Shown piece by piece: positions 1 through 64,000 of a DNA stretch of 64,000 bases. Made by a program: the position numbers and the translations under genes. Positions within the stretch are counted from its first letter, which is position 1; each line of letters opens with the position of its first letter. This DNA is from Candidatus Peregrinibacteria bacterium (GTDB lineage: Bacteria; Patescibacteriota; Gracilibacteria; Peribacterales; Peribacteraceae). Under the pieces are notes generated by a model, which saw nothing but the letters and a program-made list of their open reading frames with translations, ran no database searches and was not told the origin of the DNA. The DNA is taken from assembly GCA_016196295.1 (NCBI GenBank), contig JACPYA010000027.1, positions 2,075 to 66,074 on the forward strand. Reading direction: 5' to 3'.

Positions 1-34
1 TGCGCTCGATTTCACGCCTCTCTAGGCTGCCCGC

Positions 35-529
35 ATGTTGATCGGAACCGAACCTATTTCGGACTTCGGCACATTGAAGGAAGCTCAGCGCGATTGCGAA
101 AAACAGCAGGGAGTGGAATGGCTGGAAAAATGGGTTGGAAGAGGATCGATCGCCGTATCAGCCGTTGGGTCTTTCGCACTGGGCCACTTCGAAATCCAAA
201 ATGGCATCGATCCTGGGAGGGCAGTGGCCGCTCAAGCAGTCATGTGGGGTTTTCCGGCTCTCCTCCGTTATGAACTAAATTCTGAGAGAGAGGATGTGCT
301 CGAGCGCATCGCACATATCCGCAAACGCATAGGGGATTTTGTGCTCCGCCGCACTGGAGCCTTCGAGCGTCATCAAATTTCGGAAATGGGCATCAATGTC
401 AGTGATGCCGTGTCCGCGGTGCTCACACCGGAGACGAAAGAACATAAGCATTCCGTTCTGCAAAAAATTCTCAAGATTTCCGTGGAAGCCGGGCATCAGC
501 TGGGTGCGGCTCTGTCAGCTATGCTCTAA
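35..529 (+). CDS. hypothetical protein
   Basis: 164-aa ORF with no motif I recognise. It converges on the next gene and overlaps it by 15 nt. Confidence 0.35.
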   Translation: MLIGTEPISDFGTLKEAQRDCEKQQGVEWLEKWVGRGSIAVSAVGSFALGHFEIQNGIDPGRAVAAQAVMWGFPALLRYELNSEREDVLERIAHIRKRIGDFVLRRTGAFERHQISEMGINVSDAVSAVLTPETKEHKHSVLQKILKISVEAGHQLGAALSAML

Positions 530-1642
530 AGTCTCGTTCAGAGCATCTCGAAAGTGTGTGAGCGCTCGACCACGATGACTCGTACTATTTTTTTGTTCAA
601 TGGATAGCGCTGAGAATACAGCATTTTGCCCATCGGTCTTGAAACATGCGGAGATCGGAAGCCCCGGTACATAATCGGCCTCGAGCGTCTCGGTGATCAC
701 GCCATCGCATGTTCCTTCAAAGAGATGTTCCTTCCCGTGTTTATCGATGTAACAGAGCACGCAGACAAATCGCGCGCGCTTGTCTTTCTCTTTCTTCATC
801 CGTTTCAAGAAGTAGTCGATCCATTCCTTATCGGAAGCCTGCGGTCCTGCTCCCCAGCGACGCGTGTGGATGCCCAGTTCTTTTTTCAACGCTTCGACGA
901 TGATGCCGCTGTCATCAGCGAGCGTGGGGAGTCCTGTTCGATCAAAATAAAATCGAGCTTTTTGGATGGCGTTGGCTTCAAAGGTGTCGCCGGTTTCATG
1001 AGGAGTATCTTCGATGTAATGCAGGTCTAAAGGATTGATAATTTCAATGGGAAGATCTCTTAAACACTCTTGTATTTCGAGAATCTTTCCTCGATTGGTT
1101 GTTCCAACAACAAGTGGGGGATGTTGATCTGGAAAGCACAGGCCGGTGGTAAATCGATGCCGGTCGCTTGGTTTATTGATCGATGAAAACACATAATCTT
1201 CCGGTTTTTCGCAGAGGCCGGCTTTCACGGGATTTTGGTAAATATAATGGGTCATTGTATGAAGTTGTTGGATGGAATGAATAATCATGTCATGGAAGCC
1301 ATGTTGCCAAAGAGAATCACCAGAAATCGTAGGGCCGAAATATTTCGGCCCTACGGATTCATGAATTTTTTGTGAAATAGTTCTTTTGAGATATTGCATG
1401 CATTGACTCAGGGATTTGCCATGGGGACAGATGGCAAGATGTACATGATCCGGCATGATGACATATTCTATTAGCCAAAAATCTCCTCTCTTTTGATAAT
1501 TCCTTATAATTCCTTCAGCAATTTTTGCGTTTTCCTTGTCCGAAAAAAACGGGGTTCGATCTTTTGTAACAGTTGTCACAAAGAATGCGGTTCCATCTTG
1601 TCCCAGATGAATTCTCGGGGGTCTCATGAAGGAATTGTGCAT
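515..1642 (-). CDS. rdgB: fusion protein: IS200-like Y1/HUH transposase (RAYT-like) domain + RdgB/Ham1 non-canonical NTP pyrophosphatase
   Basis: N-terminal half has VIMPDHVHLAI (HUH) and THYIYQNPVKAGL (Tyr helix). C-terminal half has VVGTTNRGKILE, ETGDTFEANAIQKA, LADDSGIIVEAL and KNSTSHRGRAL (Ham1 motifs). One uninterrupted 375-aa frame. Its ATG overlaps the ftsK stop (TAATG). Confidence 0.8.
   Translation of the reverse strand: MHNSFMRPPRIHLGQDGTAFFVTTVTKDRTPFFSDKENAKIAEGIIRNYQKRGDFWLIEYVIMPDHVHLAICPHGKSLSQCMQYLKRTISQKIHESVGPKYFGPTISGDSLWQHGFHDMIIHSIQQLHTMTHYIYQNPVKAGLCEKPEDYVFSSINKPSDRHRFTTGLCFPDQHPPLVVGTTNRGKILEIQECLRDLPIEIINPLDLHYIEDTPHETGDTFEANAIQKARFYFDRTGLPTLADDSGIIVEALKKELGIHTRRWGAGPQASDKEWIDYFLKRMKKEKDKRARFVCVLCYIDKHGKEHLFEGTCDGVITETLEADYVPGLPISACFKTDGQNAVFSALSIEQKNSTSHRGRALTHFRDALNETLEHS
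1328..1355. repeat. 28-bp perfect palindrome cGTAGGGCCGAAAT|ATTTCGGCCCTACg, in frame inside the RAYT domain
   Basis: Read directly from the sequence. It encodes VGPKYFGPT, a segment absent at the same position of the paralogous RAYT at 60901-61338. Confidence 0.9.
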
Positions 1643-3936
1643 TATACGGACGTCTTCTCCATATAGATCTTCCTGGCCTTCGCCCCATCCGCGGGCCCGA
1701 TAAGGCCTTTTTCTTCCATGATATCGAGGAGGCGTGCCGCACGTGCATAGCCGACTTTCAGCTGCCGCTGGAGGAGGCTGGCGGACGCTTTGCCGGAGGC
1801 TTGCACGACCCGGACAGCCTCGAAGAAGAGGTCATCGCCGCCGTTGTCGTCCGCCTCCAGGTCGATCTGCGCGTAGGGGCGATCGAGCCCTTCGTCGTCA
1901 CTTTCTTCACCACCTTCGCCCTCTGCTTGGTCCGCAAGCCCGATCTGCTCCGTGATCTTCCCGCCACCGGCGATCTTTACCGCGTTGATGACGCGCTCGG
2001 TTTCCTTCGTGCTGACGAAGATGCCTTGGATGCGCACCGGGTTCTGCGTCGCCGCGGTCATGTAGAGCATGTCGCCTTTGCCGAGGAGGTCTTCCGCTCC
2101 GATGCCGTCGAGGATGGTGCGGCTATCGACCGAGGAGACGACGCGGAAGGCGATGCGGGTGGGAATGTTTGCCTTGATGAGACCGGTGATGACATCGACG
2201 CTCGGGCGTTGCGTGGCGATGACGAGGTGCATGCCCGCGGCGCGCGCCATCTGGGCGATGCGCGAGATCATCATTTCCGTGTCCCTCCTGTACTGGCGCA
2301 TCATGAGGTCCGCGAGCTCGTCGATGACGATGACGACGCGGGGGATGACGCTTGATTCCTCCATTTGCTTTTCGTTGTACTCATCGATGTTGCGGACCCC
2401 TGCTTCCGAGAAGCGGTGGAGCCGCCGTCCCATTTCCGCGACGGCCCAGCGAAGCGCTTGGAGTGCGCGCTCGGCCTCCGAGATCACGGGAGTCAAAAGG
2501 TGGGGAATGCCGTCGTACGGCATGAGCTCGACGCGCTTCGGGTCGATCAAGATGAACTTCAGCTCATGCGGCGCGTTCTGGTAGAGGAGCGCCGTGAGGA
2601 AGACGTTCATACAGACGGATTTTCCGGAGCCCGTGGCACCGGCGATCAATAAGTGCGGCATGTGGTCGAGGCTATCGACGATGGCCTCGCCGGAGACGTC
2701 GCGTCCCATCGGGAGGGTGAGCGAGGATTTGCTCTGCACGAAGGAGGGGGACTCGAGAATTTCCTTCAAGTGCACGATGGTGCGCTTGGTATTCGGCATC
2801 TCGATGCCGACGAGGGACTTCCCCGGGATCGGCGCTTCGATGCGCAGGCTCGGGGCCGCGAGCGCGAGCGCGAGGTCATTCTTCAGGCTGCCGATTTTGC
2901 TGAGGCGCACGCCCTCGGCGGGCTCCAGCGTGAACTGCGTGACGGTCGGGCCGGGACGCGCGTCGCGGACGGCGACTTTGATCTCAAATTCTTCCAGCTT
3001 CTCCTCGATCAGCTTTGCCTGGCGCTTGAGTTCCTCGTCATTCACCGTGAGTTCGCTGTGCGCGGTATCAAGGAGGTCGAGGCTCGGGAACGTCCACTCC
3101 TCGAAGCGCGTATCTTTCATCTCCATCACGTCTCTCAGTTTCTTCATGGCCTTTTCGCGCGCTGCTTTCTCCGCCTTCACCTTCGCCTGCGCGAACGCGG
3201 GGCGGACGATATTGAGCTCCGGCGGCTCGGTATCTTGTTCCACCAAATCCTCGTCATCTTCGTTCGTCTCCTCATCCTCTTCATCGTTCTCCACGACCTG
3301 CATCCTGCGCGTGCGCGGCGGCTTCACGAATTGCGGGCGTCTGCGGAAAATCAGGTTCTTGAGCTTCTCCGTATCCGGTTCGAAGGAGATCAAAAGTCCC
3401 ACGAGGAACATGGCACCGAGGACCGTGTAGCCGACGGCGCGGCTGAGGAACAGCAAGAACGGCAAGCTCATCATGAAGCCGATCGCTCCCGCAAGCTCAT
3501 CTCTGCGCGTGCCGATATCCTGGAGCGGCGCACCGAGGTGCATGAGCCCGAGGAAGGAGACGAGGCAGAGCGCGAGCCCGAGGGTGCGCTTGAATTCCAA
3601 TTTCTGCTCCGGCGCGAAGAAATTCAAAATGCCGCCGGAGGCGAGCACGATCGGGAAAATGAGCTTCCACGAACCGAAGAAGAACGTCAGGAATTGGTTA
3701 ATGGAGTTTCCGACGATGCCGGCGCGTCCTTTGATGACGAGGAAGAAGAGGACGGCAAGGCAGATCTGGATGGTTCCGTTGATGATGGTGCGGGTGGAGG
3801 ACTTGAGCTCCAGGAGGGGCTCGGATTTCTTGGCTCGTCTTCGCGTTGTTTTTCGTCGGTGTCGAGGCATTGGCCAGGATTGTAGCTGGAATTTGTACCA
3901 ATGTGCAGCGTCTGTTTTGCTCTTGTGCGAGCCCAA
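1642..3936 (-). CDS. ftsK: DNA translocase FtsK/SpoIIIE
   Basis: N-terminal TM segments, Walker A IAGATGSGKSVCMN, Walker B VVIVIDELADLMM, and a C-terminal gamma winged helix LLQRQLKVGYARAARLLDIMEEKGLIG. Alternative start at Met23 (3870). Confidence 0.9.
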   Translation of the reverse strand: MGSHKSKTDAAHWYKFQLQSWPMPRHRRKTTRRRAKKSEPLLELKSSTRTIINGTIQICLAVLFFLVIKGRAGIVGNSINQFLTFFFGSWKLIFPIVLASGGILNFFAPEQKLEFKRTLGLALCLVSFLGLMHLGAPLQDIGTRRDELAGAIGFMMSLPFLLFLSRAVGYTVLGAMFLVGLLISFEPDTEKLKNLIFRRRPQFVKPPRTRRMQVVENDEEDEETNEDDEDLVEQDTEPPELNIVRPAFAQAKVKAEKAAREKAMKKLRDVMEMKDTRFEEWTFPSLDLLDTAHSELTVNDEELKRQAKLIEEKLEEFEIKVAVRDARPGPTVTQFTLEPAEGVRLSKIGSLKNDLALALAAPSLRIEAPIPGKSLVGIEMPNTKRTIVHLKEILESPSFVQSKSSLTLPMGRDVSGEAIVDSLDHMPHLLIAGATGSGKSVCMNVFLTALLYQNAPHELKFILIDPKRVELMPYDGIPHLLTPVISEAERALQALRWAVAEMGRRLHRFSEAGVRNIDEYNEKQMEESSVIPRVVIVIDELADLMMRQYRRDTEMMISRIAQMARAAGMHLVIATQRPSVDVITGLIKANIPTRIAFRVVSSVDSRTILDGIGAEDLLGKGDMLYMTAATQNPVRIQGIFVSTKETERVINAVKIAGGGKITEQIGLADQAEGEGGEESDDEGLDRPYAQIDLEADDNGGDDLFFEAVRVVQASGKASASLLQRQLKVGYARAARLLDIMEEKGLIGPADGAKARKIYMEKTSV

Positions 3937-4361
3937 TCTCGAATATCCTCTAAAATTTTAAGCCGCAGTCTAAGTCTTTCTCCTGCAAGATTTTCTTTCT
4001 GCATCAATCGTTCCTTAGTTGGGAGGACACGCAGTCGCTCCAGCGTTTGAAGGATAACTCCTGTGGCTCTCGCTACTGCTGCATCGAAGCGATGAATATC
4101 TTTCCGGTCTCGAGCCATTCTATGTGTGCTGACGATCGAAGAAAGTACCCTGCTTCTCGGCATCGTCGCGTCGAGAATTTCTTGATTGCACATTTCTTGC
4201 AGTGTCGGTTCGACGAGATCGTTTGGAATGAGCGTTCTTCGTATGATTCTCTCCAACCGTTTTCTGTCGATTGTCTGGTTACCGCGAAGTTCCGCTTCCT
4301 GCATCTCAATATGGATCTCGCTGATCAACCTGCTTTGGTGCTGTGTGAGACTCGTACTCAT
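3687..4361 (-). CDS. hypothetical protein (helical); 3' end uncertain
   Basis: ORF in a lower-GC stretch (3940-4360). Its last ~60-80 codons overlap the ftsK N-terminus in another frame and look like shadow sequence (Ser/Pro-rich). Confidence 0.3.
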   Translation of the reverse strand: MSTSLTQHQSRLISEIHIEMQEAELRGNQTIDRKRLERIIRRTLIPNDLVEPTLQEMCNQEILDATMPRSRVLSSIVSTHRMARDRKDIHRFDAAVARATGVILQTLERLRVLPTKERLMQKENLAGERLRLRLKILEDIRDWARTRAKQTLHIGTNSSYNPGQCLDTDEKQREDEPRNPSPSWSSSPPPAPSSTEPSRSALPSSSSSSSKDAPASSETPLTNS

Positions 4362-5292
4362 GGATCTTTCATTGGTGAAGAAACGCCGCTTCCTTTACAC
4401 TCTGGACGTGAAGACTCTGATTTTCGGTTCCAAAGGCTACCTCGGCCAGCAATTTCTGGGTGTCTACCCGGACGCCGCGACCCCGAGCGGAAATATCGCG
4501 GACAGGGCTTTTGTCAGCCGCGTTCTCGATGAAGTCCGTCCGGACGTCGTCATCAACGCCGCGGGGAAAACCGGGCGACCGAACATCGATTGGTGCGAGG
4601 ACCACAAGCACGAGACGATCGAGGCGAACATCACGGGTCCGCTCGTGCTGCTGGAAGAGTGCGCGAATCGCGGGATCTACTGGGTGCACCTCGGCTCCGG
4701 TTGCATCTACCAGGGCGATGGTTCGGCTTCGCTTCCGTCGCGGCTCGGCCGCGCCGAGACGGGCACCACAGGCAATGGCGGCAGAGGATTTTCCGAGGAG
4801 GATCCGCCGAATTATGCCGGGAGTTTCTACTCGCGCACGAAGGCGTGGATCGATCAGATCCTGAAAGATTTTCCCGTTCTGAATCTCCGTCTGCGCATGC
4901 CGTTCGACGGCTCCAAAAACGAGCGCAATTTGATCACGAAACTCATCAAGTATCCGACGGTCTTGGATGTCCAAAATTCCATCACGTACCTGCCGGATTT
5001 TCTGAAGGTTGCGAAGAAGCTGATCGCCGACCGCGCGACGGGTACCTACAACGTCGTGAATCCCGGGTCCATCTCGCCCTACGAAATCATGGAGAAATAT
5101 ACGGAGATGGTCGATCCCGCGCACACGTTCAAGAGACTCAGGCTCGAAGATCTTTCGTCAGTCGCAAAAGCGGGGCGCAGCAATTGCATCCTCTCCACGA
5201 AGAAGATCGAATCTTTGCCTGTTAAAATGAAGCCCGTGAAAGAAGCTGTGGAGGAGGCGCTCGCTACAATCAATAATTATGAAAAAAAATGA
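4360..5292 (+). CDS. NAD(P)-dependent sugar-nucleotide 3,5-epimerase/4-reductase-like protein (NRS/ER, RmlD-related)
   Basis: TLIFGSKGYLG Rossmann start, GKTGRPNIDWCEDHKHETIEANITGPL and YSRTKAWIDQILKDFPVLNLRLRMPF resemble the NRS/ER-type rhamnose synthase C-domain. GTG at 4408 is an equally good start. Confidence 0.65.
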   Translation: MDLSLVKKRRFLYTLDVKTLIFGSKGYLGQQFLGVYPDAATPSGNIADRAFVSRVLDEVRPDVVINAAGKTGRPNIDWCEDHKHETIEANITGPLVLLEECANRGIYWVHLGSGCIYQGDGSASLPSRLGRAETGTTGNGGRGFSEEDPPNYAGSFYSRTKAWIDQILKDFPVLNLRLRMPFDGSKNERNLITKLIKYPTVLDVQNSITYLPDFLKVAKKLIADRATGTYNVVNPGSISPYEIMEKYTEMVDPAHTFKRLRLEDLSSVAKAGRSNCILSTKKIESLPVKMKPVKEAVEEALATINNYEKK

Positions 5293-5980
5293 AACTAGTC
5301 GTGGCACGGGCGTCCCGCCCGTGAATGTATCCGAGGGAAATCATGAGGCAATAACTATCCAAAAAAGGAGAGGAGCATATTTACCTCACTGGATGAGAGA
5401 TCAGGCCACGTACGCTGTAACCTTTCGTTTATTTGATTCTCTCCCGAAACCTGTTCTGGAAGGCTTCATTGAGGAACGCAGTGAGATAGTGAAAATAGCC
5501 GAGCGTATGAAGAGAGAATTAACAAAACATGAGAGAAAGAGATTGCACGAACTGCATTCAGAAAAAATTGAGAAATATTTGCATGCAGGTCATGGTGAAT
5601 GCTGGCTAAAAAATCCGGAAATCGCCAAGTTGGCACTCAATGCATTCCGTCACTTTGACGGAACCAGGTATCGGCTTATCTGTACATGTATCATGCCTCA
5701 TCATGTTCATGTCATTGTTTCTCCATTTTCTGGTTTTGAGCTTCAAGATATTGTTCAGTCTTGGAAGTCTTTTACATCCAAAGAAGCGAATAAAATTCTG
5801 GGGCGGGCAGGACAGTTCTGGCAGCCGGAATATTACGATCATCTCGTTCGCGGTGAGAATGATTTGGCGCACGCAATCGAATATGTTTGGTATAATCCAG
5901 AGAAAGCGGGTTTGATAGGCTGGAAGTGGAGATGGAGGCAAGAACGGGGCCACGGGCAAGATGCCCGTGCCACGCTTTAG
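5279..5980 (+). CDS. REP-associated tyrosine transposase (RAYT, IS200-like Y1 HUH)
   Basis: YLPHW N-terminal motif, CIMPHHVHVIV (HUH) and EYVWYNPEKAGL (Tyr helix). Both ORF ends run through REP-like hairpins. GTG at 5321 is a possible true start. Confidence 0.8.
   Translation: MKKNETSRGTGVPPVNVSEGNHEAITIQKRRGAYLPHWMRDQATYAVTFRLFDSLPKPVLEGFIEERSEIVKIAERMKRELTKHERKRLHELHSEKIEKYLHAGHGECWLKNPEIAKLALNAFRHFDGTRYRLICTCIMPHHVHVIVSPFSGFELQDIVQSWKSFTSKEANKILGRAGQFWQPEYYDHLVRGENDLAHAIEYVWYNPEKAGLIGWKWRWRQERGHGQDARATL
5301..5323. repeat. REP-like hairpin GTGG-CACGGGC-gtccc-GCCCGTG (left flank of RAYT)
   Basis: 7-bp stem read directly. The 11-mer GTGGCACGGGC is the reverse complement of 5963-5973. Confidence 0.85.
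5951..5973. repeat. REP-like hairpin CACGGGC-aagat-GCCCGTG-CCAC (right flank of RAYT, inverted orientation)
   Basis: Same stem as 5305-5323, with the asymmetric GTGG/CCAC tail on the opposite side. Confidence 0.85.
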
Positions 5981-5983
5981 AGA

Positions 5984-6700
5984 TTATTTCTTATAGCGCC
6001 ACGGTCGCTCGAGTCGATCTTGGTCTTCCATGTGTCTGACGTCATCTTCCGAGGGAATGATCAATCCGGGATCGCTCTGATCGGGAAGAGGACTCACGCT
6101 CTGCTTCGAAGAGCGAGGAGTCTCTGAATGATCTTCAGACGGAACACCGGGGGTCTCGTGCAGGGTAACGGGCTTCCGCTCATTACCCTGCACGCGGATC
6201 GCCGGAGGTTTGCGAGGAGCTTTCGCTTCTTCAAGGTGGTGCTCATAGGTTCTATAGCCCGCAACAGCTGCGAGGAGAACGGCGAAGGCCAAACGCCAGC
6301 TGCGCATTTTCGAGTCGAGCTCTACATTTTTCGTCTCAAGCTCCAGGTTCCCTGCTCCTAGTCGCACGTTCTCTACAAGAAGTTTCTGATTTGCGTGGAA
6401 GAGGGATGTATTTCTGACGGATGCTTTCCCAAGCGCTTCTTCCTGTTCACGGATTCTCTGTCCCATTCCCTCGGCACCGGAAGATTGCGCGATTGCTCTC
6501 CAGAGGATTTCGAGGGCGGGACCTTTACCTGTGAGCCGTCGATCGAACTCCGCGGAATTCATTGCTTGGACTTTCTTTCCGAGCTGAAGGACTCCATCCG
6601 TCAGTTTTGGATTGAATGGTGGTTTTGTTGCATGGAAGGTCTCGAGCAACATAGAAAACTGCGTGTCGAAGTCTGCCACTTGCTCAGTTCTCTGTTCCAT
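5984..6700 (-). CDS. hypothetical membrane-anchored coiled-coil protein
   Basis: 238-aa ORF with one TM segment (WRLAFAVLLAAVAGY) after a helical N-terminal part. No recognised family. Confidence 0.45.
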   Translation of the reverse strand: MEQRTEQVADFDTQFSMLLETFHATKPPFNPKLTDGVLQLGKKVQAMNSAEFDRRLTGKGPALEILWRAIAQSSGAEGMGQRIREQEEALGKASVRNTSLFHANQKLLVENVRLGAGNLELETKNVELDSKMRSWRLAFAVLLAAVAGYRTYEHHLEEAKAPRKPPAIRVQGNERKPVTLHETPGVPSEDHSETPRSSKQSVSPLPDQSDPGLIIPSEDDVRHMEDQDRLERPWRYKK

Positions 6701-6824
6701 GATGGAGTGTATTATGAACCTTTTTATAGAAACTGCAACTTTCTGTGAAATTTTGCGAGAAGCCTTCTTTCAATGGCTTTTTAAGGTTGTCAAAGACTTG
6801 ATTTTTGGCTTCTTGGCGCGGATA

Positions 6825-8603
6825 ATGCTTCCTCGTATTTTATCTCCGCCATACTTCGTTCCCTCAGTACACGTGCGCATCTTTTCTTGGATCCGAGCTC
6901 ACAAGTGGCTGACTGCGATCATCATCGTGGCGCTGCTCATTATAGGCGGCATCGTCGCGGCAGTCGCGAGTCCGAACCCGCCCGAATACGTGACGGCATT
7001 CGTCGAGCGCGGTGATCTGCGTCAGACCGTGGAGGGGATCGGCACGGTGATCTCGGAGCGCGATCTCGCGCTGCAATTTCCTCGTTCAGGTGTCGTCGAT
7101 GTCGTGCTTGTAAAAGAAGGAGACATCGTGAAGGCGGGGCAAACCCTCGCGCGGCTGCGTGCGGGCAGCGAAGCTGCCGACGTCGCCTCGGCGGCCGCTC
7201 GGCTCGCATCGGCCGAGGCCGACTTGCGTGCGCTCCGGGAGGGGAATCGTCCCGAGGACATCGCCATCGCCGAGGCGCAGCTGGAAAACAGCCGCGCGCA
7301 GCTCGCCTCCGCTCGTGAATCTCTGGAAACGGCGGAAGAGAGCCTTCGTTCTTCCCAGGAACAAATGGAAGCCTTGGAATCCGAAGCGGACATCAACGCT
7401 TCCGGTGAGCGCGCCGTCGCGATGAGTTCCATTGCTTCGGAGATCGCGGCGGGGGAGTCCGCGCTCTCGTCCGTCGAGACCGTGTGGGACGATCCCAATG
7501 TGCAAGACGCCGTGATCAAGTCCGAACCCGCGCAATATGACCGCGTGCGCCAGCAGATCGGCGGGGCTCGCACGCTGCTTCAACATGCGCGCGATGCCGC
7601 AACGACGTGGAATGATCCAACCAGTGCGGCGCAGGAAGCGCGCCGAGCGCTCGCTGCGACCTCCGACGTCGTGCGTCTTGCCTTCGACACGGTGAGCGCT
7701 CTCCCGATCACCGCCTACTTCACCGACGCCAAGAAAGAGCAGCATAAGACGTCGCTCGCTAACGCGCGCGCAAGTACGGAGAATGCGATTCGTGGCGTGG
7801 AAGGGGCCGTGAAGAGCTTGCGGGACGCTTCAGCGTCCTACGACACACGCATCACGTCCGAAGAGTCGGCTCTGCGCAATGCCGAAGGAGCGCGCGACAA
7901 AGCGCTCGCGGACATCCGCACCTTCGAAGCGGCCCTCCGAACGGAGCAAGCACAGCTCGACCTCACGCGTGCAGGTTCCCGTCCCAGCGACATCGCGGCG
8001 GCGGAAGCCCGCGTGCGCGAACAGCGCGCGGCGGTCGCGAGAGCATCCGCCTCGTACCGCGACATGGTGCTGACGGCTCCCATCGACGGGACGGTGACGG
8101 ATGTCGCTGCAAAGATCGGCGAGTTCACGCCCTCGGGCCCCTTCCTTACGATGCTCGGCGACACGCCGTACCGCATCGAGCTCTTCACGTCCGAGATCGA
8201 CATTCCGAAAGTACGCCTCACGCAGTCGGGCTCGGTCGAGCTCGATGCGTTCCCGGATGTGCACTACAAGCTGCGCGTCAGCGAGATCGATCCCGCGGCG
8301 ACCGATCGAGACGGCGTGCCCAAGTATCGCGTGAAGCTCGACTTCGTCTACCCGCACGATGAATTCAAAGTCGGCATGACCGGCGACGCGGAGATCATCA
8401 CGGGAGAGCGCATCAATGTCATCAGCGTGCCCCGCCGCGGCGTGCTGCGCGGCGAGACTGGCGATTACGTGCGCGTATTGCAAGACGATGGGGCCGTCGT
8501 CGAGAAGCCGGTCCGCATCGGGATGGAAGGGGAGACGGGCAACGTGGAAATGTTGAGCGGCATTGCCGAAGGCGAAACCGTCATCCTCCTCATTAAAGAA
8601 TGA
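6825..8603 (+). CDS. efflux transporter periplasmic adaptor (HlyD/MacA family) with very long Ala-rich coiled coil
   Basis: N-terminal TM (WLTAIIIVALLIIGGIVAAV), VKEGDIVKAGQTLARL, LTAPIDGTVTDVAAKIGEF and a C-terminal beta-barrel. First gene of an operon with the MacB-type ATPase and permeases. Alternative starts at 6714 and 6873. Confidence 0.75.
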   Translation: MLPRILSPPYFVPSVHVRIFSWIRAHKWLTAIIIVALLIIGGIVAAVASPNPPEYVTAFVERGDLRQTVEGIGTVISERDLALQFPRSGVVDVVLVKEGDIVKAGQTLARLRAGSEAADVASAAARLASAEADLRALREGNRPEDIAIAEAQLENSRAQLASARESLETAEESLRSSQEQMEALESEADINASGERAVAMSSIASEIAAGESALSSVETVWDDPNVQDAVIKSEPAQYDRVRQQIGGARTLLQHARDAATTWNDPTSAAQEARRALAATSDVVRLAFDTVSALPITAYFTDAKKEQHKTSLANARASTENAIRGVEGAVKSLRDASASYDTRITSEESALRNAEGARDKALADIRTFEAALRTEQAQLDLTRAGSRPSDIAAAEARVREQRAAVARASASYRDMVLTAPIDGTVTDVAAKIGEFTPSGPFLTMLGDTPYRIELFTSEIDIPKVRLTQSGSVELDAFPDVHYKLRVSEIDPAATDRDGVPKYRVKLDFVYPHDEFKVGMTGDAEIITGERINVISVPRRGVLRGETGDYVRVLQDDGAVVEKPVRIGMEGETGNVEMLSGIAEGETVILLIKE

Positions 8604-8672
8604 ATGAATGTTGAATATTGAATGTAGGAAATTCCAATATTCAACATTCCACATTCAACATTCTGCATTCAT
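8601..8672. repeat. inverted heptamer arrays: (ATGTTGA-like)x4 / (TCAACAT-like)x4-5, with a 15-bp perfect stem 8606-8620 / 8635-8649
   Basis: Read directly. It fills the gap from the adaptor stop codon (TGA 8601-8603) to the ATPase ATG (8675). Confidence 0.9.
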
Positions 8673-8674
8673 CC

Positions 8675-9406
8675 ATGCCTCAGATTCCACTCATGCAAAC
8701 CCGCGGCCTCCACAAGTCTTATTTCAACGACGGACTCGAGACACCCGTCCTCTTCGACGTGAACCTCGTCATCGAGAAAGGAGAATTCGTCGCGATCATG
8801 GGGCCCTCCGGTTCCGGCAAATCCACCCTCATGCACATCCTCGGCTTCCTCGATCATCATACGAAGGGGGAGTACCTCTTCCAGGGTGAGCCGACGCAGC
8901 GCATGACGGACGATGCCCTGGCAAAGATCCGCGCGACGCGCGTGAGCTTCGTCTTTCAAGCATTCAATTTGCTGCCGCGGACGACCGTCCTCGGAAATGT
9001 CATGCTCCCGCTCCTGTACCACCCGACGATTCCGCCGAGCGAACGCCATGATCGAGCGCTCAAGGCGATCGAGACCGTCGGCCTCATGGATCGCAAAGAT
9101 TTTTACAGCAGCCAGCTCTCCGGCGGCCAGAAGCAGCGCGTCGCGATCGCGCGTGCGCTCGTGACGGAGCCGGACGTGATTTTCGCCGACGAGCCGACCG
9201 GGAACCTGGATTCAGCCTCCGGCATTCAAGTGATGGAAGCCCTCCAGACCCTCCACGATCACGGTCATACGATCATCCTCGTGACGCACGAGAAGACGAC
9301 CGCGGAGCACGCGGAGCGGATCATCCGCATCAAAGACGGGCGCATCGAGTCCGATACGAAAGAATTCAAGCGCGTGATCGCCACGAAGAATGCTTCCCTT
9401 AAGTAA
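8675..9406 (+). CDS. ABC transporter ATP-binding protein (MacB/LolD type)
   Basis: Walker [11 protein letters not shown], signature [15 protein letters not shown], Walker [12 protein letters not shown]. Confidence 0.9.
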
Positions 9407-9515
9407 CCATGGCTACATGGACTCATTGTTACATTGTTCGCAGGCGATTCGCCGAGTGCTTTCTGTATCAATCATATCTACGATGCTTTGCTAACAATGT
9501 AACCATGTAACAATG
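9404..9515. repeat. inverted octamer arrays: (CATnGnTA)x4 ... 46-nt spacer ... (GTAACAAT)x3
   Basis: The left arm begins at the ATPase stop (TAA 9404-9406). The right arm ends in the permease start codon (aacaATG, 9513). Inner stem 9429-9442 / 9489-9502 has one mismatch. Confidence 0.9.
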
Positions 9516-10754
9516 CGTATCGATGATCTCTTCGACACGGCTATTCGCGGAGTGACCACGAACCTCACACGGTCCTTCCTCACGATGCTCGGCATCATCA
9601 TCGGCGTTGGCTCCGTCATCCTCATGAGCGCCGTGGGAGCCTCCATGAAGGGCGTGATTCTCGGCCAGGTGAGCAGCCTCGGCGCGAAGAGCATGGTGAT
9701 CTTCCCCGGACAGGAAGAGGGCGGCGCGCAAGCCGTGATGACGGGGTTCGACAGTCTCACCTTCGACGATCTCGAGGCACTCGAGAAACTTCCATCGATT
9801 TCCAATCTCGCGCCCGCAATCTTCATGAGCGGCAAGGCATCGTACAATCGCGAAGAAGCGACGCCCCAAGTGATCGGCGTCACGGAGGAATTCTTCCGCA
9901 ATCAGAACGTGGAGGCGCAGATCGGGCGCCTGATCGATAGTGCCGACGATGAAGGGGGACGTTCCGTCGCGCTGCTTGGCTCCGAAACGGCGGAGGAACT
10001 CTTCGGCGAGATCAACCCTCTCGGCAAGCGGGTCCAGGTGGGCGACCACACCTTCACGGTCATCGGCGTAGCGAAACCCCTGGGCGCCCAGTTCTTCCAG
10101 AGCGCCGACAATCGCATCTACGTGCCGTTCAAAACGTCGCAGGACATCACCGGACAGAAGTACATAAATCAGATCACGATGCTTGCGACGGATAGCTTCG
10201 ACCTCGCATTTGCGGATGTCCGCTACCTCTTGCGACAGCGCCATGGGATCTCCGTTCCCAGCGATCATCCCGTGCAGGATCAACACGAAAAAGACGACTT
10301 CATCGTCCATTCGTCGGAGGAAGCCACCACCATTCTCGGTTCGGTGTCACTTGGCCTCACGCTCTTCATCACGACCATCGCCGCGATCTCGCTCATCGTC
10401 GGCGGCATCGGTATCATGAACATCATGCTCGTCTCCGTGAAGGAGCGCACCCGCGAGATCGGGCTTCGCAAAGCCGTCGGTGCGCGTGGGCGGGACATCC
10501 TCTTTCAATTCCTCACGGAAGCGGTGCTCCTCACGACCATCGGCGGCATCATCGGGCTCCTGATCGGCCTCTTCCTTGCGTGGATCATCGCATCCTTCGT
10601 GACAAACATCCTCTCGACGTACGTTTTTGCGATCTCTCTTCCCTCCATCCTCGCGGCGCTCGCGATGGCCGGCGGTACGGGTCTGATCTTCGGCATTTCT
10701 CCCGCACGCCGCGCCGCCAAACTCCCCCCCATGGAAGCACTCCGTTACGAATAA
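9513..10754 (+). CDS. ABC transporter permease (MacB/FtsX family) 1
   Basis: N-terminal TM LTMLGIIIGVGSVILM, large extracytoplasmic domain, and a C-terminal FtsX-type 3-TM bundle with ERTREIGLRKAVGAR. Confidence 0.85.
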   Translation: MRIDDLFDTAIRGVTTNLTRSFLTMLGIIIGVGSVILMSAVGASMKGVILGQVSSLGAKSMVIFPGQEEGGAQAVMTGFDSLTFDDLEALEKLPSISNLAPAIFMSGKASYNREEATPQVIGVTEEFFRNQNVEAQIGRLIDSADDEGGRSVALLGSETAEELFGEINPLGKRVQVGDHTFTVIGVAKPLGAQFFQSADNRIYVPFKTSQDITGQKYINQITMLATDSFDLAFADVRYLLRQRHGISVPSDHPVQDQHEKDDFIVHSSEEATTILGSVSLGLTLFITTIAAISLIVGGIGIMNIMLVSVKERTREIGLRKAVGARGRDILFQFLTEAVLLTTIGGIIGLLIGLFLAWIIASFVTNILSTYVFAISLPSILAALAMAGGTGLIFGISPARRAAKLPPMEALRYE

Positions 10755-10771
10755 TCCCAGCGCCCTCTCTC

Positions 10772-11989
10772 ATGTTCTATCAAGACCTCCTCCACTCGGC
10801 TCTCGGTGGCATCGCCGCCAATAAACTGCGCAGCATCCTGACGATGCTCGGCATCATCATCGGCGTGGGCTCCGTCGTGCTGATGGTCTCACTCGGCAAT
10901 ACGTTCCAGACCTACATCCTCATGCAGATCGAGAGCGTCGGCGGGGGCAACTCGCTCGAGATCTACCCGAAGGGCTTCGAACAGTTCGGCGGCGACCTCG
11001 GCTCGCTCACGTACGAGGACTTCGAGGCAGTCGATCGGCTCACGACGACGGAGCGCGTGACGCCGGTGATCATCGTGAGCCAGGGCGTGCACTACGGAAA
11101 CGAAGACCTCACGCCGTTCACGTTCGGCGCGTACGACGTGTTCTTCGGCAATTACGGGATGAAGCTCGATCGCGGGCGCCTGCTCGACGAGAATGACGAG
11201 AGGGGAGCGAAGAATGTGACGGTCATCGGCTCCGCAACGGCGGAGGATCTCTTCGGCGACGGCGATCCTCTGGGGCAGCGCATCGCGATCGGGCCGGAGA
11301 CCTTCACGGTCGTCGGTCTCCTGGAGCCTTTTGAATCCGCGCTCCTGCAGCAGCTCAACGAAGCCGTCGTCCTTCCTTTCAGCACGGCACGCGCGCTCAC
11401 GGGGCAGAAGCACATCAGCTACATCATCCTGAAAACAGTCGGCGATCCTCTGCTCGCAAAGCAGGATGTGACCGCGGCCCTGCGCCAGCAACACCGCATC
11501 GACAATCCCGAAGATGACCCCGACAAAGACGACTTCATCGCGCGCGGGTCAGATCAAATCACCGGCATCATCGGCACTGTGACGCTCGGGCTCACGGTCT
11601 TCCTCTCACTCGTCGCGGGCATCTCGCTCCTCGTCGGTGGCATCGGGATCATGAACATCATGCTTGTCTCCGTTACCGAGCGCACCCGCGAGATCGGGCT
11701 TCGCAAAGCCGTCGGCGCACGCAAGCGAGACATTCTTCTGCAATTCCTGCTCGAAGCCGTGTTCCTCACGCTCAGCGGCGGCCTCGTCGGCATCCTTGGC
11801 GGGGGACTGCTCGGCTGGCTGATCGCCCAGGCGGCCTCCGGCTTCCTCGGGCAATTGGACTTCGTCCTCTCCGCCTCCGCGGTTCTCCTCGCAGTCGGCA
11901 TGGCGGTCGGTACGGGCCTCGTGTTCGGCATGTATCCGGCGAAGCGGGCGTCGAACTTGAGCCCGATGGAGGCGTTGCGGTTTGAGTGA
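10772..11989 (+). CDS. ABC transporter permease (MacB/FtsX family) 2
   Basis: Paralogue of the preceding gene (LRSILTMLGIIIGVGSVV, ERTREIGLRKAVGAR). Start taken at MFYQDLL; the upstream part of the ORF overlaps permease 1. Confidence 0.85.
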   Translation: MFYQDLLHSALGGIAANKLRSILTMLGIIIGVGSVVLMVSLGNTFQTYILMQIESVGGGNSLEIYPKGFEQFGGDLGSLTYEDFEAVDRLTTTERVTPVIIVSQGVHYGNEDLTPFTFGAYDVFFGNYGMKLDRGRLLDENDERGAKNVTVIGSATAEDLFGDGDPLGQRIAIGPETFTVVGLLEPFESALLQQLNEAVVLPFSTARALTGQKHISYIILKTVGDPLLAKQDVTAALRQQHRIDNPEDDPDKDDFIARGSDQITGIIGTVTLGLTVFLSLVAGISLLVGGIGIMNIMLVSVTERTREIGLRKAVGARKRDILLQFLLEAVFLTLSGGLVGILGGGLLGWLIAQAASGFLGQLDFVLSASAVLLAVGMAVGTGLVFGMYPAKRASNLSPMEALRFE

Positions 11990-12192
11990 TCGCCCCCCCA
12001 AAAAAACGTCATGAGCAGGAACATGTATCCGGTGTGCGAGGCGGGGAGGTGCGTGTTACAGGAAGGCCTGCAGTGAAGAATCGGAGTCCGAGCAGAATTT
12101 CTTTGACTTCTTCGGGAGATTCTCAAGAATGCAAGGCGAGTTAGGCGTTTCGGGATTTGGTTGGTCCGCTTGAAAGGAGGTGCTTAACTTTT

Positions 12193-12240
12193 GAGGTCAG
12201 GGCACGGTTCCTCTTACACCCCGCTCTGACCTCTTTTTTC
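12193..12240 (+). terminator. possible intrinsic terminator (GAGGTCAG ... CTGACCTC + TTTTTT)
   Basis: 8-bp stem with a large loop followed by T6, ~200 nt downstream of the permease operon. Confidence 0.35.
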
Positions 12241-12274
12241 GAAAAAACCGCGGCCCCGCAAGGCGGGGCTGCGG
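12241..12274 (-). terminator. intrinsic terminator of the protease gene
   Basis: On the minus strand: CCGCAGCCCCGCC-ttgc-GGGGCCGCGG followed by TTTTTTC, 15 nt after the stop. Confidence 0.7.
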
Positions 12275-12288
12275 TGAGAGAATGCTGA

Positions 12289-13593
12289 TTAGTACGAACC
12301 GACGTTCAGGAGCGATTCGCTGTAGGAGTCCGGGTCCTCCGTGAATCCGTTTGCGCCGTCCTGCTCGAAGCCGTCATTCACGAGCGCGTCACGCACCGCG
12401 GCCACGTCGGATGCGTTGCTCGGGTTGCCGTGCGATGCGATGTACAAGGCCGCTGCGCCGGCGACATGCGGGCTCGCCATGCTTGTGCCGCTGATCGTCG
12501 CGTACTTGCCGCCTTTCCAGGTAGACGTGATGCACACGCCCGGCGCCGCGATATCGACGACGTAGCCGTAGTTGCTGAAGTTCGCGAAACTGTCATCGGT
12601 GTCGCTGCGGCAGGTCGGGCTCGCGCCTCCGCCCGGCTGGCCGTTGAAGTCGGCGATGGCGGAGACGGTGATCACTTTCGGATGATTCGCCGGGCTGAAG
12701 CTCTGCGCGTCCGCGCTCGAGTTGCCCGCGGCGACCGCGTAGACGACACCCGCGTCGATCGAGCGATCGAGAGCGGCGTTCAGCGCCGAACTCTGGCACT
12801 GACAGCCGAGGCTCATGTTGGCCACTTCGATCTCGTTTGCGTGGGCTGTGACGTAGTCGATGCCCTTGATGATGTCGGACATTTTCCCGGAACCGTTGCG
12901 ATTGAGCACCTTCACCGACCAGATGCGCGCGCCCGGAGCGACCCCGACGACGCCCGCAGAGTTGTCCTTTGCGCCGATGATGCCGGCGACGTGGGTGCCG
13001 TGGCCGTTCAAATCGTCTTTCGACGCATCCGTCGAGTACTTCACCTGCTGCACGACGTTTAAGTCCGGATGGCTCTTCTGCACGCCCGTGTCCAGCACCG
13101 CGACGTCTACATCGACGCGGTTGTCCGATCCGTTGATGTTCGCCGTCGGGCTCGCATCGGCTTCGATGCGGTTGATGCCGGTGGGAAGAGACTGCACCGA
13201 AACAACCGGAGAGGATTTGTGCCTGAATGCGTAGACAACGAAGTCCGGTTCGATCACTTCGACGCGGGAGTCCAGTTTCAGCGCTTCCACTTGGGCAGCA
13301 TCGAGCGTGAGCGCCATGCCCTTGATCCGCTCGTAGAGTTCTTTCTTCTGACTGAGTTTGTGCTGGCGGATGAACTCCTCGATGTCGCCGAGTTCTCCGA
13401 TGTTCTCTTTGAAGATCACGATGTACTGGCCCGGGACGGCTTCGGAAGCGACGACCGCCTGATCGGCGAAGTCCGTCGCGCTCTCATCGGCGCTCACGGC
13501 GGGGAGGAACCCCATCATCGACGCGAGCAGCGTGGCGTAGGCCATCATGCGTGCTGAACCTTTGAACATAGAAAAAAATGATGAAAGAAACAA
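12289..13593 (-). CDS. secreted subtilisin-like serine protease (peptidase S8 with I9-type propeptide)
   Basis: Signal peptide plus catalytic triad motifs VAVLDTGV, HGTHVAGIIGA and SGTSMASPHVAGAAAL. Confidence 0.9.
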   Translation of the reverse strand: MFLSSFFSMFKGSARMMAYATLLASMMGFLPAVSADESATDFADQAVVASEAVPGQYIVIFKENIGELGDIEEFIRQHKLSQKKELYERIKGMALTLDAAQVEALKLDSRVEVIEPDFVVYAFRHKSSPVVSVQSLPTGINRIEADASPTANINGSDNRVDVDVAVLDTGVQKSHPDLNVVQQVKYSTDASKDDLNGHGTHVAGIIGAKDNSAGVVGVAPGARIWSVKVLNRNGSGKMSDIIKGIDYVTAHANEIEVANMSLGCQCQSSALNAALDRSIDAGVVYAVAAGNSSADAQSFSPANHPKVITVSAIADFNGQPGGGASPTCRSDTDDSFANFSNYGYVVDIAAPGVCITSTWKGGKYATISGTSMASPHVAGAAALYIASHGNPSNASDVAAVRDALVNDGFEQDGANGFTEDPDSYSESLLNVGSY

Positions 13594-13901
13594 AGCGTCG
13601 GAACGGTACTTGTCGATTTTTTCATGTCAAAAAAAAGTCCAGATAAAATCATTGGACGTGAAAGTTTTGCCTATCTGTCGCGCCTGTTCCTCTTTGTACT
13701 CTTTTCTTTCCAAGAATCCATTGCACACCACTGTGATCTTGATAGCAAGATCTCTCCTGTAATTTTAGAACATCGATTCCCAGCCCGTCATCCTTGCTCA
13801 TTCATGGCCTCCCTCGAAAAATATTACAGCTATCTTGTGCATTTTTTGTATTCCTGATGCCAGAAACTTGCTCTTGTGTTCAGACGAGCCGCTCCTAGGA
13901 T

Positions 13902-13917
13902 AGGGGAATATTCCCCT
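13902..13917. promoter_or_regulatory. 16-bp perfect palindrome AGGGGAAT|ATTCCCCT upstream of the RTX-like gene
   Basis: Read directly. It lies ~50 nt upstream of the signal-peptide Met (13967). Function is unknown (operator or 5'-UTR hairpin). Confidence 0.4.
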
Positions 13918-13924
13918 CCGTACT

Positions 13925-16627
13925 ATGATTTTGCGTGTTGTCCATGCCCGCGAGAGCCGCAAGGCGATGAGTATTCTTTCGGGTGCCGGTCTTCTCTTCT
14001 CCATGCTCTTCCTCGGTGGCCAGAGCGTTCTCGCCGTCGGCGAGACCTGTAACGGCCTTCCCGCGACCCAGGTCGGAACGAGCGGCGTCGATCTCATGGA
14101 AGGAACGACGGGCAACGATGTGATCGTCGCGCTCGGGGGAATCGATACGATTCACGGCAATGGAGGGAACGATACGGTCTGCGCGGGGGATGGCAACGAT
14201 GTCGTCGTCACGGGGTCCGGAAACGACTGGGTCGATGGAGGCAATCAGAATGACAATATCGACGTGGGAGACGGCCACGACACGGTTTTCGGGGGCAGCG
14301 GCAATGATCATATTGAAGGAGGTGATGGCAACGACGTCATCTACGGGGAGAACAATGACGACAATATCGACGGAGGGGACGGTGACGACGAGATCCACGG
14401 CGGCAACAACGAGGACACGATCGAAGGAGGCGACGGCGACGACCGGCTCTTCGGGGACAACCACGCGGATACCATCGACGGTGGCAACGGCAACGATCTC
14501 TGCGATCTCGGAGCGAACGGACTCCTGAGCATCCGCTGCGAAGCAACGGGAGCCGGCATCATCACGATCATCAAGGATGCGATCCCGGACGGGGCGCAGG
14601 ACTTCAACTTCACCGGCGGACTCGGTGCGTTCTCCCTGGATGATGACGCGGACGGGACGCTGCCCGCAAGCATCGTATTCAACAAACCGGCAGGCAGCTA
14701 CGGCGTGCAAGAGAGCGCCCTTCCTGCGGGCTGGTCGCTCGTCGATATCACATGTTCGGATGCCGAGAGCGTGATCGACGAGGGCAACGCCTCGGTCTTG
14801 ATCGACCTCGACAACGGCGAGAGCGTCACCTGCACGTTCGTGAACGAGCAGAGCGTCTGTGGAGACGGCGTCGATAGCACGGGCGAAGAGTGCGATGATG
14901 GCAATGTGACCCCCGGTGACGGCTGCGATGCAGTGTGCCATGTGGAGTTCTGCGGCGACGGATCGATCAACGACAGCGGCACCGAGCAGTGTGACGACGG
15001 CAACGCGGCTTCCGGCGACGGCTGCACCGCGGCCTGTCTCGATGAATTCTGCGGGGATGCCGTGACGAACGACAACGGCTCCGAGCAGTGCGACAACGGC
15101 GCCGGCAATTCCGACACGCTCCCCAATGCTTGTCGTTCGGACTGTCAGAACGCTGTCTGTGGAGACGGCGTCCAGGACAACGGCGAGGTCTGCGATGACG
15201 GCAACCAGGACAATGGCGACGGCTGCACGAACACCTGCACGGTCTCCTCCTGCGGCAACGGCGTCACGGAGGGAGGCGAAGAGTGCGACGATGGCAATCA
15301 GAACAACGAAGACAGCTGCTTGAACCAGTGTCTGCTTCCGTACTGCGGCGACGGCCAGGTCCGTGACGGCGAAGATTGCGACGACGGCAACATCGGCAAT
15401 GCCGACGGATGTTCGTCTTCCTGCGAAGAGGAAGACGGCTTTGACTGCGACGACGATGATGGCGGCCCGAGCGTCTGCGAGTCCGAGTGCGGCGACGGGC
15501 TGCGCGTCGGAGCCGAGGAATGTGATGACGATAATGACGACGATGGTGACGGCTGCTCCGCGCTCTGCGAAGAAGAGGAGGGCTACATCTGCCAAGAGCC
15601 GAACGCCGGCGCGCCAAGCGTCTGCGCGACGCAGTGCGGGGACGGCAAAGTGACGAGTGTCGAACAGTGCGACGACGGCAACACGGCAAACGGCGACGGA
15701 TGCTCCAACACGTGCGCGGAGGAGTCCGGTTGGACATGCTCGGAGACGGCTCTGCCGCCTGCGGCACTTCCGGGCCCGAGCTCCTGTTCGACGATCTGCA
15801 ATGACGGCGTGCTCACGGGACCGGAACAGTGCGAGGACGGCAATGTCGCCCCGGGTGACGGCTGCTCTGCGACCTGCCGCTTCGAGACGAGCAGTTCTTC
15901 CGTCAGCTCCGCAGGATCTTCCGAAGGAGCATCGTCCGACGGAGGAGCGTCTGAGGGCAGCGCGAGCAGCGCTGCGAGCGGTGGAGGAACAAGCAGCGCC
16001 GGCAGCACCGAGGTCTCGGGACTCAGCGTGCCGGACAGAAATCCCGGCGAAGGCAAGACCCGCGGGCACGAGACGCACGTCTTGAACGCCGCGGCAAACG
16101 AACTCTTCTCGAGACGGTTCGCAAACGGTGACGTCGCTCCCGGAGCGTTCGGAGGCGGAGACGACATTCCTCTGACGGCGGGCGAGAAAGATCTGCTCTG
16201 CAGCATGCAGCGCGCCCTGCCTCGATTCGCGGATGGGATCATCCTCGACTGGCTCAGCGGCCACATCGGCAATCTTCTCAGTCGCGAGCCTGCCATGATC
16301 CGCGAGGCGCTCCTCGATATCGATCTCTGCAGCGACTACACGGCCTACCGGCCGTCACTCTACGGGTTTGACGCCGTGCCGAAGCTGCCGGAGCGACCTG
16401 CAAAACCGATCTGGGTCGCATCCGATGGGTTGCCGTGGTCCAAGACGAATGATCTCTGGAACCTCTGCGTTCGCAATCCACGCCTCGTGACGGTCGCGGA
16501 CATCCGCGCCAATCCGGATCGTGACGATCGCGGCCGGCCGCTGACCTGCAGCGACTACGCCTTCGATGTGCCACCCGGACAAGGCCGCGTGCTAGAACGG
16601 AAGCTTGTAAGAGATTCTGATACGTAA
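13925..16627 (+). CDS. large secreted protein: RTX-type Ca-binding repeats + Ig-like domain + ~14 cysteine-rich (CxDGxxxxGEECDDGNxxxGDGC) repeats + Ser-rich linker + C-terminal domain
   Basis: GNGGNDTVCAGDGNDVVVTGSGNDWVDGG nonapeptide repeats, plus repeated CGDG..EECDDGN..GDGC units of the Myxococcus cysteine-rich-repeat type. Likely start at Met15 (13967), which gives signal peptide MSILSGAGLLFSMLFLGG. Confidence 0.8.
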   Translation: MILRVVHARESRKAMSILSGAGLLFSMLFLGGQSVLAVGETCNGLPATQVGTSGVDLMEGTTGNDVIVALGGIDTIHGNGGNDTVCAGDGNDVVVTGSGNDWVDGGNQNDNIDVGDGHDTVFGGSGNDHIEGGDGNDVIYGENNDDNIDGGDGDDEIHGGNNEDTIEGGDGDDRLFGDNHADTIDGGNGNDLCDLGANGLLSIRCEATGAGIITIIKDAIPDGAQDFNFTGGLGAFSLDDDADGTLPASIVFNKPAGSYGVQESALPAGWSLVDITCSDAESVIDEGNASVLIDLDNGESVTCTFVNEQSVCGDGVDSTGEECDDGNVTPGDGCDAVCHVEFCGDGSINDSGTEQCDDGNAASGDGCTAACLDEFCGDAVTNDNGSEQCDNGAGNSDTLPNACRSDCQNAVCGDGVQDNGEVCDDGNQDNGDGCTNTCTVSSCGNGVTEGGEECDDGNQNNEDSCLNQCLLPYCGDGQVRDGEDCDDGNIGNADGCSSSCEEEDGFDCDDDDGGPSVCESECGDGLRVGAEECDDDNDDDGDGCSALCEEEEGYICQEPNAGAPSVCATQCGDGKVTSVEQCDDGNTANGDGCSNTCAEESGWTCSETALPPAALPGPSSCSTICNDGVLTGPEQCEDGNVAPGDGCSATCRFETSSSSVSSAGSSEGASSDGGASEGSASSAASGGGTSSAGSTEVSGLSVPDRNPGEGKTRGHETHVLNAAANELFSRRFANGDVAPGAFGGGDDIPLTAGEKDLLCSMQRALPRFADGIILDWLSGHIGNLLSREPAMIREALLDIDLCSDYTAYRPSLYGFDAVPKLPERPAKPIWVASDGLPWSKTNDLWNLCVRNPRLVTVADIRANPDRDDRGRPLTCSDYAFDVPPGQGRVLERKLVRDSDT

Positions 16628-16661
16628 AAAAGGCCCGGTCCTCGAAAAGGATCGGCCTTTT
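16626..16661. terminator. bidirectional intrinsic terminator between convergent genes
   Basis: AAAAAAGGCCCGGTCC-tcgaaaa-GGATCGGCCTTTT: imperfect GC stem flanked by an A-run and a T-run. Confidence 0.6.
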
Positions 16662-16670
16662 AATGACTCC

Positions 16671-17648
16671 TTACCCTCGATGCTCTTCAATAAACTCTAT
16701 CGGATGCACCGTGTGTCGCTCAGCTTCCTCTTCCGCGGGGATGGAAGATGGTGCGTAAGGGATGTGCTCACGTTCGCCCGGCTGTCCGCGGTCGATCTGC
16801 AAATGGAGGTGCGGACCGCTCGTGTTGCCCGTGAGGCCGACCGTGCCGATCGTCTGGCCGGCTCTGACGTCCTCACCTGTCTGCACGGATGCGGCATCGA
16901 GATGCGCGTAGACCGCATAGTAGGTGTCATCGCCGATGCGGTGTTCGATCACGACATACGTGCCGAGATTCTCTGTACGTTGCACTGCGTTCACGCGGCC
17001 GCCACCGATGCTCGCGATGGGCGTCTCGCGCGCGAGCTTCAAATCCACTCCCGGATGCCTGCCGGTGTATTCACCTGCATCGAGGTCATACGCGGAGAAG
17101 TGCCGGGTGGAGTAGAAGAGCTTCGTCGTGATCTCGTCGATGTGCGCGTTGCGATGTTTCAGGAGCAGCGTGAGTGGCGTCGTGAGCACGTCGAGGTCGT
17201 AGGCGGGGAACGACACGAAATCTTCTTGGCTCATTTCCCGGAAGGTTCTGTTCCACTCCTGCGGCGTGCGCATCGCGCCCCAGTTCGGAGCGTTCGGAAC
17301 AGGATAGGTTGCCTGACCGAAGGCGGGGAATGGCGCGCCATGCCTCACCCCGACCGATCCCGAGATGAATCGATCGGGAATGACCGTGAGCAGCGGGGAG
17401 AGGTGCGTGACGATCTTCGGAAGACTCGGAAATGCAAAGGCGTTTCGAAGCATCCGAATCTCGCGTCTTCGTTCGACGCGTTCAATGAGGGTAAGCTGTC
17501 GGGGTCCGATGTCCGCGGTGTACGGTGCCTGAGACAGGGCGAGGATGCTTCCCAGAGTGATCCCCAGAGCCGACCCGACGAGGATCGGGAGGACATCTTT
17601 TCGATGCGCCTGGAGCCATGTTTTTGAGCGTTTGTTTGTTTTGGTCAC
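16671..17648 (-). CDS. M23 family metallopeptidase (LytM-type), membrane anchored
   Basis: HPGVDLK, YAHLD and GNTSGPHLHLQI motifs, with an N-terminal TM. Confidence 0.85.
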   Translation of the reverse strand: MTKTNKRSKTWLQAHRKDVLPILVGSALGITLGSILALSQAPYTADIGPRQLTLIERVERRREIRMLRNAFAFPSLPKIVTHLSPLLTVIPDRFISGSVGVRHGAPFPAFGQATYPVPNAPNWGAMRTPQEWNRTFREMSQEDFVSFPAYDLDVLTTPLTLLLKHRNAHIDEITTKLFYSTRHFSAYDLDAGEYTGRHPGVDLKLARETPIASIGGGRVNAVQRTENLGTYVVIEHRIGDDTYYAVYAHLDAASVQTGEDVRAGQTIGTVGLTGNTSGPHLHLQIDRGQPGEREHIPYAPSSIPAEEEAERHTVHPIEFIEEHRG

Positions 17649-17719
17649 AACAGGTAATTATAGCATATTTTATATATTTATGCCATTTTAGGTTTATTCC
17701 TGCTGTAAGCCAAAGTCTT

Positions 17720-18463
17720 TTATTCTTCGCCTTTATCCGGCTCTTTATCGCTCTCGATGTCAGCTTGCTTCACGAAGGTACGCATTTTTATCTGAGAGGA
17801 CGTCTGAATGAGTCGATCTTTCCATTCGTCAAAATTGGAGATCGCGCGCTCTGCAAAGTTCTCCATTTTGAGGTTGTTTCGACCCGCAAGTTTCTGCAAT
17901 GTTTTATATGCGATATCTTCCGACAACTCCAATCGATCCATGATAATCGCTTTTGCGAGATAGATGTTTTTCACTTCTTCGGGCGTGCGAATGCGGGCTT
18001 TTTTCTCAACTGAAGTGTGCTTTTTTTTCATGCGCTTATCAGTGAGACTTACAAGTGTCTTAAAAACAGGGAAGAGCTCTTTTACTCGTTGATCAGCCGG
18101 ATCAATTTTTGCATCGTCAGCGGAGAGCTCCTGATATGCCTTGAATGAGTGACTGACGAGATGAGTCGCATGGTCCATGCCGACTCTCATCGTCTGAGAA
18201 AGTCTATGCAACAAGTTTTCTGCTTGTTCATGCGACAATTCGAAATGCTGGCATAAACATTGTAATGCATGTTCTTTTGCAATGACGTCTGTGTAGAGGC
18301 GTTCACAGGCGACAGTTTCCTGCAGTAATGCTGCAACATGACTGCGCACTGTGCCGATCAGCAACGTTCGTTGGCTTGGTTTCAAATCAGGCGCTTCGAG
18401 AAGCCGGAGGGCTTCATCAATAGCCTTCTCATGCGTTTCCGTCAGATGCGAGAGTGAAGACAC
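17720..18463 (-). CDS. putative ANTAR-domain RNA-binding regulator
   Basis: C-terminal IYLAKAIIMDRLELSEDIAYKTLQKLAGRNNLKMENFAERAI fits the ANTAR three-helix pattern. A weaker second copy lies at HALQCLCQHFELSHEQAENLLHRLSQ. Lower-GC region. Confidence 0.45.
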   Translation of the reverse strand: MSSLSHLTETHEKAIDEALRLLEAPDLKPSQRTLLIGTVRSHVAALLQETVACERLYTDVIAKEHALQCLCQHFELSHEQAENLLHRLSQTMRVGMDHATHLVSHSFKAYQELSADDAKIDPADQRVKELFPVFKTLVSLTDKRMKKKHTSVEKKARIRTPEEVKNIYLAKAIIMDRLELSEDIAYKTLQKLAGRNNLKMENFAERAISNFDEWKDRLIQTSSQIKMRTFVKQADIESDKEPDKGEE

Positions 18464-18883
18464 GCATAGATCGTATCGTCGAAAATATATTTATGCAATA
18501 CAATTAAAGAAACGCAAAAGTCTGCATCGCGTAAGAGAGAGCCTAAAACGAATTAGCTGATGATCAGCTGTCCCGTCATCTCCTTGTGACCCGGGCCGCA
18601 CGGCACGAAGCAGCGGAAGGAGGAGAAAAAGAGGAAGGAATAGAGCAATGCGCTGACGCACGAAAAAAGAGGGAAATGATAAATCTGGAGGCAGAATATA
18701 CACGAAAGATGAAGATCAGATTAAGGAAAAAAGAGAAAAATCGGCTCAGGGAGATGCACCTGCGGCGGAGACCTCCAGCGTATCAATTGAGGATTGGCAG
18801 AACAAGCCTTGAAGAGGCCATGTGAACGCTTGTTGTAATTCTCCCATGCTATACAATCGGCTTCTCTTCCTCATTCCATTTCG

Positions 18884-19690
18884 ATGAACGTTCTCATTCT
18901 TTGCGGGGGAAAAGGCTCGCGCATGCGCGAGGAAAGCGAATTCAAACCCAAGCCCCTGGTGGAAGTGGGAGGACGGCCGGTGCTGTGGCACATCATGAAG
19001 CTCTACGCTCACCACGGCTTCCGCGATTTTGTCTTGGCGCTGGGCTACAAGGGCAACCTGATCAAAGAGTACTTTCTCAACTACGACGTCCTGAATAACG
19101 ACTGCACCATCCGCTTGGGCAGCCAGCAGAGCATCGAGTATCACGATGCGCATGAAGAGCAAGATTTCCAAGTGGTGCTGGCTGATACGGGCGCCGACGC
19201 TTTGACGGGTTCGCGCGTGAAGAAGGCCGCAAAGTACATCGGCGGCGACACGTTCATGGTCACCTACGGCGACGGGGTAAGTGACGTGAACATTCCACAG
19301 CTGCTCGCGTTCCACCGCGCGCATGGCAAGCTTGCAACGATGACCACCGTTCGACCCACGTCCCGTTTCGGGCTGCTCGACGTCGATGCCGAAGGACGTA
19401 TCTTGACCTTCGCCGAAAAGCCGACCATGGACACCTGGGCGAACGCAGGCTTCTTCGTGTTCGAACGCGGTGTGCTGGATTATGTGGATGACGGCGACCT
19501 TTGCGCGCTGGAAGATGAACCGCTGAAGCGTTTGGTGCAAGACAAACAGATCGCGGCCTACCGGCACGAGGGCTTCTTCTATGCGATGGATACGTACCGC
19601 GAGTACCTGCATCTGAACGCATTATGGGATCGCGGCGAAGCGCAGTGGGCGGTGTGGGCGAAGCGTTCCGCCGTTGCGCATGTCCTCTAA
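18884..19690 (+). CDS. rfbF: glucose-1-phosphate cytidylyltransferase
   Basis: [33 protein letters not shown]. First gene of the CDP-sugar operon. Confidence 0.9.
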
Positions 19691-20666
19691 GGCAGCCGGT
19701 TTCTGGCGGGACCGTCCCACGTTCGTCACCGGAGGATCGGGTCTGGTGGGCGGCTGGGTGGTGCGTCGCTTGCTGGAGCACGGCGCGCACGTGGTGTGCC
19801 TGGTCCGCGACTGGGTGCCGCAGTCCGTGCTGCTTGGGACCGATCTCCAGAGCAAGGTGACATTGGTCCGCGGAGATCTGACCGATGAAGTGCTGATGGA
19901 ACGCGCGCTGGGGGAGTACGAAATAGATACCGTTCTGCACCTGGCGGCGCAGACCATCGTCGGCATTGCCAACCGCAACCCCGTCTCGACATTCGAGTCC
20001 AACATCCGCGGGACGTGGACGCTGCTGGAGGCGTGCCGCAGGAGTCCGATGGTGAAACAGATTGTGGTTGCGTCGTCGGATAAAGCATACGGCGACCAGG
20101 ATACGCTCCCCTACGCCGAGGACGCGCCGCTGCAAGGACGTCATCCCTACGACGTCAGCAAGTCCTGCGCCGATCTGCTCGCGCAATCGTACGCGCACAC
20201 GTTCGGGCTGCCCGTGGTCGTCACGCGCTGCGGCAATTTCTACGGCGGCGGCGACCTGAACTGGAACCGCATTGTCCCCGGGACCATTCGCGCGGCGCTG
20301 CAGGGCGAAGCACCCGTCATCCGGTCCGACGGCAAGAGCGTCCGCGATTACTTCTACGCTGAGGACGGCGCGCACGCCTATCTGCTGCTGGCCGAACTGC
20401 TTGCGATGCGGCCGGAACTTGCCGGTGAATCTTTTAACTTCAGCAATGAACTGCAGATGCCGGTGCTGGACCTCGTCCAGAAGATCCTCTCGCTGATGGA
20501 TTGCAACGTGGTTCCCGTCATCAAGAACGAAGCGCATAATGAAATCCGCCATCAGTACCTCAGTGCCGAGAAAGCGCGGACGATGCTGGGCTGGAAGCCG
20601 CTCTTCACGCTGGAAGAAGGACTGAAACGAACAATAGAGTGGTACCGCACACATCTGCGCGCATGA
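19674..20666 (+). CDS. rfbG: CDP-glucose 4,6-dehydratase
   Basis: [18 protein letters not shown]ossmann motif and YDVSK catalytic motif. Overlaps rfbF by 17 nt. Confidence 0.9.
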
Positions 20667-22006
20667 CGCCGACCCGCAAAGAACTCCGGGAACAAATCCG
20701 CTCACTCGTCTCGCAGTACCATGCGGCCGCGTTTCCCGTAACGCCGTTCATTGCCGGAAAAACACCCGTGCCGGTCTCCGGCAGGGTGTTTGACGAGACC
20801 GACCTGCAGCACGTCGTCGATTCCGGCTTGGATTTTTGGCTGACGGCCGGGCGGTTTGCCGCCCGGTTCAAGAAAGATTTTTCGGCATTCTTCGGCCTGA
20901 AACACGCACTCCTCGTGAATTCCGGGTCGTCGGCCAACCTTTTGGCCGTCGCCGCGCTGACCGCGAAAACCTTCGGAGAAAAGAGACTGCAGCCCGGCGA
21001 TGAAGTCATTGCCGTCGCAGCGGGGTTCCCGACGACCGTCAATCCGCTGATCCAGCACGGCCTTGTGCCCGTGTTTGTGGATGTCACGCTCCCGACCTAC
21101 AACATCGATGTCTCGCAATTGGAGCGAGCCCTCAGCCCGCGCACGAAAGCCATCATGATCGCGCACACGCTCGGCAATCCCTTCGATCTTGCAGCCGTCA
21201 CGGCGTTCGCGAAAGCGCATGACCTGTGGCTCATCGAAGATTGCTGCGATGCCGTCGGGTCCACATACCGGGGACGGATGGTCGGCACATTCGGGGATGT
21301 GGCGACGGTCAGCTTCTACCCTGCGCACCACATCACCATGGGCGAAGGCGGCTGCGTGCTGATGAACCGCGACGACGTGCACAAGTCCGCGGAATCGTTC
21401 AAAAACTGGGGCCGCGATTGCTGGTGCAAGCCGGGTGCGAGCAACACCTGCTGCAAGCGCTTTGCATGGCAGCTCGGCACGCTCCCTTATGGATACGACC
21501 ACAAGTACATCTATTCGAATATCGGCTATAACCTGCAATTGACGGACATGCAGGCGGCCGTCGGTTGCGCGCAGCTGCAACATTTGCCGCAGTTCATCGC
21601 GGCGCGGAAAAAGAATTTTGAGATCCTGAGCGCAGGACTGAAGGACTTGGAAGAGTTCTTGATCTTGCCCGAGGCGACAAAGGGCAGTGACCCGAGTTGG
21701 TTCGGCTTCCCGATCGCAGTCCGGAGCGCCGCCCCCTTCAGCCGCAACGATTTGGTGCGGCATCTGGAAAGCAAAATGATCGGGACGCGGATGCTCTTCG
21801 GCGGAAACCTCACGCGGCAACCGGCGTACGAGGGCGTGCCCTTTCGTGTCGCCGGCGACTTAAAGAACACCGATTTTGTCATGGAGCGGGTCTTCTGGAT
21901 TGGAGTGTATCCTGGCATTATGCCAGAGATGGCGGCATTCATGATTGAAACGACTCACGATTTTGTTTCCACACATGCGCATGCGGCATCCCGTCGTGGA
22001 GGATGA
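20663..22006 (+). CDS. rfbH: CDP-6-deoxy-4-keto-glucose 3-dehydrase (E1, RfbH/DdhC; DegT family)
   Basis: [24 protein letters not shown] (His replaces the usual PLP lysine, as in E1); [11 protein letters not shown]ys cluster; ATGA overlap with rfbG. Confidence 0.85.
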
Positions 22007-23033
22007 TCTTCGGCGGATAGCTGGGGCGCCACTCCCGTGGTCGGCGTTTGCCGGCAAGACCGTTCTTGTGTCGGGCGCGGCGGGCTTTTTGCCCGCGTAC
22101 ATGGTAGAGACTCTGTTATTTCTGAATGAAACGCACCTTCAGAAGGGTCCTGTGAAGATCATCGGCCTCGTGCGCAATCAAGAAGGGGCGCAGAAACGTT
22201 TCGCGCATTACGATGGACGTCCGGACCTTGTCCTCAAAGAACACGACGTCTGTCAGCCTTTCCAAAGTGATGAACAGATCCACTTCATCATCCACGCCGC
22301 CAGCCACGCGAGCCCGCTGCACTACCGCAGAGATCCAGTGGGCACACTGGGGCCAAATGTATTGGGGACCCATCATCTCCTCTCGTTGGCGAACGCATAC
22401 CATGCGGAGCGCTTTCTCTTTTTCAGCAGCGGCGATGTGTACGGACACGTTTCCTCCGCGCAGATTCCGACGAAAGAGACGGAGTACGGTCCGCTCGATC
22501 CTCTCGATGTGCGCTCGTGCTACGGCGAAAGCAAACGGATGGGAGAGAACATGTGCGTGTCCTGGCACCATCAGCACGGCATTCCCGTGACCATCGTGCG
22601 GCCGTCGCACACCTACGGGCCCGGCATGCGGCTGGATGACGGGCGTGTGTTCGCCGACTTCGTCGCCGATGTCTCTGCTGGCCGCGACATTGTGATGAAG
22701 AGCGACGGCAGCGCGCGTCGGACATTCTGCTACCTTGCCGATGCCGTCGAAGCGTTCTTCACGGTTCTCTTACAGGGGAAGCCCGGGGAAGCGTACAACG
22801 TGAGCAATGAAGCATGCGAGCGCAGCATTCTCCAATTGGCGGAGATTCTCGCGAGTCTCTTTCCGGAGAAAGGCATTCGCGTGATAGAGCAGGAACGGAC
22901 GGATGCCGATCCGTACATGCCAAGTCCCTTTCCCCGCACCTGCCTCGATACGACGAAAATCCGCTCGCTCGGATGGAAACCGACGACTTCTGTTGAAGAA
23001 GGATTCAGAAGGACTATCCTCAGCTTCCCATGA
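21975..23033 (+). CDS. NAD-dependent sugar epimerase/reductase (extended SDR)
   Basis: [16 protein letters not shown] glycine motif and YGESK catalytic motif. Start is uncertain (21945, 21975 or 21981). Confidence 0.75.
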
Positions 23034-24025
23034 CCGACATTGCGGATATTCAGCATGCATTTGCATCCGGGCAGATCACCAAGCCCCAGTACATCGCACA
23101 GATGCACGAAGCCCATGCCGCGCTCTTTGCATACGCCGCGTTCGTGCGCGAATCGGGCGTTGTTTCCGTGGAGCTGAAGGACGGCAAGGTGATGATGACC
23201 ACCCGCGACCATGGCATTACCATGGTGTGTCCGGAGCACGCGCTTCGCACCGCGGCGTTGGAAATTTTAAACTTCGGCGCCTATGAAGAGACCGAGATGC
23301 AGATGATCCTCCGGATGCTTGCCGCACTCGGCAAAGAAGACGCTGTCTTTTTTGATGTTGGCGCGAACCATGGGTGGTATGCGCTTCACGTGGCAAAGCT
23401 GTTTCCACGCATGACGGTGGTTGCCTTCGAGCCCATTCCCGAAACGTTCCGGACATTAACCGACAATATCGCATTGAACGGGCTCCCGAACATCCACGCA
23501 AAAAACATCGGGCTCTCGGACCGCGACGGGATCGTGGATTTTTACCATACCCCCAGCGAGCCCGGAAACGCTTCGTTGCACAATCTTGAATGGGGAAAAG
23601 ACAGCGGCATCCGCATGTTCCCCTCCGCAACAGTACGATGCCGGGTGCGAACGATGGACAGGGTGGTGCGGGAACATTCGCTCACGGTGGATTTCATCAA
23701 GTGTGACGTGGAAGGCGCGGAACGCCTGGTGATCGCGGGGGGGCTTGAAATCATTACAGCGCAGTTGCCCGTGTTATTTATGGAACTCCTGCGGAAATGG
23801 TCTGCACGGTTTCAGTATGAACCGAACGATGTCATCCGGATGCTCTCGCAGATTGGCTATCGCTGCTTTACCGCATACGAGCATGGCCTCGCATCGTTTG
23901 AATCAATGGATGAACGCACCGTCGAAACAAATTTTTTCTTCCTGCACGCGGCAAAGCATCGTGCTCTTATCGAGTCACTGGAAAAACCCCGAAACGTTGC
24001 GTCCTTTCGTTCTTTTTGCCCATGA
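23030..24025 (+). CDS. FkbM-family methyltransferase
   Basis: FFDVGANHGWYALHVA ... VVAFEP pattern typical of FkbM. ATGA overlap with the upstream gene. Confidence 0.75.
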   Translation: MTDIADIQHAFASGQITKPQYIAQMHEAHAALFAYAAFVRESGVVSVELKDGKVMMTTRDHGITMVCPEHALRTAALEILNFGAYEETEMQMILRMLAALGKEDAVFFDVGANHGWYALHVAKLFPRMTVVAFEPIPETFRTLTDNIALNGLPNIHAKNIGLSDRDGIVDFYHTPSEPGNASLHNLEWGKDSGIRMFPSATVRCRVRTMDRVVREHSLTVDFIKCDVEGAERLVIAGGLEIITAQLPVLFMELLRKWSARFQYEPNDVIRMLSQIGYRCFTAYEHGLASFESMDERTVETNFFFLHAAKHRALIESLEKPRNVASFRSFCP

Positions 24026-24972
24026 AACTCATCAGCATTGTCACGCCGACGTACAACGAAGAAGAGAATGTCCGCGATCTCTATGAGCAAACCAAGAAGG
24101 TGTTCGAGGGCCTGCCTGCCTACCGCTACGAGCATATTTTCATCGACAACGCATCGAAGGATGCGACGGTGACGATCTTGAAGGAGATCGCCGCGCAGGA
24201 CCCCAACGTGAAAATCATCGTGAACAGCCGTAACTTCGGGCAAATACGCTCGCCCATGCACGGGTTGTTGCAGGCCTCGGGGGATGCCGTCGCGCTCCTC
24301 CTCGCCGACTTGCAAGATCCTCCGGCAATGATCGCCGACTTCATCGGAAAATGGGAACAGGGGTTCAAAGTCGTGTTGGGCGTGAAGATCGGCAGCCAGG
24401 AATCGTGGCTGCTCTTCCGCGTGCGGCGGTTCTACTACGCATTGCTCTACATGATTTCGGGGACGGAACTCACCAAAAACAATGCGGGGTTCGGGCTTTA
24501 CGACCGAGCATTCATGAATGTGTTGCGGGAGATGAAAGATCCCTATCCGTACTTTCGCGGACAGATCGCCGAGATTGGCTTTGAGCGGGCCGAGATTCCC
24601 TATCACCAGCCGCAGCGCAAGCGGGGGCTTACGAAGAACAATTTCTTCACGCTCTTCGATTTCGCGTTGCAGGGTATTACCAGCTATTCCAAAATACCGC
24701 TGCGGATTGCGACGATCCTCGGGATGATATTCTCTGCGCTCGGGCTGCTGATTGCCCTTGGGTACCTCATCGGCAAGCTCGTCTTTTGGAACAACTTCCC
24801 CACCGGCATCGCGCCCCTCGTCATTGGCGGATTTACGTTTCTCTCGCTCCAGCTCTTCTTTATCGGCATGCTCGGCGAATATATTGCAGCCATTCACACG
24901 CAAGTGCTCAGGCGTCCGCTCGTTGTGGAACGCGAGCGCATCAATTTTGACACTTCCTCTCCACCGGCATGA
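24016..24972 (+). CDS. GT2 polyprenyl-phosphate glycosyltransferase (GtrB/CsbB/ArnC-like)
   Basis: ISIVTPTYNEEENV, IFIDNASKDAT and LADLQDPP, plus two C-terminal TM helices. Confidence 0.8.
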   Translation: MPMKLISIVTPTYNEEENVRDLYEQTKKVFEGLPAYRYEHIFIDNASKDATVTILKEIAAQDPNVKIIVNSRNFGQIRSPMHGLLQASGDAVALLLADLQDPPAMIADFIGKWEQGFKVVLGVKIGSQESWLLFRVRRFYYALLYMISGTELTKNNAGFGLYDRAFMNVLREMKDPYPYFRGQIAEIGFERAEIPYHQPQRKRGLTKNNFFTLFDFALQGITSYSKIPLRIATILGMIFSALGLLIALGYLIGKLVFWNNFPTGIAPLVIGGFTFLSLQLFFIGMLGEYIAAIHTQVLRRPLVVERERINFDTSSPPA

Positions 24973-26135
24973 AACACCTCTCGCAAGCGGCGCAGGCTCT
25001 TGTGGGACAGTCCATGTTTCAACTGCTCGCGCGCGTGCAAGCGTTGCAGCGGGCGGGAAAGGATATCGTGCGGTTTGAGATCGGCGATTCCACGCTCATG
25101 ACGCCGGAGCACGTCATTGAAGCCACGAAGCGCGCTTTAGATAACGATCACATTCGGTATGTCAATTCGCAGGGGATGCTGGAATTGCGCGAGGCGGTCT
25201 GCACCTACACGGAGCAGTCTCTCGGGTTCCGGCCCGATCCGGAGCAAGTCATGGTCATGCCCGCAAATGCCATCATCGACAGCGTCGCGCGCTGCGTGAT
25301 GAATCCTGGCGAGGCGGTCGTCTACCCGGACCCCGGGTTTGTGACCTACCAAGCGGTTTTTCACTACACCGGCATGCGAAGCATCCGCGTGAAACAGCGA
25401 GAAACAAGCGACCGCTTCCGTATCAACATCGACGAATTGCGATCGTCCGTCACGCCCGACACCCGCCTCATCGTGCATAACTCGCCCAATAACCCCACCG
25501 GCATGGCAATGGACAAAGAGGATGTGGAAGGCGTGTACCGCGTTGCGGAAGAGAAGGATGTCTATCTGCTGAGTGACGAAATTTATTCGCGCCTGGTCTA
25601 CGACAAGCCGCATGCGTCCCCGGGCATCTACGACCGGTGCCGGGAACGGACCATCATTCTCAACGGCTTCTCGAAGGGGTGCTGCATGTCGGGCTGGCGG
25701 CTGGGCTACGCCATCGGCCCCGTGGAGGTCATTAAGAAAATGGCCCTGCTGTTTGAAACGATGTACTCCTGCATCCCGCCGTTCATCCAGATGGCGGGTG
25801 TCAGCGCCCTCCTGGAGCACAAGGAAGTTTTCGAGGGGTACCGGGACGTCGTGAAAGGAGCGCGCGACCTGATTGTAGAGGAACTCAACGCGTTGCCGGG
25901 CGTCACCTGCCCGCACCCCGAAGGCGCCATGTATGCGTTCCCAAACATCACCGGCACCGGATTCACCTCGCAGGAGTTTGCAGACCGCATGTTGGAGCAA
26001 GGCGGAGTATCGCTCCTGCCCGGTACCAATTTCGGCCCCGCGGGAGAGGGGTACGTCCGTCTCTGCTTCGCGCGAACCGCAGATGCCATCCGCGAGGGGT
26101 GTGCTAGGATGCGTTCCGTCCTCACGTCCGCATGA
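24969..26135 (+). CDS. class I/II PLP-dependent aminotransferase (AspAT-like)
   Basis: NSPNNPTGMAM and NGFSKGCCMSGWRLGY (PLP Lys). ATGA overlap upstream. Confidence 0.85.
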   Translation: MKHLSQAAQALVGQSMFQLLARVQALQRAGKDIVRFEIGDSTLMTPEHVIEATKRALDNDHIRYVNSQGMLELREAVCTYTEQSLGFRPDPEQVMVMPANAIIDSVARCVMNPGEAVVYPDPGFVTYQAVFHYTGMRSIRVKQRETSDRFRINIDELRSSVTPDTRLIVHNSPNNPTGMAMDKEDVEGVYRVAEEKDVYLLSDEIYSRLVYDKPHASPGIYDRCRERTIILNGFSKGCCMSGWRLGYAIGPVEVIKKMALLFETMYSCIPPFIQMAGVSALLEHKEVFEGYRDVVKGARDLIVEELNALPGVTCPHPEGAMYAFPNITGTGFTSQEFADRMLEQGGVSLLPGTNFGPAGEGYVRLCFARTADAIREGCARMRSVLTSA

Positions 26136-28015
26136 GCGTTCTTGCGCACAAAAAGGGTGATAGTCCGTTGCCGCACGCACATTCTGCACAGCACAATGCG
26201 CTGCCTGTAGCCCCAAAACTCATGCGTGTCGCCGACTACATCGCCGGGCATCTCTCACGTATCGGCGTACGCGACGTCTTTCTGCTCTCCGGCGGCGGCA
26301 TGATGCATCTCATTGACGCCGTCAGCCGCACAGAGGGAATCACGTATCACTGCAATCACCACGAACAGGCATGCGCCATGGCTGCCGAGGCGTACGCACG
26401 CCTCACGCACCAACTCGGCGTCTGTTACGCAACAAGCGGCCCCGGCGCCACCAACATCCTCACGGGGCTGGTCGGCGCATGGATTGATTCGGCGCCGGTG
26501 CTGTATATCACGGGCCAAAGTAACGTGCGGCAAAGCATCCGTGGATCGGGCATAAAGGGGCTGCGCCAATTCGGCACGTTTGAAGTGGATGCGGTCCCCA
26601 TTATGCAGAGCGTGACGAAGTATGCCGTGTTTCTCGATGACCCCCTGAAAGCGCGGTACCACCTGGAGAGGGCGATTCACCTTGCGCTCTCCGGACGCCC
26701 GGGACCCGTGCTTCTCGACGTACCGCTGAACGTGCAGGGTGCGAAGATTGATCCCGCAACGCTCGAAGGCTACGACCCGGCCGAAGATGACACTCGTCTC
26801 CCCGCTTCGCCGGGTGCGGATGTGATGCGGAGTATTGTCGAGCGCCTGGAGAAAGCGGAGCGCCCGCTGATCCTTGCCGGACATGGCGTGCGCGTCGCGG
26901 GGGCTGCGGCGCTGTTTTGCTCCGTCATCGATGCGCTGCACATCCCCGTCGTAACCACCCAACTCGCGAACGACCTTCTCGCGTACGAACACCCGCTTTT
27001 CGTCGGCCATCCGGGGGTGAAAGGCGACCGACCCGGCGGGTTCGCGATTCAAAACGCCGATGTCATTCTGACGCTCGGGTGCAGCCTGCACGCGCAGACC
27101 ACCGGATATGAAACAAACTTATTTGCACCCAAGGCCTTCAAGATCCAGGTGGATCTTGATGATGCGGTATTGCAACGCGAGAACGTCGGCGTGCAGCAAA
27201 AAGTGCGCAGCAGTGTCACCGGATTCCTGACCGCGCTGCGCTGTGCGATGCCCCCGACATGGCAGGGCACGCGTTTTGCGCCATGGCGCAACCGCTGCCA
27301 AGACTGGAAAGAGCGCTACAGCATCTTGAAGGAACCGCATGATTTCAGCGATGGCCCTGTCAATTACTACGAGTTCCAGCACATCTTAAGTGAGCTGCTG
27401 AAAGGAGACGAAGCGATCATCGCCGATGCGGGTTCGGCTTTCTATATTTTCGGCCAAGCATTCCGATGCAAAGGTGATCAGCGCTATATCGCCTCGGGGG
27501 GGCTGGCCACCATGGGCTACACCGTGCCCGCCTGCATCGGCGCCGCATGCGCGGAACCCCGGAAGATGATCATCGGTCTTACGGGTGACGGATCATTCCA
27601 CATGAACGTACCCGAGCTGCAGACCATCCTTCATGGGAACTTCAACATCAAACTCTTTGTGTTGAATAACAGCGGTTACTCATGCATCCGCAATACGCAG
27701 GATACCTACTTCGGCGGGCACCACGTCGGCACCGAAGCGGAAAGCGGGGTGTCGTTCCCGTCCTTCGAGCGCATCGCCCACGCCTACGATATTCCGTACA
27801 TTCGTTGTGAGGAGCGCAGCCACTTGCGCGAGAGCATCGCCAAAGCGCTCGCGGCCTCCGGCCCCGTATTGACGGAAATCATCTGCCAGTACGACCAGGC
27901 GTTTTTGCCGCTTTTGACCTCTGAAAAAAAGGAAGATGGCACGCTTGTCGCGAAGCCGATCCATGACCTGTTCCCATTCCTGGATCGCGACGAGCTCAAG
28001 AAAAACATGATGTAG
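26132..28015 (+). CDS. thiamine-diphosphate-dependent enzyme (acetolactate-synthase-like; YerE-like candidate)
   Basis: ATSGPGATNILTGL and the ThDP motif GLTGDGSFHMNVPEL...LNNSGY. ATGA overlap upstream. Confidence 0.8.
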   Translation: MSVLAHKKGDSPLPHAHSAQHNALPVAPKLMRVADYIAGHLSRIGVRDVFLLSGGGMMHLIDAVSRTEGITYHCNHHEQACAMAAEAYARLTHQLGVCYATSGPGATNILTGLVGAWIDSAPVLYITGQSNVRQSIRGSGIKGLRQFGTFEVDAVPIMQSVTKYAVFLDDPLKARYHLERAIHLALSGRPGPVLLDVPLNVQGAKIDPATLEGYDPAEDDTRLPASPGADVMRSIVERLEKAERPLILAGHGVRVAGAAALFCSVIDALHIPVVTTQLANDLLAYEHPLFVGHPGVKGDRPGGFAIQNADVILTLGCSLHAQTTGYETNLFAPKAFKIQVDLDDAVLQRENVGVQQKVRSSVTGFLTALRCAMPPTWQGTRFAPWRNRCQDWKERYSILKEPHDFSDGPVNYYEFQHILSELLKGDEAIIADAGSAFYIFGQAFRCKGDQRYIASGGLATMGYTVPACIGAACAEPRKMIIGLTGDGSFHMNVPELQTILHGNFNIKLFVLNNSGYSCIRNTQDTYFGGHHVGTEAESGVSFPSFERIAHAYDIPYIRCEERSHLRESIAKALAASGPVLTEIICQYDQAFLPLLTSEKKEDGTLVAKPIHDLFPFLDRDELKKNMM

Positions 28016-28573
28016 AAGAGAAAAAAGAGGGCCCAGGGAACCTCCTTGAACCACGGCGTTGCAGACGGTACGGTGGCTGTGTTTTCCCCCTTCTTGTATG
28101 CCCCAAGAACAATGGCGTCTCGTAGAACTCGACAATGGCGAAGGCCGGCCGCCGAGACAATTCGTTCTAAATCTCAATGACAGGAAAGATGAAATTCACG
28201 ATCTGCAGCGGTCCAAGCTCTTTCGCGGCATGACAGCCATACCGCCTCCGACGCAAGATCAGCAAAAACATCTTTCCCCGGACGGTCTGGCGTCTGCGGA
28301 TTTTCCCACCGTCACGAGTGAGACGTGAGAGTGGGTCTCGGAAGAGGCGACGAACGAAAATGGCAAAGCTGATACCACTTCGCGTTCAAAGAGATATCGA
28401 TTCGACCGAACGTCATGCATGTTTTTTGAGCCAATAAGGGGAACGCTTCGCGGTACAAGAGGAGGAAGCTATCGGAACGAGATGGTAGCGGTTTGAAACG
28501 GCATTAGTATGAGGATACCAACGGCACCGAGCGTCCGCAAGGTGATGCGGTGGAAAGCACATACTGAAAAATG

Positions 28574-30946
28574 CTACCGCAACCAGATGGACTTTTCCGG
28601 GGCGAGGAGGAGTGCGATGGAATCACGCAGGAGTATGGCGTAGGAGAAGCGCAGTGTCACACGGTGATCGCCGGGAGAGAGCGGAATGGCGAAGAACAGA
28701 CTCTGTGCCAGGGCGGGTTCCACTTCCTTCTGGTCGACCAATACTTTCCAGCCTGGAAGGTAATTCTTCAGAAGGATGAGCCATTGTTCTCCCGCAGCAT
28801 GCGTCTGAAGAACGAATGCCGTCGGTGCGTACTGGAGCAGCTTGAGGGTTCCTTGCTTCGAAGGGATGAACGTGCCCTCGCATCCTTCGCATTCCACGAA
28901 TGTACGATTCGACGGCCACGGTTCGGCAAGCATGTCTCGGTAGACCCTATCCGCATTCGGTTTGCGGAATGCGATCTGCTCGGCGAGGTACGTCAGGGGA
29001 TGAGCGGTCGGGTTGTAGTACGCTATCCGAGGAATAATGACTTCCTGGAGGGGAATCCCTGTCCTTTTACTATAGATAATCCCGGTGACGCTCGACGTGG
29101 CCAGTTCCTCAAATTGCTTTGGATCGAGCTCAAAATTGATGAGGAGATGCGTGATCCCGAGGGCATCGAGCACGAAGTGTCTCTTCTGAAAGAGCGCGAC
29201 TTTCTCTTCGTCGCGGAGCGCGTCATTTGCAGCGAGCGCGTCCTCGGCCGGGATGCGCAGCTTTTCCGACCCGACGGCAGCCAAGAGATACCCGACGCGC
29301 CGCGTGTGGAGCGGTTCGTAGATATCCGCCGTCGGGAGCTCCAGAAAAATATTCTGGTTGGGCTCCAAAAGGGCGGATGATACGGAGGTCAAGAGCCCGA
29401 TAATCGATGACAGCGTCTCGCCGGTTTCAAAAAATTGTTTGCTGTATTTGAGGCTCATGAATGGACTTAAGATCTGCGTATAGTTCGAGGGATCGGGGGC
29501 CAGATTCGGGAGCCTCAAAGAAGAACGCGGAGTGAGCCAATTTTGCATGAGAGGCGCATAGGCGAGGAACAGGGTCATCGCCCCGGTGATGACGAGGATG
29601 CGCGGTTGTAACTTGTGCAAATGCTTCCAGAGGGATGGCAAAAGGATCAAGCCGACAAGGACTGCGACAAAAAGAGTCATGATGTTCGAGGCGAAATCGA
29701 GATTCCACGCAATCATGAACGTTTTTGTTTTCATCGGTGCGATCTTCCAGGAAGCAGCGAGCAAGCCCAGAGGCGTCAAGCAGAGGAGCGCGATGATGCG
29801 CTGATACGTCTTCGGTATCCCTTTGATCAGGCTGTCGAATCCGAGAGCGATGAGCGGCAAGGTCGCCAGTTTGCCGAGGAAGATCCACCTAGATGGCGCG
29901 CCCAATGCGGTATAGAGAGGGAGATGCAAGAGAAGCGGGCGCAGCAACATCGGCGCCGCCGCAAGAAGCAGGCTCACGCCGATGACACCGAGGCAGAATT
30001 TCACGAGAGGGCGTTTTCGATGCGCGGCGATCGCGACAAGCACGCAGATGAGCGGCAAGAGACCGATGAACGCCATCACTTCCACGCTGCCGCCAATGTG
30101 CGGCGTGCGCGGTTCCGTGAATAGGAGATGAAACGGGAGGTTCCACCCGATCGTGCCGAGCGTCGTCAGCATCGAGTCGTCCGTGCGCATCGAGAGAGCG
30201 CTGTACGCGAGAATCGGAATGAAACGAAGGAGCCCGATGCACCCGCTGACGAGCACGATAATGGAAAAACGCTTCACGACTGGCACCCTCCATAAGCGTC
30301 GATCGATGGTGCTCCCGCACGCGACGACGGTGATACCCACGGCAAGGAGCGCGATGACGGTGTAGTGCGGAAATCCGCTGAGGAGCAACATGCTCATGAG
30401 CAGCACTCCCGCCGGATACCGAATGAACGGCTTGATCTTCTCTCGAATGAGGAGAAGAACCAGCGGCGGGATCGCGAGCGCGATGAGTGCGACGCTGGGA
30501 TTCAGGATCCACGGCCAGAGCGAGAGCGCAAAGACGAGCCCCGTCAAAAAACTCGCTTCCCGGGAAAATCCCCATTGCCGAAACAAAATCATGCAGAACC
30601 ATCCTCCGAGGATGAGGCTCACAGCGACCGTCCAGTGCGTTGCATCAAACGCCGAGAGGAAGGTGAGGAAGAATGTGAGGACGGGATTCCACACGTAGCC
30701 GTCCGTGAGAAAGCTGGGAAATCCAAATCCATTCAGATTGTTCCAGAGAGCGTCGCCTGTCCAGAGGCGCTGGTCGAGGAGCGAGACGAGCGGATACACC
30801 AGCGTTCGAATGTCTTTATTCGCGAAGATGAAATCCAAAAAAAGCAACGGCGCGAAAAGGATGCCGAAGAACGCGACGTAGCCGAGAAGCCACGTCAATC
30901 TGCGAAAGAGAGTGCGACCGTCCATCATCGCGCGGTAGAGTAACAT
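28574..30946 (-). CDS. large polytopic membrane protein, YfhO-like (GT-C type) candidate
   Basis: 790 aa with >10 TM helices in the N-terminal two thirds, an ALWNNLNGFGFP motif as in YfhO, and a C-terminal extracytoplasmic domain. Confidence 0.5.
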   Translation of the reverse strand: MLLYRAMMDGRTLFRRLTWLLGYVAFFGILFAPLLFLDFIFANKDIRTLVYPLVSLLDQRLWTGDALWNNLNGFGFPSFLTDGYVWNPVLTFFLTFLSAFDATHWTVAVSLILGGWFCMILFRQWGFSREASFLTGLVFALSLWPWILNPSVALIALAIPPLVLLLIREKIKPFIRYPAGVLLMSMLLLSGFPHYTVIALLAVGITVVACGSTIDRRLWRVPVVKRFSIIVLVSGCIGLLRFIPILAYSALSMRTDDSMLTTLGTIGWNLPFHLLFTEPRTPHIGGSVEVMAFIGLLPLICVLVAIAAHRKRPLVKFCLGVIGVSLLLAAAPMLLRPLLLHLPLYTALGAPSRWIFLGKLATLPLIALGFDSLIKGIPKTYQRIIALLCLTPLGLLAASWKIAPMKTKTFMIAWNLDFASNIMTLFVAVLVGLILLPSLWKHLHKLQPRILVITGAMTLFLAYAPLMQNWLTPRSSLRLPNLAPDPSNYTQILSPFMSLKYSKQFFETGETLSSIIGLLTSVSSALLEPNQNIFLELPTADIYEPLHTRRVGYLLAAVGSEKLRIPAEDALAANDALRDEEKVALFQKRHFVLDALGITHLLINFELDPKQFEELATSSVTGIIYSKRTGIPLQEVIIPRIAYYNPTAHPLTYLAEQIAFRKPNADRVYRDMLAEPWPSNRTFVECEGCEGTFIPSKQGTLKLLQYAPTAFVLQTHAAGEQWLILLKNYLPGWKVLVDQKEVEPALAQSLFFAIPLSPGDHRVTLRFSYAILLRDSIALLLAPEKSIWLR

Positions 30947-31048
30947 GACCAGCCGAATACGCCTTCCGGTTCTTGGGGCAGCATTGAGGAAGACGCCAAA
31001 TTACAATACAATATTCATAGGTTTATCAAGTTCTCTGTCAGCATTCGT

Positions 31049-31134
31049 GGGTCGGTACCGAAGTGGTCAAACGGGGCAGACTGTAAATCTGCTGCCTTAC
31101 GGCTTCGCTGGTTCGAGTCCAGCCCGGCCCACCA
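31049..31134 (+). tRNA. tRNA-Tyr (anticodon GTA), type II with long variable arm, CCA encoded
   Basis: Folded by hand: acceptor GGGTCGG/CCGGCCC, anticodon stem GCAGA/TCTGC with loop CTGTAAA, T-arm GCTGG-TTCGAGT-CCAGC. Confidence 0.9.
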
Positions 31135-31135
31135 A

Positions 31136-31474
31136 TTATAAAGATGGAGACTTCGCCTCAAGCTCAAGAATCTGTGCGATTGAACGGATAATTTCGTCAC
31201 GATTTTCCTCGATGACTTTCGCCCGCAAGCCTGTGAGGCAAAGACGAGCGATGCAAGCTCCATTTAGAGTCGTGGAGAGTTTCAGTGGTGCGACAATTTC
31301 CGTCATGTGATCCCTTCGCATGTCTCGTAGACCAATGGTTATACCCTGTGGCCTCCATATGTTATAGAGGCTCGCGAGCTTGCCATAGACCTGAAGGACA
31401 TCGCGATGATCGAGATAGCCCTCGGGAATTTCAAATTCACAGGGTTCGATGCTGGTTGATTCCCATTCATTCAT
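31136..31474 (-). CDS. hypothetical protein
   Basis: 113-aa ORF from MNEWEST, wedged between tRNA-Tyr and the IS30 element. No recognised family. Confidence 0.4.
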   Translation of the reverse strand: MNEWESTSIEPCEFEIPEGYLDHRDVLQVYGKLASLYNIWRPQGITIGLRDMRRDHMTEIVAPLKLSTTLNGACIARLCLTGLRAKVIEENRDEIIRSIAQILELEAKSPSL

Positions 31475-31524
31475 AAAATTATAATACAATAATTTTCTTA
31501 ATAGTAAATAGTCGGTACCCGAAA

Positions 31525-32633
31525 ATTCAGATCTGAAACGCATAACGGGGAAGGGCACGGAGCGTAGCGGAGTGCCCTTCCCCGGGAATCTCATCGAAGT
31601 ACGGTACGGGAGCTCATTACTTCCCCCATACCGTATGGCCCACCTTACCCTCACGCAGCGGGAGCTGCTGTACACGCTTCATTGGAAGCGCAGAACCCAA
31701 GAAGAGATTGCAGATGCTCTCGGTTGCTCTCAGTCCACGGTCAGCCGTGAACTCGTGCGCAACAAAGCCGGGCCTCGACTCCGATACCTGCCCGATCGCG
31801 CCGATGAGATTGCCCGAGAGCGGCGAGTCACAGCGAAAGCCGACGGTGTACGGTGGTTCGATCATGCCATGTTGTTCGCCTACGTGCGTGCGAAATTGGA
31901 ACTGAAGTGGAGCCCGCAGCAGATTGCCGGACGCATCAAGCGGGACTTCCCTCGCAACGGAGCAATGCGCGTCAGTCACTTTTCCATCTACGCGTACCTC
32001 TGGAACGATCGGTGGAGCGGAGGTGAGCTCTACAAGCACCTTCGTAATCGGGGAAGGAAGCGGAAATGGTACGGTATGGCAGATGGCCGCAGACAAATCA
32101 CCATTCCGAACCGCCGTTCCATCGACGAGCGTCCGAAGATCGTGGACGCGAAGAAGCGCTACGGCGATTGGGAGAGCGACCTTGTCGTTGGCAACGGAGC
32201 CATCGCGACGTTCGTCGAGCGGAAATCCAAATTGCTCCGTGCCGCCCTCCTGCCCGATCAGACAGCTTTGGAAATGACGAAGGGCGCACGGAAAGCATTC
32301 AGCGATATTCCATCAGCATGGCGGCGCACGATGACACATGACAACGGGCGAGAGATCGCAGATCATGAAACAATCACGAAGGATCTCTCGCTCATCGTGT
32401 ACTGTGCGCATCCCTACCGCTCCTGCGAACGCGGGTTGAATGAAAATACGAATGGGTTGCTTCGGCAGTTTTTTCCGAAGAAGACGGATTTTCAAACCAT
32501 CACGCACGAGCAAGTTGCATTCGCCGTCGATCTCCTCAACAATCGTCCTCGTCGAACCCTGAAGTACCGGACTCCGAATGAGATTTTCCAGAAGTACATT
32601 ACACAACATTATGCGTTTCAAGTCCTAATGTAG
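31525..32633 (+). mobile_element. IS30-family insertion sequence
   Basis: Imperfect terminal inverted repeats: ATTCAGATCTGAAACGCATAA (31525-31545) and TTATGCGTTTCAAGTCCTAAT (32609-32629), with a 12-nt identical core. Single DDE transposase ORF. ~1.1 kb. Confidence 0.7.
31635..32633 (+). CDS. IS30 family transposase
   Basis: HTH CSQSTVSRELVRNK and DDE region WESDLVVG ... THDNGREIADHE ... NENTNGLLRQFFPK. Confidence 0.9.
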   Translation: MAHLTLTQRELLYTLHWKRRTQEEIADALGCSQSTVSRELVRNKAGPRLRYLPDRADEIARERRVTAKADGVRWFDHAMLFAYVRAKLELKWSPQQIAGRIKRDFPRNGAMRVSHFSIYAYLWNDRWSGGELYKHLRNRGRKRKWYGMADGRRQITIPNRRSIDERPKIVDAKKRYGDWESDLVVGNGAIATFVERKSKLLRAALLPDQTALEMTKGARKAFSDIPSAWRRTMTHDNGREIADHETITKDLSLIVYCAHPYRSCERGLNENTNGLLRQFFPKKTDFQTITHEQVAFAVDLLNNRPRRTLKYRTPNEIFQKYITQHYAFQVLM

Positions 32634-32682
32634 GGCCAGCCACCCCGCGAGTGCGGGGTGACCGGCTGCCGGCGTTGCTGCC

Positions 32683-33066
32683 TTAGGAGGCACGTTTCAG
32701 TTCCTCCAATCCCTGTTCTTCGTTGTCGCGGATAGGGATCACCCTTTCGAGGCGTGTGATTTCCATGACCTTCCTCATGCCCTCCTCGACGTTCGAAAGA
32801 ACCAACTTGCGATTGCTGAGCCTCATTCCTCGCTCAAGTGTCACAAGCGGCCCGAGCATTGCGGTAGACATGAACCCTACTTCCTTAAATGTGATCAAGA
32901 CCCCGCGGCAATTTGGCTCATGGATCAGGTCCAAGAGCCATGCGCGCATGCCTTGAATGGTATCCTCCGCTAGGATTTTCCCTTCTTTAGGAGTAGGAGT
33001 GACGACGAGGAAGCCGTCCCTCTCTTCCGTTCTGAATAATTCGCTGGGTTCCATTAGTTCCTCCAT
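32683..33066 (-). CDS. STAS-domain protein (anti-sigma-factor-antagonist-like)
   Basis: GFLVVTPTPKEGKILAEDTIQGMRAWLLD ... ITFKEVGFMSTAMLGPL fits the SpoIIAA/STAS pattern. Start taken at MEELMEP. Confidence 0.6.
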   Translation of the reverse strand: MEELMEPSELFRTEERDGFLVVTPTPKEGKILAEDTIQGMRAWLLDLIHEPNCRGVLITFKEVGFMSTAMLGPLVTLERGMRLSNRKLVLSNVEEGMRKVMEITRLERVIPIRDNEEQGLEELKRAS

Positions 33067-33103
33067 TGAAGCTGACGGGTGAACAACTAAACGTTTACAA
33101 CTG

Positions 33104-33481
33104 CTAAGTGAGCTGTGGTTGCCGCAGGAACTCCAGTCCCTCCTCCTTGGTTTCTTTGAATTCAAACATCCTGTAGAGGTGTGTGAGAAGGAACGACTCG
33201 TATATCTCTGTACAGACGGCCGTGAAGACGTGCTTGCGCCTTGTTGCCTTCATCTTCTTATCGAAGGTAATCAACTTTCCAAAGAAGGCTGAAGACACGA
33301 ACGTGACCTTGCTCCAATCAAGCAGTACGGCACGTACGCCCTGTCTCTCCGTCAGCTCGAACAGTATGGCACCCATTTCCTGTATGATGCCTTCGTCGAG
33401 AATCCTTCTTTCTTCGATCTCGACGATAGCAATGCCATCACGCAGCTCGATCGAATAGTGATCCCGCTTAGGTTGGATCAT
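33104..33481 (-). CDS. STAS-domain protein (anti-sigma-factor-antagonist-like)
   Basis: DGIAIVEIEERRILDEGIIQEMGAILFEL ... LDWSKVTFVSSAFFGKL. Start taken at MIQPKRD. Confidence 0.6.
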   Translation of the reverse strand: MIQPKRDHYSIELRDGIAIVEIEERRILDEGIIQEMGAILFELTERQGVRAVLLDWSKVTFVSSAFFGKLITFDKKMKATRRKHVFTAVCTEIYESFLLTHLYRMFEFKETKEEGLEFLRQPQLT

Positions 33482-33647
33482 ATTTTTTTTCCTCCGGTGA
33501 AAACAAAGGTCAGCGGTAACAGTTTTGCAGAACGCCTGCTCTATCACTGTACTGCGAAGATTGTGCCTGTCAAAGAAACAGAAATGGCTTCCGGCAGGTC
33601 TGAAGTCCTATTGGAGCCCATGCCGGAGGAACTCCACTGTAATATCG

Positions 33648-33661
33648 CGGGGAGCTCCCCG
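33648..33661. promoter_or_regulatory. 14-bp perfect palindrome CGGGGAG|CTCCCCG upstream of a secreted-protein gene
   Basis: Read directly. It lies 42 nt upstream of the ATG at 33703 and has the same GGGGA..TCCCC core as 13902-13917. Confidence 0.35.
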
Positions 33662-33702
33662 TCACACAGGGCAATCCCCCTATTTCTTACCCCACATTTT
33701 TT

Positions 33703-34245
33703 ATGAAAAGACTGATAGCCGCAGGCGTCGCAGTGCTCGCACTCGGGTCGTCCGCGCTCCCTGCGCTCGCGGATGAGAGCTCTTCGTCGGCGTCGTCTGT
33801 ATCTTCTTCCTCCGCATCGAGCACGTCATCGCTCTCGACGAAGCAGCAGATCAAGGCGGAGATCAAAGCGCGAAAAGAAGCACTCAAACTCGAAATCAAA
33901 TCCCACAGAGAGAACCGCGCTGCGAATGGACCGTGCATGCAGACCGCCATCGACAAGCGAGACACGGCCGTGATCGCAGCTGTGACTGCCCAGAACACGT
34001 CATGGATCCGCTCACTCGAGGTGCGCAAAGAAGCACTCAAGACTGCGTGGGGTCTCACGGATGCAAGTGCGCGCAAGACAGCATTGAAAAATGCGTGGTC
34101 TACGTATCGCGCGAGCCGCAAGGAGACGCGCGCGAAGTTCCGAAATGATCGAAAGGCTGCCTGGAAGCAGTTCAAGACCGATGCCAAGGCCTGCAATGCC
34201 CGAGGCAGCGGGGAAGAGGGCATGGAGATGGATGATAATCCGTAA
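33703..34245 (+). CDS. secreted hypothetical protein (signal peptide, Ser-rich linker, Lys/Ala-rich helical region)
   Basis: MKRLIAAGVAVLALGSSALPALA signal peptide. The 200-aa ORF on the opposite strand is treated as a shadow. Confidence 0.55.
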   Translation: MKRLIAAGVAVLALGSSALPALADESSSSASSVSSSSASSTSSLSTKQQIKAEIKARKEALKLEIKSHRENRAANGPCMQTAIDKRDTAVIAAVTAQNTSWIRSLEVRKEALKTAWGLTDASARKTALKNAWSTYRASRKETRAKFRNDRKAAWKQFKTDAKACNARGSGEEGMEMDDNP

Positions 34246-34249
34246 GGCA

Positions 34250-34333
34250 CGAAGGTACAGAACGTAATGAATGTAAGGAAGGTGGGCACTTCAAAAGGTC
34301 ACCTTCCTTACATTCCGTACCTCGTTACTTTCC
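34250..34333. repeat. intergenic palindrome: 16-bp perfect stem GAATGTAAGGAAGGTG (34269-34284) / CACCTTCCTTACATTC (34300-34315), flanked by degenerate GTAA/TTAC-containing repeats
   Basis: Read directly. It fills the gap between the stop codons of two convergent genes. Confidence 0.85.
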
Positions 34334-35302
34334 TTACTTTATCCTTTGGAATGACCTTCGTGTCACCCACGCGAGCATACCGATGCTGAGAATCGAGACG
34401 ATCCAAAGTGCGGGTCCCGCGTCCGTCGTCCTGTATGGCTTGAAGCCAGGCCGAGAGATGAGCGGTGCGCCGCCATGGAGCGGTTCGCCGGCTTCGTTGA
34501 AGGGGTGCTCCGTGTCACTGCCGACTTTATAGGGGTTGTAGGGGAGGATTCCTTCCTGATCGACCGCCGTTTCGTCCTCCGCATCCGAAAGAGCTCCGAT
34601 CGGCGCGAGCGGGTCGCTTGAGTCGATGGTCTCTTCCTGGTCGTCCGGGGCCAGCAGGACTTCCTCGGCCTCGGATTCCTCTTGGATGAATTCCTCGTCT
34701 GCAAATTCCTCATTTTCAAATTCCTCGAAGGATTCCGGCTTATCATCCAGTGCGAGCGGTGCGCTGCCGCGCCGGCCCTCGGCGATCACATTGATCTCTC
34801 CGTAGACATCGACGGACGTCGTCGAGAGGTAGCTGTGGCGGCCTGGTTCCTGCACGTCGGAGATCGTAAATTCCTCCTCGCTGCCCGGGAAAATCGCGGG
34901 GGTGTAGAGAAACGATCCGTTCTCGCCGAGGAGCGTTTCAGACTCTAAGATATGCGGGATCTCCTGCTCGTTGATCCAGACGATCGTCTGTCCCGGCGCT
35001 GCATCCAGGGTGCGCGGCACGATGCCGTCCTCCGTGATGCGGATCTCGATCGCGGTCTCGATTGCCTTCGCGGGGATGCCCGGGATTTGCCCCATGAGGC
35101 TATCGGTCGCGCCGAGGGCGGAGACTCCCACGGCGACCGTCAGGACGATGCCGATGATTGCGGCGGGCATGCGCGAGACGCGCTGACTGCCCACGCGGAT
35201 CTTCACAGCCGTTTTGGCCGGTGCGTGCTGCTCGTGCGCGGGAGACGAAGCGCGCTGCTCGTCACCGGTCGAGAGCCAGTCGGGGGAGAGGTCCTCTCTC
35301 AT
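34334..35302 (-). CDS. membrane protein with cupredoxin-like domain (no obvious Cu ligands) and C-terminal TM anchor
   Basis: N-terminal TM, APGQTIVWINEQEIPHIL ... GRHSYLSTTSVDVYGEINV beta-sandwich pattern, acidic linker, and C-terminal ALWIVSILSIGMLAWVTRRS. ATGA overlap with the upstream gene. Confidence 0.45.
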   Translation of the reverse strand: MREDLSPDWLSTGDEQRASSPAHEQHAPAKTAVKIRVGSQRVSRMPAAIIGIVLTVAVGVSALGATDSLMGQIPGIPAKAIETAIEIRITEDGIVPRTLDAAPGQTIVWINEQEIPHILESETLLGENGSFLYTPAIFPGSEEEFTISDVQEPGRHSYLSTTSVDVYGEINVIAEGRRGSAPLALDDKPESFEEFENEEFADEEFIQEESEAEEVLLAPDDQEETIDSSDPLAPIGALSDAEDETAVDQEGILPYNPYKVGSDTEHPFNEAGEPLHGGAPLISRPGFKPYRTTDAGPALWIVSILSIGMLAWVTRRSFQRIK

Positions 35303-36648
35303 TTGTGGAAGGCGGAAACGGCGAGCTGCCTGCGAAACGCGAAGAGCGTTCCGATGATGGCGGAGGCGAGGATCAAGAGGAGGAGCGTAGACGAGAGTCC
35401 CGTCGCGCCCGGCGTGCCCGTAGGCGGCCTCTGGCCATCGACCGGGTTGCGTCCCTGCGGACCGCCGTCATCGATGATCTGGGCCAGCGGCGACGTGGAT
35501 GTCGCGGGATTGCCGACTTTCACGGCGACTTCCTGGCTGAATGCGCTCTCTTCGCTCTGCGCGTTCACCGCGCGGACCGCGACGTAATACGTCGTGTCCA
35601 GCGGCAACGCGCGGATCGCGAGGGTGTTCGATTCCTTCGGAAGGCTGCGGCGCTGCACGTAGCGGCCGGACTCGGCTCCGTAGTACACGTTGTATCCCTG
35701 GAGTTCCGAGGACGGCAGCGGTTCCCACGCGAGGTAGACGGTGCTGCCCTCCGTCGTGATCCGCAGATTTTGCACTTGGAGCAGAACGAAGGAAGAACGC
35801 TCAAGATCGATCGCCGTACTGGCTGCGCTCGATGCGGCCGCACTCGTCACGCTGCTCGGTGTTGCAGCGGAAACGACGGAAGATGCAGCTTCTGTGGAAG
35901 TCGTTCCCGGAAGAACCGCGAGCTGCGAGGCTGCGGCGGAACTTATGGCTGCAGTCGAAGCGGCAGCGCTGCTTGCTTGTGCCGTCGGCGCTTCGATGCG
36001 AATGACGAGCGAGCCGACGCCCGGGTGGAGCACGTTCTGCTCGCCCTGGCCGCTTGGGTCCGTGCGGGTCACGAGCGTGTGTCCCTGGAGTCCCGGAAGC
36101 ACGTCGTAATAGGAGATGACGGTCTTGCCTCCCTCCGGCACGGCCTTCACGAGGAACTGGATGCGCGCCACCGGGATGAACGGATCTTTCACGTCGGTCG
36201 CGCCTTCCGTGCTGACACCGACCTGCACGAATCCCTGGGTCGTATTGAAGTCGGCTTCTCCTGGCGTCACGACCGGGAAGCGGCGCCCGATCTCCACCTT
36301 CTTTCCTTCCAGGATGCTCGGGTCATAGGAGAGCCACGCGCGTGCCCGGCGGATGGGGAGGAACTTCTGGTTCTCGATGAGGATATCCATGTCGAGGATG
36401 CTCCCCGGAACGAGCACAGGCGTTTCCACCGTCACCGGATCTTTCACGGCGTACTGGGCGCACTCGCTCGGGTTCAGTTTCTCGCAGTGCGGGCGGATCT
36501 TCACGCGGACCGTTTCCTGCGGAGGTAGCTGCGGCTGGGGCTGGGGTTCCTGCGCACCCGTCAGGCCGATATTCGCCCAAAACACCGTCAGGGCTGCTGC
36601 AGCCGCGAAGGTACGGTGGGGCCTGCATGTGACACTCGTGAGCGTCAT
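35299..36648 (-). CDS. surface protein: cohesin-like domain + Ser/Ala linker + fibronectin type III domain + C-terminal TM anchor
   Basis: Cohesin-like pattern AWLSYDPSILEGKKVEIG ... PVARIQFLVKAVPEGGKTVISYYD. FN3: LAWEPLPSSELQGYNVYYG ... YYVAVRAVN. C-terminal LLLLILASAIIGTLFAFRRQ. Confidence 0.55.
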   Translation of the reverse strand: MTLTSVTCRPHRTFAAAAALTVFWANIGLTGAQEPQPQPQLPPQETVRVKIRPHCEKLNPSECAQYAVKDPVTVETPVLVPGSILDMDILIENQKFLPIRRARAWLSYDPSILEGKKVEIGRRFPVVTPGEADFNTTQGFVQVGVSTEGATDVKDPFIPVARIQFLVKAVPEGGKTVISYYDVLPGLQGHTLVTRTDPSGQGEQNVLHPGVGSLVIRIEAPTAQASSAAASTAAISSAAASQLAVLPGTTSTEAASSVVSAATPSSVTSAAASSAASTAIDLERSSFVLLQVQNLRITTEGSTVYLAWEPLPSSELQGYNVYYGAESGRYVQRRSLPKESNTLAIRALPLDTTYYVAVRAVNAQSEESAFSQEVAVKVGNPATSTSPLAQIIDDGGPQGRNPVDGQRPPTGTPGATGLSSTLLLLILASAIIGTLFAFRRQLAVSAFHK

Positions 36649-36655
36649 AGGAGGA

Positions 36656-37015
36656 TTAGCGGACGGCCAACGTGCGAAGGATGCGGAGCGCGTCTTCCAC
36701 CGTCAGCCGGTTGTCCCCGTTGGGGTCGGCCTTCAGCTGGAGCAGGGTCGGCATGTCGTAACCCTGCACGATCTCCAGGATGGCAATGGCATCCTGCAGA
36801 TCGAGCTCTCCGCTTCCATCGATGTCTCCCGACTGCGCGATCTCGCTCAGCGCGAGGCCGCTTTCCGTGATTTCGTCCGCTTGGATGGCGGCGAATGGGT
36901 GGATGTCCCCGGCGGTTTGCACGCCGACGACAAACGACCCCATCACGCAGACGAGCGCGAAGCCCGCAAGGCGCGCAAGACGGGAGGTGAAGAGGGAATG
37001 GATGTGTGTGTTCAT
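36656..37015 (-). CDS. small membrane-anchored dockerin-domain protein
   Basis: N-terminal TM, then a duplicated Ca-binding dockerin repeat: GDIDGSGELDLQDAIAIL and ADPNGDNRLTVEDALRIL. Confidence 0.6.
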   Translation of the reverse strand: MNTHIHSLFTSRLARLAGFALVCVMGSFVVGVQTAGDIHPFAAIQADEITESGLALSEIAQSGDIDGSGELDLQDAIAILEIVQGYDMPTLLQLKADPNGDNRLTVEDALRILRTLAVR

Positions 37016-37070
37016 TTCTCCTTATTATACGTCAAAAATCCATTTTTCTCCATCGTCCATACTTGAAGAA

Positions 37071-37163
37071 TTGCTACATTGTGACATTGTTAAATTGTAA
37101 GTTTTCCTTTCCTGTAAGCCATAAAGTCCACATCTTGGAACAATGTAACAGTGTAACAATGCC
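37071..37163. repeat. inverted octamer arrays: (aATTGCTA CATTGTGA CATTGTTA AATTGTAA) ... (gGAACAAT GTAACAGT GTAACAAT)
   Basis: Same family as 9404-9515. It lies in the divergent intergenic region between the dockerin gene and holA. Confidence 0.9.
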
Positions 37164-37203
37164 GACTTTTGCGATGTAAGTCACCTCCGGAAGCCGTTAT
37201 AGT

Positions 37204-38181
37204 TTGTCGGTGTCGCAGATCTTCTTCTTCACCGGCGAAAACGCCTACGCGCTCGGCCTCGAGAAGAAGCGGTGGATGGACCAATTTCGCGACAAACACG
37301 GCCCCGAAAACCTGATCCGGCTGGACGCCGCGGGGTTGTCGTTTGGCGCTTTTCTCGATGAAGCGGCATCCGCGCCGTTCATCGCGGAGAAGAGACTCAT
37401 CGTCCTCCAAGGCACGCCGAAATTTTTGAAAGAGGAAACGCTCTCGATCCCGGAGCACCTCCACCCCGATGCCGTGCTGCTCATCGCCGATGGCAAGCCC
37501 GACAAGCGCCTGAGTGCGGTGAAGGAACTGCAGAAGTTTTCCACGCTGAAGGAATTTCCCCTCCTCGATCGCAAAGCTCTCGACGCATGGATCGACCAGC
37601 ATGCGAAGTCGCTCGGGACGAGCATCGCGCCACCCGCGCGCGCCCACTTGGTCGCGATCGTAGGCGAAGACCAAGAAATGCTCGCAAGCGAGCTTACGAA
37701 GCTGACACTGGCGGCGACGGGCCGAGCGATCACCTCGGAAGATATCGATATGCTCGCGATGCCCTCGGGCGAGCAAGAAGTGTGGACGCTGACCAATCTC
37801 CTCTCCGCGGGGAAGAAACGCGAAGCGCTCGCCTACGCGCGCAGCCTCCAGGAGCGCGGCACCACCGCGCAGTCGCTGTGGGCCATCCTCCTCTGGATGC
37901 TCGAAAACCTGACCCTCGTCGCGGCGGCGGCCGCAGCGAACGAACGCAACCCCGGCAAGATCGCGAGTCAGCTGGGTGTGCCGTTCCCCAGTGTTCGCAC
38001 GTTGATGCCGCTCGCGAGCGTCATCGACCCCGTGGCGCTTCGGTCATTCGTTTCTCAGGTCGTGTCGGATGACATCGAGCTCAAGACCGGCGGGTACCGC
38101 GCGACGGCGGAGGCGCCCGAGGAGCTTGTTGCTCTTATCGATCGGTTCATTCTCCGGTGCGGGTCGCTCGTGCGTAAGTAG
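37204..38181 (+). CDS. holA: DNA polymerase III delta subunit
   Basis: IFFFTGENAYAL ... FLDEAASAPFIAEKRLIVL ... typical HolA N-terminus; length 325 aa. TTG or GTG start. Confidence 0.75.
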   Translation: MSVSQIFFFTGENAYALGLEKKRWMDQFRDKHGPENLIRLDAAGLSFGAFLDEAASAPFIAEKRLIVLQGTPKFLKEETLSIPEHLHPDAVLLIADGKPDKRLSAVKELQKFSTLKEFPLLDRKALDAWIDQHAKSLGTSIAPPARAHLVAIVGEDQEMLASELTKLTLAATGRAITSEDIDMLAMPSGEQEVWTLTNLLSAGKKREALAYARSLQERGTTAQSLWAILLWMLENLTLVAAAAAANERNPGKIASQLGVPFPSVRTLMPLASVIDPVALRSFVSQVVSDDIELKTGGYRATAEAPEELVALIDRFILRCGSLVRK

Positions 38182-38259
38182 GTTTATTACGTTTCTTAGG
38201 ACGATGAGGTTTATTAAGTTCCCAATAAACCTAACTCACCCAAATGACCTAATAAACCT
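38180..38259. repeat. inverted nonamer arrays: AGGTTTATT-N18-AGGTTTATT / loop / AATAAACCT-N18-AATAAACCT
   Basis: Two perfect 9-bp stems (38180-38188 / 38251-38259 and 38207-38215 / 38224-38232). The arms overlap the stop codons of both convergent genes. Confidence 0.9.
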
Positions 38260-38642
38260 CATTCTTCTATCTTTTTCAAAAGATCCTCCGCGCTCTGCTC
38301 CTCCGCTTCCCGGTGAGCCCCCTCTGTCTCCTTGCGCGCGCTGCGCTTGCGAGTGCGTTCGGCATCGGTTTTTGCGATCTGTTCCGCCTGTCCCATCTGC
38401 GCGGTCTCCTTGGCATATTTCTGATCGATAGCGGCGAGCTGCGCCTTCTCGTTTTCCAAGATTCCCTGGAGCTCCGCGGTCTGCTCGGCTGTCATGATGG
38501 GCAGGATATTGATCCAATACTGCCGCTCCTCGGTGTTCATGCTCTCCGATCCAAGGATAAGCGCAACAAGCGCCCCAAATTTTGCCTGCGTCTCGGGCGG
38601 GATCGTGGCGCCTGTTGTGTCTCCGGAAATTGCGGAAGTCAT
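38259..38642 (-). CDS. hypothetical protein (helical, Glu/Lys-rich C-terminus)
   Basis: 127-aa ORF with no recognised family. Confidence 0.45.
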   Translation of the reverse strand: MTSAISGDTTGATIPPETQAKFGALVALILGSESMNTEERQYWINILPIMTAEQTAELQGILENEKAQLAAIDQKYAKETAQMGQAEQIAKTDAERTRKRSARKETEGAHREAEEQSAEDLLKKIEE

Positions 38643-38650
38643 TGAAGGAG

Positions 38651-38749
38651 CATTGTTATAGTGCTACATGGCTACATTGTTACGTCTTTCTCTCCACAAA
38701 GCCAGAGTCTTGCGTGCGGGCAATGTAACAATTAAACAATGTAACAATT
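38651..38749. repeat. inverted octamer arrays: (CATTGTTA TAGTGCTA CATGGCTA CATTGTTA) ... (GTAACAAT TAAACAAT GTAACAAT)
   Basis: Same family as 9404-9515. It lies between the greA stop and the start of the downstream gene. Confidence 0.9.
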
Positions 38750-38752
38750 TCG

Positions 38753-39349
38753 TCATGCGACGTTCATCACCTCGTACCGGATCCGTCCGGAGGGCGAGGC
38801 GATCTCGACCGTGTCTCCTTTCTTCTTGCTGAGGAGCGCCTTGCCGATGGGGGACTCGTTGCTGATCTTGTGCTCCAGCGGATCGGCCTCGGTGGAACCG
38901 ACGATGGTGTAGGTCTCCGGGTCGTCGTTGTCCGTCATATTGACGACCGTCACCGTGGAGCCGATGTCGATCTCCTTTCCGTGGCGGATGTCGGTCTTCT
39001 TCTCCGCGATGATCTTCGCGTTCTTGATCTTCTGTTCGAGCTCGATGATGCGGCCCTCGACGAAGGCTTGCTCGTTCTTCGCTTCCTCGTACTCGGAGTT
39101 CTCGGAGAGGTCTCCATACGAGATCGCTTCCTTCAGACGCTGCGCGACCTCCTGGCGGCGGACCGTCTTCAGGTACTCGAGTTCCTCCTTCAGCTTACGG
39201 AGCCCTTCTTTCGTGATGAGGGTCAGATCATCATCTCCGAGCGCAGCGGCGGAGGTCCCGGTTCCCGCGTCACCCATCGTGATGTCCTCGTCCATGGGAA
39301 AATCGTCTGGCATTGGAAAGAGAGGAAATGTGAACGCAGTGTAAGCCAT
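38753..39349 (-). CDS. greA: transcription elongation factor GreA (with acidic N-terminal extension)
   Basis: GDLSENSEYEEAKNEQAFVEGRIIELE coiled coil and a C-terminal FKBP-like domain (ISNESPIGKALLSKKKGD). Confidence 0.9.
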   Translation of the reverse strand: MAYTAFTFPLFPMPDDFPMDEDITMGDAGTGTSAAALGDDDLTLITKEGLRKLKEELEYLKTVRRQEVAQRLKEAISYGDLSENSEYEEAKNEQAFVEGRIIELEQKIKNAKIIAEKKTDIRHGKEIDIGSTVTVVNMTDNDDPETYTIVGSTEADPLEHKISNESPIGKALLSKKKGDTVEIASPSGRIRYEVMNVA

Positions 39350-39366
39350 TACTCGAGAAACGGCAA

Positions 39367-39448
39367 TAGGGCTGGGGTTCGGGCTAGGGCTAGGAATCCT
39401 TTAAAAAGGTCTCATACCTATCTAGCCCAATCCCTAGCCCTAGCCCTA
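39367..39448. repeat. inverted G-rich/C-rich arms: TAGGGCTGGGGTTCGGGCTAGGGCTAGGA ... TCTAGCCCAATCCCTAGCCCTAGCCCTA
   Basis: Read directly. It fills the greA-carB gap, and the carB stop codon (TAG) is the outermost triplet of the right arm. Confidence 0.9.
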
Positions 39449-42400
39449 CACTCTCAGCACATCCGGCCAGCGGATGCTCGGCAGCTCCTCGATCTTCTCC
39501 TGCGCGAGCGCCTCGATGATGCGCTTGGCGAGTTGCACGTTCGTGATGAGCGGCACGCCGCTGTCGGTCGCGATGCGGCGAATGAAGTAGCCGTCGGTCA
39601 TCTCTTCGGCCGTCGTGTGGGTGGGGATATTGATGACGAGGTCGATACGCTTCTGCTCCAGGTACTCGCGGATGTTCGGGCTCCTCGGCTCCGACACTTT
39701 GTAGAGAAGCCCCGAGGGGATGTCGCGCGACTGCAGGAACTCGTGCGTGCGCTTAGTGGCGAAGAAGGAGAAGCCTTGCTTGTGGAGGCTCTGGATCGCG
39801 GGGAAGAGATCGACTTTGTCCTCCAGGTTTCCGATCGTGATGAGGACGTTCTTCTTCGGGATTTTGAATCCGACCGCGAGCATCGCGATGAGCAACGCTT
39901 GTGAAGCGTTGTTGCCGAAGCACGCGACTTCGCCCGTGCTCGCCATCTCGACTCCCAGTCGCGGGTCCGCTCCCTTCAGACGACTGAAGCTGAACTGCGC
40001 GGCCTTCACCGCGACATGGTCCAAGTCGATCGTCTGGTACCGCTTGGTTGCCGATGCTTTGCCGAGGAGGGCTTGCGTCGCGAGCGCGGCGAAATTTTCG
40101 CCCGTGACCTTGCTGGCAAACGGGAAACTGCGGCTCGCGCGGAGGTTGCACTCGATCACCTTCAATCGGTTATTTTTCGCGAGGACCTGGATGTTGAATG
40201 GTCCGGAGATGTTGAGCCCGCCGGCGATCTTCTTCGCGATGTTCTTGAGCTGCCGCAGCGTCGCCAGGTTCACGCGCTGCGGCGGGAGCACAATGGTCGC
40301 GTCGCCACTGTGCACGCCGGCGTTCTCGATGTGCTCCGAGATGGCATAGAGCAGGAGCGTGCCTGCCTGCGCGACGCCGTCGAACTCGATCTCCTTCGCG
40401 CCGGTCTCAAACTTCGAGATGATGACGGGCGCTTCCTTCGAGACCAGAGCGGCTTGCTCCAGGTATGCTTCGAGGTCCGTCCCGGAGTGCACGACCGCCA
40501 TCGCGGCGCCGGAGAGCACGTAGCTCGGGCGGACGATGACCGGGTAGCCGACGCTCTCGGCGAATGTCTGGGCCGAGGTGAGGTCGGCAAACTCCTTCCA
40601 CTCCGGCTGATCGACTGTCAGCGTGTCGAGCAGCTGGCTGAACTTGTGTCGATCTTCGGCGCGATCGATATCCTTCGGGTCCGTGCCGAGAATCGGGATG
40701 CCCTGCGCGGCGAGCTTCGGTGACAGTGAGTTGGGGATCTGCCCCCCCATCGAGACGACGAGCCCCTTCGGATGCGTGAGATCGACGATGTCGCGTACTC
40801 GCTCTTCCGTCAGCTCCTCGAAGAAGAGCGAGTCGCACTCGTCGTAGTCGGTGCTCACGGTCTCCGGATTGCTGTTGATCATGACCACGGAGTAGCCCTG
40901 CCGCTGGAGCTCGTGCGCGGCTTGGACGCAGCACCAGTCGAACTCCACGGAAGATCCGATGGAGTAGGGCCCGCCGCCGAGGACAATCACGCGGCCTCCA
41001 CCCCTGGCCCCTCCTCCACGGGAGGAGGGGGACTGTTTTCCAGATTGGCTACCCCCTTCCTCCTCCGGAGGAAGGGTCGGGGATGGAGGAAAACTCACAT
41101 CGTGCTCCGTCCCGTGATACGTCATATACAGGTAGTTCGTCTGCGCGGGGAATTCCCCCGCGAGCGTATCGACTTGCTTGATCACCGGGGTGATCCCGGC
41201 GGTGAGACGCGCGCGCCGGATGTCTTCGGCATTCGCATCGCGAATGACGGCGATCGCTTTGTCCGAAAAACCCGCGCGCTTCGCTGTGCGCAGGAGGGTG
41301 GTGTCCAAGGAGGCTGCTTTCGTCTGGAAGAGCGTGTGTGCGATCTGCGCGCAGGAGCGGATCCGTTCCAGGAACCACCGATCGATGCCCGTGGCGATGG
41401 CCACCTCATCGACGCTCATGTCGCCGCGCAATGCCTCCGCGATGGCGAAGAGCCGGCGGGGCGTGGGACGCTTCACCTCCTTCACGGGTTCTTTGAATTG
41501 GAACGGTCCGGGGTAGAGGCCTTCGGCGCCGATGTTGAGCATCCGCAGCGCCTTCTGGAGCGCCTCTTCGAACGTGCGTCCGAGCGCCATCACTTCGCCG
41601 ACGGACTTCATCTCGCTCGTCACCTGGTCGCTGACGTGCCGAAATTTCTGCAGGTCCCACCGCGGCACTTTGACGGCGACGTAATCGAGGGCCGGTTCGA
41701 AGTCGGCGCAGGTCACGTGCGTGATCGCGTTTTTGAGTTCCGGGAGGACAGCGCCGAGCGCGAGCTTTGCCGCGATGAACGCGAGCGGGTAGCCCGTCGC
41801 TTTCGAGGCCAGCGCGGAGCTGCGGCTGAGGCGCGCGTTCACCTCGATGACGCGGTAGGCGCGCGAACGGGGGTCCAGTGCGTACTGGATGTTGCACTCG
41901 CCGACGATCCCGAGATGGCGGATCACCTTGAGGGCGATCGACCGAAGCATCTGGTACTCGGTGTTATCGAGAGTCTGGCTCGGCGCGATGACGATCGACT
42001 CGCCGGTGTGGATGCCGAGCGGATCGACGTTCTCCATGTTGCAGACCGTGATGCAGTTGTCCGCGCTGTCGCGCACCACTTCGTACTCGATCTCCTTCCA
42101 ACCGGTCAGATCTTCCTCGACGAGCACCTGGTGGGACTCCACGAATGCCACCTTCAGGAGGTCCTTCAACTCCGCTTCGTTCTGGGCCCGGCCGCTGCCT
42201 TTGCCTCCGAGCGCGAAGGCCGCGCGGATGATGACGGGGTATCCCACCTCCTTCGCCGCTTCCAGAGCGGCTGGCACGGACTCGCAGGCCCGGGAGGTCG
42301 GGACCGCGACTTCGATGCTGCGCAGCTCCGCATTGAAGAGGGCGCGGTCTTCGGTCTTGCGGATGCTCTCCACCGGGGTGCCGAGCACGCTGATGCCGTA

Positions 42401-42802
42401 CTTCGTGAGGATGCCCAGCTCATCCAAGCGCACGCCGCAATTCAAGGCGGTCTGGCCGCCGAAACTCAGCGCGATGGCGTCGGGTTGCTCTTTGCGGATC
42501 ACCTCCTCGACAAAGGCCGGGCTGACGGGCACGAAGTATACGGCGTCGGCGAGCCCGAAGCTCGTCTGGTTCGTCGCGATGTTCGGGTTCACGAGGATGA
42601 CCTTCTTGCCCTCCTCTTTAAAGGCCTTGATGGCTTGGCTGCCGGAATAATCAAATTCGCCGGCTTCGCCGATTTTGAGTGCGCCCGACCCGAGGAGGAG
42701 GATCGTGCGCGCGTCCCCGCGGTGTCCGTGCGTGGAAAAATTCTTCCCCGCGTCCCGCGTGTGCGGGACGCTCGGGGAGCCTGTGTCTCGCTTCGCCCGC
42801 AT
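39446..42802 (-). CDS. carB: carbamoyl-phosphate synthase large subunit
   Basis: Two ATP-grasp halves: ILLLGSGALKIGEAGEFDYSGSQA and VIVLGGGPYSIGSSVEFDWCCV. MGS-like C-terminus. No carA is adjacent. Confidence 0.95.
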   Translation of the reverse strand: MRAKRDTGSPSVPHTRDAGKNFSTHGHRGDARTILLLGSGALKIGEAGEFDYSGSQAIKAFKEEGKKVILVNPNIATNQTSFGLADAVYFVPVSPAFVEEVIRKEQPDAIALSFGGQTALNCGVRLDELGILTKYGISVLGTPVESIRKTEDRALFNAELRSIEVAVPTSRACESVPAALEAAKEVGYPVIIRAAFALGGKGSGRAQNEAELKDLLKVAFVESHQVLVEEDLTGWKEIEYEVVRDSADNCITVCNMENVDPLGIHTGESIVIAPSQTLDNTEYQMLRSIALKVIRHLGIVGECNIQYALDPRSRAYRVIEVNARLSRSSALASKATGYPLAFIAAKLALGAVLPELKNAITHVTCADFEPALDYVAVKVPRWDLQKFRHVSDQVTSEMKSVGEVMALGRTFEEALQKALRMLNIGAEGLYPGPFQFKEPVKEVKRPTPRRLFAIAEALRGDMSVDEVAIATGIDRWFLERIRSCAQIAHTLFQTKAASLDTTLLRTAKRAGFSDKAIAVIRDANAEDIRRARLTAGITPVIKQVDTLAGEFPAQTNYLYMTYHGTEHDVSFPPSPTLPPEEEGGSQSGKQSPSSRGGGARGGGRVIVLGGGPYSIGSSVEFDWCCVQAAHELQRQGYSVVMINSNPETVSTDYDECDSLFFEELTEERVRDIVDLTHPKGLVVSMGGQIPNSLSPKLAAQGIPILGTDPKDIDRAEDRHKFSQLLDTLTVDQPEWKEFADLTSAQTFAESVGYPVIVRPSYVLSGAAMAVVHSGTDLEAYLEQAALVSKEAPVIISKFETGAKEIEFDGVAQAGTLLLYAISEHIENAGVHSGDATIVLPPQRVNLATLRQLKNIAKKIAGGLNISGPFNIQVLAKNNRLKVIECNLRASRSFPFASKVTGENFAALATQALLGKASATKRYQTIDLDHVAVKAAQFSFSRLKGADPRLGVEMASTGEVACFGNNASQALLIAMLAVGFKIPKKNVLITIGNLEDKVDLFPAIQSLHKQGFSFFATKRTHEFLQSRDIPSGLLYKVSEPRSPNIREYLEQKRIDLVINIPTHTTAEEMTDGYFIRRIATDSGVPLITNVQLAKRIIEALAQEKIEELPSIRWPDVLRV
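41008..41075. repeat. two GC-rich hairpin palindromes inside the carB inter-half linker
   Basis: CCCCTCCTCC-acg-GGAGGAGGGG (41008-41030) and CCTTCCTCC-tcc-GGAGGAAGG (41055-41075). They encode the low-complexity insert PPEEEGGSQSGKQSPSSRGGG. Confidence 0.85.
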
Positions 42803-43035
42803 GTCCGGGGGAGACTAGGGTAACTCCGTGAGCAGAGCAAGAGTGTGAATCGGACAAGATGTCCAGGCGTGTCGAGCAGACTTACTCATCTGTTATTCCA
42901 TACCAATTCGCTTTCAAGGAAAGAGAAGATGGTTGTGAGAGCGGCGTATCGGCTGCAAAAATCGATGAAATCGTCGCGAGACGTGGGTCTCGCTCGACGC
43001 CTCCCTCCACTTTCATCTTTATTCTCTCTCTCAAT

Positions 43036-44787
43036 ATGGAAACTCGTTTCTCTTCGCGCATGAGTCGGGTCGTGACTCTCAATATGCGCGCGCTCGTCGG
43101 CGCACTTGCGATCGCCTCGCTCCTCACCCCTCACGCGGCGTTTGCAGCGCGACGATTCTGGGTCGGCGGCTACAGCGGCGGCGAATGGCACGATACGCGC
43201 AACTGGTCCTCGCTTGCGGGCTCAGGAAAGGCGGGTGGCGCCAGCGTACCCACCATCAGCGATGTAGCCATTCTTCATACGACCAATAGCGGCAATACCA
43301 TCCGTCTCGGCAAGGATGGGGCGGCGGGAGGACTCATTCTCTCCACGACCTTTACCGGGGCCCTTCGCATCGGTACTTCCAGCTTGATCCTTGGGGGAAC
43401 GGGTGCCCGCATCGGAAGCGGATACGTCATCGTCGGCACCGGCACGGTGCTCGCGAACTCCGGAAGCTGGACCATGACGGGAGGCGTCTTCTTCAACACG
43501 CTTGCAGGACACAAAATGAGTATTTCCGGAAGCTTGATCGTCATGGGACGCGCGCGCTTCCGCTATTCGGGGACGCTCATCTTCAACGGCGGCGTTGCCG
43601 ACCAGCGGCTCGCCTTCTCCGGCTCTCACACCGCTACGCGGCCGGACAACATGACGGTGGGCAAGCATTCCTTCTCCGGCATCATCCTCAATAACATCGC
43701 GGGGACCACATCGGACGATCTCATCATCTCTGGTTCCTATCTCCGCGCACGCACACTCACGATCACGAATGGAAACTTCGATCTGCGTTCGGAAGATGTC
43801 CCGCTGGCTTTGAGCGGCACCTTGACGCTGGCGAACGATGCGGATGCGACACTCGAGACAGACCAGAACATCACGCTCTCCGGGTCCATTTCGACCGGCG
43901 CGTCCGCCCGCTTCACGATGAGCGGGGGGACGCTCAAGCTCAATGGCATCAGTCAGAACCTGGATGTCGCGGGTGACGGCTCGTCCATGCACACGCTCGA
44001 GATTGATTCCAACAGCGGTGCGTACCTCACCGGGCTTGCCCTCGTGACCTCCACGCTCACGATCAACTCGAGCAGAATTCTCGCATTCGCGGCGAATACC
44101 CTCTACCTCACGGGTGGAACGATCACGAATAACGGCACGATCCGTGAGAACACAGGCAAGCTCGTCCACACGGGTTCCAACATCTTCATCACGAATAGCG
44201 ATTACACGGAAGATCACGAAGTGAAGACGGGCGAAACCATGTACTTCACCGTGACAGACACGGATGAGAACATCAACGGAGCCGCCGCAGACACGCTTGC
44301 CATCGATGTCACGCTCACCGGGGGAGACACGGAGGACGTCACCCTGACGGAAACGGGTAATGCCACCGGCATCTTCCGAGGATCCATCAGCGTCACGAAC
44401 GACACTGCGACGAACAACGATGGCACCTTGCAGACAACGAGCGACCGCACGGCGACGTTCACGTTCACGGACGCACAAGACGCCAAGGTGATTTCGGATA
44501 CAGCCGCTGTCACGGTTGTGGCAGGAACGTCCAGCAGCAACACGAATAGCGGTGGTGGCAGCAGCCGTAGTCGCGGAGGCGGCGGCGGAGGCGGAGGCAA
44601 GGCGGGGGCAGCCGTGCTCGCGAAGCCGACGAGGAATCAAGCCAAGCCGCAAAGGCGCGTCCCGGTGACGAGGAGGATTGCGAAGAAAAAGCTCAGCGTT
44701 GCAGAGCGCAGGGCCGCTCGCCTCCAGAAGCTCAAGGACATGAAGGCGCGCATGGATGCTCGCAGGGCTAAGCGTCTGGGCCGATAA
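43036..44787 (+). CDS. secreted beta-helix-like repeat protein with Gly-rich and Lys/Arg-rich C-terminal tail
   Basis: Signal peptide (ALVGALAIASLLTPHAAFA), RRFWVGG..W.DTRNWS start typical of autotransporter-type beta-strand repeats, T/S/G-rich repeats, and a GGGGGGG + KR-rich tail. Confidence 0.6.
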   Translation: METRFSSRMSRVVTLNMRALVGALAIASLLTPHAAFAARRFWVGGYSGGEWHDTRNWSSLAGSGKAGGASVPTISDVAILHTTNSGNTIRLGKDGAAGGLILSTTFTGALRIGTSSLILGGTGARIGSGYVIVGTGTVLANSGSWTMTGGVFFNTLAGHKMSISGSLIVMGRARFRYSGTLIFNGGVADQRLAFSGSHTATRPDNMTVGKHSFSGIILNNIAGTTSDDLIISGSYLRARTLTITNGNFDLRSEDVPLALSGTLTLANDADATLETDQNITLSGSISTGASARFTMSGGTLKLNGISQNLDVAGDGSSMHTLEIDSNSGAYLTGLALVTSTLTINSSRILAFAANTLYLTGGTITNNGTIRENTGKLVHTGSNIFITNSDYTEDHEVKTGETMYFTVTDTDENINGAAADTLAIDVTLTGGDTEDVTLTETGNATGIFRGSISVTNDTATNNDGTLQTTSDRTATFTFTDAQDAKVISDTAAVTVVAGTSSSNTNSGGGSSRSRGGGGGGGGKAGAAVLAKPTRNQAKPQRRVPVTRRIAKKKLSVAERRAARLQKLKDMKARMDARRAKRLGR

Positions 44788-44810
44788 TTCACAGACATCC
44801 GACGAAGAAG

Positions 44811-44837
44811 ACCCCTCGAGAGTGAGGGGTTTTCTTT
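44811..44837 (+). terminator. intrinsic terminator
   Basis: ACCCCTC-gagagt-GAGGGGT followed by TTTCTTT, 24 nt after the stop. Confidence 0.7.
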
Positions 44838-44839
44838 AG

Positions 44840-44896
44840 TTTGTAGAAAGTAGTTGGTAGTTTTCGTTCTACAAACTACCAGCTGCCAACTACAAG
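44840..44896. repeat. inverted heptamer arrays: TTTGTAG AAAGTAG TTGGTAG / loop / CTACAAA CTACCAG CTGCCAA CTACAAG
   Basis: Read directly, with strict 7-nt periodicity. It ends one nt before the stop codon of the convergent transporter gene. Confidence 0.9.
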
Positions 44897-44897
44897 C

Positions 44898-45986
44898 TCA
44901 TAAATGGTGCCGATGATGCTGCTTCATGTGCTGCTCCAGTTCGCTCTCATTCTGGTGCACGCCGAGGATCTCCAGCAGCAGCACGCCGAGCAGGATCAGC
45001 CCGCCGCCCACGAGGTGGTACCAGAGGATCGGTTCCCCCAGATAGAAGTGCGCGAACGCAATGCCGCAGACGATGTTGATGGTCGAGAAGAGCGAGACGG
45101 CAGAGACCGGGATGCGCTCAATCGCTTCGTAGAAGCTGAAGAGGTTCAGGAACCGGGAGACGAAGCCAAACCCGAGGAGGGCGGGGACGAGCGCCGCGGG
45201 GAAGACGAGCAATTCCTCGCGTAGCGGATGCTCGATGAAGGGAGACACGAGGAAGAACGCGCCGACCGCGACCGATGCGCGCGAGACGATGACGAGCTCC
45301 GAGTCCAGCTTGTGGAGGTACTTCTTGAAGATGATGCCGCCGCACGCGTAGGCGAACGTGGAGAGGAGAATCAGCGGGTCGCCGGGTCTCGTGGAGAAGT
45401 CTTCGGAAAATCCCCGGAGCGCGACGAACGCGATGCCGAAGATGATGACGCTGCTCGCGATGATGTGCGCACGCGTCCAGTGTTCTTGCCGCAGGATCGC
45501 AATCGCGAGGACCATGAGGAACACCATTTCCATACGGCCGAAGAGCTCTGCATTGATGGCTGTCGTGTACTGCAGACCGGAGAAGAAGAGGAGCGGTGCG
45601 AGCAGTCCGTTGCAGAGTCCAAGAGCAATGAGTGGCAGCACGTACTTGCGCTTCATCGCAAACAGGCGACGCACGGTCGGGAAGACGCCGAACGACAGCA
45701 GCACGAAGAACGCCGTCAGGAACTCGCTCAGGACGAGTATCGAGAGCGGCGAGAGCGCTCCGCTCAGTTGCTTGCCGAAGGAGTTATACGTCGAACTCGC
45801 GAGGATCATCACGACGAGCGCGATCCACCCGATACTCTGAGATTCGAGGCTGCGCTTGCGCAAACTCACGAGCGGCCAGTGACGGATGTTGGTATCAAAC
45901 AATCTGAGTATTATATCATGATTCCGCCTGGTCTGGTAGATGCGATTGGCTTCGAGGAAAGAGTCCGAGGAGTCCGAAGAGTCCAA
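44898..45986 (-). CDS. DMT-superfamily (EamA-like) transporter
   Basis: Ten predicted TM helices in two EamA-like halves. The N-terminus is uncertain: the first 9 codons (MDSSDSSDS) are a GAGTCCGAN x3 tandem repeat. Confidence 0.7.
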   Translation of the reverse strand: MDSSDSSDSFLEANRIYQTRRNHDIILRLFDTNIRHWPLVSLRKRSLESQSIGWIALVVMILASSTYNSFGKQLSGALSPLSILVLSEFLTAFFVLLSFGVFPTVRRLFAMKRKYVLPLIALGLCNGLLAPLLFFSGLQYTTAINAELFGRMEMVFLMVLAIAILRQEHWTRAHIIASSVIIFGIAFVALRGFSEDFSTRPGDPLILLSTFAYACGGIIFKKYLHKLDSELVIVSRASVAVGAFFLVSPFIEHPLREELLVFPAALVPALLGFGFVSRFLNLFSFYEAIERIPVSAVSLFSTINIVCGIAFAHFYLGEPILWYHLVGGGLILLGVLLLEILGVHQNESELEQHMKQHHRHHL

Positions 45987-46006
45987 CGATAGCGAGCAAT
46001 GTTACG

Positions 46007-46095
46007 TGGTGCCGCCGGCTGGAATCGAACCAGCATGCCCGGGTAAGGGGCAGGGGATTTTAAGTCCCCCGTGTCTACCATTTCACCACAGCGGC
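46007..46095 (-). tRNA. tRNA-Leu (anticodon TAA), type II, CCA encoded
   Basis: Folded by hand: acceptor GCCGCTG/CGGCGGC, anticodon stem GGGGA/TCCCC with loop CTTAAAA, long variable arm, T-arm GCTGG-TTCGATT-CCAGC. Confidence 0.9.
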
Positions 46096-46100
46096 ACAGC

Positions 46101-46183
46101 AGGGCTAGGGCTTGGAATGATCGAACGGCAAAAAGTATAGAGCAACATCAACTCCTAGCCCTAACCCTAACCCCAGCCCTAAA
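46101..46183. repeat. inverted G-rich/C-rich arms: AGGGCTAGGGCTTGGA ... TCCTAGCCCTAACCCTAACCCCAGCCCTAAA
   Basis: The reverse complement of the right arm matches the left arm of 39367-39395 at 27 of 29 positions. It contains (CCCTAA)2. The sortase stop codon TAG lies inside the arm. Confidence 0.9.
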
Positions 46184-47351
46184 TCGGCAGTGCTTCTAAC
46201 GGCACCCTCTGCACCGGACTCGCGATGCGCTCGCCTTTCTCGCCGATTTTGAGGGCAACGCCGGTGATGGGATCGACTTCCTGCGAGACGAGGATCAAGC
46301 GCCGCAGCGTCGTGCCGACGGGCGTGCACGTCATGAGGGTTGCGATGCGCTGAGCTGTCGGCTGGTCGAGCACCGTGATGTCACTGGGCTTCACTTCCTT
46401 CTTCTCGATCACGGTGTAGCGGTGCTTGTCGCCGCTGAAGTAGACCCAATACTCATCCCCGACCTGGAGCTGATGGAGCCGCGCGAAGACTGTTTTGTAG
46501 TTGCCGGGAGCCCAGGGGTAGTAGGAGCTATGCCCGGTGACGAAGAAATTTCCCGCCTGCCCCGGGCGGGCCGTTCCGGGGTAGTGCACGACACCTCCTT
46601 GCAGGGCGGCTTGGATGTCTTGCTCCACTTGCGTCCAATCTTCCTTCAGAAGCGATGCGTAGGATGGCGTCACGAGCGGCACGTTGAGGTTCAGTTTTGG
46701 GATGATGATGCGGTTATCGGGAGGGCCTACCTCCGGCAAAAAGCTGAGAAGATCGCCATCGGTGCCGGACACCGCGAGTCCCGGGACGCGCTTGAGTTTT
46801 TCCCTGAGCGCCGTGTCGATGCCGGACGATCCGCCGGCACTGTCGAACTTCAGCGGATCAATCTTCGAGCGCATGATCTGCCAGAAGCTCTGATAGTTGA
46901 GCGCGAGGAAGAGGAACAGGAAGATGCAGGCAAACGTGCTGCCGAACCGCACGATATCCAGCGCGAAGAGCGTGCCGCGGTTATATTGCTTGACCGTGCG
47001 GTTGCGTCCCGGGATCCACACCGGCTGCGCGAGGAAGGCCTTCGTGAAGGTCCAGCCGGAGCGACCGCCCCGCTTGAGCTCGCTCCACACGGTGCGGCCG
47101 TCGCGGAAGCTGGCGCGGTACTGACGCAGTCCCTCTGCGATTGCGGAGAACATCACGCCGCGCATCTGGCGGCGCATCTCCCGGAGCATTTTTTCGTCGA
47201 AGAGAGGAGTGGCGGATGCACTTTTCTTCTCCACGGCGGCTTCGATCTTCTTCGCCTGTTTCGGTGCTTCTTGCCGCACGATCTGACGCTCGATCGCCTC
47301 CGAGGGGAGGATGATGTTTCCTTCGGTGTCGTAGTAAGCGTGATGCGTCAT
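46179..47351 (-). CDS. sortase-family transpeptidase with long N-terminal cytoplasmic extension and TM anchor
   Basis: FFVTGHSSY (His), LMTCTPVGT (TLxTC Cys) and a downstream Arg (TLRRLILV). Confidence 0.75.
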   Translation of the reverse strand: MTHHAYYDTEGNIILPSEAIERQIVRQEAPKQAKKIEAAVEKKSASATPLFDEKMLREMRRQMRGVMFSAIAEGLRQYRASFRDGRTVWSELKRGGRSGWTFTKAFLAQPVWIPGRNRTVKQYNRGTLFALDIVRFGSTFACIFLFLFLALNYQSFWQIMRSKIDPLKFDSAGGSSGIDTALREKLKRVPGLAVSGTDGDLLSFLPEVGPPDNRIIIPKLNLNVPLVTPSYASLLKEDWTQVEQDIQAALQGGVVHYPGTARPGQAGNFFVTGHSSYYPWAPGNYKTVFARLHQLQVGDEYWVYFSGDKHRYTVIEKKEVKPSDITVLDQPTAQRIATLMTCTPVGTTLRRLILVSQEVDPITGVALKIGEKGERIASPVQRVPLEALPI

Positions 47352-47424
47352 GTTTTCCAGGTATTATAGCACAAAAACAACTTGTCTTACATCCGAGAGG
47401 GGACTGAGGATAGCATAGGACCGT

Positions 47425-47622
47425 ATGCAGCCAGAAACGGTGAAAATCCCGGTTCCTGAGGACTATCCGATGGATGCCCATCAGATCGTGGCTTTCAGCA
47501 GGCGACTCGGCTTTCCTTTACTTATGGTCAGCGCCGATCGTGAAGTTCTGCTTGATTGTGAGTGGCTCTCACCCGCAGAGATTGATCGCTATCGCCGGCA
47601 CCTCACGATGCTCCTTCAATGA
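47425..47622 (+). CDS. small hypothetical protein
   Basis: 65-aa ORF. Its 3' end overlaps the mnmA 3' end by 20 nt. Confidence 0.25.
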   Translation: MQPETVKIPVPEDYPMDAHQIVAFSRRLGFPLLMVSADREVLLDCEWLSPAEIDRYRRHLTMLLQ

Positions 47623-48706
47623 TGCCCCCTCCCACGACCTCCTGCCCGCGGTAGAGCACGAGGCACTGCCCGGGTGCCTGCGGTTCCATCGGAGAGTCAA
47701 ACATGAAGCGCCCGGTGGATCCACTGAACGTGATGGATCCGGATTTTTTATGTGACAATGAGCGCGTGCGGACGTCGAATCGCGTCGGCTCGTCGCCCTC
47801 CGGTTTCCATGAGACCCAATGCAGTTCTTTCACCGTGATCGCGTGTGTACGCTCCTCGCCCTTCGGGGCGACGATCAAGCGATTCTTCTCTGCATCTTTG
47901 GAGACGACCTCGAGGGGGATTTTGAGTCCGCCGATTTTGAGGCCGCGACGCTGACCCAACGTATAGAGAGGCAACCCTTCGTGGTTGCCGACCACGGTGC
48001 CATCGCGCCGCACGATTTCTCCTGGATGGATGGCGTCTGCGAGATGTCGCTTCAAAAATTCCTGCGGAGATTTTTCCGGGAAGAAGCAGAGATCCTGACT
48101 CTCGCGGTAGGTCCTCTTCTCGTACGGCACGCCAAAGTGCTCGGCGAGGCCGTAGACCTGCGACTTCTGCATCGCGCCGAGCGGGAACAGAACGCGCTTC
48201 AGTTGTTCCTGCGTGAGCCCGTAGAGGTAGTAGCTCTGGTCTTTCGGCGTATCGACCGCTTCCAGAAGGACCATCCGTTCCGATTCATCCGACATCCGTT
48301 CACGTGCGACGCGAGCGTAGTGACCGGTCGCGAGCATGTCGCACCCGAGCTCTTCGGTCAGTTCCAGAAGTTTTCCGAACTTGATCGTGCGGTTGCAGCG
48401 GATGCAGGGGTTCGGCGTGCGACCCGCTCGGTATCCTTCCAGAAACGGATCGACCACCTGCTCTTTGAACTCTTGCTCGAGATCGACGATGTGGTAGGGG
48501 ATTGCAAGCGCCTTCGCGACCGCTTGCGCCCGCGAGGCCGTCTGCGCATTGCAGCACTTGCTCGGGAGAATCTCCGCGAGCGCCGGAGCCAGCGGGTCGG
48601 TCCAAAGCGTGAAGCGCACCCCCACAAGATCGTGCCCCTGCTCTTTCAGCAGGTGCGCGACGACGGAACTGTCGATTCCTCCCGATAGGGCTACGAGAAT
48701 CCTCAT
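47603..48706 (-). CDS. mnmA: tRNA 2-thiouridine(34) synthase
   Basis: VALSGGIDSSV PP-loop, CCNAQ and NPCIRCNRTIKF catalytic Cys regions. Confidence 0.95.
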   Translation of the reverse strand: MRILVALSGGIDSSVVAHLLKEQGHDLVGVRFTLWTDPLAPALAEILPSKCCNAQTASRAQAVAKALAIPYHIVDLEQEFKEQVVDPFLEGYRAGRTPNPCIRCNRTIKFGKLLELTEELGCDMLATGHYARVARERMSDESERMVLLEAVDTPKDQSYYLYGLTQEQLKRVLFPLGAMQKSQVYGLAEHFGVPYEKRTYRESQDLCFFPEKSPQEFLKRHLADAIHPGEIVRRDGTVVGNHEGLPLYTLGQRRGLKIGGLKIPLEVVSKDAEKNRLIVAPKGEERTHAITVKELHWVSWKPEGDEPTRFDVRTRSLSHKKSGSITFSGSTGRFMFDSPMEPQAPGQCLVLYRGQEVVGGGIIEGAS

Positions 48707-48839
48707 AACATTGCTACATTGCTATATTGTCACATTGTTCGCAAAGCGATTCTGAAGCGAATGACAGCAAACTTGCCCTCTTGCATGCTGGCACTGTAGC
48801 AATGTGACCATGTAACAATGTGTACCTTGTAACAATTTG
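48706..48839. repeat. inverted octamer arrays: (CATTGCTA CATTGCTA TATTGTCA CATTGTTC) ... (GTAGCAAT GTGACCAT GTAACAAT ... GTAACAAT)
   Basis: Same family as 9404-9515. The internal ACATTGTTCGCAAAGCGATTC matches 9431-9450 at 19 of 21 positions. It lies in the divergent mnmA / DUF2157 intergenic region and abuts the mnmA ATG. Confidence 0.9.
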
Positions 48840-48870
48840 TCCCTCTCTACGTCTCAGTACAATAGCCGGG

Positions 48871-50109
48871 ATGAACATCCAAGACGCGCTTCGCTACTGG
48901 CAGGAAGAAGGTTTGCTCTCGAAGGAGAAAGCCCGGGAACTTCAAGAGAGTTTGAAGGATGCGGATGATCATGTTCCAAACAAAGCCATTCGGATTTTCT
49001 CCGCGATCGGAGGCATCTTGATCGGCCTTGGTGTCATCTTGTTCGTTGCGAGTAACTGGAGTGAGCTGACATCCTCCGTGAAGACGGCCATTTTGATCCT
49101 CGGCATGCTCCTTACAGGGTATGCGGGCTACGATCTCGCCTATGTCCGAAAAACCTATGAGAAGACCGGACTCGCACTGCTATTCGTGAACGTGCTCATC
49201 TTTGGTGCGAGCATCTTTCTGGTCGCGCAGATCTATCACTTGCCACTGACGTTCTGGTGGGGGGCACTGCTGTGGCTTCTCGTCACGGCGTTCTTTGCGT
49301 ACATCCTTCAATCACGTTTGCATGCGTGGCTGACGGTGCCGCTCTCTCTTCTGTTTCTCGGTTGGTTTCGAAACTACGGTGTCTCCGGCTTCTCCGCGGA
49401 GTTGGATTTCCTCTTCAATGCGCGGCACAGCCTCGTGACGCTGTTTCCGGTCATCGGTGCCGCGCTCATCGGCAAAGCAGTGTTGCAGCGCAAGTACGCG
49501 AATCTTCGCTTCGCGTCCGATACATGCTTCAACTGGGGCATCTTCCTGGTGATTTTTGCGACTGTCCTCACGACGGCGGAGCGAGAACTATTTTATAATT
49601 TCTTTCAGGTTCCGAGCGACTGGGTGGCGCTCCTTCTCTTTACGATCGCTGTTCTCTTGCTCGTTGCGGGAGTCGTGTGGGGCAAGTTTGTCACGAAGCA
49701 GGGTCAGTGGGGCCTGGCCGCGCTCGGCGGATATTTGGTCTATCTGTACGCCATCGCCTCCGTTCCACGTGTCATGGGCTACCCTCTGGCTGGCGGCGGT
49801 TCCTTCATGTTCGGGTACCAAGACGTTCCAGACACCACCATGCTGAAGGGACTTTTCGTACTTCACATTCTGCTCGCATTCGTATTCCTGCTCGTCGTGG
49901 TTTGGTACGGCACGATGCTTCGGATGCCGATCGTCATCAATATGGGCATGCTGGGACTCGCCATCACTATCTTCATTCAGTATGTCTCCTGGGCCTTTGA
50001 GGCGTTGGATCGTTCCATGGCCTTCATCCTCGGCGGCGTGCTCATTTTGGGATTGAGTGCCATCCTGGAGCGCAAACGCAGGCAACTCGTTTCCGCAATG
50101 AAAAAATGA
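48871..50109 (+). CDS. DUF2157-like polytopic membrane protein
   Basis: Soluble N-terminus (ALRYWQEEGLLSKEKARELQ) followed by ~10 TM helices. Paired with a GDYXXLXY gene, as is usual for this family. Confidence 0.6.
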   Translation: MNIQDALRYWQEEGLLSKEKARELQESLKDADDHVPNKAIRIFSAIGGILIGLGVILFVASNWSELTSSVKTAILILGMLLTGYAGYDLAYVRKTYEKTGLALLFVNVLIFGASIFLVAQIYHLPLTFWWGALLWLLVTAFFAYILQSRLHAWLTVPLSLLFLGWFRNYGVSGFSAELDFLFNARHSLVTLFPVIGAALIGKAVLQRKYANLRFASDTCFNWGIFLVIFATVLTTAERELFYNFFQVPSDWVALLLFTIAVLLLVAGVVWGKFVTKQGQWGLAALGGYLVYLYAIASVPRVMGYPLAGGGSFMFGYQDVPDTTMLKGLFVLHILLAFVFLLVVVWYGTMLRMPIVINMGMLGLAITIFIQYVSWAFEALDRSMAFILGGVLILGLSAILERKRRQLVSAMKK

Positions 50110-50684
50110 CGAAACGCACACTCTTTTTCATCGGCCTCATCCTGGAGCTCATCGCGATCTTCGGTCTCTTCGTGCCGTACGCGGTGCGACTCCAAACCGG
50201 TGAAGAGGCGCTTCTGCGCACGGTGCCCGTGGACCCATGGTCGCTCCTGCGCGGGGAATATGTCGTCTTGGATTATGCCGTGGGACAGGACCTGCCGACG
50301 CCCGTGGACTTCACGGGCTACGGGGAGCCTGTGTATGTCGTGCTTTCGAAGCAGGGCGACACCTATGAGCGTGTGAAGTTTTCCGATGAGAAACCGATGT
50401 TGGAACCGGGGCAGCTGTGCTTGAAGGGTCGAAAAGAATACAACCGTGCGGTGTTCCCAGATCTCGCGCAGTACTTCGTCGAGCAGGGGCTGGGACGTGA
50501 AATTGAAAACGTACAGCGCTCGCACCGCCTGCTTGTGACCGCTGTCATTGATTCGGATACGTGCACCGGCATCATTAAGGATCTGCGCCTGGGACCCGAG
50601 GTTCCGGATAGCGAACTTCCCGAGTGGATGCGCCCGGTGCCCATCGAAGACGTCCCCGTGCGGGAAGCGCCGCCAGTGCGATAA
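50106..50684 (+). CDS. GDYXXLXY-domain membrane-anchored protein
   Basis: N-terminal TM and RGEYVVLDY (GDYXXLXY motif). ATGA overlap with the upstream gene. Confidence 0.65.
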   Translation: MTKRTLFFIGLILELIAIFGLFVPYAVRLQTGEEALLRTVPVDPWSLLRGEYVVLDYAVGQDLPTPVDFTGYGEPVYVVLSKQGDTYERVKFSDEKPMLEPGQLCLKGRKEYNRAVFPDLAQYFVEQGLGREIENVQRSHRLLVTAVIDSDTCTGIIKDLRLGPEVPDSELPEWMRPVPIEDVPVREAPPVR

Positions 50685-50708
50685 GGGGGGATCGGGTATC
50701 ATGGACCC

Positions 50709-51760
<1,052 letters not shown>

Positions 51761-51764
<4 letters not shown>

Positions 51765-53110
51765 GAGCGGATCTTCTTCATCGTTGCCATCCTCTGCTCG
51801 ATCAGTTCCTTCGTACCGATGTCCCTGCGGAACCGCACGGGTCCCTGCACCTGCTCGCAGAGTGTCTCTGCGATCTTCTCCGCTTCTACGATGGTCTTCC
51901 CGATGCCGACGATGCCTGCGCTGCGCGAGCCTCCGAGGAGGATCTTCCCGTTCTCCTCCGAGACGTCTCCGTAGTAGAGACGCGCATTCTTCGGCATATC
52001 CGGGAATCTCACCTCTTTGCCTTTCTGATCTTTGGTCTCCGGATATCCCTGCGGCGTGATGTACTTGCAGACCGTTGCCTTCTTCTCGAAAGAAACGAGA
52101 TCCTCTGCCAGGTTTCCGTCGATGATTCCTTGGCAGATGGCGACGAAATCAGACGAGAGGAGCGGAAGGATATTGAGTGCTTCCGGATCGCCGAAGCGCG
52201 CATTGTATTCGATGACACGAATGCCATCTTTCACCGCCATGAAGCCGCCGTAGAGGATTCCGCGATACGGCTCGCCACATTCTTTCAGGAGAGCCGCTGC
52301 GGTGAGGCGATTGATCTCCTTCGCACGTGCAAGGTCCTTCGGTTTCAGAAAGGGAAGTGCATGATTGGCATCGGTGTAGGTGCCCATGCCGCCGGTGTTC
52401 GGGCCGCCATCTCCTTCGTAGGCTCGCTTATGATCCTGAACCGCTGGCATATCGATGACCTGCGTGTCTGAGACGAACGAGAGGAGACTGAATTCCACCC
52501 CAATGAGCTTTTCCTCGATCACTACACGGCCACATTCCTCCAGACATTCCACTGCGTACTGCACACCCTGTTCGATCGAATCCAAATGTTCGCCCATCAC
52601 CTTTACGCCCTTACCGCCCTTGAGCGCGTCATACTTCACGACGAACTCTCCCCCGAGGTCTTTTTCCATATAGGAGCGTATATTCTTTTTAGCTTCTGTC
52701 AGGGCTGAACCTGAATTGGACTGCACGGTGAAAAATTGGAATTTGGACGATGCCTCGATGCCATACTTCTTTAGGAGGTTTCGGGTGAAGCCTTTGCTCG
52801 TCTCGATCTGCGCGAGGGCTTTCTTTGGTGCGACGCTTGGAACGCCGACCTTTTCCAGTTCATCTGCGAGCCCGGCGCCGATGGGGTCGTCCGGTCCGAT
52901 GAAGGCGAAATCTGGTTTTTCTTTTTTGGCGATGTCCAAGATTTTCGGAAAATCCATAATGTTCTGGACGAACATCTTTACGGCAAGTTTTTGGATACCG
53001 GGATTCCTGTTTGCGCAAATCGAGATGATCTCTGGTTTTTGCGGGGATCTCGAAAGCGCATCGGCGATGGCATGTCCCCGAGCCGAGGATGTCACGAGCA
53101 GAATTTTCAT
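51761..53110 (-). CDS. purD: phosphoribosylamine--glycine ligase
   Basis: [20 protein letters not shown]-terminus and an ATP-grasp core ([22 protein letters not shown]). Confidence 0.9.
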
Positions 53111-53113
53111 GAG

Positions 53114-54622
53114 TTACACCAGAGACATCATCCTGGCATTCTCCGTTTCCTCTTCCGCGGCCTCGTGCTCAAACGTGTCGCGTGTCATGTTACGGCCGCA
53201 CCCGAGCTCGTGGAGGAGCTTCGGCGTCACCTCGGGCGTCGGATATTTCTTCGTGAAGCAGCCTTCGCTGAATTGTCGGATCTTCGAGTTTCCGACCCGC
53301 ACCGCTTTGTGCATGTCGTCGATCGTCGTGTAGAAGAGGCCGTCCGCGCCGATATACTTGCGGATGTCCTCCACGCTGTGGTTCGCCGCGATCAGTTCAT
53401 TCGTCGTCGGCAAGTCGATGCCGTACGGGTCCGGACTGATGATCGGGGGCGAGGCCGAGGCGAAGTAGACCTTTTTGGCTCCGGCTTGGCGTGCGATCTC
53501 CACGATCTTTTTGCTGGTGTTGCCGCGGACGATGGAGTCATCGACGAGCAGCACGCTGTTGCCTTTGAACTCCAGCTCGATCGGATGCATCTTGAAGTTC
53601 AGGCTCCGTTTGCGCATGTCTTGCCCCGGCATGATGAACGTGCGGCCGATGTAGCGGTTCTTCACGAAGCCTTCGCGATAGCGCACTTTCAGCTTATCCG
53701 CGAGGCCGGCGGCCGCCGGACGTCCGGTATCGGGGATCGGAATCACCGAGTCGATGTGGATGCCCGCGGCGCGGATCTGCTTTGCCAACGCCTCGCCCAT
53801 GCGCACGCGCGCCTTGTAGACGTTCACGCCGTCGATCGTCGAGTCTGGAGCGGCGAGGTACACCCACTCGAAGAGACACGGGTGCAGAGATCCCTGCTTG
53901 CACATCCGCGTGTGCAATTTGTTGTGCCGATCAATGAAGACGGCCTCGCCCGGCTGGATGTCGCGGACGAACTCGTAGTCGAGCGCTTTGAAGACGGTGT
54001 TCTCCGAGGCGATCATGTACTCCTCCTTCATGCCGTACTTGCGTCGTCCCAGTTGCAGCGGACGGATGCCATACGGGTCGCGGAAGCCGATGATGCCCTG
54101 GCCGCCGATGAGCGCGACGACGGAGTAGGCTCCCTTGCTCTTGCGCATGACGGTGCGGACCGCGCGGAAGACGTGGTCCGGCGTCAGCTTCTTCGGCCGG
54201 AGGTTGTGCAGCGCGACCGCGAAGACATTCAGGAGCACTTCCGAGTCCGAGTTGGTATTCAGGTGGTGGTAGTACTTCTCCATCAGCTCTTTGCGCAGCT
54301 CCGCAGTGTTCGTCAGGTTGCCATTGTGCGCGAGGGCGATGCCAAACGGCGTGGAGATGAAGAACGGCTGCGCTTCGAATTCGCTGCTGCACCCTGCGGT
54401 CGGGTAGCGCACGTGCCCGATGCCCATCGGACCTTTCAGACGGGCGAGCGACTTGGCATGGAACACATCGCGGACCATCCCGTTGCTCTTCTTCAAGTGA
54501 AATTGACTGTTGAACGTCACGATACCTGCGGCATCCTGGCCCCGGTGCTGTAACACGATGAGTCCGTCGTAGAGGTCTTGGATGACATCGCGGTAGCCGG
54601 ACACTGCTAAAATTCCACACAT
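53114..54622 (-). CDS. purF: amidophosphoribosyltransferase
   Basis: N-terminal MCGI(LAV) Ntn nucleophile, LQHRGQDAAGI, and a PRPP loop (VLLVDDSIVRGNTS). Confidence 0.95.
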   Translation of the reverse strand: MCGILAVSGYRDVIQDLYDGLIVLQHRGQDAAGIVTFNSQFHLKKSNGMVRDVFHAKSLARLKGPMGIGHVRYPTAGCSSEFEAQPFFISTPFGIALAHNGNLTNTAELRKELMEKYYHHLNTNSDSEVLLNVFAVALHNLRPKKLTPDHVFRAVRTVMRKSKGAYSVVALIGGQGIIGFRDPYGIRPLQLGRRKYGMKEEYMIASENTVFKALDYEFVRDIQPGEAVFIDRHNKLHTRMCKQGSLHPCLFEWVYLAAPDSTIDGVNVYKARVRMGEALAKQIRAAGIHIDSVIPIPDTGRPAAAGLADKLKVRYREGFVKNRYIGRTFIMPGQDMRKRSLNFKMHPIELEFKGNSVLLVDDSIVRGNTSKKIVEIARQAGAKKVYFASASPPIISPDPYGIDLPTTNELIAANHSVEDIRKYIGADGLFYTTIDDMHKAVRVGNSKIRQFSEGCFTKKYPTPEVTPKLLHELGCGRNMTRDTFEHEAAEEETENARMMSLV

Positions 54623-54652
54623 GCGTGAGGAAGAAAGGGAGAATAAATAAAT

Positions 54653-54742
54653 GTTTTTCGTTGGATTGTTTTTCGTTTTTGGTTAAGAATCTTTGAATTC
54701 TCGCTTGCGAACGAAAAACGAAAAACGAAAAACGAAAAAACG
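54653..54742. repeat. inverted heptamer arrays: (GTTTTTC-like)x3 ... (CGAAAAA)x4
   Basis: Read directly. It lies between the purF start and the IS481-like element. Confidence 0.9.
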
Positions 54743-54772
54743 TACAAAGTGGCCTGCCCGGAGACGGGGAAA

Positions 54773-55949
54773 GCCAAAGACTGGAAAAACGGACTATCCA
54801 CGTAGACATTCTAATGATGGATTTTCAGGAAGCAAGTGAGTGTATGGGTCCACCCATAATTGCACTCTTCCTGGGTCGAGGACCACTGTAGCAGAAATTG
54901 GAGGGGCGATTGCAGGTTCAGTGCGAAATGCGGTCGTTCGGTGTTGAACCAGAGCAGGTATTCCATGAGGATCACGTTGAATTTTTGCGGCTCCAGGAGC
55001 TCGTGGGCATGGTAGTCCACGAACTCCTCCTGGATCGTGCGGTTGAACCGTTCACAATGGGCGTTCATCTTCGGTGTCTTCGGGTAAGTGTGGTAGTGCG
55101 TGAGGTGCAGTTCCGAGAGCTTCTGCGCGAAGTGCTTCTTGAACTCACTGCCATTGTCCGTGAGAACATGTTCGAAGGGCACGGGAAAGACCATGTGGCA
55201 GAATCCAAAGAACTCCTCGGCGGCCTTGGATGCATGCGAAGTCGTGCTCCACGCAAACCCAAAGCGGCTGTAGAGATTCTCGAAAGTGATGACATACCGG
55301 CGGCAGCCGTGGACGAAGCGTTCCACGGTATCGAGGGCGACGCAGTGCCCCGGATGGGTGGCCTTGAAGTCCTTGGGCTTCCGGAGCACCTTCCGCCGGT
55401 TGGCCTTCTTCACCTTCCCGAAGTGAGAAACCTTCTGGGGGAAGATCCTGAGTCCTCCGAGATCCGCGATGAGCCTGCCGACGGTGGAGGCGGAGGGCAT
55501 GGGGAGGGACTGCCTGCGGCAGAAGCGCGCGAGGAGGATCTGCAGCTTCGCTTTCCCCAGATTCGGGTGCTCCATCCGTAGCCGCTTGATCTCGTCGAGG
55601 ACTTCGAGCGGCCACGCTCGGATACGGCGGTGCCGGGGAACCCTTGAACATTCCTCCAGGGCGGTCGGTTTCCCGTGTCCTTCCCGCAGCTGCTTCTTCC
55701 AGAGGAAGAGTGTCCTCCTCTTCACCTTGAATGCATCGATTGTTGCCGGAAGGCCGTGCTTCTCCCAGAAGACGAGGATCTCAAACTTCTGCTTCGCTTT
55801 GTCGGTCATATGCGCCCACCGTACCGCCCTGTTGTAGCAGGTGACGAAGTGGAAGCCCTTGAATGCAGGTTTGAAGCGTCCTCTACCCATAGGTCAGTGA
55901 GACCCAAGGGAGTGCAATATGTATCTGAACCTATGCAGTGAGCTTTGGC
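54773..55949 (-). mobile_element. IS481-like insertion sequence (boundaries approximate)
   Basis: Single rve-type DDE transposase ORF. Only weak terminal inverted repeats were found: GCCAAAGACTGG (54773-54784) versus CAGTGAGCTTTGGC (55936-55949). Confidence 0.4.
54811..55809 (-). CDS. DDE transposase, integrase-core (rve) domain, IS481-like
   Basis: VALDTV ... LTDNGSEFKK ... HCERFNRTIQEEF (D, D, E), N-terminal HTH, no frameshift. Start taken at MTDKAKQ. Confidence 0.85.
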   Translation of the reverse strand: MTDKAKQKFEILVFWEKHGLPATIDAFKVKRRTLFLWKKQLREGHGKPTALEECSRVPRHRRIRAWPLEVLDEIKRLRMEHPNLGKAKLQILLARFCRRQSLPMPSASTVGRLIADLGGLRIFPQKVSHFGKVKKANRRKVLRKPKDFKATHPGHCVALDTVERFVHGCRRYVITFENLYSRFGFAWSTTSHASKAAEEFFGFCHMVFPVPFEHVLTDNGSEFKKHFAQKLSELHLTHYHTYPKTPKMNAHCERFNRTIQEEFVDYHAHELLEPQKFNVILMEYLLWFNTERPHFALNLQSPLQFLLQWSSTQEECNYGWTHTLTCFLKIHH

Positions 55950-56098
55950 CATAGAAAGACCAGGAACCTTGGCGCAAAAGGTTCCCGATGCGTCGCATTC
56001 TTGAATCTCGAATCCGACCTTGGATTCGCCTATCAAATAATCGCGCCCATGGAAGGGCGTTCTTTTTTGTATTGATGAGCAGCCTTCCATGGCTGCGA

Positions 56099-56950
56099 TT
56101 AATCGTTCTCCATTTGTCGTTCCTTCGCCTTCACGGTGTTTCGAATCAGGCTCGCGACGGTCATCGGTCCCACTCCTCCCGGCACGGGCGTGATGGCGGA
56201 TGCAATCTCTTGCACCGCTTCGAAATCAACGTCTCCTTTGAGGCCCTCTTCATCTCGGCTCACGCCAATATCCACGACGACCGCACCCTTCTTCACCATC
56301 TCTTTTGTAATCATCCGCGCTTTACCGACCGCGGCGAAGAGAAGGTCCGCCTGCTTCGTGAGACTAGCGAGGTCCCTTGTCTTGCTGTGACAGATCGTGA
56401 CGGTGGCCCCGCGATTGAGGAGCATGATCGCGAGCGGTTTTCCCACGATGTTGCTGCGGCCGACGATCACCGCGTGCTTGCCCTCGATGGGAATCTTGTA
56501 ATACGAGAGGAGCTCGATGACACCGGAGGGGGTCGCCGGCGGGAGGTGTTCGAACTCGACCGAGAGGAACATTTTCCCCAGGTTGTAGGCCCCGAACCCA
56601 TCGACATCTTTCTTGGGATCGATGGCGCGGATGACCTGCGGGACGGATTTCTCCAAATGCGGCGGCAGCGGCAGTTGCACGATGAAGCCCGTGACATCCG
56701 GGTCCGTATTCAGCGTATCGATCGTTTTCATCAGATCCTTGAGTGTGAGCGTTTCGGGCAGGTGCTTGTGCTCGTGACGCATGCCGACCTCGGTGCAGCT
56801 CTTCAATTTCTGTTTAATGTAGCTGCCGCTCGCCGGGTCGTTGCCCACCTGGACAATGACGAGCTTCGGATCCCATTTTTTTACGAGCGGTTTCAGGCGG
56901 TTCAGCAGAGAATCCGCTGCCTCTCTGCCGGAAAGGATGGTAGCCGTCAT
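56099..56950 (-). CDS. folD: bifunctional methylenetetrahydrofolate dehydrogenase/cyclohydrolase
   Basis: VGNDPASGSYIKQK, VIVGRSNIVGKPLA and PVPGGVGPMT. Confidence 0.95.
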   Translation of the reverse strand: MTATILSGREAADSLLNRLKPLVKKWDPKLVIVQVGNDPASGSYIKQKLKSCTEVGMRHEHKHLPETLTLKDLMKTIDTLNTDPDVTGFIVQLPLPPHLEKSVPQVIRAIDPKKDVDGFGAYNLGKMFLSVEFEHLPPATPSGVIELLSYYKIPIEGKHAVIVGRSNIVGKPLAIMLLNRGATVTICHSKTRDLASLTKQADLLFAAVGKARMITKEMVKKGAVVVDIGVSRDEEGLKGDVDFEAVQEIASAITPVPGGVGPMTVASLIRNTVKAKERQMEND

Positions 56951-57141
56951 GAGTGCATCGTAGCGGATGTTGAGATTTTTTGAACTCGTCTTTGGTGATT
57001 GCTTGCTCTTTCTCCCTCGGAAACCCCTCGCCCTATCGGAGAGGGAACTGCCATGTAGATCCGTTCGAAGCGATTTTCTTGCTGTTTCAAAGCGGCACTG
57101 GCAAGGTGCACCACCGATGGAAGGACGCTTGGACTACTCAC
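56947..57141 (-). CDS. possible small ORF translationally coupled to folD
   Basis: 64 codons with a GTG start. Its TGA overlaps the folD ATG (ATGA). Composition is unremarkable and no homology was recognised. Confidence 0.2.
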   Translation of the reverse strand: MSSPSVLPSVVHLASAALKQQENRFERIYMAVPSPIGRGVSEGERASNHQRRVQKISTSATMHS

Positions 57142-57283
57142 CGGCTCCCGAGCGACGGAAAATCCAGCAATTCCTGGATCGCGGAGACGATGCCCAGCGG
57201 CGAAAGCGAGAGGGGATCGAAGAAGATCTTGAGCGGGCTCGCGATGGGGTCCAGGGAGTATTTCAGCAAGATCTCTCCAAAGC

Positions 57284-57871
57284 TTAAGGCACAGTCACGA
57301 AGCTGCGGATTTTTTTTGCAACCTCGTCTTTGTCGCCGGACGTATCGATGGTATGGATACTCGGATCCTGTTCCGCCATATCGATGTACGCTTGGTGGAT
57401 TTTCTTCTGGAGATCCTTCTGCTCGAACGGATCTTTCTCCGTGCGCTTTGCGACCCGTGGCCACGACACTTCGAACGGCGGCAGCGTGAAGATCATGACG
57501 TCCGGTTTCAGGAAGTCTTTGTTCATTTCCTGGAGCCACTCCATGGGCAGCCCCTGCGATGCCCCATACATGAGCGTAGAGGGAATGTAGCGATCGGAAA
57601 TGACGATGATCCCTTTTCGGAGCGCGGGCTTGATGACGTGCTCGAGGTGCCACGCGCGATCATTGACGAAGAGCTCCTGGTACTCCCGCGGGGAGAGCCC
57701 GGAGTGCGACTTCAGTTCATCGCGAATGTGTTTTCCAACAGGCCCTTCGGACGGCTCGGCCGTCAGGAGGACTTCTTTGCCCTCGGCGCGCAGCGCATCT
57801 GCCAGGCGCTCAGAGTGCGTTGTCGTTCCCGCGCCGTCCGGTCCTTCGAAAACGATAAAAAATCCTGACAT
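57284..57871 (-). CDS. tmk: dTMP kinase
   Basis: P-loop FEGPDGAGTTTH and DRY-type motif SDRYIPS. Confidence 0.9.
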   Translation of the reverse strand: MSGFFIVFEGPDGAGTTTHSERLADALRAEGKEVLLTAEPSEGPVGKHIRDELKSHSGLSPREYQELFVNDRAWHLEHVIKPALRKGIIVISDRYIPSTLMYGASQGLPMEWLQEMNKDFLKPDVMIFTLPPFEVSWPRVAKRTEKDPFEQKDLQKKIHQAYIDMAEQDPSIHTIDTSGDKDEVAKKIRSFVTVP

Positions 57872-57906
57872 AGGCTTCCCTCATTATACTCAAAGTTTTG
57901 GCTCTG

Positions 57907-58125
57907 TCACCCCGCTTGCCTTCGAATAAGGCAATACGCGGCGAAGGCAAAACGCTCCGCAATAATCTGGTTGATTCTCTCGAGTTCGGACGGCCTCAAA
58001 ATCCCCGTGATCATGATGCGCAGTCGATCCTGCGAGATCTCCACAATGCCGACGGTATGCCCGAGCTCCTGCTCGAGAAGAGCAAGATTTTCATTCCGCG
58101 GGACGTCGCAGAGGAGCTCCAGCAT
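57907..58125 (-). CDS. small hypothetical protein
   Basis: 72-aa ORF that exactly fits the gap between the SLH-protein stop and the tmk start on the same strand. Confidence 0.35.
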   Translation of the reverse strand: MLELLCDVPRNENLALLEQELGHTVGIVEISQDRLRIMITGILRPSELERINQIIAERFAFAAYCLIRRQAG

Positions 58126-58176
58126 GAGCGACCATATTCTCCGCTTCCGTATGCCTTGTCAAAAATCCGCAGTCAT

Positions 58177-60726
58177 TTATTGAAACTCTACGGATCCCTC
58201 TGCATCCAGGCCACTCAGCGCGTTTTTCTGGAGGGCGCTCTGGGAGACCGTCACGAGCGAATCGCCCAAGCGAATGATGCGCTCGATGTCGCGCCCATAG
58301 CCGTACCACACATCACCGGATTTCTGGAACGTGTCCTCATCGTAGTGCGTGATGGTGCCGCGGAGGGTGAATCCTTTGTCGAGCGTGATGTCGTAGACGT
58401 GCGCGCCCTGGAAGATCGGGCTTCCGTACGCGCCGCCGTCATTGCCGACTTTCTGATTGGCCGGGATCCGCGCAACGGAGATCGGGAACGCGAGGAGGTC
58501 GCGGGACTTGTCGAAGAGGAGCGCCTTGTGGTTCCAGAGGAGGGGACTGTCCGTCCCGCGATCGCCGATCACGAGGTTGTGGAGTTCCTTCGGGTTCTCG
58601 ACGTCGCGAACATCGAAGATCGCGACTTTCATGCCCTGGTACCACGCGAAGTTCGGGTCTTTCGCGATCACGGCGTCCTTTCCAAAGCCGATCAAGTGAT
58701 TCTCATCGTACGGATGCAGGTAGTTGCTATAGCCGGGGATCTTCAGCTGACCGAGAATCTTCGGATTGCTCGGGTCCGACGTATCGATGACGAAGAGGGG
58801 ATCGATGTTGCGGAACGTCACCATGTAGGCGCGGTCTCCGACGAAACGGACAGAGTAGATCTGCTCGCCTGGAGCGATCTCTTCGATCTCCCCCACTTGA
58901 TTCATCTCCATGTTGAGGACGTAGAGATTATTCGTCTGACGGTTGTTGTTTCCGTCCCAGTTATTGCCCTGTGTCGTCGCGATGCGGAAATATTTCTCGC
59001 TTGTGGTGAGCGAAGTCGAACCATGCTCGTCCATCGAGAACTGATTGAGGATGCGTCCCGGTACGGAGCCTTGCGATTCCATCTCGATGCCATCACCCGT
59101 GAACTCAAAGCGGTAGACGTTCGTCTTCTCATTCGAAGTTCCTGCAGGATTCGCGGCTGCCGGGTTCCAGCTGTAGCGGTACTCGGTGTTGGCGACGTAG
59201 AGATTCTCCAGCGACGCATAGATGTTCTCCGCGGAGCCGAGGACCACGGAGGTCTGCACCTCGCCCGTCGGATTATGCAAGGGGATCACGCCGACCGTCA
59301 GGTATTGCGGCTGTGGGATGTGCGGCAAGATCATGACGTCATCGCACGGAGCCGCCGCCCTTTCCTTGTCGCCCTCCGCGGAATCTTCCATGAGCGGAAC
59401 GACTTCCTCCGGCGTTGGGGTCTTCGTCAGCGGATGCGGGCCGCCCCAGCGCACCGGGTTATTGACGACCATGTACAGCTTGTTGCCGATTTTGCGTGAG
59501 GAGACTGTGGAACCATCCAGCGCGACTTTGCGCTCCAGTTCCGGCTTGGACTTATCGGAAATGTCATAGATGCGGACCTCTGCCTTCTGCCATCCCCACC
59601 CCGGCCAGATCATCGAGTCCGTCGCCATCCGCTTCTCCACTTGTGGTGAGCCTGTCGAATCCATGATCTGCACGGGACCTCCGCCCTGGTTCCAGCGGTG
59701 ACCGATCACGACGAGGCGATTGCCATCGACGTACATGTCCGAAGGGCCAAAGCCGACTTCCTCCATATCGATGGTCGCGACATTGCGTGGCGTGCCAGAG
59801 GCATCGACGATACGGATTTGCGAGCCCCGGACGAAGTACACGTACGTGCCGTCCGTCTTCACGATGTCGGCTTCATCCACGCCTTCGACCTGCACGTTGG
59901 TCCTCGAGTAATCGCCGTCCGATCCTCCTCCCATGCCGGCGGTTTCATTCGCCGCCTTGCCCTGCTGCGCAGCGGTTACTGCATCTTCCGCCATATTGCG
60001 CATCATCGGTCCGCCGCCACGTCCTCCACGATTTGCTTCCTCCACGAATGCGCGCAGATCCACGCAGGACTTTGCCGTCTGCGGGACATCGAGCGCCAGG
60101 TTCACCGCGACCTCGGGGTACTTCACGTTGATGTACGCCTTCGTCGGCTGATCGGTCACGTCTTCACTGAGGCGCCACATCATTTCCACCATCTCGCCAC
60201 GCGAGATCTTTGCTTCCATTCTTTTGACGGAAGGAGGAATGGCTTTGGAACCTTCCAGCGCGCGGACGTACGGCTCGTACCAGTCTGCGGAGTATTGCTC
60301 GATCGGTTGATAGTAGGCGAGTGTGAGAATCTTTGCAGCTTCCGGAAAGTTGATGTTTTGCTCGGGGCGGAAGAGCCCATCGGGGTAGCCTGAAATGATT
60401 TCCTCCATCTTCGCTCGACAAACATATTCGGCGAACCATTCATGCTGCACATCCGGAAAGCAGGCAAACTCTTTGTCTGTAGCCGCTTCTTTAGATCTTG
60501 CTTCGAGGATGATCTTCAGAAATTCCGCGCGGTTGATGTTGTTATTCGCTTTGAACGTACCGTCACTGTAGCCCTCGATGACCCCTTTTTCTTCGAGCGC
60601 TTCGATGGCGGTACGGTACTGGGTGGATGCGGAGACATCCGAAAACGATTTTCCCATCGCGAGCGATGGAAGCAGGGAAGCGGTCAGCGCGATCAATGTC
60701 GCGGCCGCCGTGTGTTTCACGAACAT
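58177..60726 (-). CDS. secreted SLH-domain + beta-propeller-domain surface protein
   Basis: Signal peptide and two SLH repeats (FSDV..YRTAIEALEEKGVIEGYSDGTFKANNNINRAEFLKI and FPDV..SGYPDGLFRPEQNINFPEAAKIL). The remainder resembles the Beta_propel family (VEGVDEADIVKTDGTYVY). Confidence 0.75.
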   Translation of the reverse strand: MFVKHTAAATLIALTASLLPSLAMGKSFSDVSASTQYRTAIEALEEKGVIEGYSDGTFKANNNINRAEFLKIILEARSKEAATDKEFACFPDVQHEWFAEYVCRAKMEEIISGYPDGLFRPEQNINFPEAAKILTLAYYQPIEQYSADWYEPYVRALEGSKAIPPSVKRMEAKISRGEMVEMMWRLSEDVTDQPTKAYINVKYPEVAVNLALDVPQTAKSCVDLRAFVEEANRGGRGGGPMMRNMAEDAVTAAQQGKAANETAGMGGGSDGDYSRTNVQVEGVDEADIVKTDGTYVYFVRGSQIRIVDASGTPRNVATIDMEEVGFGPSDMYVDGNRLVVIGHRWNQGGGPVQIMDSTGSPQVEKRMATDSMIWPGWGWQKAEVRIYDISDKSKPELERKVALDGSTVSSRKIGNKLYMVVNNPVRWGGPHPLTKTPTPEEVVPLMEDSAEGDKERAAAPCDDVMILPHIPQPQYLTVGVIPLHNPTGEVQTSVVLGSAENIYASLENLYVANTEYRYSWNPAAANPAGTSNEKTNVYRFEFTGDGIEMESQGSVPGRILNQFSMDEHGSTSLTTSEKYFRIATTQGNNWDGNNNRQTNNLYVLNMEMNQVGEIEEIAPGEQIYSVRFVGDRAYMVTFRNIDPLFVIDTSDPSNPKILGQLKIPGYSNYLHPYDENHLIGFGKDAVIAKDPNFAWYQGMKVAIFDVRDVENPKELHNLVIGDRGTDSPLLWNHKALLFDKSRDLLAFPISVARIPANQKVGNDGGAYGSPIFQGAHVYDITLDKGFTLRGTITHYDEDTFQKSGDVWYGYGRDIERIIRLGDSLVTVSQSALQKNALSGLDAEGSVEFQ

Positions 60727-60858
60727 AAAAGTGCGGGGGAGAGATATATGTCACGGGGCAGGATACCAGAGCGTCCTTCCGTGGTTCCTGTAAGACGGAT
60801 GGCGGAAGAAGATCTTACAGTTGAGCTCTAACGGAACCATTAAATTCATAAAACCAGA

Positions 60859-60897
60859 GCGCCCCTTCGCGGGCGCGGACCCCTTCGCGGGCGCGGG
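60859..60897. repeat. tandem GC-rich 18-nt unit (CCCCTTCGCGGGCGCGGa) x2, hairpin-capable, just 3' of the RAYT gene
   Basis: Read directly. GCGCCC-cttcgc-GGGCGC forms a 6-bp stem in the first unit. Confidence 0.85.
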
Positions 60898-60900
60898 TTC

Positions 60901-61338
60901 TTACAAAATTTCCCATTCAGACACGTCCCATTTGCCACAAGCTGATGACCATGGATAGTCTTCCATATTTTCACAGAGCCCTGCTTTTACTGGATTCCAA
61001 TGAATGTATCGAAACGCCCCATTTGCGTTGCGAACGATGCGCATATGAAACCTTGCCTGCCACATTCTTCGGATTCCCGTATTGAATGTCATGCCTGATT
61101 TGTAGACGTTCATTATTTTTGAAATTGTTCCAGGCTCAGGGACAGTCACTAAAAAATGACAATGGTCTGGCATGATAACAAATGCATAAAGGAAGAAAGG
61201 ATGTAATTCCTGGACACGATACAGACATTCCACAGCTTCACGAGCAAGCGCTGGATTTGCAAAGATCGGGCGACGGTCTTTCGTGACGGTGGTGATGAAC
61301 ATCTTTTGTTCGTTTTGCGAGAAGTGTCTTTGGGTCAT
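60901..61338 (-). CDS. IS200-like Y1/HUH transposase (RAYT-like)
   Basis: FVIMPDHCHFLV (HUH) and YIHWNPVKAGL (Tyr helix). Paralogue of the N-terminal domain of 515-1642 (FITTVTKDRRP versus FVTTVTKDRTP). Confidence 0.8.
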   Translation of the reverse strand: MTQRHFSQNEQKMFITTVTKDRRPIFANPALAREAVECLYRVQELHPFFLYAFVIMPDHCHFLVTVPEPGTISKIMNVYKSGMTFNTGIRRMWQARFHMRIVRNANGAFRYIHWNPVKAGLCENMEDYPWSSACGKWDVSEWEIL

Positions 61339-61388
61339 GCTTTCATCATGATTTCCTATTCTGGCATTAGAAACGCATCAAGAACGTA

Positions 61389-62948
<1,560 letters not shown>

Positions 62949-63281
62949 CTATTTCACAATTCCTAGGATTGAATCCAAGTGGAGGATTTTTACTTCAACA
63001 TCTTTTCCATTTACATCTTTTAACTTCACGTCATCGCCCGCGTACTTTCCGAAGAGCACGCGATCGCCGACTTTCAAAAATTCCGAGGGATTCACGCTGT
63101 CTTTCCCCATTCCTCCTTTGCCGAGCGCCATCACGACGCCTTCCTGCGGCTTTTCGCCGGAGGCGGTATCCGGGATCACGATGCCGGACTTGGTCACTTG
63201 TTCCTTCTCGAGCGGCCGAACGACGACACGGTCGCCGATCGGTTGGATGGAAACGGCCAGCTGAAGATCATCTTTTGCCAT
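62949..63281 (-). CDS. groS: co-chaperonin GroES
   Basis: IQPIGDRVVVRPLEKEQVTKSGIVIPDTA ... VGDRVLFGKY. Confidence 0.95.
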   Translation of the reverse strand: MAKDDLQLAVSIQPIGDRVVVRPLEKEQVTKSGIVIPDTASGEKPQEGVVMALGKGGMGKDSVNPSEFLKVGDRVLFGKYAGDDVKLKDVNGKDVEVKILHLDSILGIVK

Positions 63282-63392
63282 ACGGTTTGGGATGGGAAAT
63301 GTAGTGAGAAAAACAATGTCGGCGAAGCGGTGTCGATGTGACGGTCCTTTGAGCGATCGAATATACCGGGGCGCTCGTACCGCGAAGCCGCA

Positions 63393-63419
63393 TTAGCACT
63401 CGGCATTGTAGATTGCCAA
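63393..63419. promoter_or_regulatory. CIRCE-like operator (HrcA site) upstream of groES
   Basis: TTAGCACTC-N9-GATTGCCAA versus consensus TTAGCACTC-N9-GAGTGCTAA: left half 9/9, right half 7/9. It lies 112 nt upstream of the groES ATG. Confidence 0.6.
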
Positions 63420-63467
63420 CATGGGCTCCGTCAATCCCTGACGAGGAGATTATGGGGGGTGTGCGTT

Positions 63468-64000
63468 TTAGTCCAAGTATGCCAGGATCTCACTCAGATG
63501 ATTGATGCGTTTTTTGGTAACGTCGTGCTTGTAGCCGAACGGCACACCGCACGCATCAAACATGCAACGGTCGCCCTTTCCGTCGCCGACGGCGACGCAT
63601 TCTTCCTTGGTGCACTTGAACTTTTTACGCACGCGTTCCACGGCTTTGCCCTTGCACACGTACATGCCGCAGCAGGCACGGCTGACATCCTCGAATCTCG
63701 ACGGCTTTAAGATTCCCGTGTACCGATGATGGAGGTCGATGCGAATGCGCGGGCAGAGGAAATCGTAGATATTCAGCCGGGCGGCGAAGTGGCGAACCAC
63801 CGGCGAGAACGCCGCAGACACGATGCGCACGCGGTATCGCCGCAGACGCAATCGCCGGATGACTTCCTCAGCCAGGGGTTCCAAGGGGATCTTCGCGCAG
63901 ATCTTATTCACGTCAGCCTGCGTTTTTCCCTTGAAGTGGCGCGCAAGTGTTTTCGTGATGACGGCGTCGGGAATCTCGCCCCTCGCAAATCTCTCTCGGA
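63468..64000 (-). CDS. HAD-superfamily hydrolase (PSPase-like), 5'-partial at window edge
   Basis: VAVGDGKGDRCM (HAD motif IV-like). The frame stays open to the end of the window. Confidence 0.5.
   Translation of the reverse strand, partial: RERFARGEIPDAVITKTLARHFKGKTQADVNKICAKIPLEPLAEEVIRRLRLRRYRVRIVSAAFSPVVRHFAARLNIYDFLCPRIRIDLHHRYTGILKPSRFEDVSRACCGMYVCKGKAVERVRKKFKCTKEECVAVGDGKGDRCMFDACGVPFGYKHDVTKKRINHLSEILAYLD

What the first reader, a model, noticed from the sequence alone, without database searches (positions are those of the whole stretch)
9404..48839. CATTGNTA / GTAACAAT octamer-array family: four copies, with arms facing gene starts
Four elements (9404-9515, 37071-37163, 38651-38749, 48706-48839) have a left arm of four CATTGNTA-like octamers and a right arm of three GTAACAAT-like octamers, around 35-60 nt spacers. 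Two copies also share spacer sequence: ACATTGTTCGCAGGCGATTC at 9431-9450 versus ACATTGTTCGCAAAGCGATTC at 48732-48752. That implies common descent, in the manner of a MITE or REP family. Read outward, each arm is (TGTAACAAT)n, which resembles an extended -10 box (TGnTAnAAT). The outward ends abut or contain start codons: the permease ATG at 9513 is the aacaATG of the arm, the mnmA ATG lies at 48704-48706, and the ATG at 38640-42 sits in a CATTG. In the two divergent regions (37071-37163 and 48706-48839), one arm faces each gene.
Basis: partly seen in the sequence, partly recalled or inferred. Interest (0 to 1): 0.65.

Follow-up and report, generated by a model that had tools for sequence, protein, structure and literature searches.

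The report
Octamer-array palindromic repeat family
The four loci are real copies of a dispersed hairpin-forming DNA repeat, about 95-130 bp long with arms made of tandem 8-bp units, that has colonised gene junctions in some Peribacteria (and at least one Bacteroidota genome); it behaves like a REP/MITE-type selfish repeat, not like a set of promoters.

Summary
Only four places in the window carry tandem TARCAATG octamers. Each has a (CATTGYTA)x4 arm, a 35-56 nt spacer and a (TARCAATG)x3-6 arm. A profile built from 22 copies in other genomes recovers exactly these four (E 4e-16 to 5e-8).

The family has a conserved asymmetric core, GTTCGC(A)AAGCG, abutting the left arm, and a TTGCRTGC box abutting the right arm. 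The loop between them is free to vary. Copies sit at unrelated housekeeping junctions (rpsL-rpsG, dcd-pdxS, mnmA-DUF2157).

Relatives have tight junctions of 0-11 nt where the window has insertions. A close pair of contigs shows presence/absence at one site and an inverted centre at another. About 106 kb from five relatives has no full copy.

The same architecture occurs here with heptamer and hexamer units, one of which shares the core.

The promoter reading is not supported. Arms also abut stop codons. Copies lie between convergent genes. Neighbouring genes keep their own -10 boxes with or without the element.

The RAYT link is not supported either: two of the five RAYT genes examined carry ordinary GC-rich palindromes beside them, and none has an octamer array.

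The best reading is a REP/MITE/STRR-like palindromic repeat. How it is mobilised and what it does remain unknown.

The parts
9404..9515 (+). E1: complete element between the ABC ATPase stop (9404-9406) and the permease ATG (9513). Left arm 9408-9439, core GTTCGCAGGCGA 9436-9447, right arm 9492-9515.
   Evidence: HMM hit E 4.4e-16 on the + strand. RNA fold -32.2 kcal/mol, z -4.1. The same junction is TGAcATG in L274, TAA plus 11 nt in L273, and a 4-nt overlap in L276.
37069..37161 (-). E2: element in the divergent region between gene 36656-37015 (-) and holA 37204-38181 (+). Arms 37069-37100 and 37138-37161. Decayed core GTTCCAAGATG on the minus strand, 37131-37141.
   Evidence: HMM hit E 5e-8, best on the minus strand. 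Fold z -2.6 and -2.9. The left gene has its own TGGAGA-17-TATAAT plus AAGGAG outside the arm. L273 has no element here.
38651..38749 (.). E3: element between the greA stop (38753, minus strand) and the start of gene 38259-38642 (minus strand). Arms 38651-38682 and 38718-38749. A right-inner box TTGCGTGC lies at 38710-38717; the core is decayed.
   Evidence: HMM E 1.7e-14 on the minus strand and 1.3e-12 on the plus strand. The TTGCGTGC box next to the right arm suggests plus orientation, so the orientation is undecided. Fold z -1.5 and -2.4. Orthologous junctions are 42 nt with a (TAGCTTT)x3 array in L122 and 38 nt in L273.
48706..48839 (+). E4: element in the divergent mnmA (-) / DUF2157 (+) region. 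Left arm 48709-48740, core GTTCGCAAAGCGA 48737-48749, right-inner box TTGCATGC 48781-48788, right arm 48789-48837.
   Evidence: HMM E 9e-14 on the + strand. Fold -39 kcal/mol, z -3.3. An orthologous copy in the same orientation is in L121 (mnmA 80% identical). L120 keeps only the left arm. L122 and L123 have none.
54653..54747 (-). Related element with heptamer arms (GTTTTTC)n / (GAAAAAC)n that carries the same core: CTCGCTTGCGAAC at 54700-54712 is GTTCGCAAGCGAG on the minus strand.
   Evidence: The core is found by the family HMM at E 0.12. Fold -28.8 kcal/mol.

Best explanation
The four loci are copies of a non-coding, dispersed palindromic repeat of about 85-130 bp.

Anatomy: a left arm of three to four CATTGYTA octamers; a conserved core GTTCGC(A)AAGCG fused to the last unit; a free loop of 10-45 nt; a box TTGCRTGC or TTTGCG that partly pairs with the core; and a right arm of three to six TARCAATG octamers.

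Shown:
- It is a family with a conserved whole-element sequence at unrelated gene junctions.
- It is gained and lost between close relatives.
- It lands in junctions that are tight (0-11 nt) in genomes without it.
- Its centre can be found inverted at the same site.
- Its arms evolve by homogenisation within each array.
- Either strand can fold into a long hairpin.

Inferred:
- It is a selfish or near-neutral REP/MITE-like element.
- It is spread by an unidentified trans-acting enzyme, or by gene conversion between copies, which works in either orientation because the arms are inverted repeats.
- Its arrays are lengthened and homogenised by replication slippage.
- It is tolerated inside operons because the transcript hairpin loops the insert out and leaves the upstream stop and the downstream start side by side at the base of the stem.
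- It has no U-tract, so it should not terminate transcription.

It is one sequence type of a broader habit of this genome, in which gene junctions are filled with hairpins whose stems are 6-8 bp tandem repeats.
For: Family membership and conservation:
- An HMM built from 22 non-window copies hits exactly E1-E4.
- The core sits in the same position in 24 distinct copies.
- One metagenome lineage has near-identical 92-93 bp copies, spacer included, at rpsL-rpsG, dcd-pdxS, after pdxT and elsewhere.

Lineage-specific insertion:
- The ATPase-permease junction is 106 nt in the window, against TGAcATG in L274, 11 nt in L273 and a 4-nt overlap in L276.
- The MFP-ATPase junction is a 71-nt heptamer hairpin in the window, against TAAacATG in L273 and TAAtcATG in L274.
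- There is no full copy in about 106 kb from L122, L123 and L273-L276.
- A copy is present in L252 and absent from L259, where the two convergent stops are 6 nt apart.
- At one junction, with 93-95% identical flanks, the outer boundaries are the same but the centre is inverted and the loop differs.
- E4 and its L121 orthologue keep the arms and core but not the loop.

Hairpin potential: all four fold with arm-to-arm pairing, z -1.5 to -4.1.

Co-variation of whole arms: copies with the same core have AATGGTTA/TAACCATT arms (L069) or CGTTTTT/AAAAACG arms (window 54653-54747).

No preference for an intergenic type, for a strand of the core, or for a strand of the fold.

Cross-phylum presence: two core-bearing copies lie on a Bacteroidota contig that encodes a T9SS sorting-domain protein.
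Against: - No mobilising enzyme was found. Genes between arrays are housekeeping genes.
- No target-site duplication could be defined.
- Within the octamer family the order of unit variants in one arm is not mirrored in the other: real duplex energy -21.4 kcal/mol against -21.4 for permuted units. RNAalifold sees little covariation. Exact base-pairing is therefore not demonstrably under selection.
- In other CPR lineages the two arms carry systematically different variants and pair weakly, at -7 to -14 kcal/mol.
- Conservation of the unit and the core across phyla would also fit a sequence-specific binding protein.
- The stop/start juxtaposition idea is inference only.
Confidence: 0.5

Rival explanations
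1. Outward-facing promoter arrays. Each TGTAACAAT acts as an extended -10 element, and the 8-bp period puts the next ATG at +1, giving leaderless transcripts of the flanking genes.
For: The geometry is exact at the E1 right arm: TGT-AACCAT, then 6 nt, then the permease ATG at 9513. This organism does use leaderless -10 boxes 7-8 nt before the ATG, and the DUF2157 box TACAAT differs from the unit AACAAT only at -12. mnmA in the window has no other recognisable -10 box between the arm and its ATG.
Against: Arms also abut stop codons (E1 left, E3 right). Copies lie between convergent genes. Paired elements show no bias towards gene starts. A sigma-70 scan finds nothing in the arms. Neighbouring genes have their own -10 boxes outside the arms. 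For mnmA the last unit ends 3 nt from the ATG, which is the wrong spacing. Sister elements have units unlike any -10. Relatives express the same genes without the element.
Confidence: 0.1
2. Operator-like or nucleoid protein-binding arrays. A sequence-specific protein binds cooperatively to the tandem 8-bp units, in the way ribbon-helix-helix proteins bind tandem 7-8 bp boxes. A second site, the core, positions it.
For: The octamer (C4 A5 A6 T7 over 90% conserved) and the 11-nt core are conserved across genera and two phyla while loops are free. The polarity of the arrays is conserved, 32 outward pairs against 8 inward, while exact arm pairing is not. Tandem 7-8 bp boxes in direct and inverted arrays are the known binding mode of MetJ, omega and ParG (my own knowledge, not tested here).
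Against: No candidate protein was found next to any copy. Elements with the same core have quite different units, which one protein could not read. Patchy presence among close relatives, and sites inside ribosomal-protein operons, do not look like a regulon.
Confidence: 0.15
3. REPIN-type elements mobilised by the RAYT (REP-associated tyrosine transposase) genes of the genome.
For: The window holds three Y1_Tnp genes, two of which pass the NCBIfam REP_Tyr_transpos cut-off. The elements are intergenic palindromic doublets. GTAG or GTAA occurs in every unit.
Against: No RAYT gene has an octamer array beside it. The window RAYT at 60901-61338 has (CCCCTTCGCGGGCGCGGA)x2 on one side. The L251 RAYT has GCCAGGCATTCCTGCCTGGC on both sides, and the L123 one has GC-rich hairpins. 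RAYT homologues were seen only in the window, L251 and L123 among about 150 loci that carry arrays. The Bacteroidota contig with two copies has no RAYT homologue within its 8 kb.
Confidence: 0.08
4. In-situ birth with no mobility. Arrays arise by slippage of the stop-start junction itself (TAA-CA-ATG, TGA-ATG-T, TAG-GGC), followed by a local inverted duplication.
For: Units look like stop-plus-start junctions. Ancestral junctions are TGAcATG, TAAacATG and TAAtcATG. The carB stop TAG is the first unit of the (TAGGGC)n array. Arrays abut stops and starts. The same octamer array turns up in many phyla, over 119 hits against 4-12 expected. Orthologous junctions carry different units in different species.
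Against: Whole-element identity at unrelated loci, including the order of unit variants, the core and the spacer, needs copying of the element as a unit. The 11-nt core recurs next to arms of different units and in two phyla. Stop codons inside units are not under selection: TGG was seen 15 times against 12 expected.
Confidence: 0.12
5. Small invertible switch (inverton). The centre flips between the inverted arms and changes expression of a neighbouring gene.
For: The same site in L252 and L259 has the centre in opposite orientations with identical outer boundaries. Orientation of the core relative to genes looks random.
Against: The two loops differ in sequence, so this is replacement and not a simple flip. 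The centre is only 30-55 nt and contains no promoter-like site. No recombinase gene is nearby.
Confidence: 0.05

Closest known systems
Cyanobacterial STRR (short tandemly repeated repetitive) sequences
   Same: Short tandem units in intergenic DNA that can form hairpins, for example between hupS and hupL. Function is unknown, with proposed roles in transcript stability or translational coupling (PMC2670836). The general habit in this window, hairpins with 6-8 bp tandem-repeat stems at gene junctions, matches this best.
   Different: The units here are 8 bp (also 6 and 7) rather than 7 bp. The hosts are CPR and Bacteroidota, not heterocystous cyanobacteria. The octamer family also has a conserved non-repetitive core and spreads as a whole element.
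REP / BIME / REPIN elements
   Same: Dispersed intergenic imperfect palindromes inside operons and between convergent genes. They are patchy among relatives and form hairpins on either strand.
   Different: The arms are tandem octamers, not a single 20-40 nt palindrome. No RAYT gene is flanked by them. The RAYT genes here carry other, GC-rich palindromes.
MITEs (for example Correia, RUP, Nezha)
   Same: About 100 bp, with terminal inverted repeats, presence/absence between close relatives, and many intergenic sites.
   Different: No target-site duplication and no parent insertion sequence were found. Loops diverge while the ends stay conserved. The ends are internally repetitive.
Operators of ribbon-helix-helix proteins (MetJ met-boxes, omega heptads, ParG tetramer boxes)
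   Same: Tandem 7-8 bp units in direct and inverted arrays with conserved polarity (from my own knowledge).
   Different: No cognate protein is known. There are many copies at unrelated housekeeping junctions, and the unit varies between copies.

Membership tests
Sigma-70 extended -10 promoter | TGnTATAAT-like element with T at -12, A at -11 and T at -7 | tested here: not met
   The outward unit TGTAACAAT has TG, A-11 and T-7 but A at -12. The consensus scan finds no site in any arm.
Sigma-70 extended -10 promoter | Lies upstream of, and points towards, a transcription unit | tested here: not met
   Arms abut stop codons (E1 left, E3 right). Copies lie between convergent genes. The context distribution matches the background.
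Sigma-70 extended -10 promoter | A transcription start maps 6-8 nt downstream | not testable with these tools
   No transcript data are available. The geometry fits only at the E1 right arm.
REP/REPIN-RAYT system | The RAYT gene is flanked by its cognate repeats | tested here: not met
   No RAYT gene has an octamer array beside it. The RAYT at 60901-61338 and those in L251 and L123 carry GC-rich palindromes instead.
REP/REPIN-RAYT system | Intergenic palindromic doublets in many copies | tested here: met
   There are 4 copies in 64 kb and 46 distinct HMM hits in 39 loci, all intergenic.
MITE | Terminal inverted repeats and small size | tested here: met
   The arms are inverted arrays, and elements are mostly 84-131 bp.
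MITE | Target-site duplication | tested here: inconclusive
   No consistent direct repeat is seen at the boundaries of 24 copies or at the L252/L259 filled and empty sites. The boundaries are blurred because the end units resemble the stop/start junctions.
MITE | Presence/absence polymorphism between close relatives | tested here: met
   L252 against L259. Window against L273, L274 and L276.
MITE | An autonomous element with the same ends | tested here: not met
   The largest ORFs tested between array pairs 0.5-4.5 kb apart are housekeeping genes. Only about 1 Mb of loci was searched.
STRR-like tandem-repeat hairpins | Intergenic tandem units of about 7 bp able to form a hairpin | tested here: met
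   Units are 6-8 bp.
Intrinsic terminator | G+C-rich stem followed by a U-tract | tested here: not met
   There is no such site for the long arm-to-arm hairpin of any window copy; the only hit, at 9407-9420, is a 5-bp stem inside the E1 left arm. Some copies in other genomes are followed by GTTTTT.
Rfam RNA families | Match to a curated covariance model | tested here: not met
   The gathering-threshold scan found only two tRNAs. At E up to 5 there were only chance miRNA-hairpin matches.
Inverton | Both orientations exist, and a recombinase is associated | tested here: inconclusive
   Opposite orientation in L252 and L259, but with different loops. No recombinase is nearby. Within-population orientation is not testable here.

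The most novel reading that the evidence does not exclude
This is a previously undescribed class of non-autonomous mobile element shared by CPR bacteria and Bacteroidota. Its ends are arrays of 8-bp units, and its conserved core is read by an unidentified recombinase or binding protein. It targets stop-start junctions inside operons, ribosomal-protein operons included. Its hairpin keeps the two cistrons translationally coupled by holding the stop and the start together at the stem base.
Probability: 0.2. Interest if true: 0.75.

Novelty: new variant of a known kind. Interest (0 to 1): 0.5.

Why it matters
CPR genomes are thought of as streamlined, with little repeated DNA. Here about half of the mid-sized gene junctions in one Peribacteria genome are filled by hairpins built from 6-8 bp tandem repeats. 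One sequence type is a true dispersed family that also occurs in a Bacteroidota genome. That gives a tractable marker of recent DNA mobility and recombination in uncultured bacteria. It also poses a concrete question: how do operons tolerate 100-nt insertions in junctions that are otherwise 0-11 nt? For annotation, the ATG and TAA triplets inside the arrays create false gene starts and ends, as seen with the spurious N-terminal extension of mnmA in L121.

Tried and rejected
- Selection for stop codons in units (TAA, TAG, TGA against TGG): TGG is not depleted, 15 observed against 12 expected, Fisher p 0.29.
- Fine-scale compensation between arms: permuting the order of units gives the same duplex energy. 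Alifold covariation is weak.
- Strand-specific RNA signal through G-U pairs: 14 copies fold better on one strand and 16 on the other, with no link to gene direction.
- RAYT adjacency: rejected.
- Autonomous partner between distant arms: only housekeeping genes.
- Phage link: 10 short arrays in viral contigs, none with the core.
- Rfam: nothing.
- Literature: no paper holds the tandem sequence. The paper on the Peribacteria complete genomes does not describe such elements.
- Looking up the source contig through its own proteins failed, so the rest of the genome could not be censused.
- An inward-facing promoter reading (TGTTACATT is a better extended -10) was considered. I dropped it because I found no evidence for it. 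Solo arrays between co-directional genes mostly have TAACAATG on the coding strand (40:15), but that bias comes from the non-CPR loci.


Full report
**Observation.** The four loci are as described.
- Exact TAACAATG occurs 8 times against 0.48 expected.
- A two-unit 14-mer with up to 2 mismatches occurs 11 times against 0.04 expected.
- A three-unit tandem score finds nothing outside the four loci.
- Each locus has a left arm of four CATTGYTA-like units, a spacer of 35-52 nt, and a right arm of three to six TARCAATG-like units.

**Organism and genes.**
- mnmA is 100% identical to a Candidatus Peregrinibacteria protein on a 68-kb NCBI contig. Its relatives are Peribacteria.
- E1 lies between an ABC ATPase and a MacB-type permease.
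- E2 lies between a small secreted protein and holA.
- E3 lies between greA and a small conserved gene.
- E4 lies between mnmA and DUF2157.

**A cross-genome family with a conserved core.** The 'shared spacer' of E1 and E4 is the start of a core, GTTCGC(A)AAGCG, fused to the last left-arm unit.
- It recurs in the same position in Peribacteria and Peregrinibacteria genomes and metagenomes. There are 24 distinct copies.
- Many copies also have TTGCRTGC or TTTGCG next to the right arm, which partly pairs with the core.
- One metagenome lineage has near-identical 92-93 bp copies, spacer included, at rpsL-rpsG, dcd-pdxS, downstream of pdxT and elsewhere.
- An HMM built only from the 22 non-window copies finds exactly E1-E4 in the window (E 4e-16, 2e-14, 9e-14, 5e-8). 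It also finds the core of a heptamer-armed element at 54653-54747 (E 0.12).
- Two core-bearing copies lie on a contig that encodes a T9SS sorting-domain protein, which marks it as Bacteroidota.

**Gain, loss and rearrangement.**
- Relatives syntenic with the window have tight junctions where the window has elements. ATPase-permease is TGAcATG in L274, 11 nt in L273 and a 4-nt overlap in L276, against 106 nt here. MFP-ATPase is TAAacATG in L273 and TAAtcATG in L274, against a 71-nt heptamer hairpin here.
- E4 is shared with L121 (mnmA 80% identical) in the same orientation but with an unrelated loop. L120 keeps one arm. L122 and L123 have none.
- L252 and L259 have flanks 93-95% identical. At one junction both carry the element with identical outer boundaries, but the centre is inverted and the loop differs.
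- A second L252 copy is absent from L259, where the two convergent stop codons are 6 nt apart.
- About 106 kb from L122, L123 and L273-L276 holds no full copy. This includes 42 kb of a complete 1.25-Mb Peribacteria genome.

**A general habit of this genome.** The window holds at least seven further junction hairpins whose stems are short tandem repeats of other units:
- 8600-8676, (GAATGTT)/(AACATTC)
- 34264-34320
- 38180-38259
- 39367-39448, (TAGGGC)/(GCCCTA)
- 44838-44898
- 46096-46182
- 54653-54747

. In the window, 10 of 20 junctions of 35-260 nt score 0.7 or more for tandem periodicity. In relatives the figure is 7 of 29, and only 3 of those reach 0.75. Relatives have such hairpins at other junctions, with other units.

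**Tests of mechanism.**
- *Promoter.* There is no sigma-70-type site in any arm. DUF2157 has a TAnAnT box 7-8 nt before its ATG in five species, whether or not the element is present. Gene 36656-37015 has TATAAT plus AAGGAG outside the arm. Copies lie between convergent genes. Paired elements occupy ++, --, -+ and +- junctions 8:6:5:3, against a background of 137:145:74:66.
- *Hairpin.* All four copies fold with arm-to-arm pairing, z -1.5 to -4.1. However, the order of unit variants is not mirrored between arms, there is no strand preference, and alignment covariation is weak. What does co-vary is the whole unit. Copies with the same core have AATGGTTA/TAACCATT arms or CGTTTTT/AAAAACG arms.
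- *RAYT.* The window has three Y1_Tnp genes, two above the REP_Tyr_transpos cut-off. None of the five RAYT genes examined has an octamer array beside it. Those at 60901-61338, in L251 and in L123 carry GC-rich palindromes instead.
- *Autonomous partner.* None was found.
- *Phages.* A few short arrays occur, none with the core.
- *Rfam.* Nothing.

**Wider distribution of the octamer array.** A 21-nt pattern of two and a half units hits more than 119 stretches in GTDB representative genomes, where 4-12 are expected. Most are in Patescibacteria and Bacteroidota. About 92% of the arrays scored lie outside ORFs. Outward-facing pairs outnumber inward ones 32 to 8, and 138 arrays are solo. Solo arrays between co-directional genes have TAACAATG on the coding strand 40:15. 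By my tally of the listing against record titles, the bias comes from non-CPR loci, about 34:4 against about 6:11 in CPR.

**Conclusion.** The finding is a real, apparently undescribed dispersed palindromic repeat with octamer-array arms and a conserved core. It is closest in kind to cyanobacterial STRR hairpins (PMC2670836), REP/REPIN elements and MITEs. The promoter and RAYT readings are not supported. How it is copied and whether it does anything for the host remain open. Conservation of the unit and core across phyla suggests a sequence-specific trans-acting partner that I could not identify.

Noticed in passing
window 8600-8676, 34264-34320, 38180-38259, 39367-39448, 44838-44898, 46096-46182, 54653-54747, 62889-62948: Most short gene junctions hold hairpins whose stems are tandem 6-9 bp units of different sequence: GAATGTT, TAGGGC, GTAGTTT, GTTTTTC, AGGTTTATT. 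Several units begin at or contain the upstream stop codon. For example, the carB TAG is the first TAGGGC unit, and TGA-ATG appears in the heptamer.
   Followed up: partly
window 515-1642 (-), 5279-5980 (+), 60901-61338 (-): There are three IS200-like/RAYT genes in 64 kb. The first is read as one ORF with Ham1 (Y1_Tnp at residues 15-153, Ham1 at 177-373). Relatives L273 and L276 have a stand-alone Ham1 of about 200 aa, so a RAYT has inserted directly upstream, in frame or fused.
   Followed up: partly
window 60862-60896; L251 about 10985-11025 and about 11625-11670: RAYT genes carry G+C-rich palindromes beside them: (CCCCTTCGCGGGCGCGGA)x2 on one side in the window, and GCCAGGCATTCCTGCCTGGC on both sides in L251. 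These are probably their own REP sequences.
   Followed up: partly
window 48855-48873 and orthologues in L120-L123: DUF2157 has a conserved -10-like box (TACAAT, TATAAT, TAGAAT, TATACT, TACACT) 7-8 nt before its ATG in five species. This suggests leaderless transcripts are common in Peribacteria. mnmA shows the same in L120 and L122.
   Followed up: partly
L001-L119 (genome-contig hits): Tandem (TAACAATG)n arrays of 3-12 units occur across Bacteroidota (Chryseobacterium, Flavobacterium, Saprospiraceae), many CPR phyla and a few others. They often lie next to arrays of other octamers (AACCATGA, AATTTGAA, TAGTTAAT). In non-CPR loci they lie on the coding strand, about 34:4 by my tally, often right after a stop codon.
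   Followed up: partly
L075 1034-4442 (Shapirobacteria); L268 3329-3435: Arrays and elements sit between genes of ribosomal-protein operons (rplB, rpsC; rpsL-rpsG). Such junctions are normally only a few nt long.
   Followed up: no
L039 4102-4200: A second copy of the last ~21 codons of the upstream gene (...DIKQAIEQGRLSEVLG*) lies between the gene's stop and the element. This is a tandem duplication of the gene's 3' end beside the repeat.
   Followed up: no
L121 5159-5185: An in-frame ATG inside the right arm extends the mnmA ORF by 9 spurious codons. The arrays' ATG and TAA triplets can mislead gene callers.
   Followed up: no
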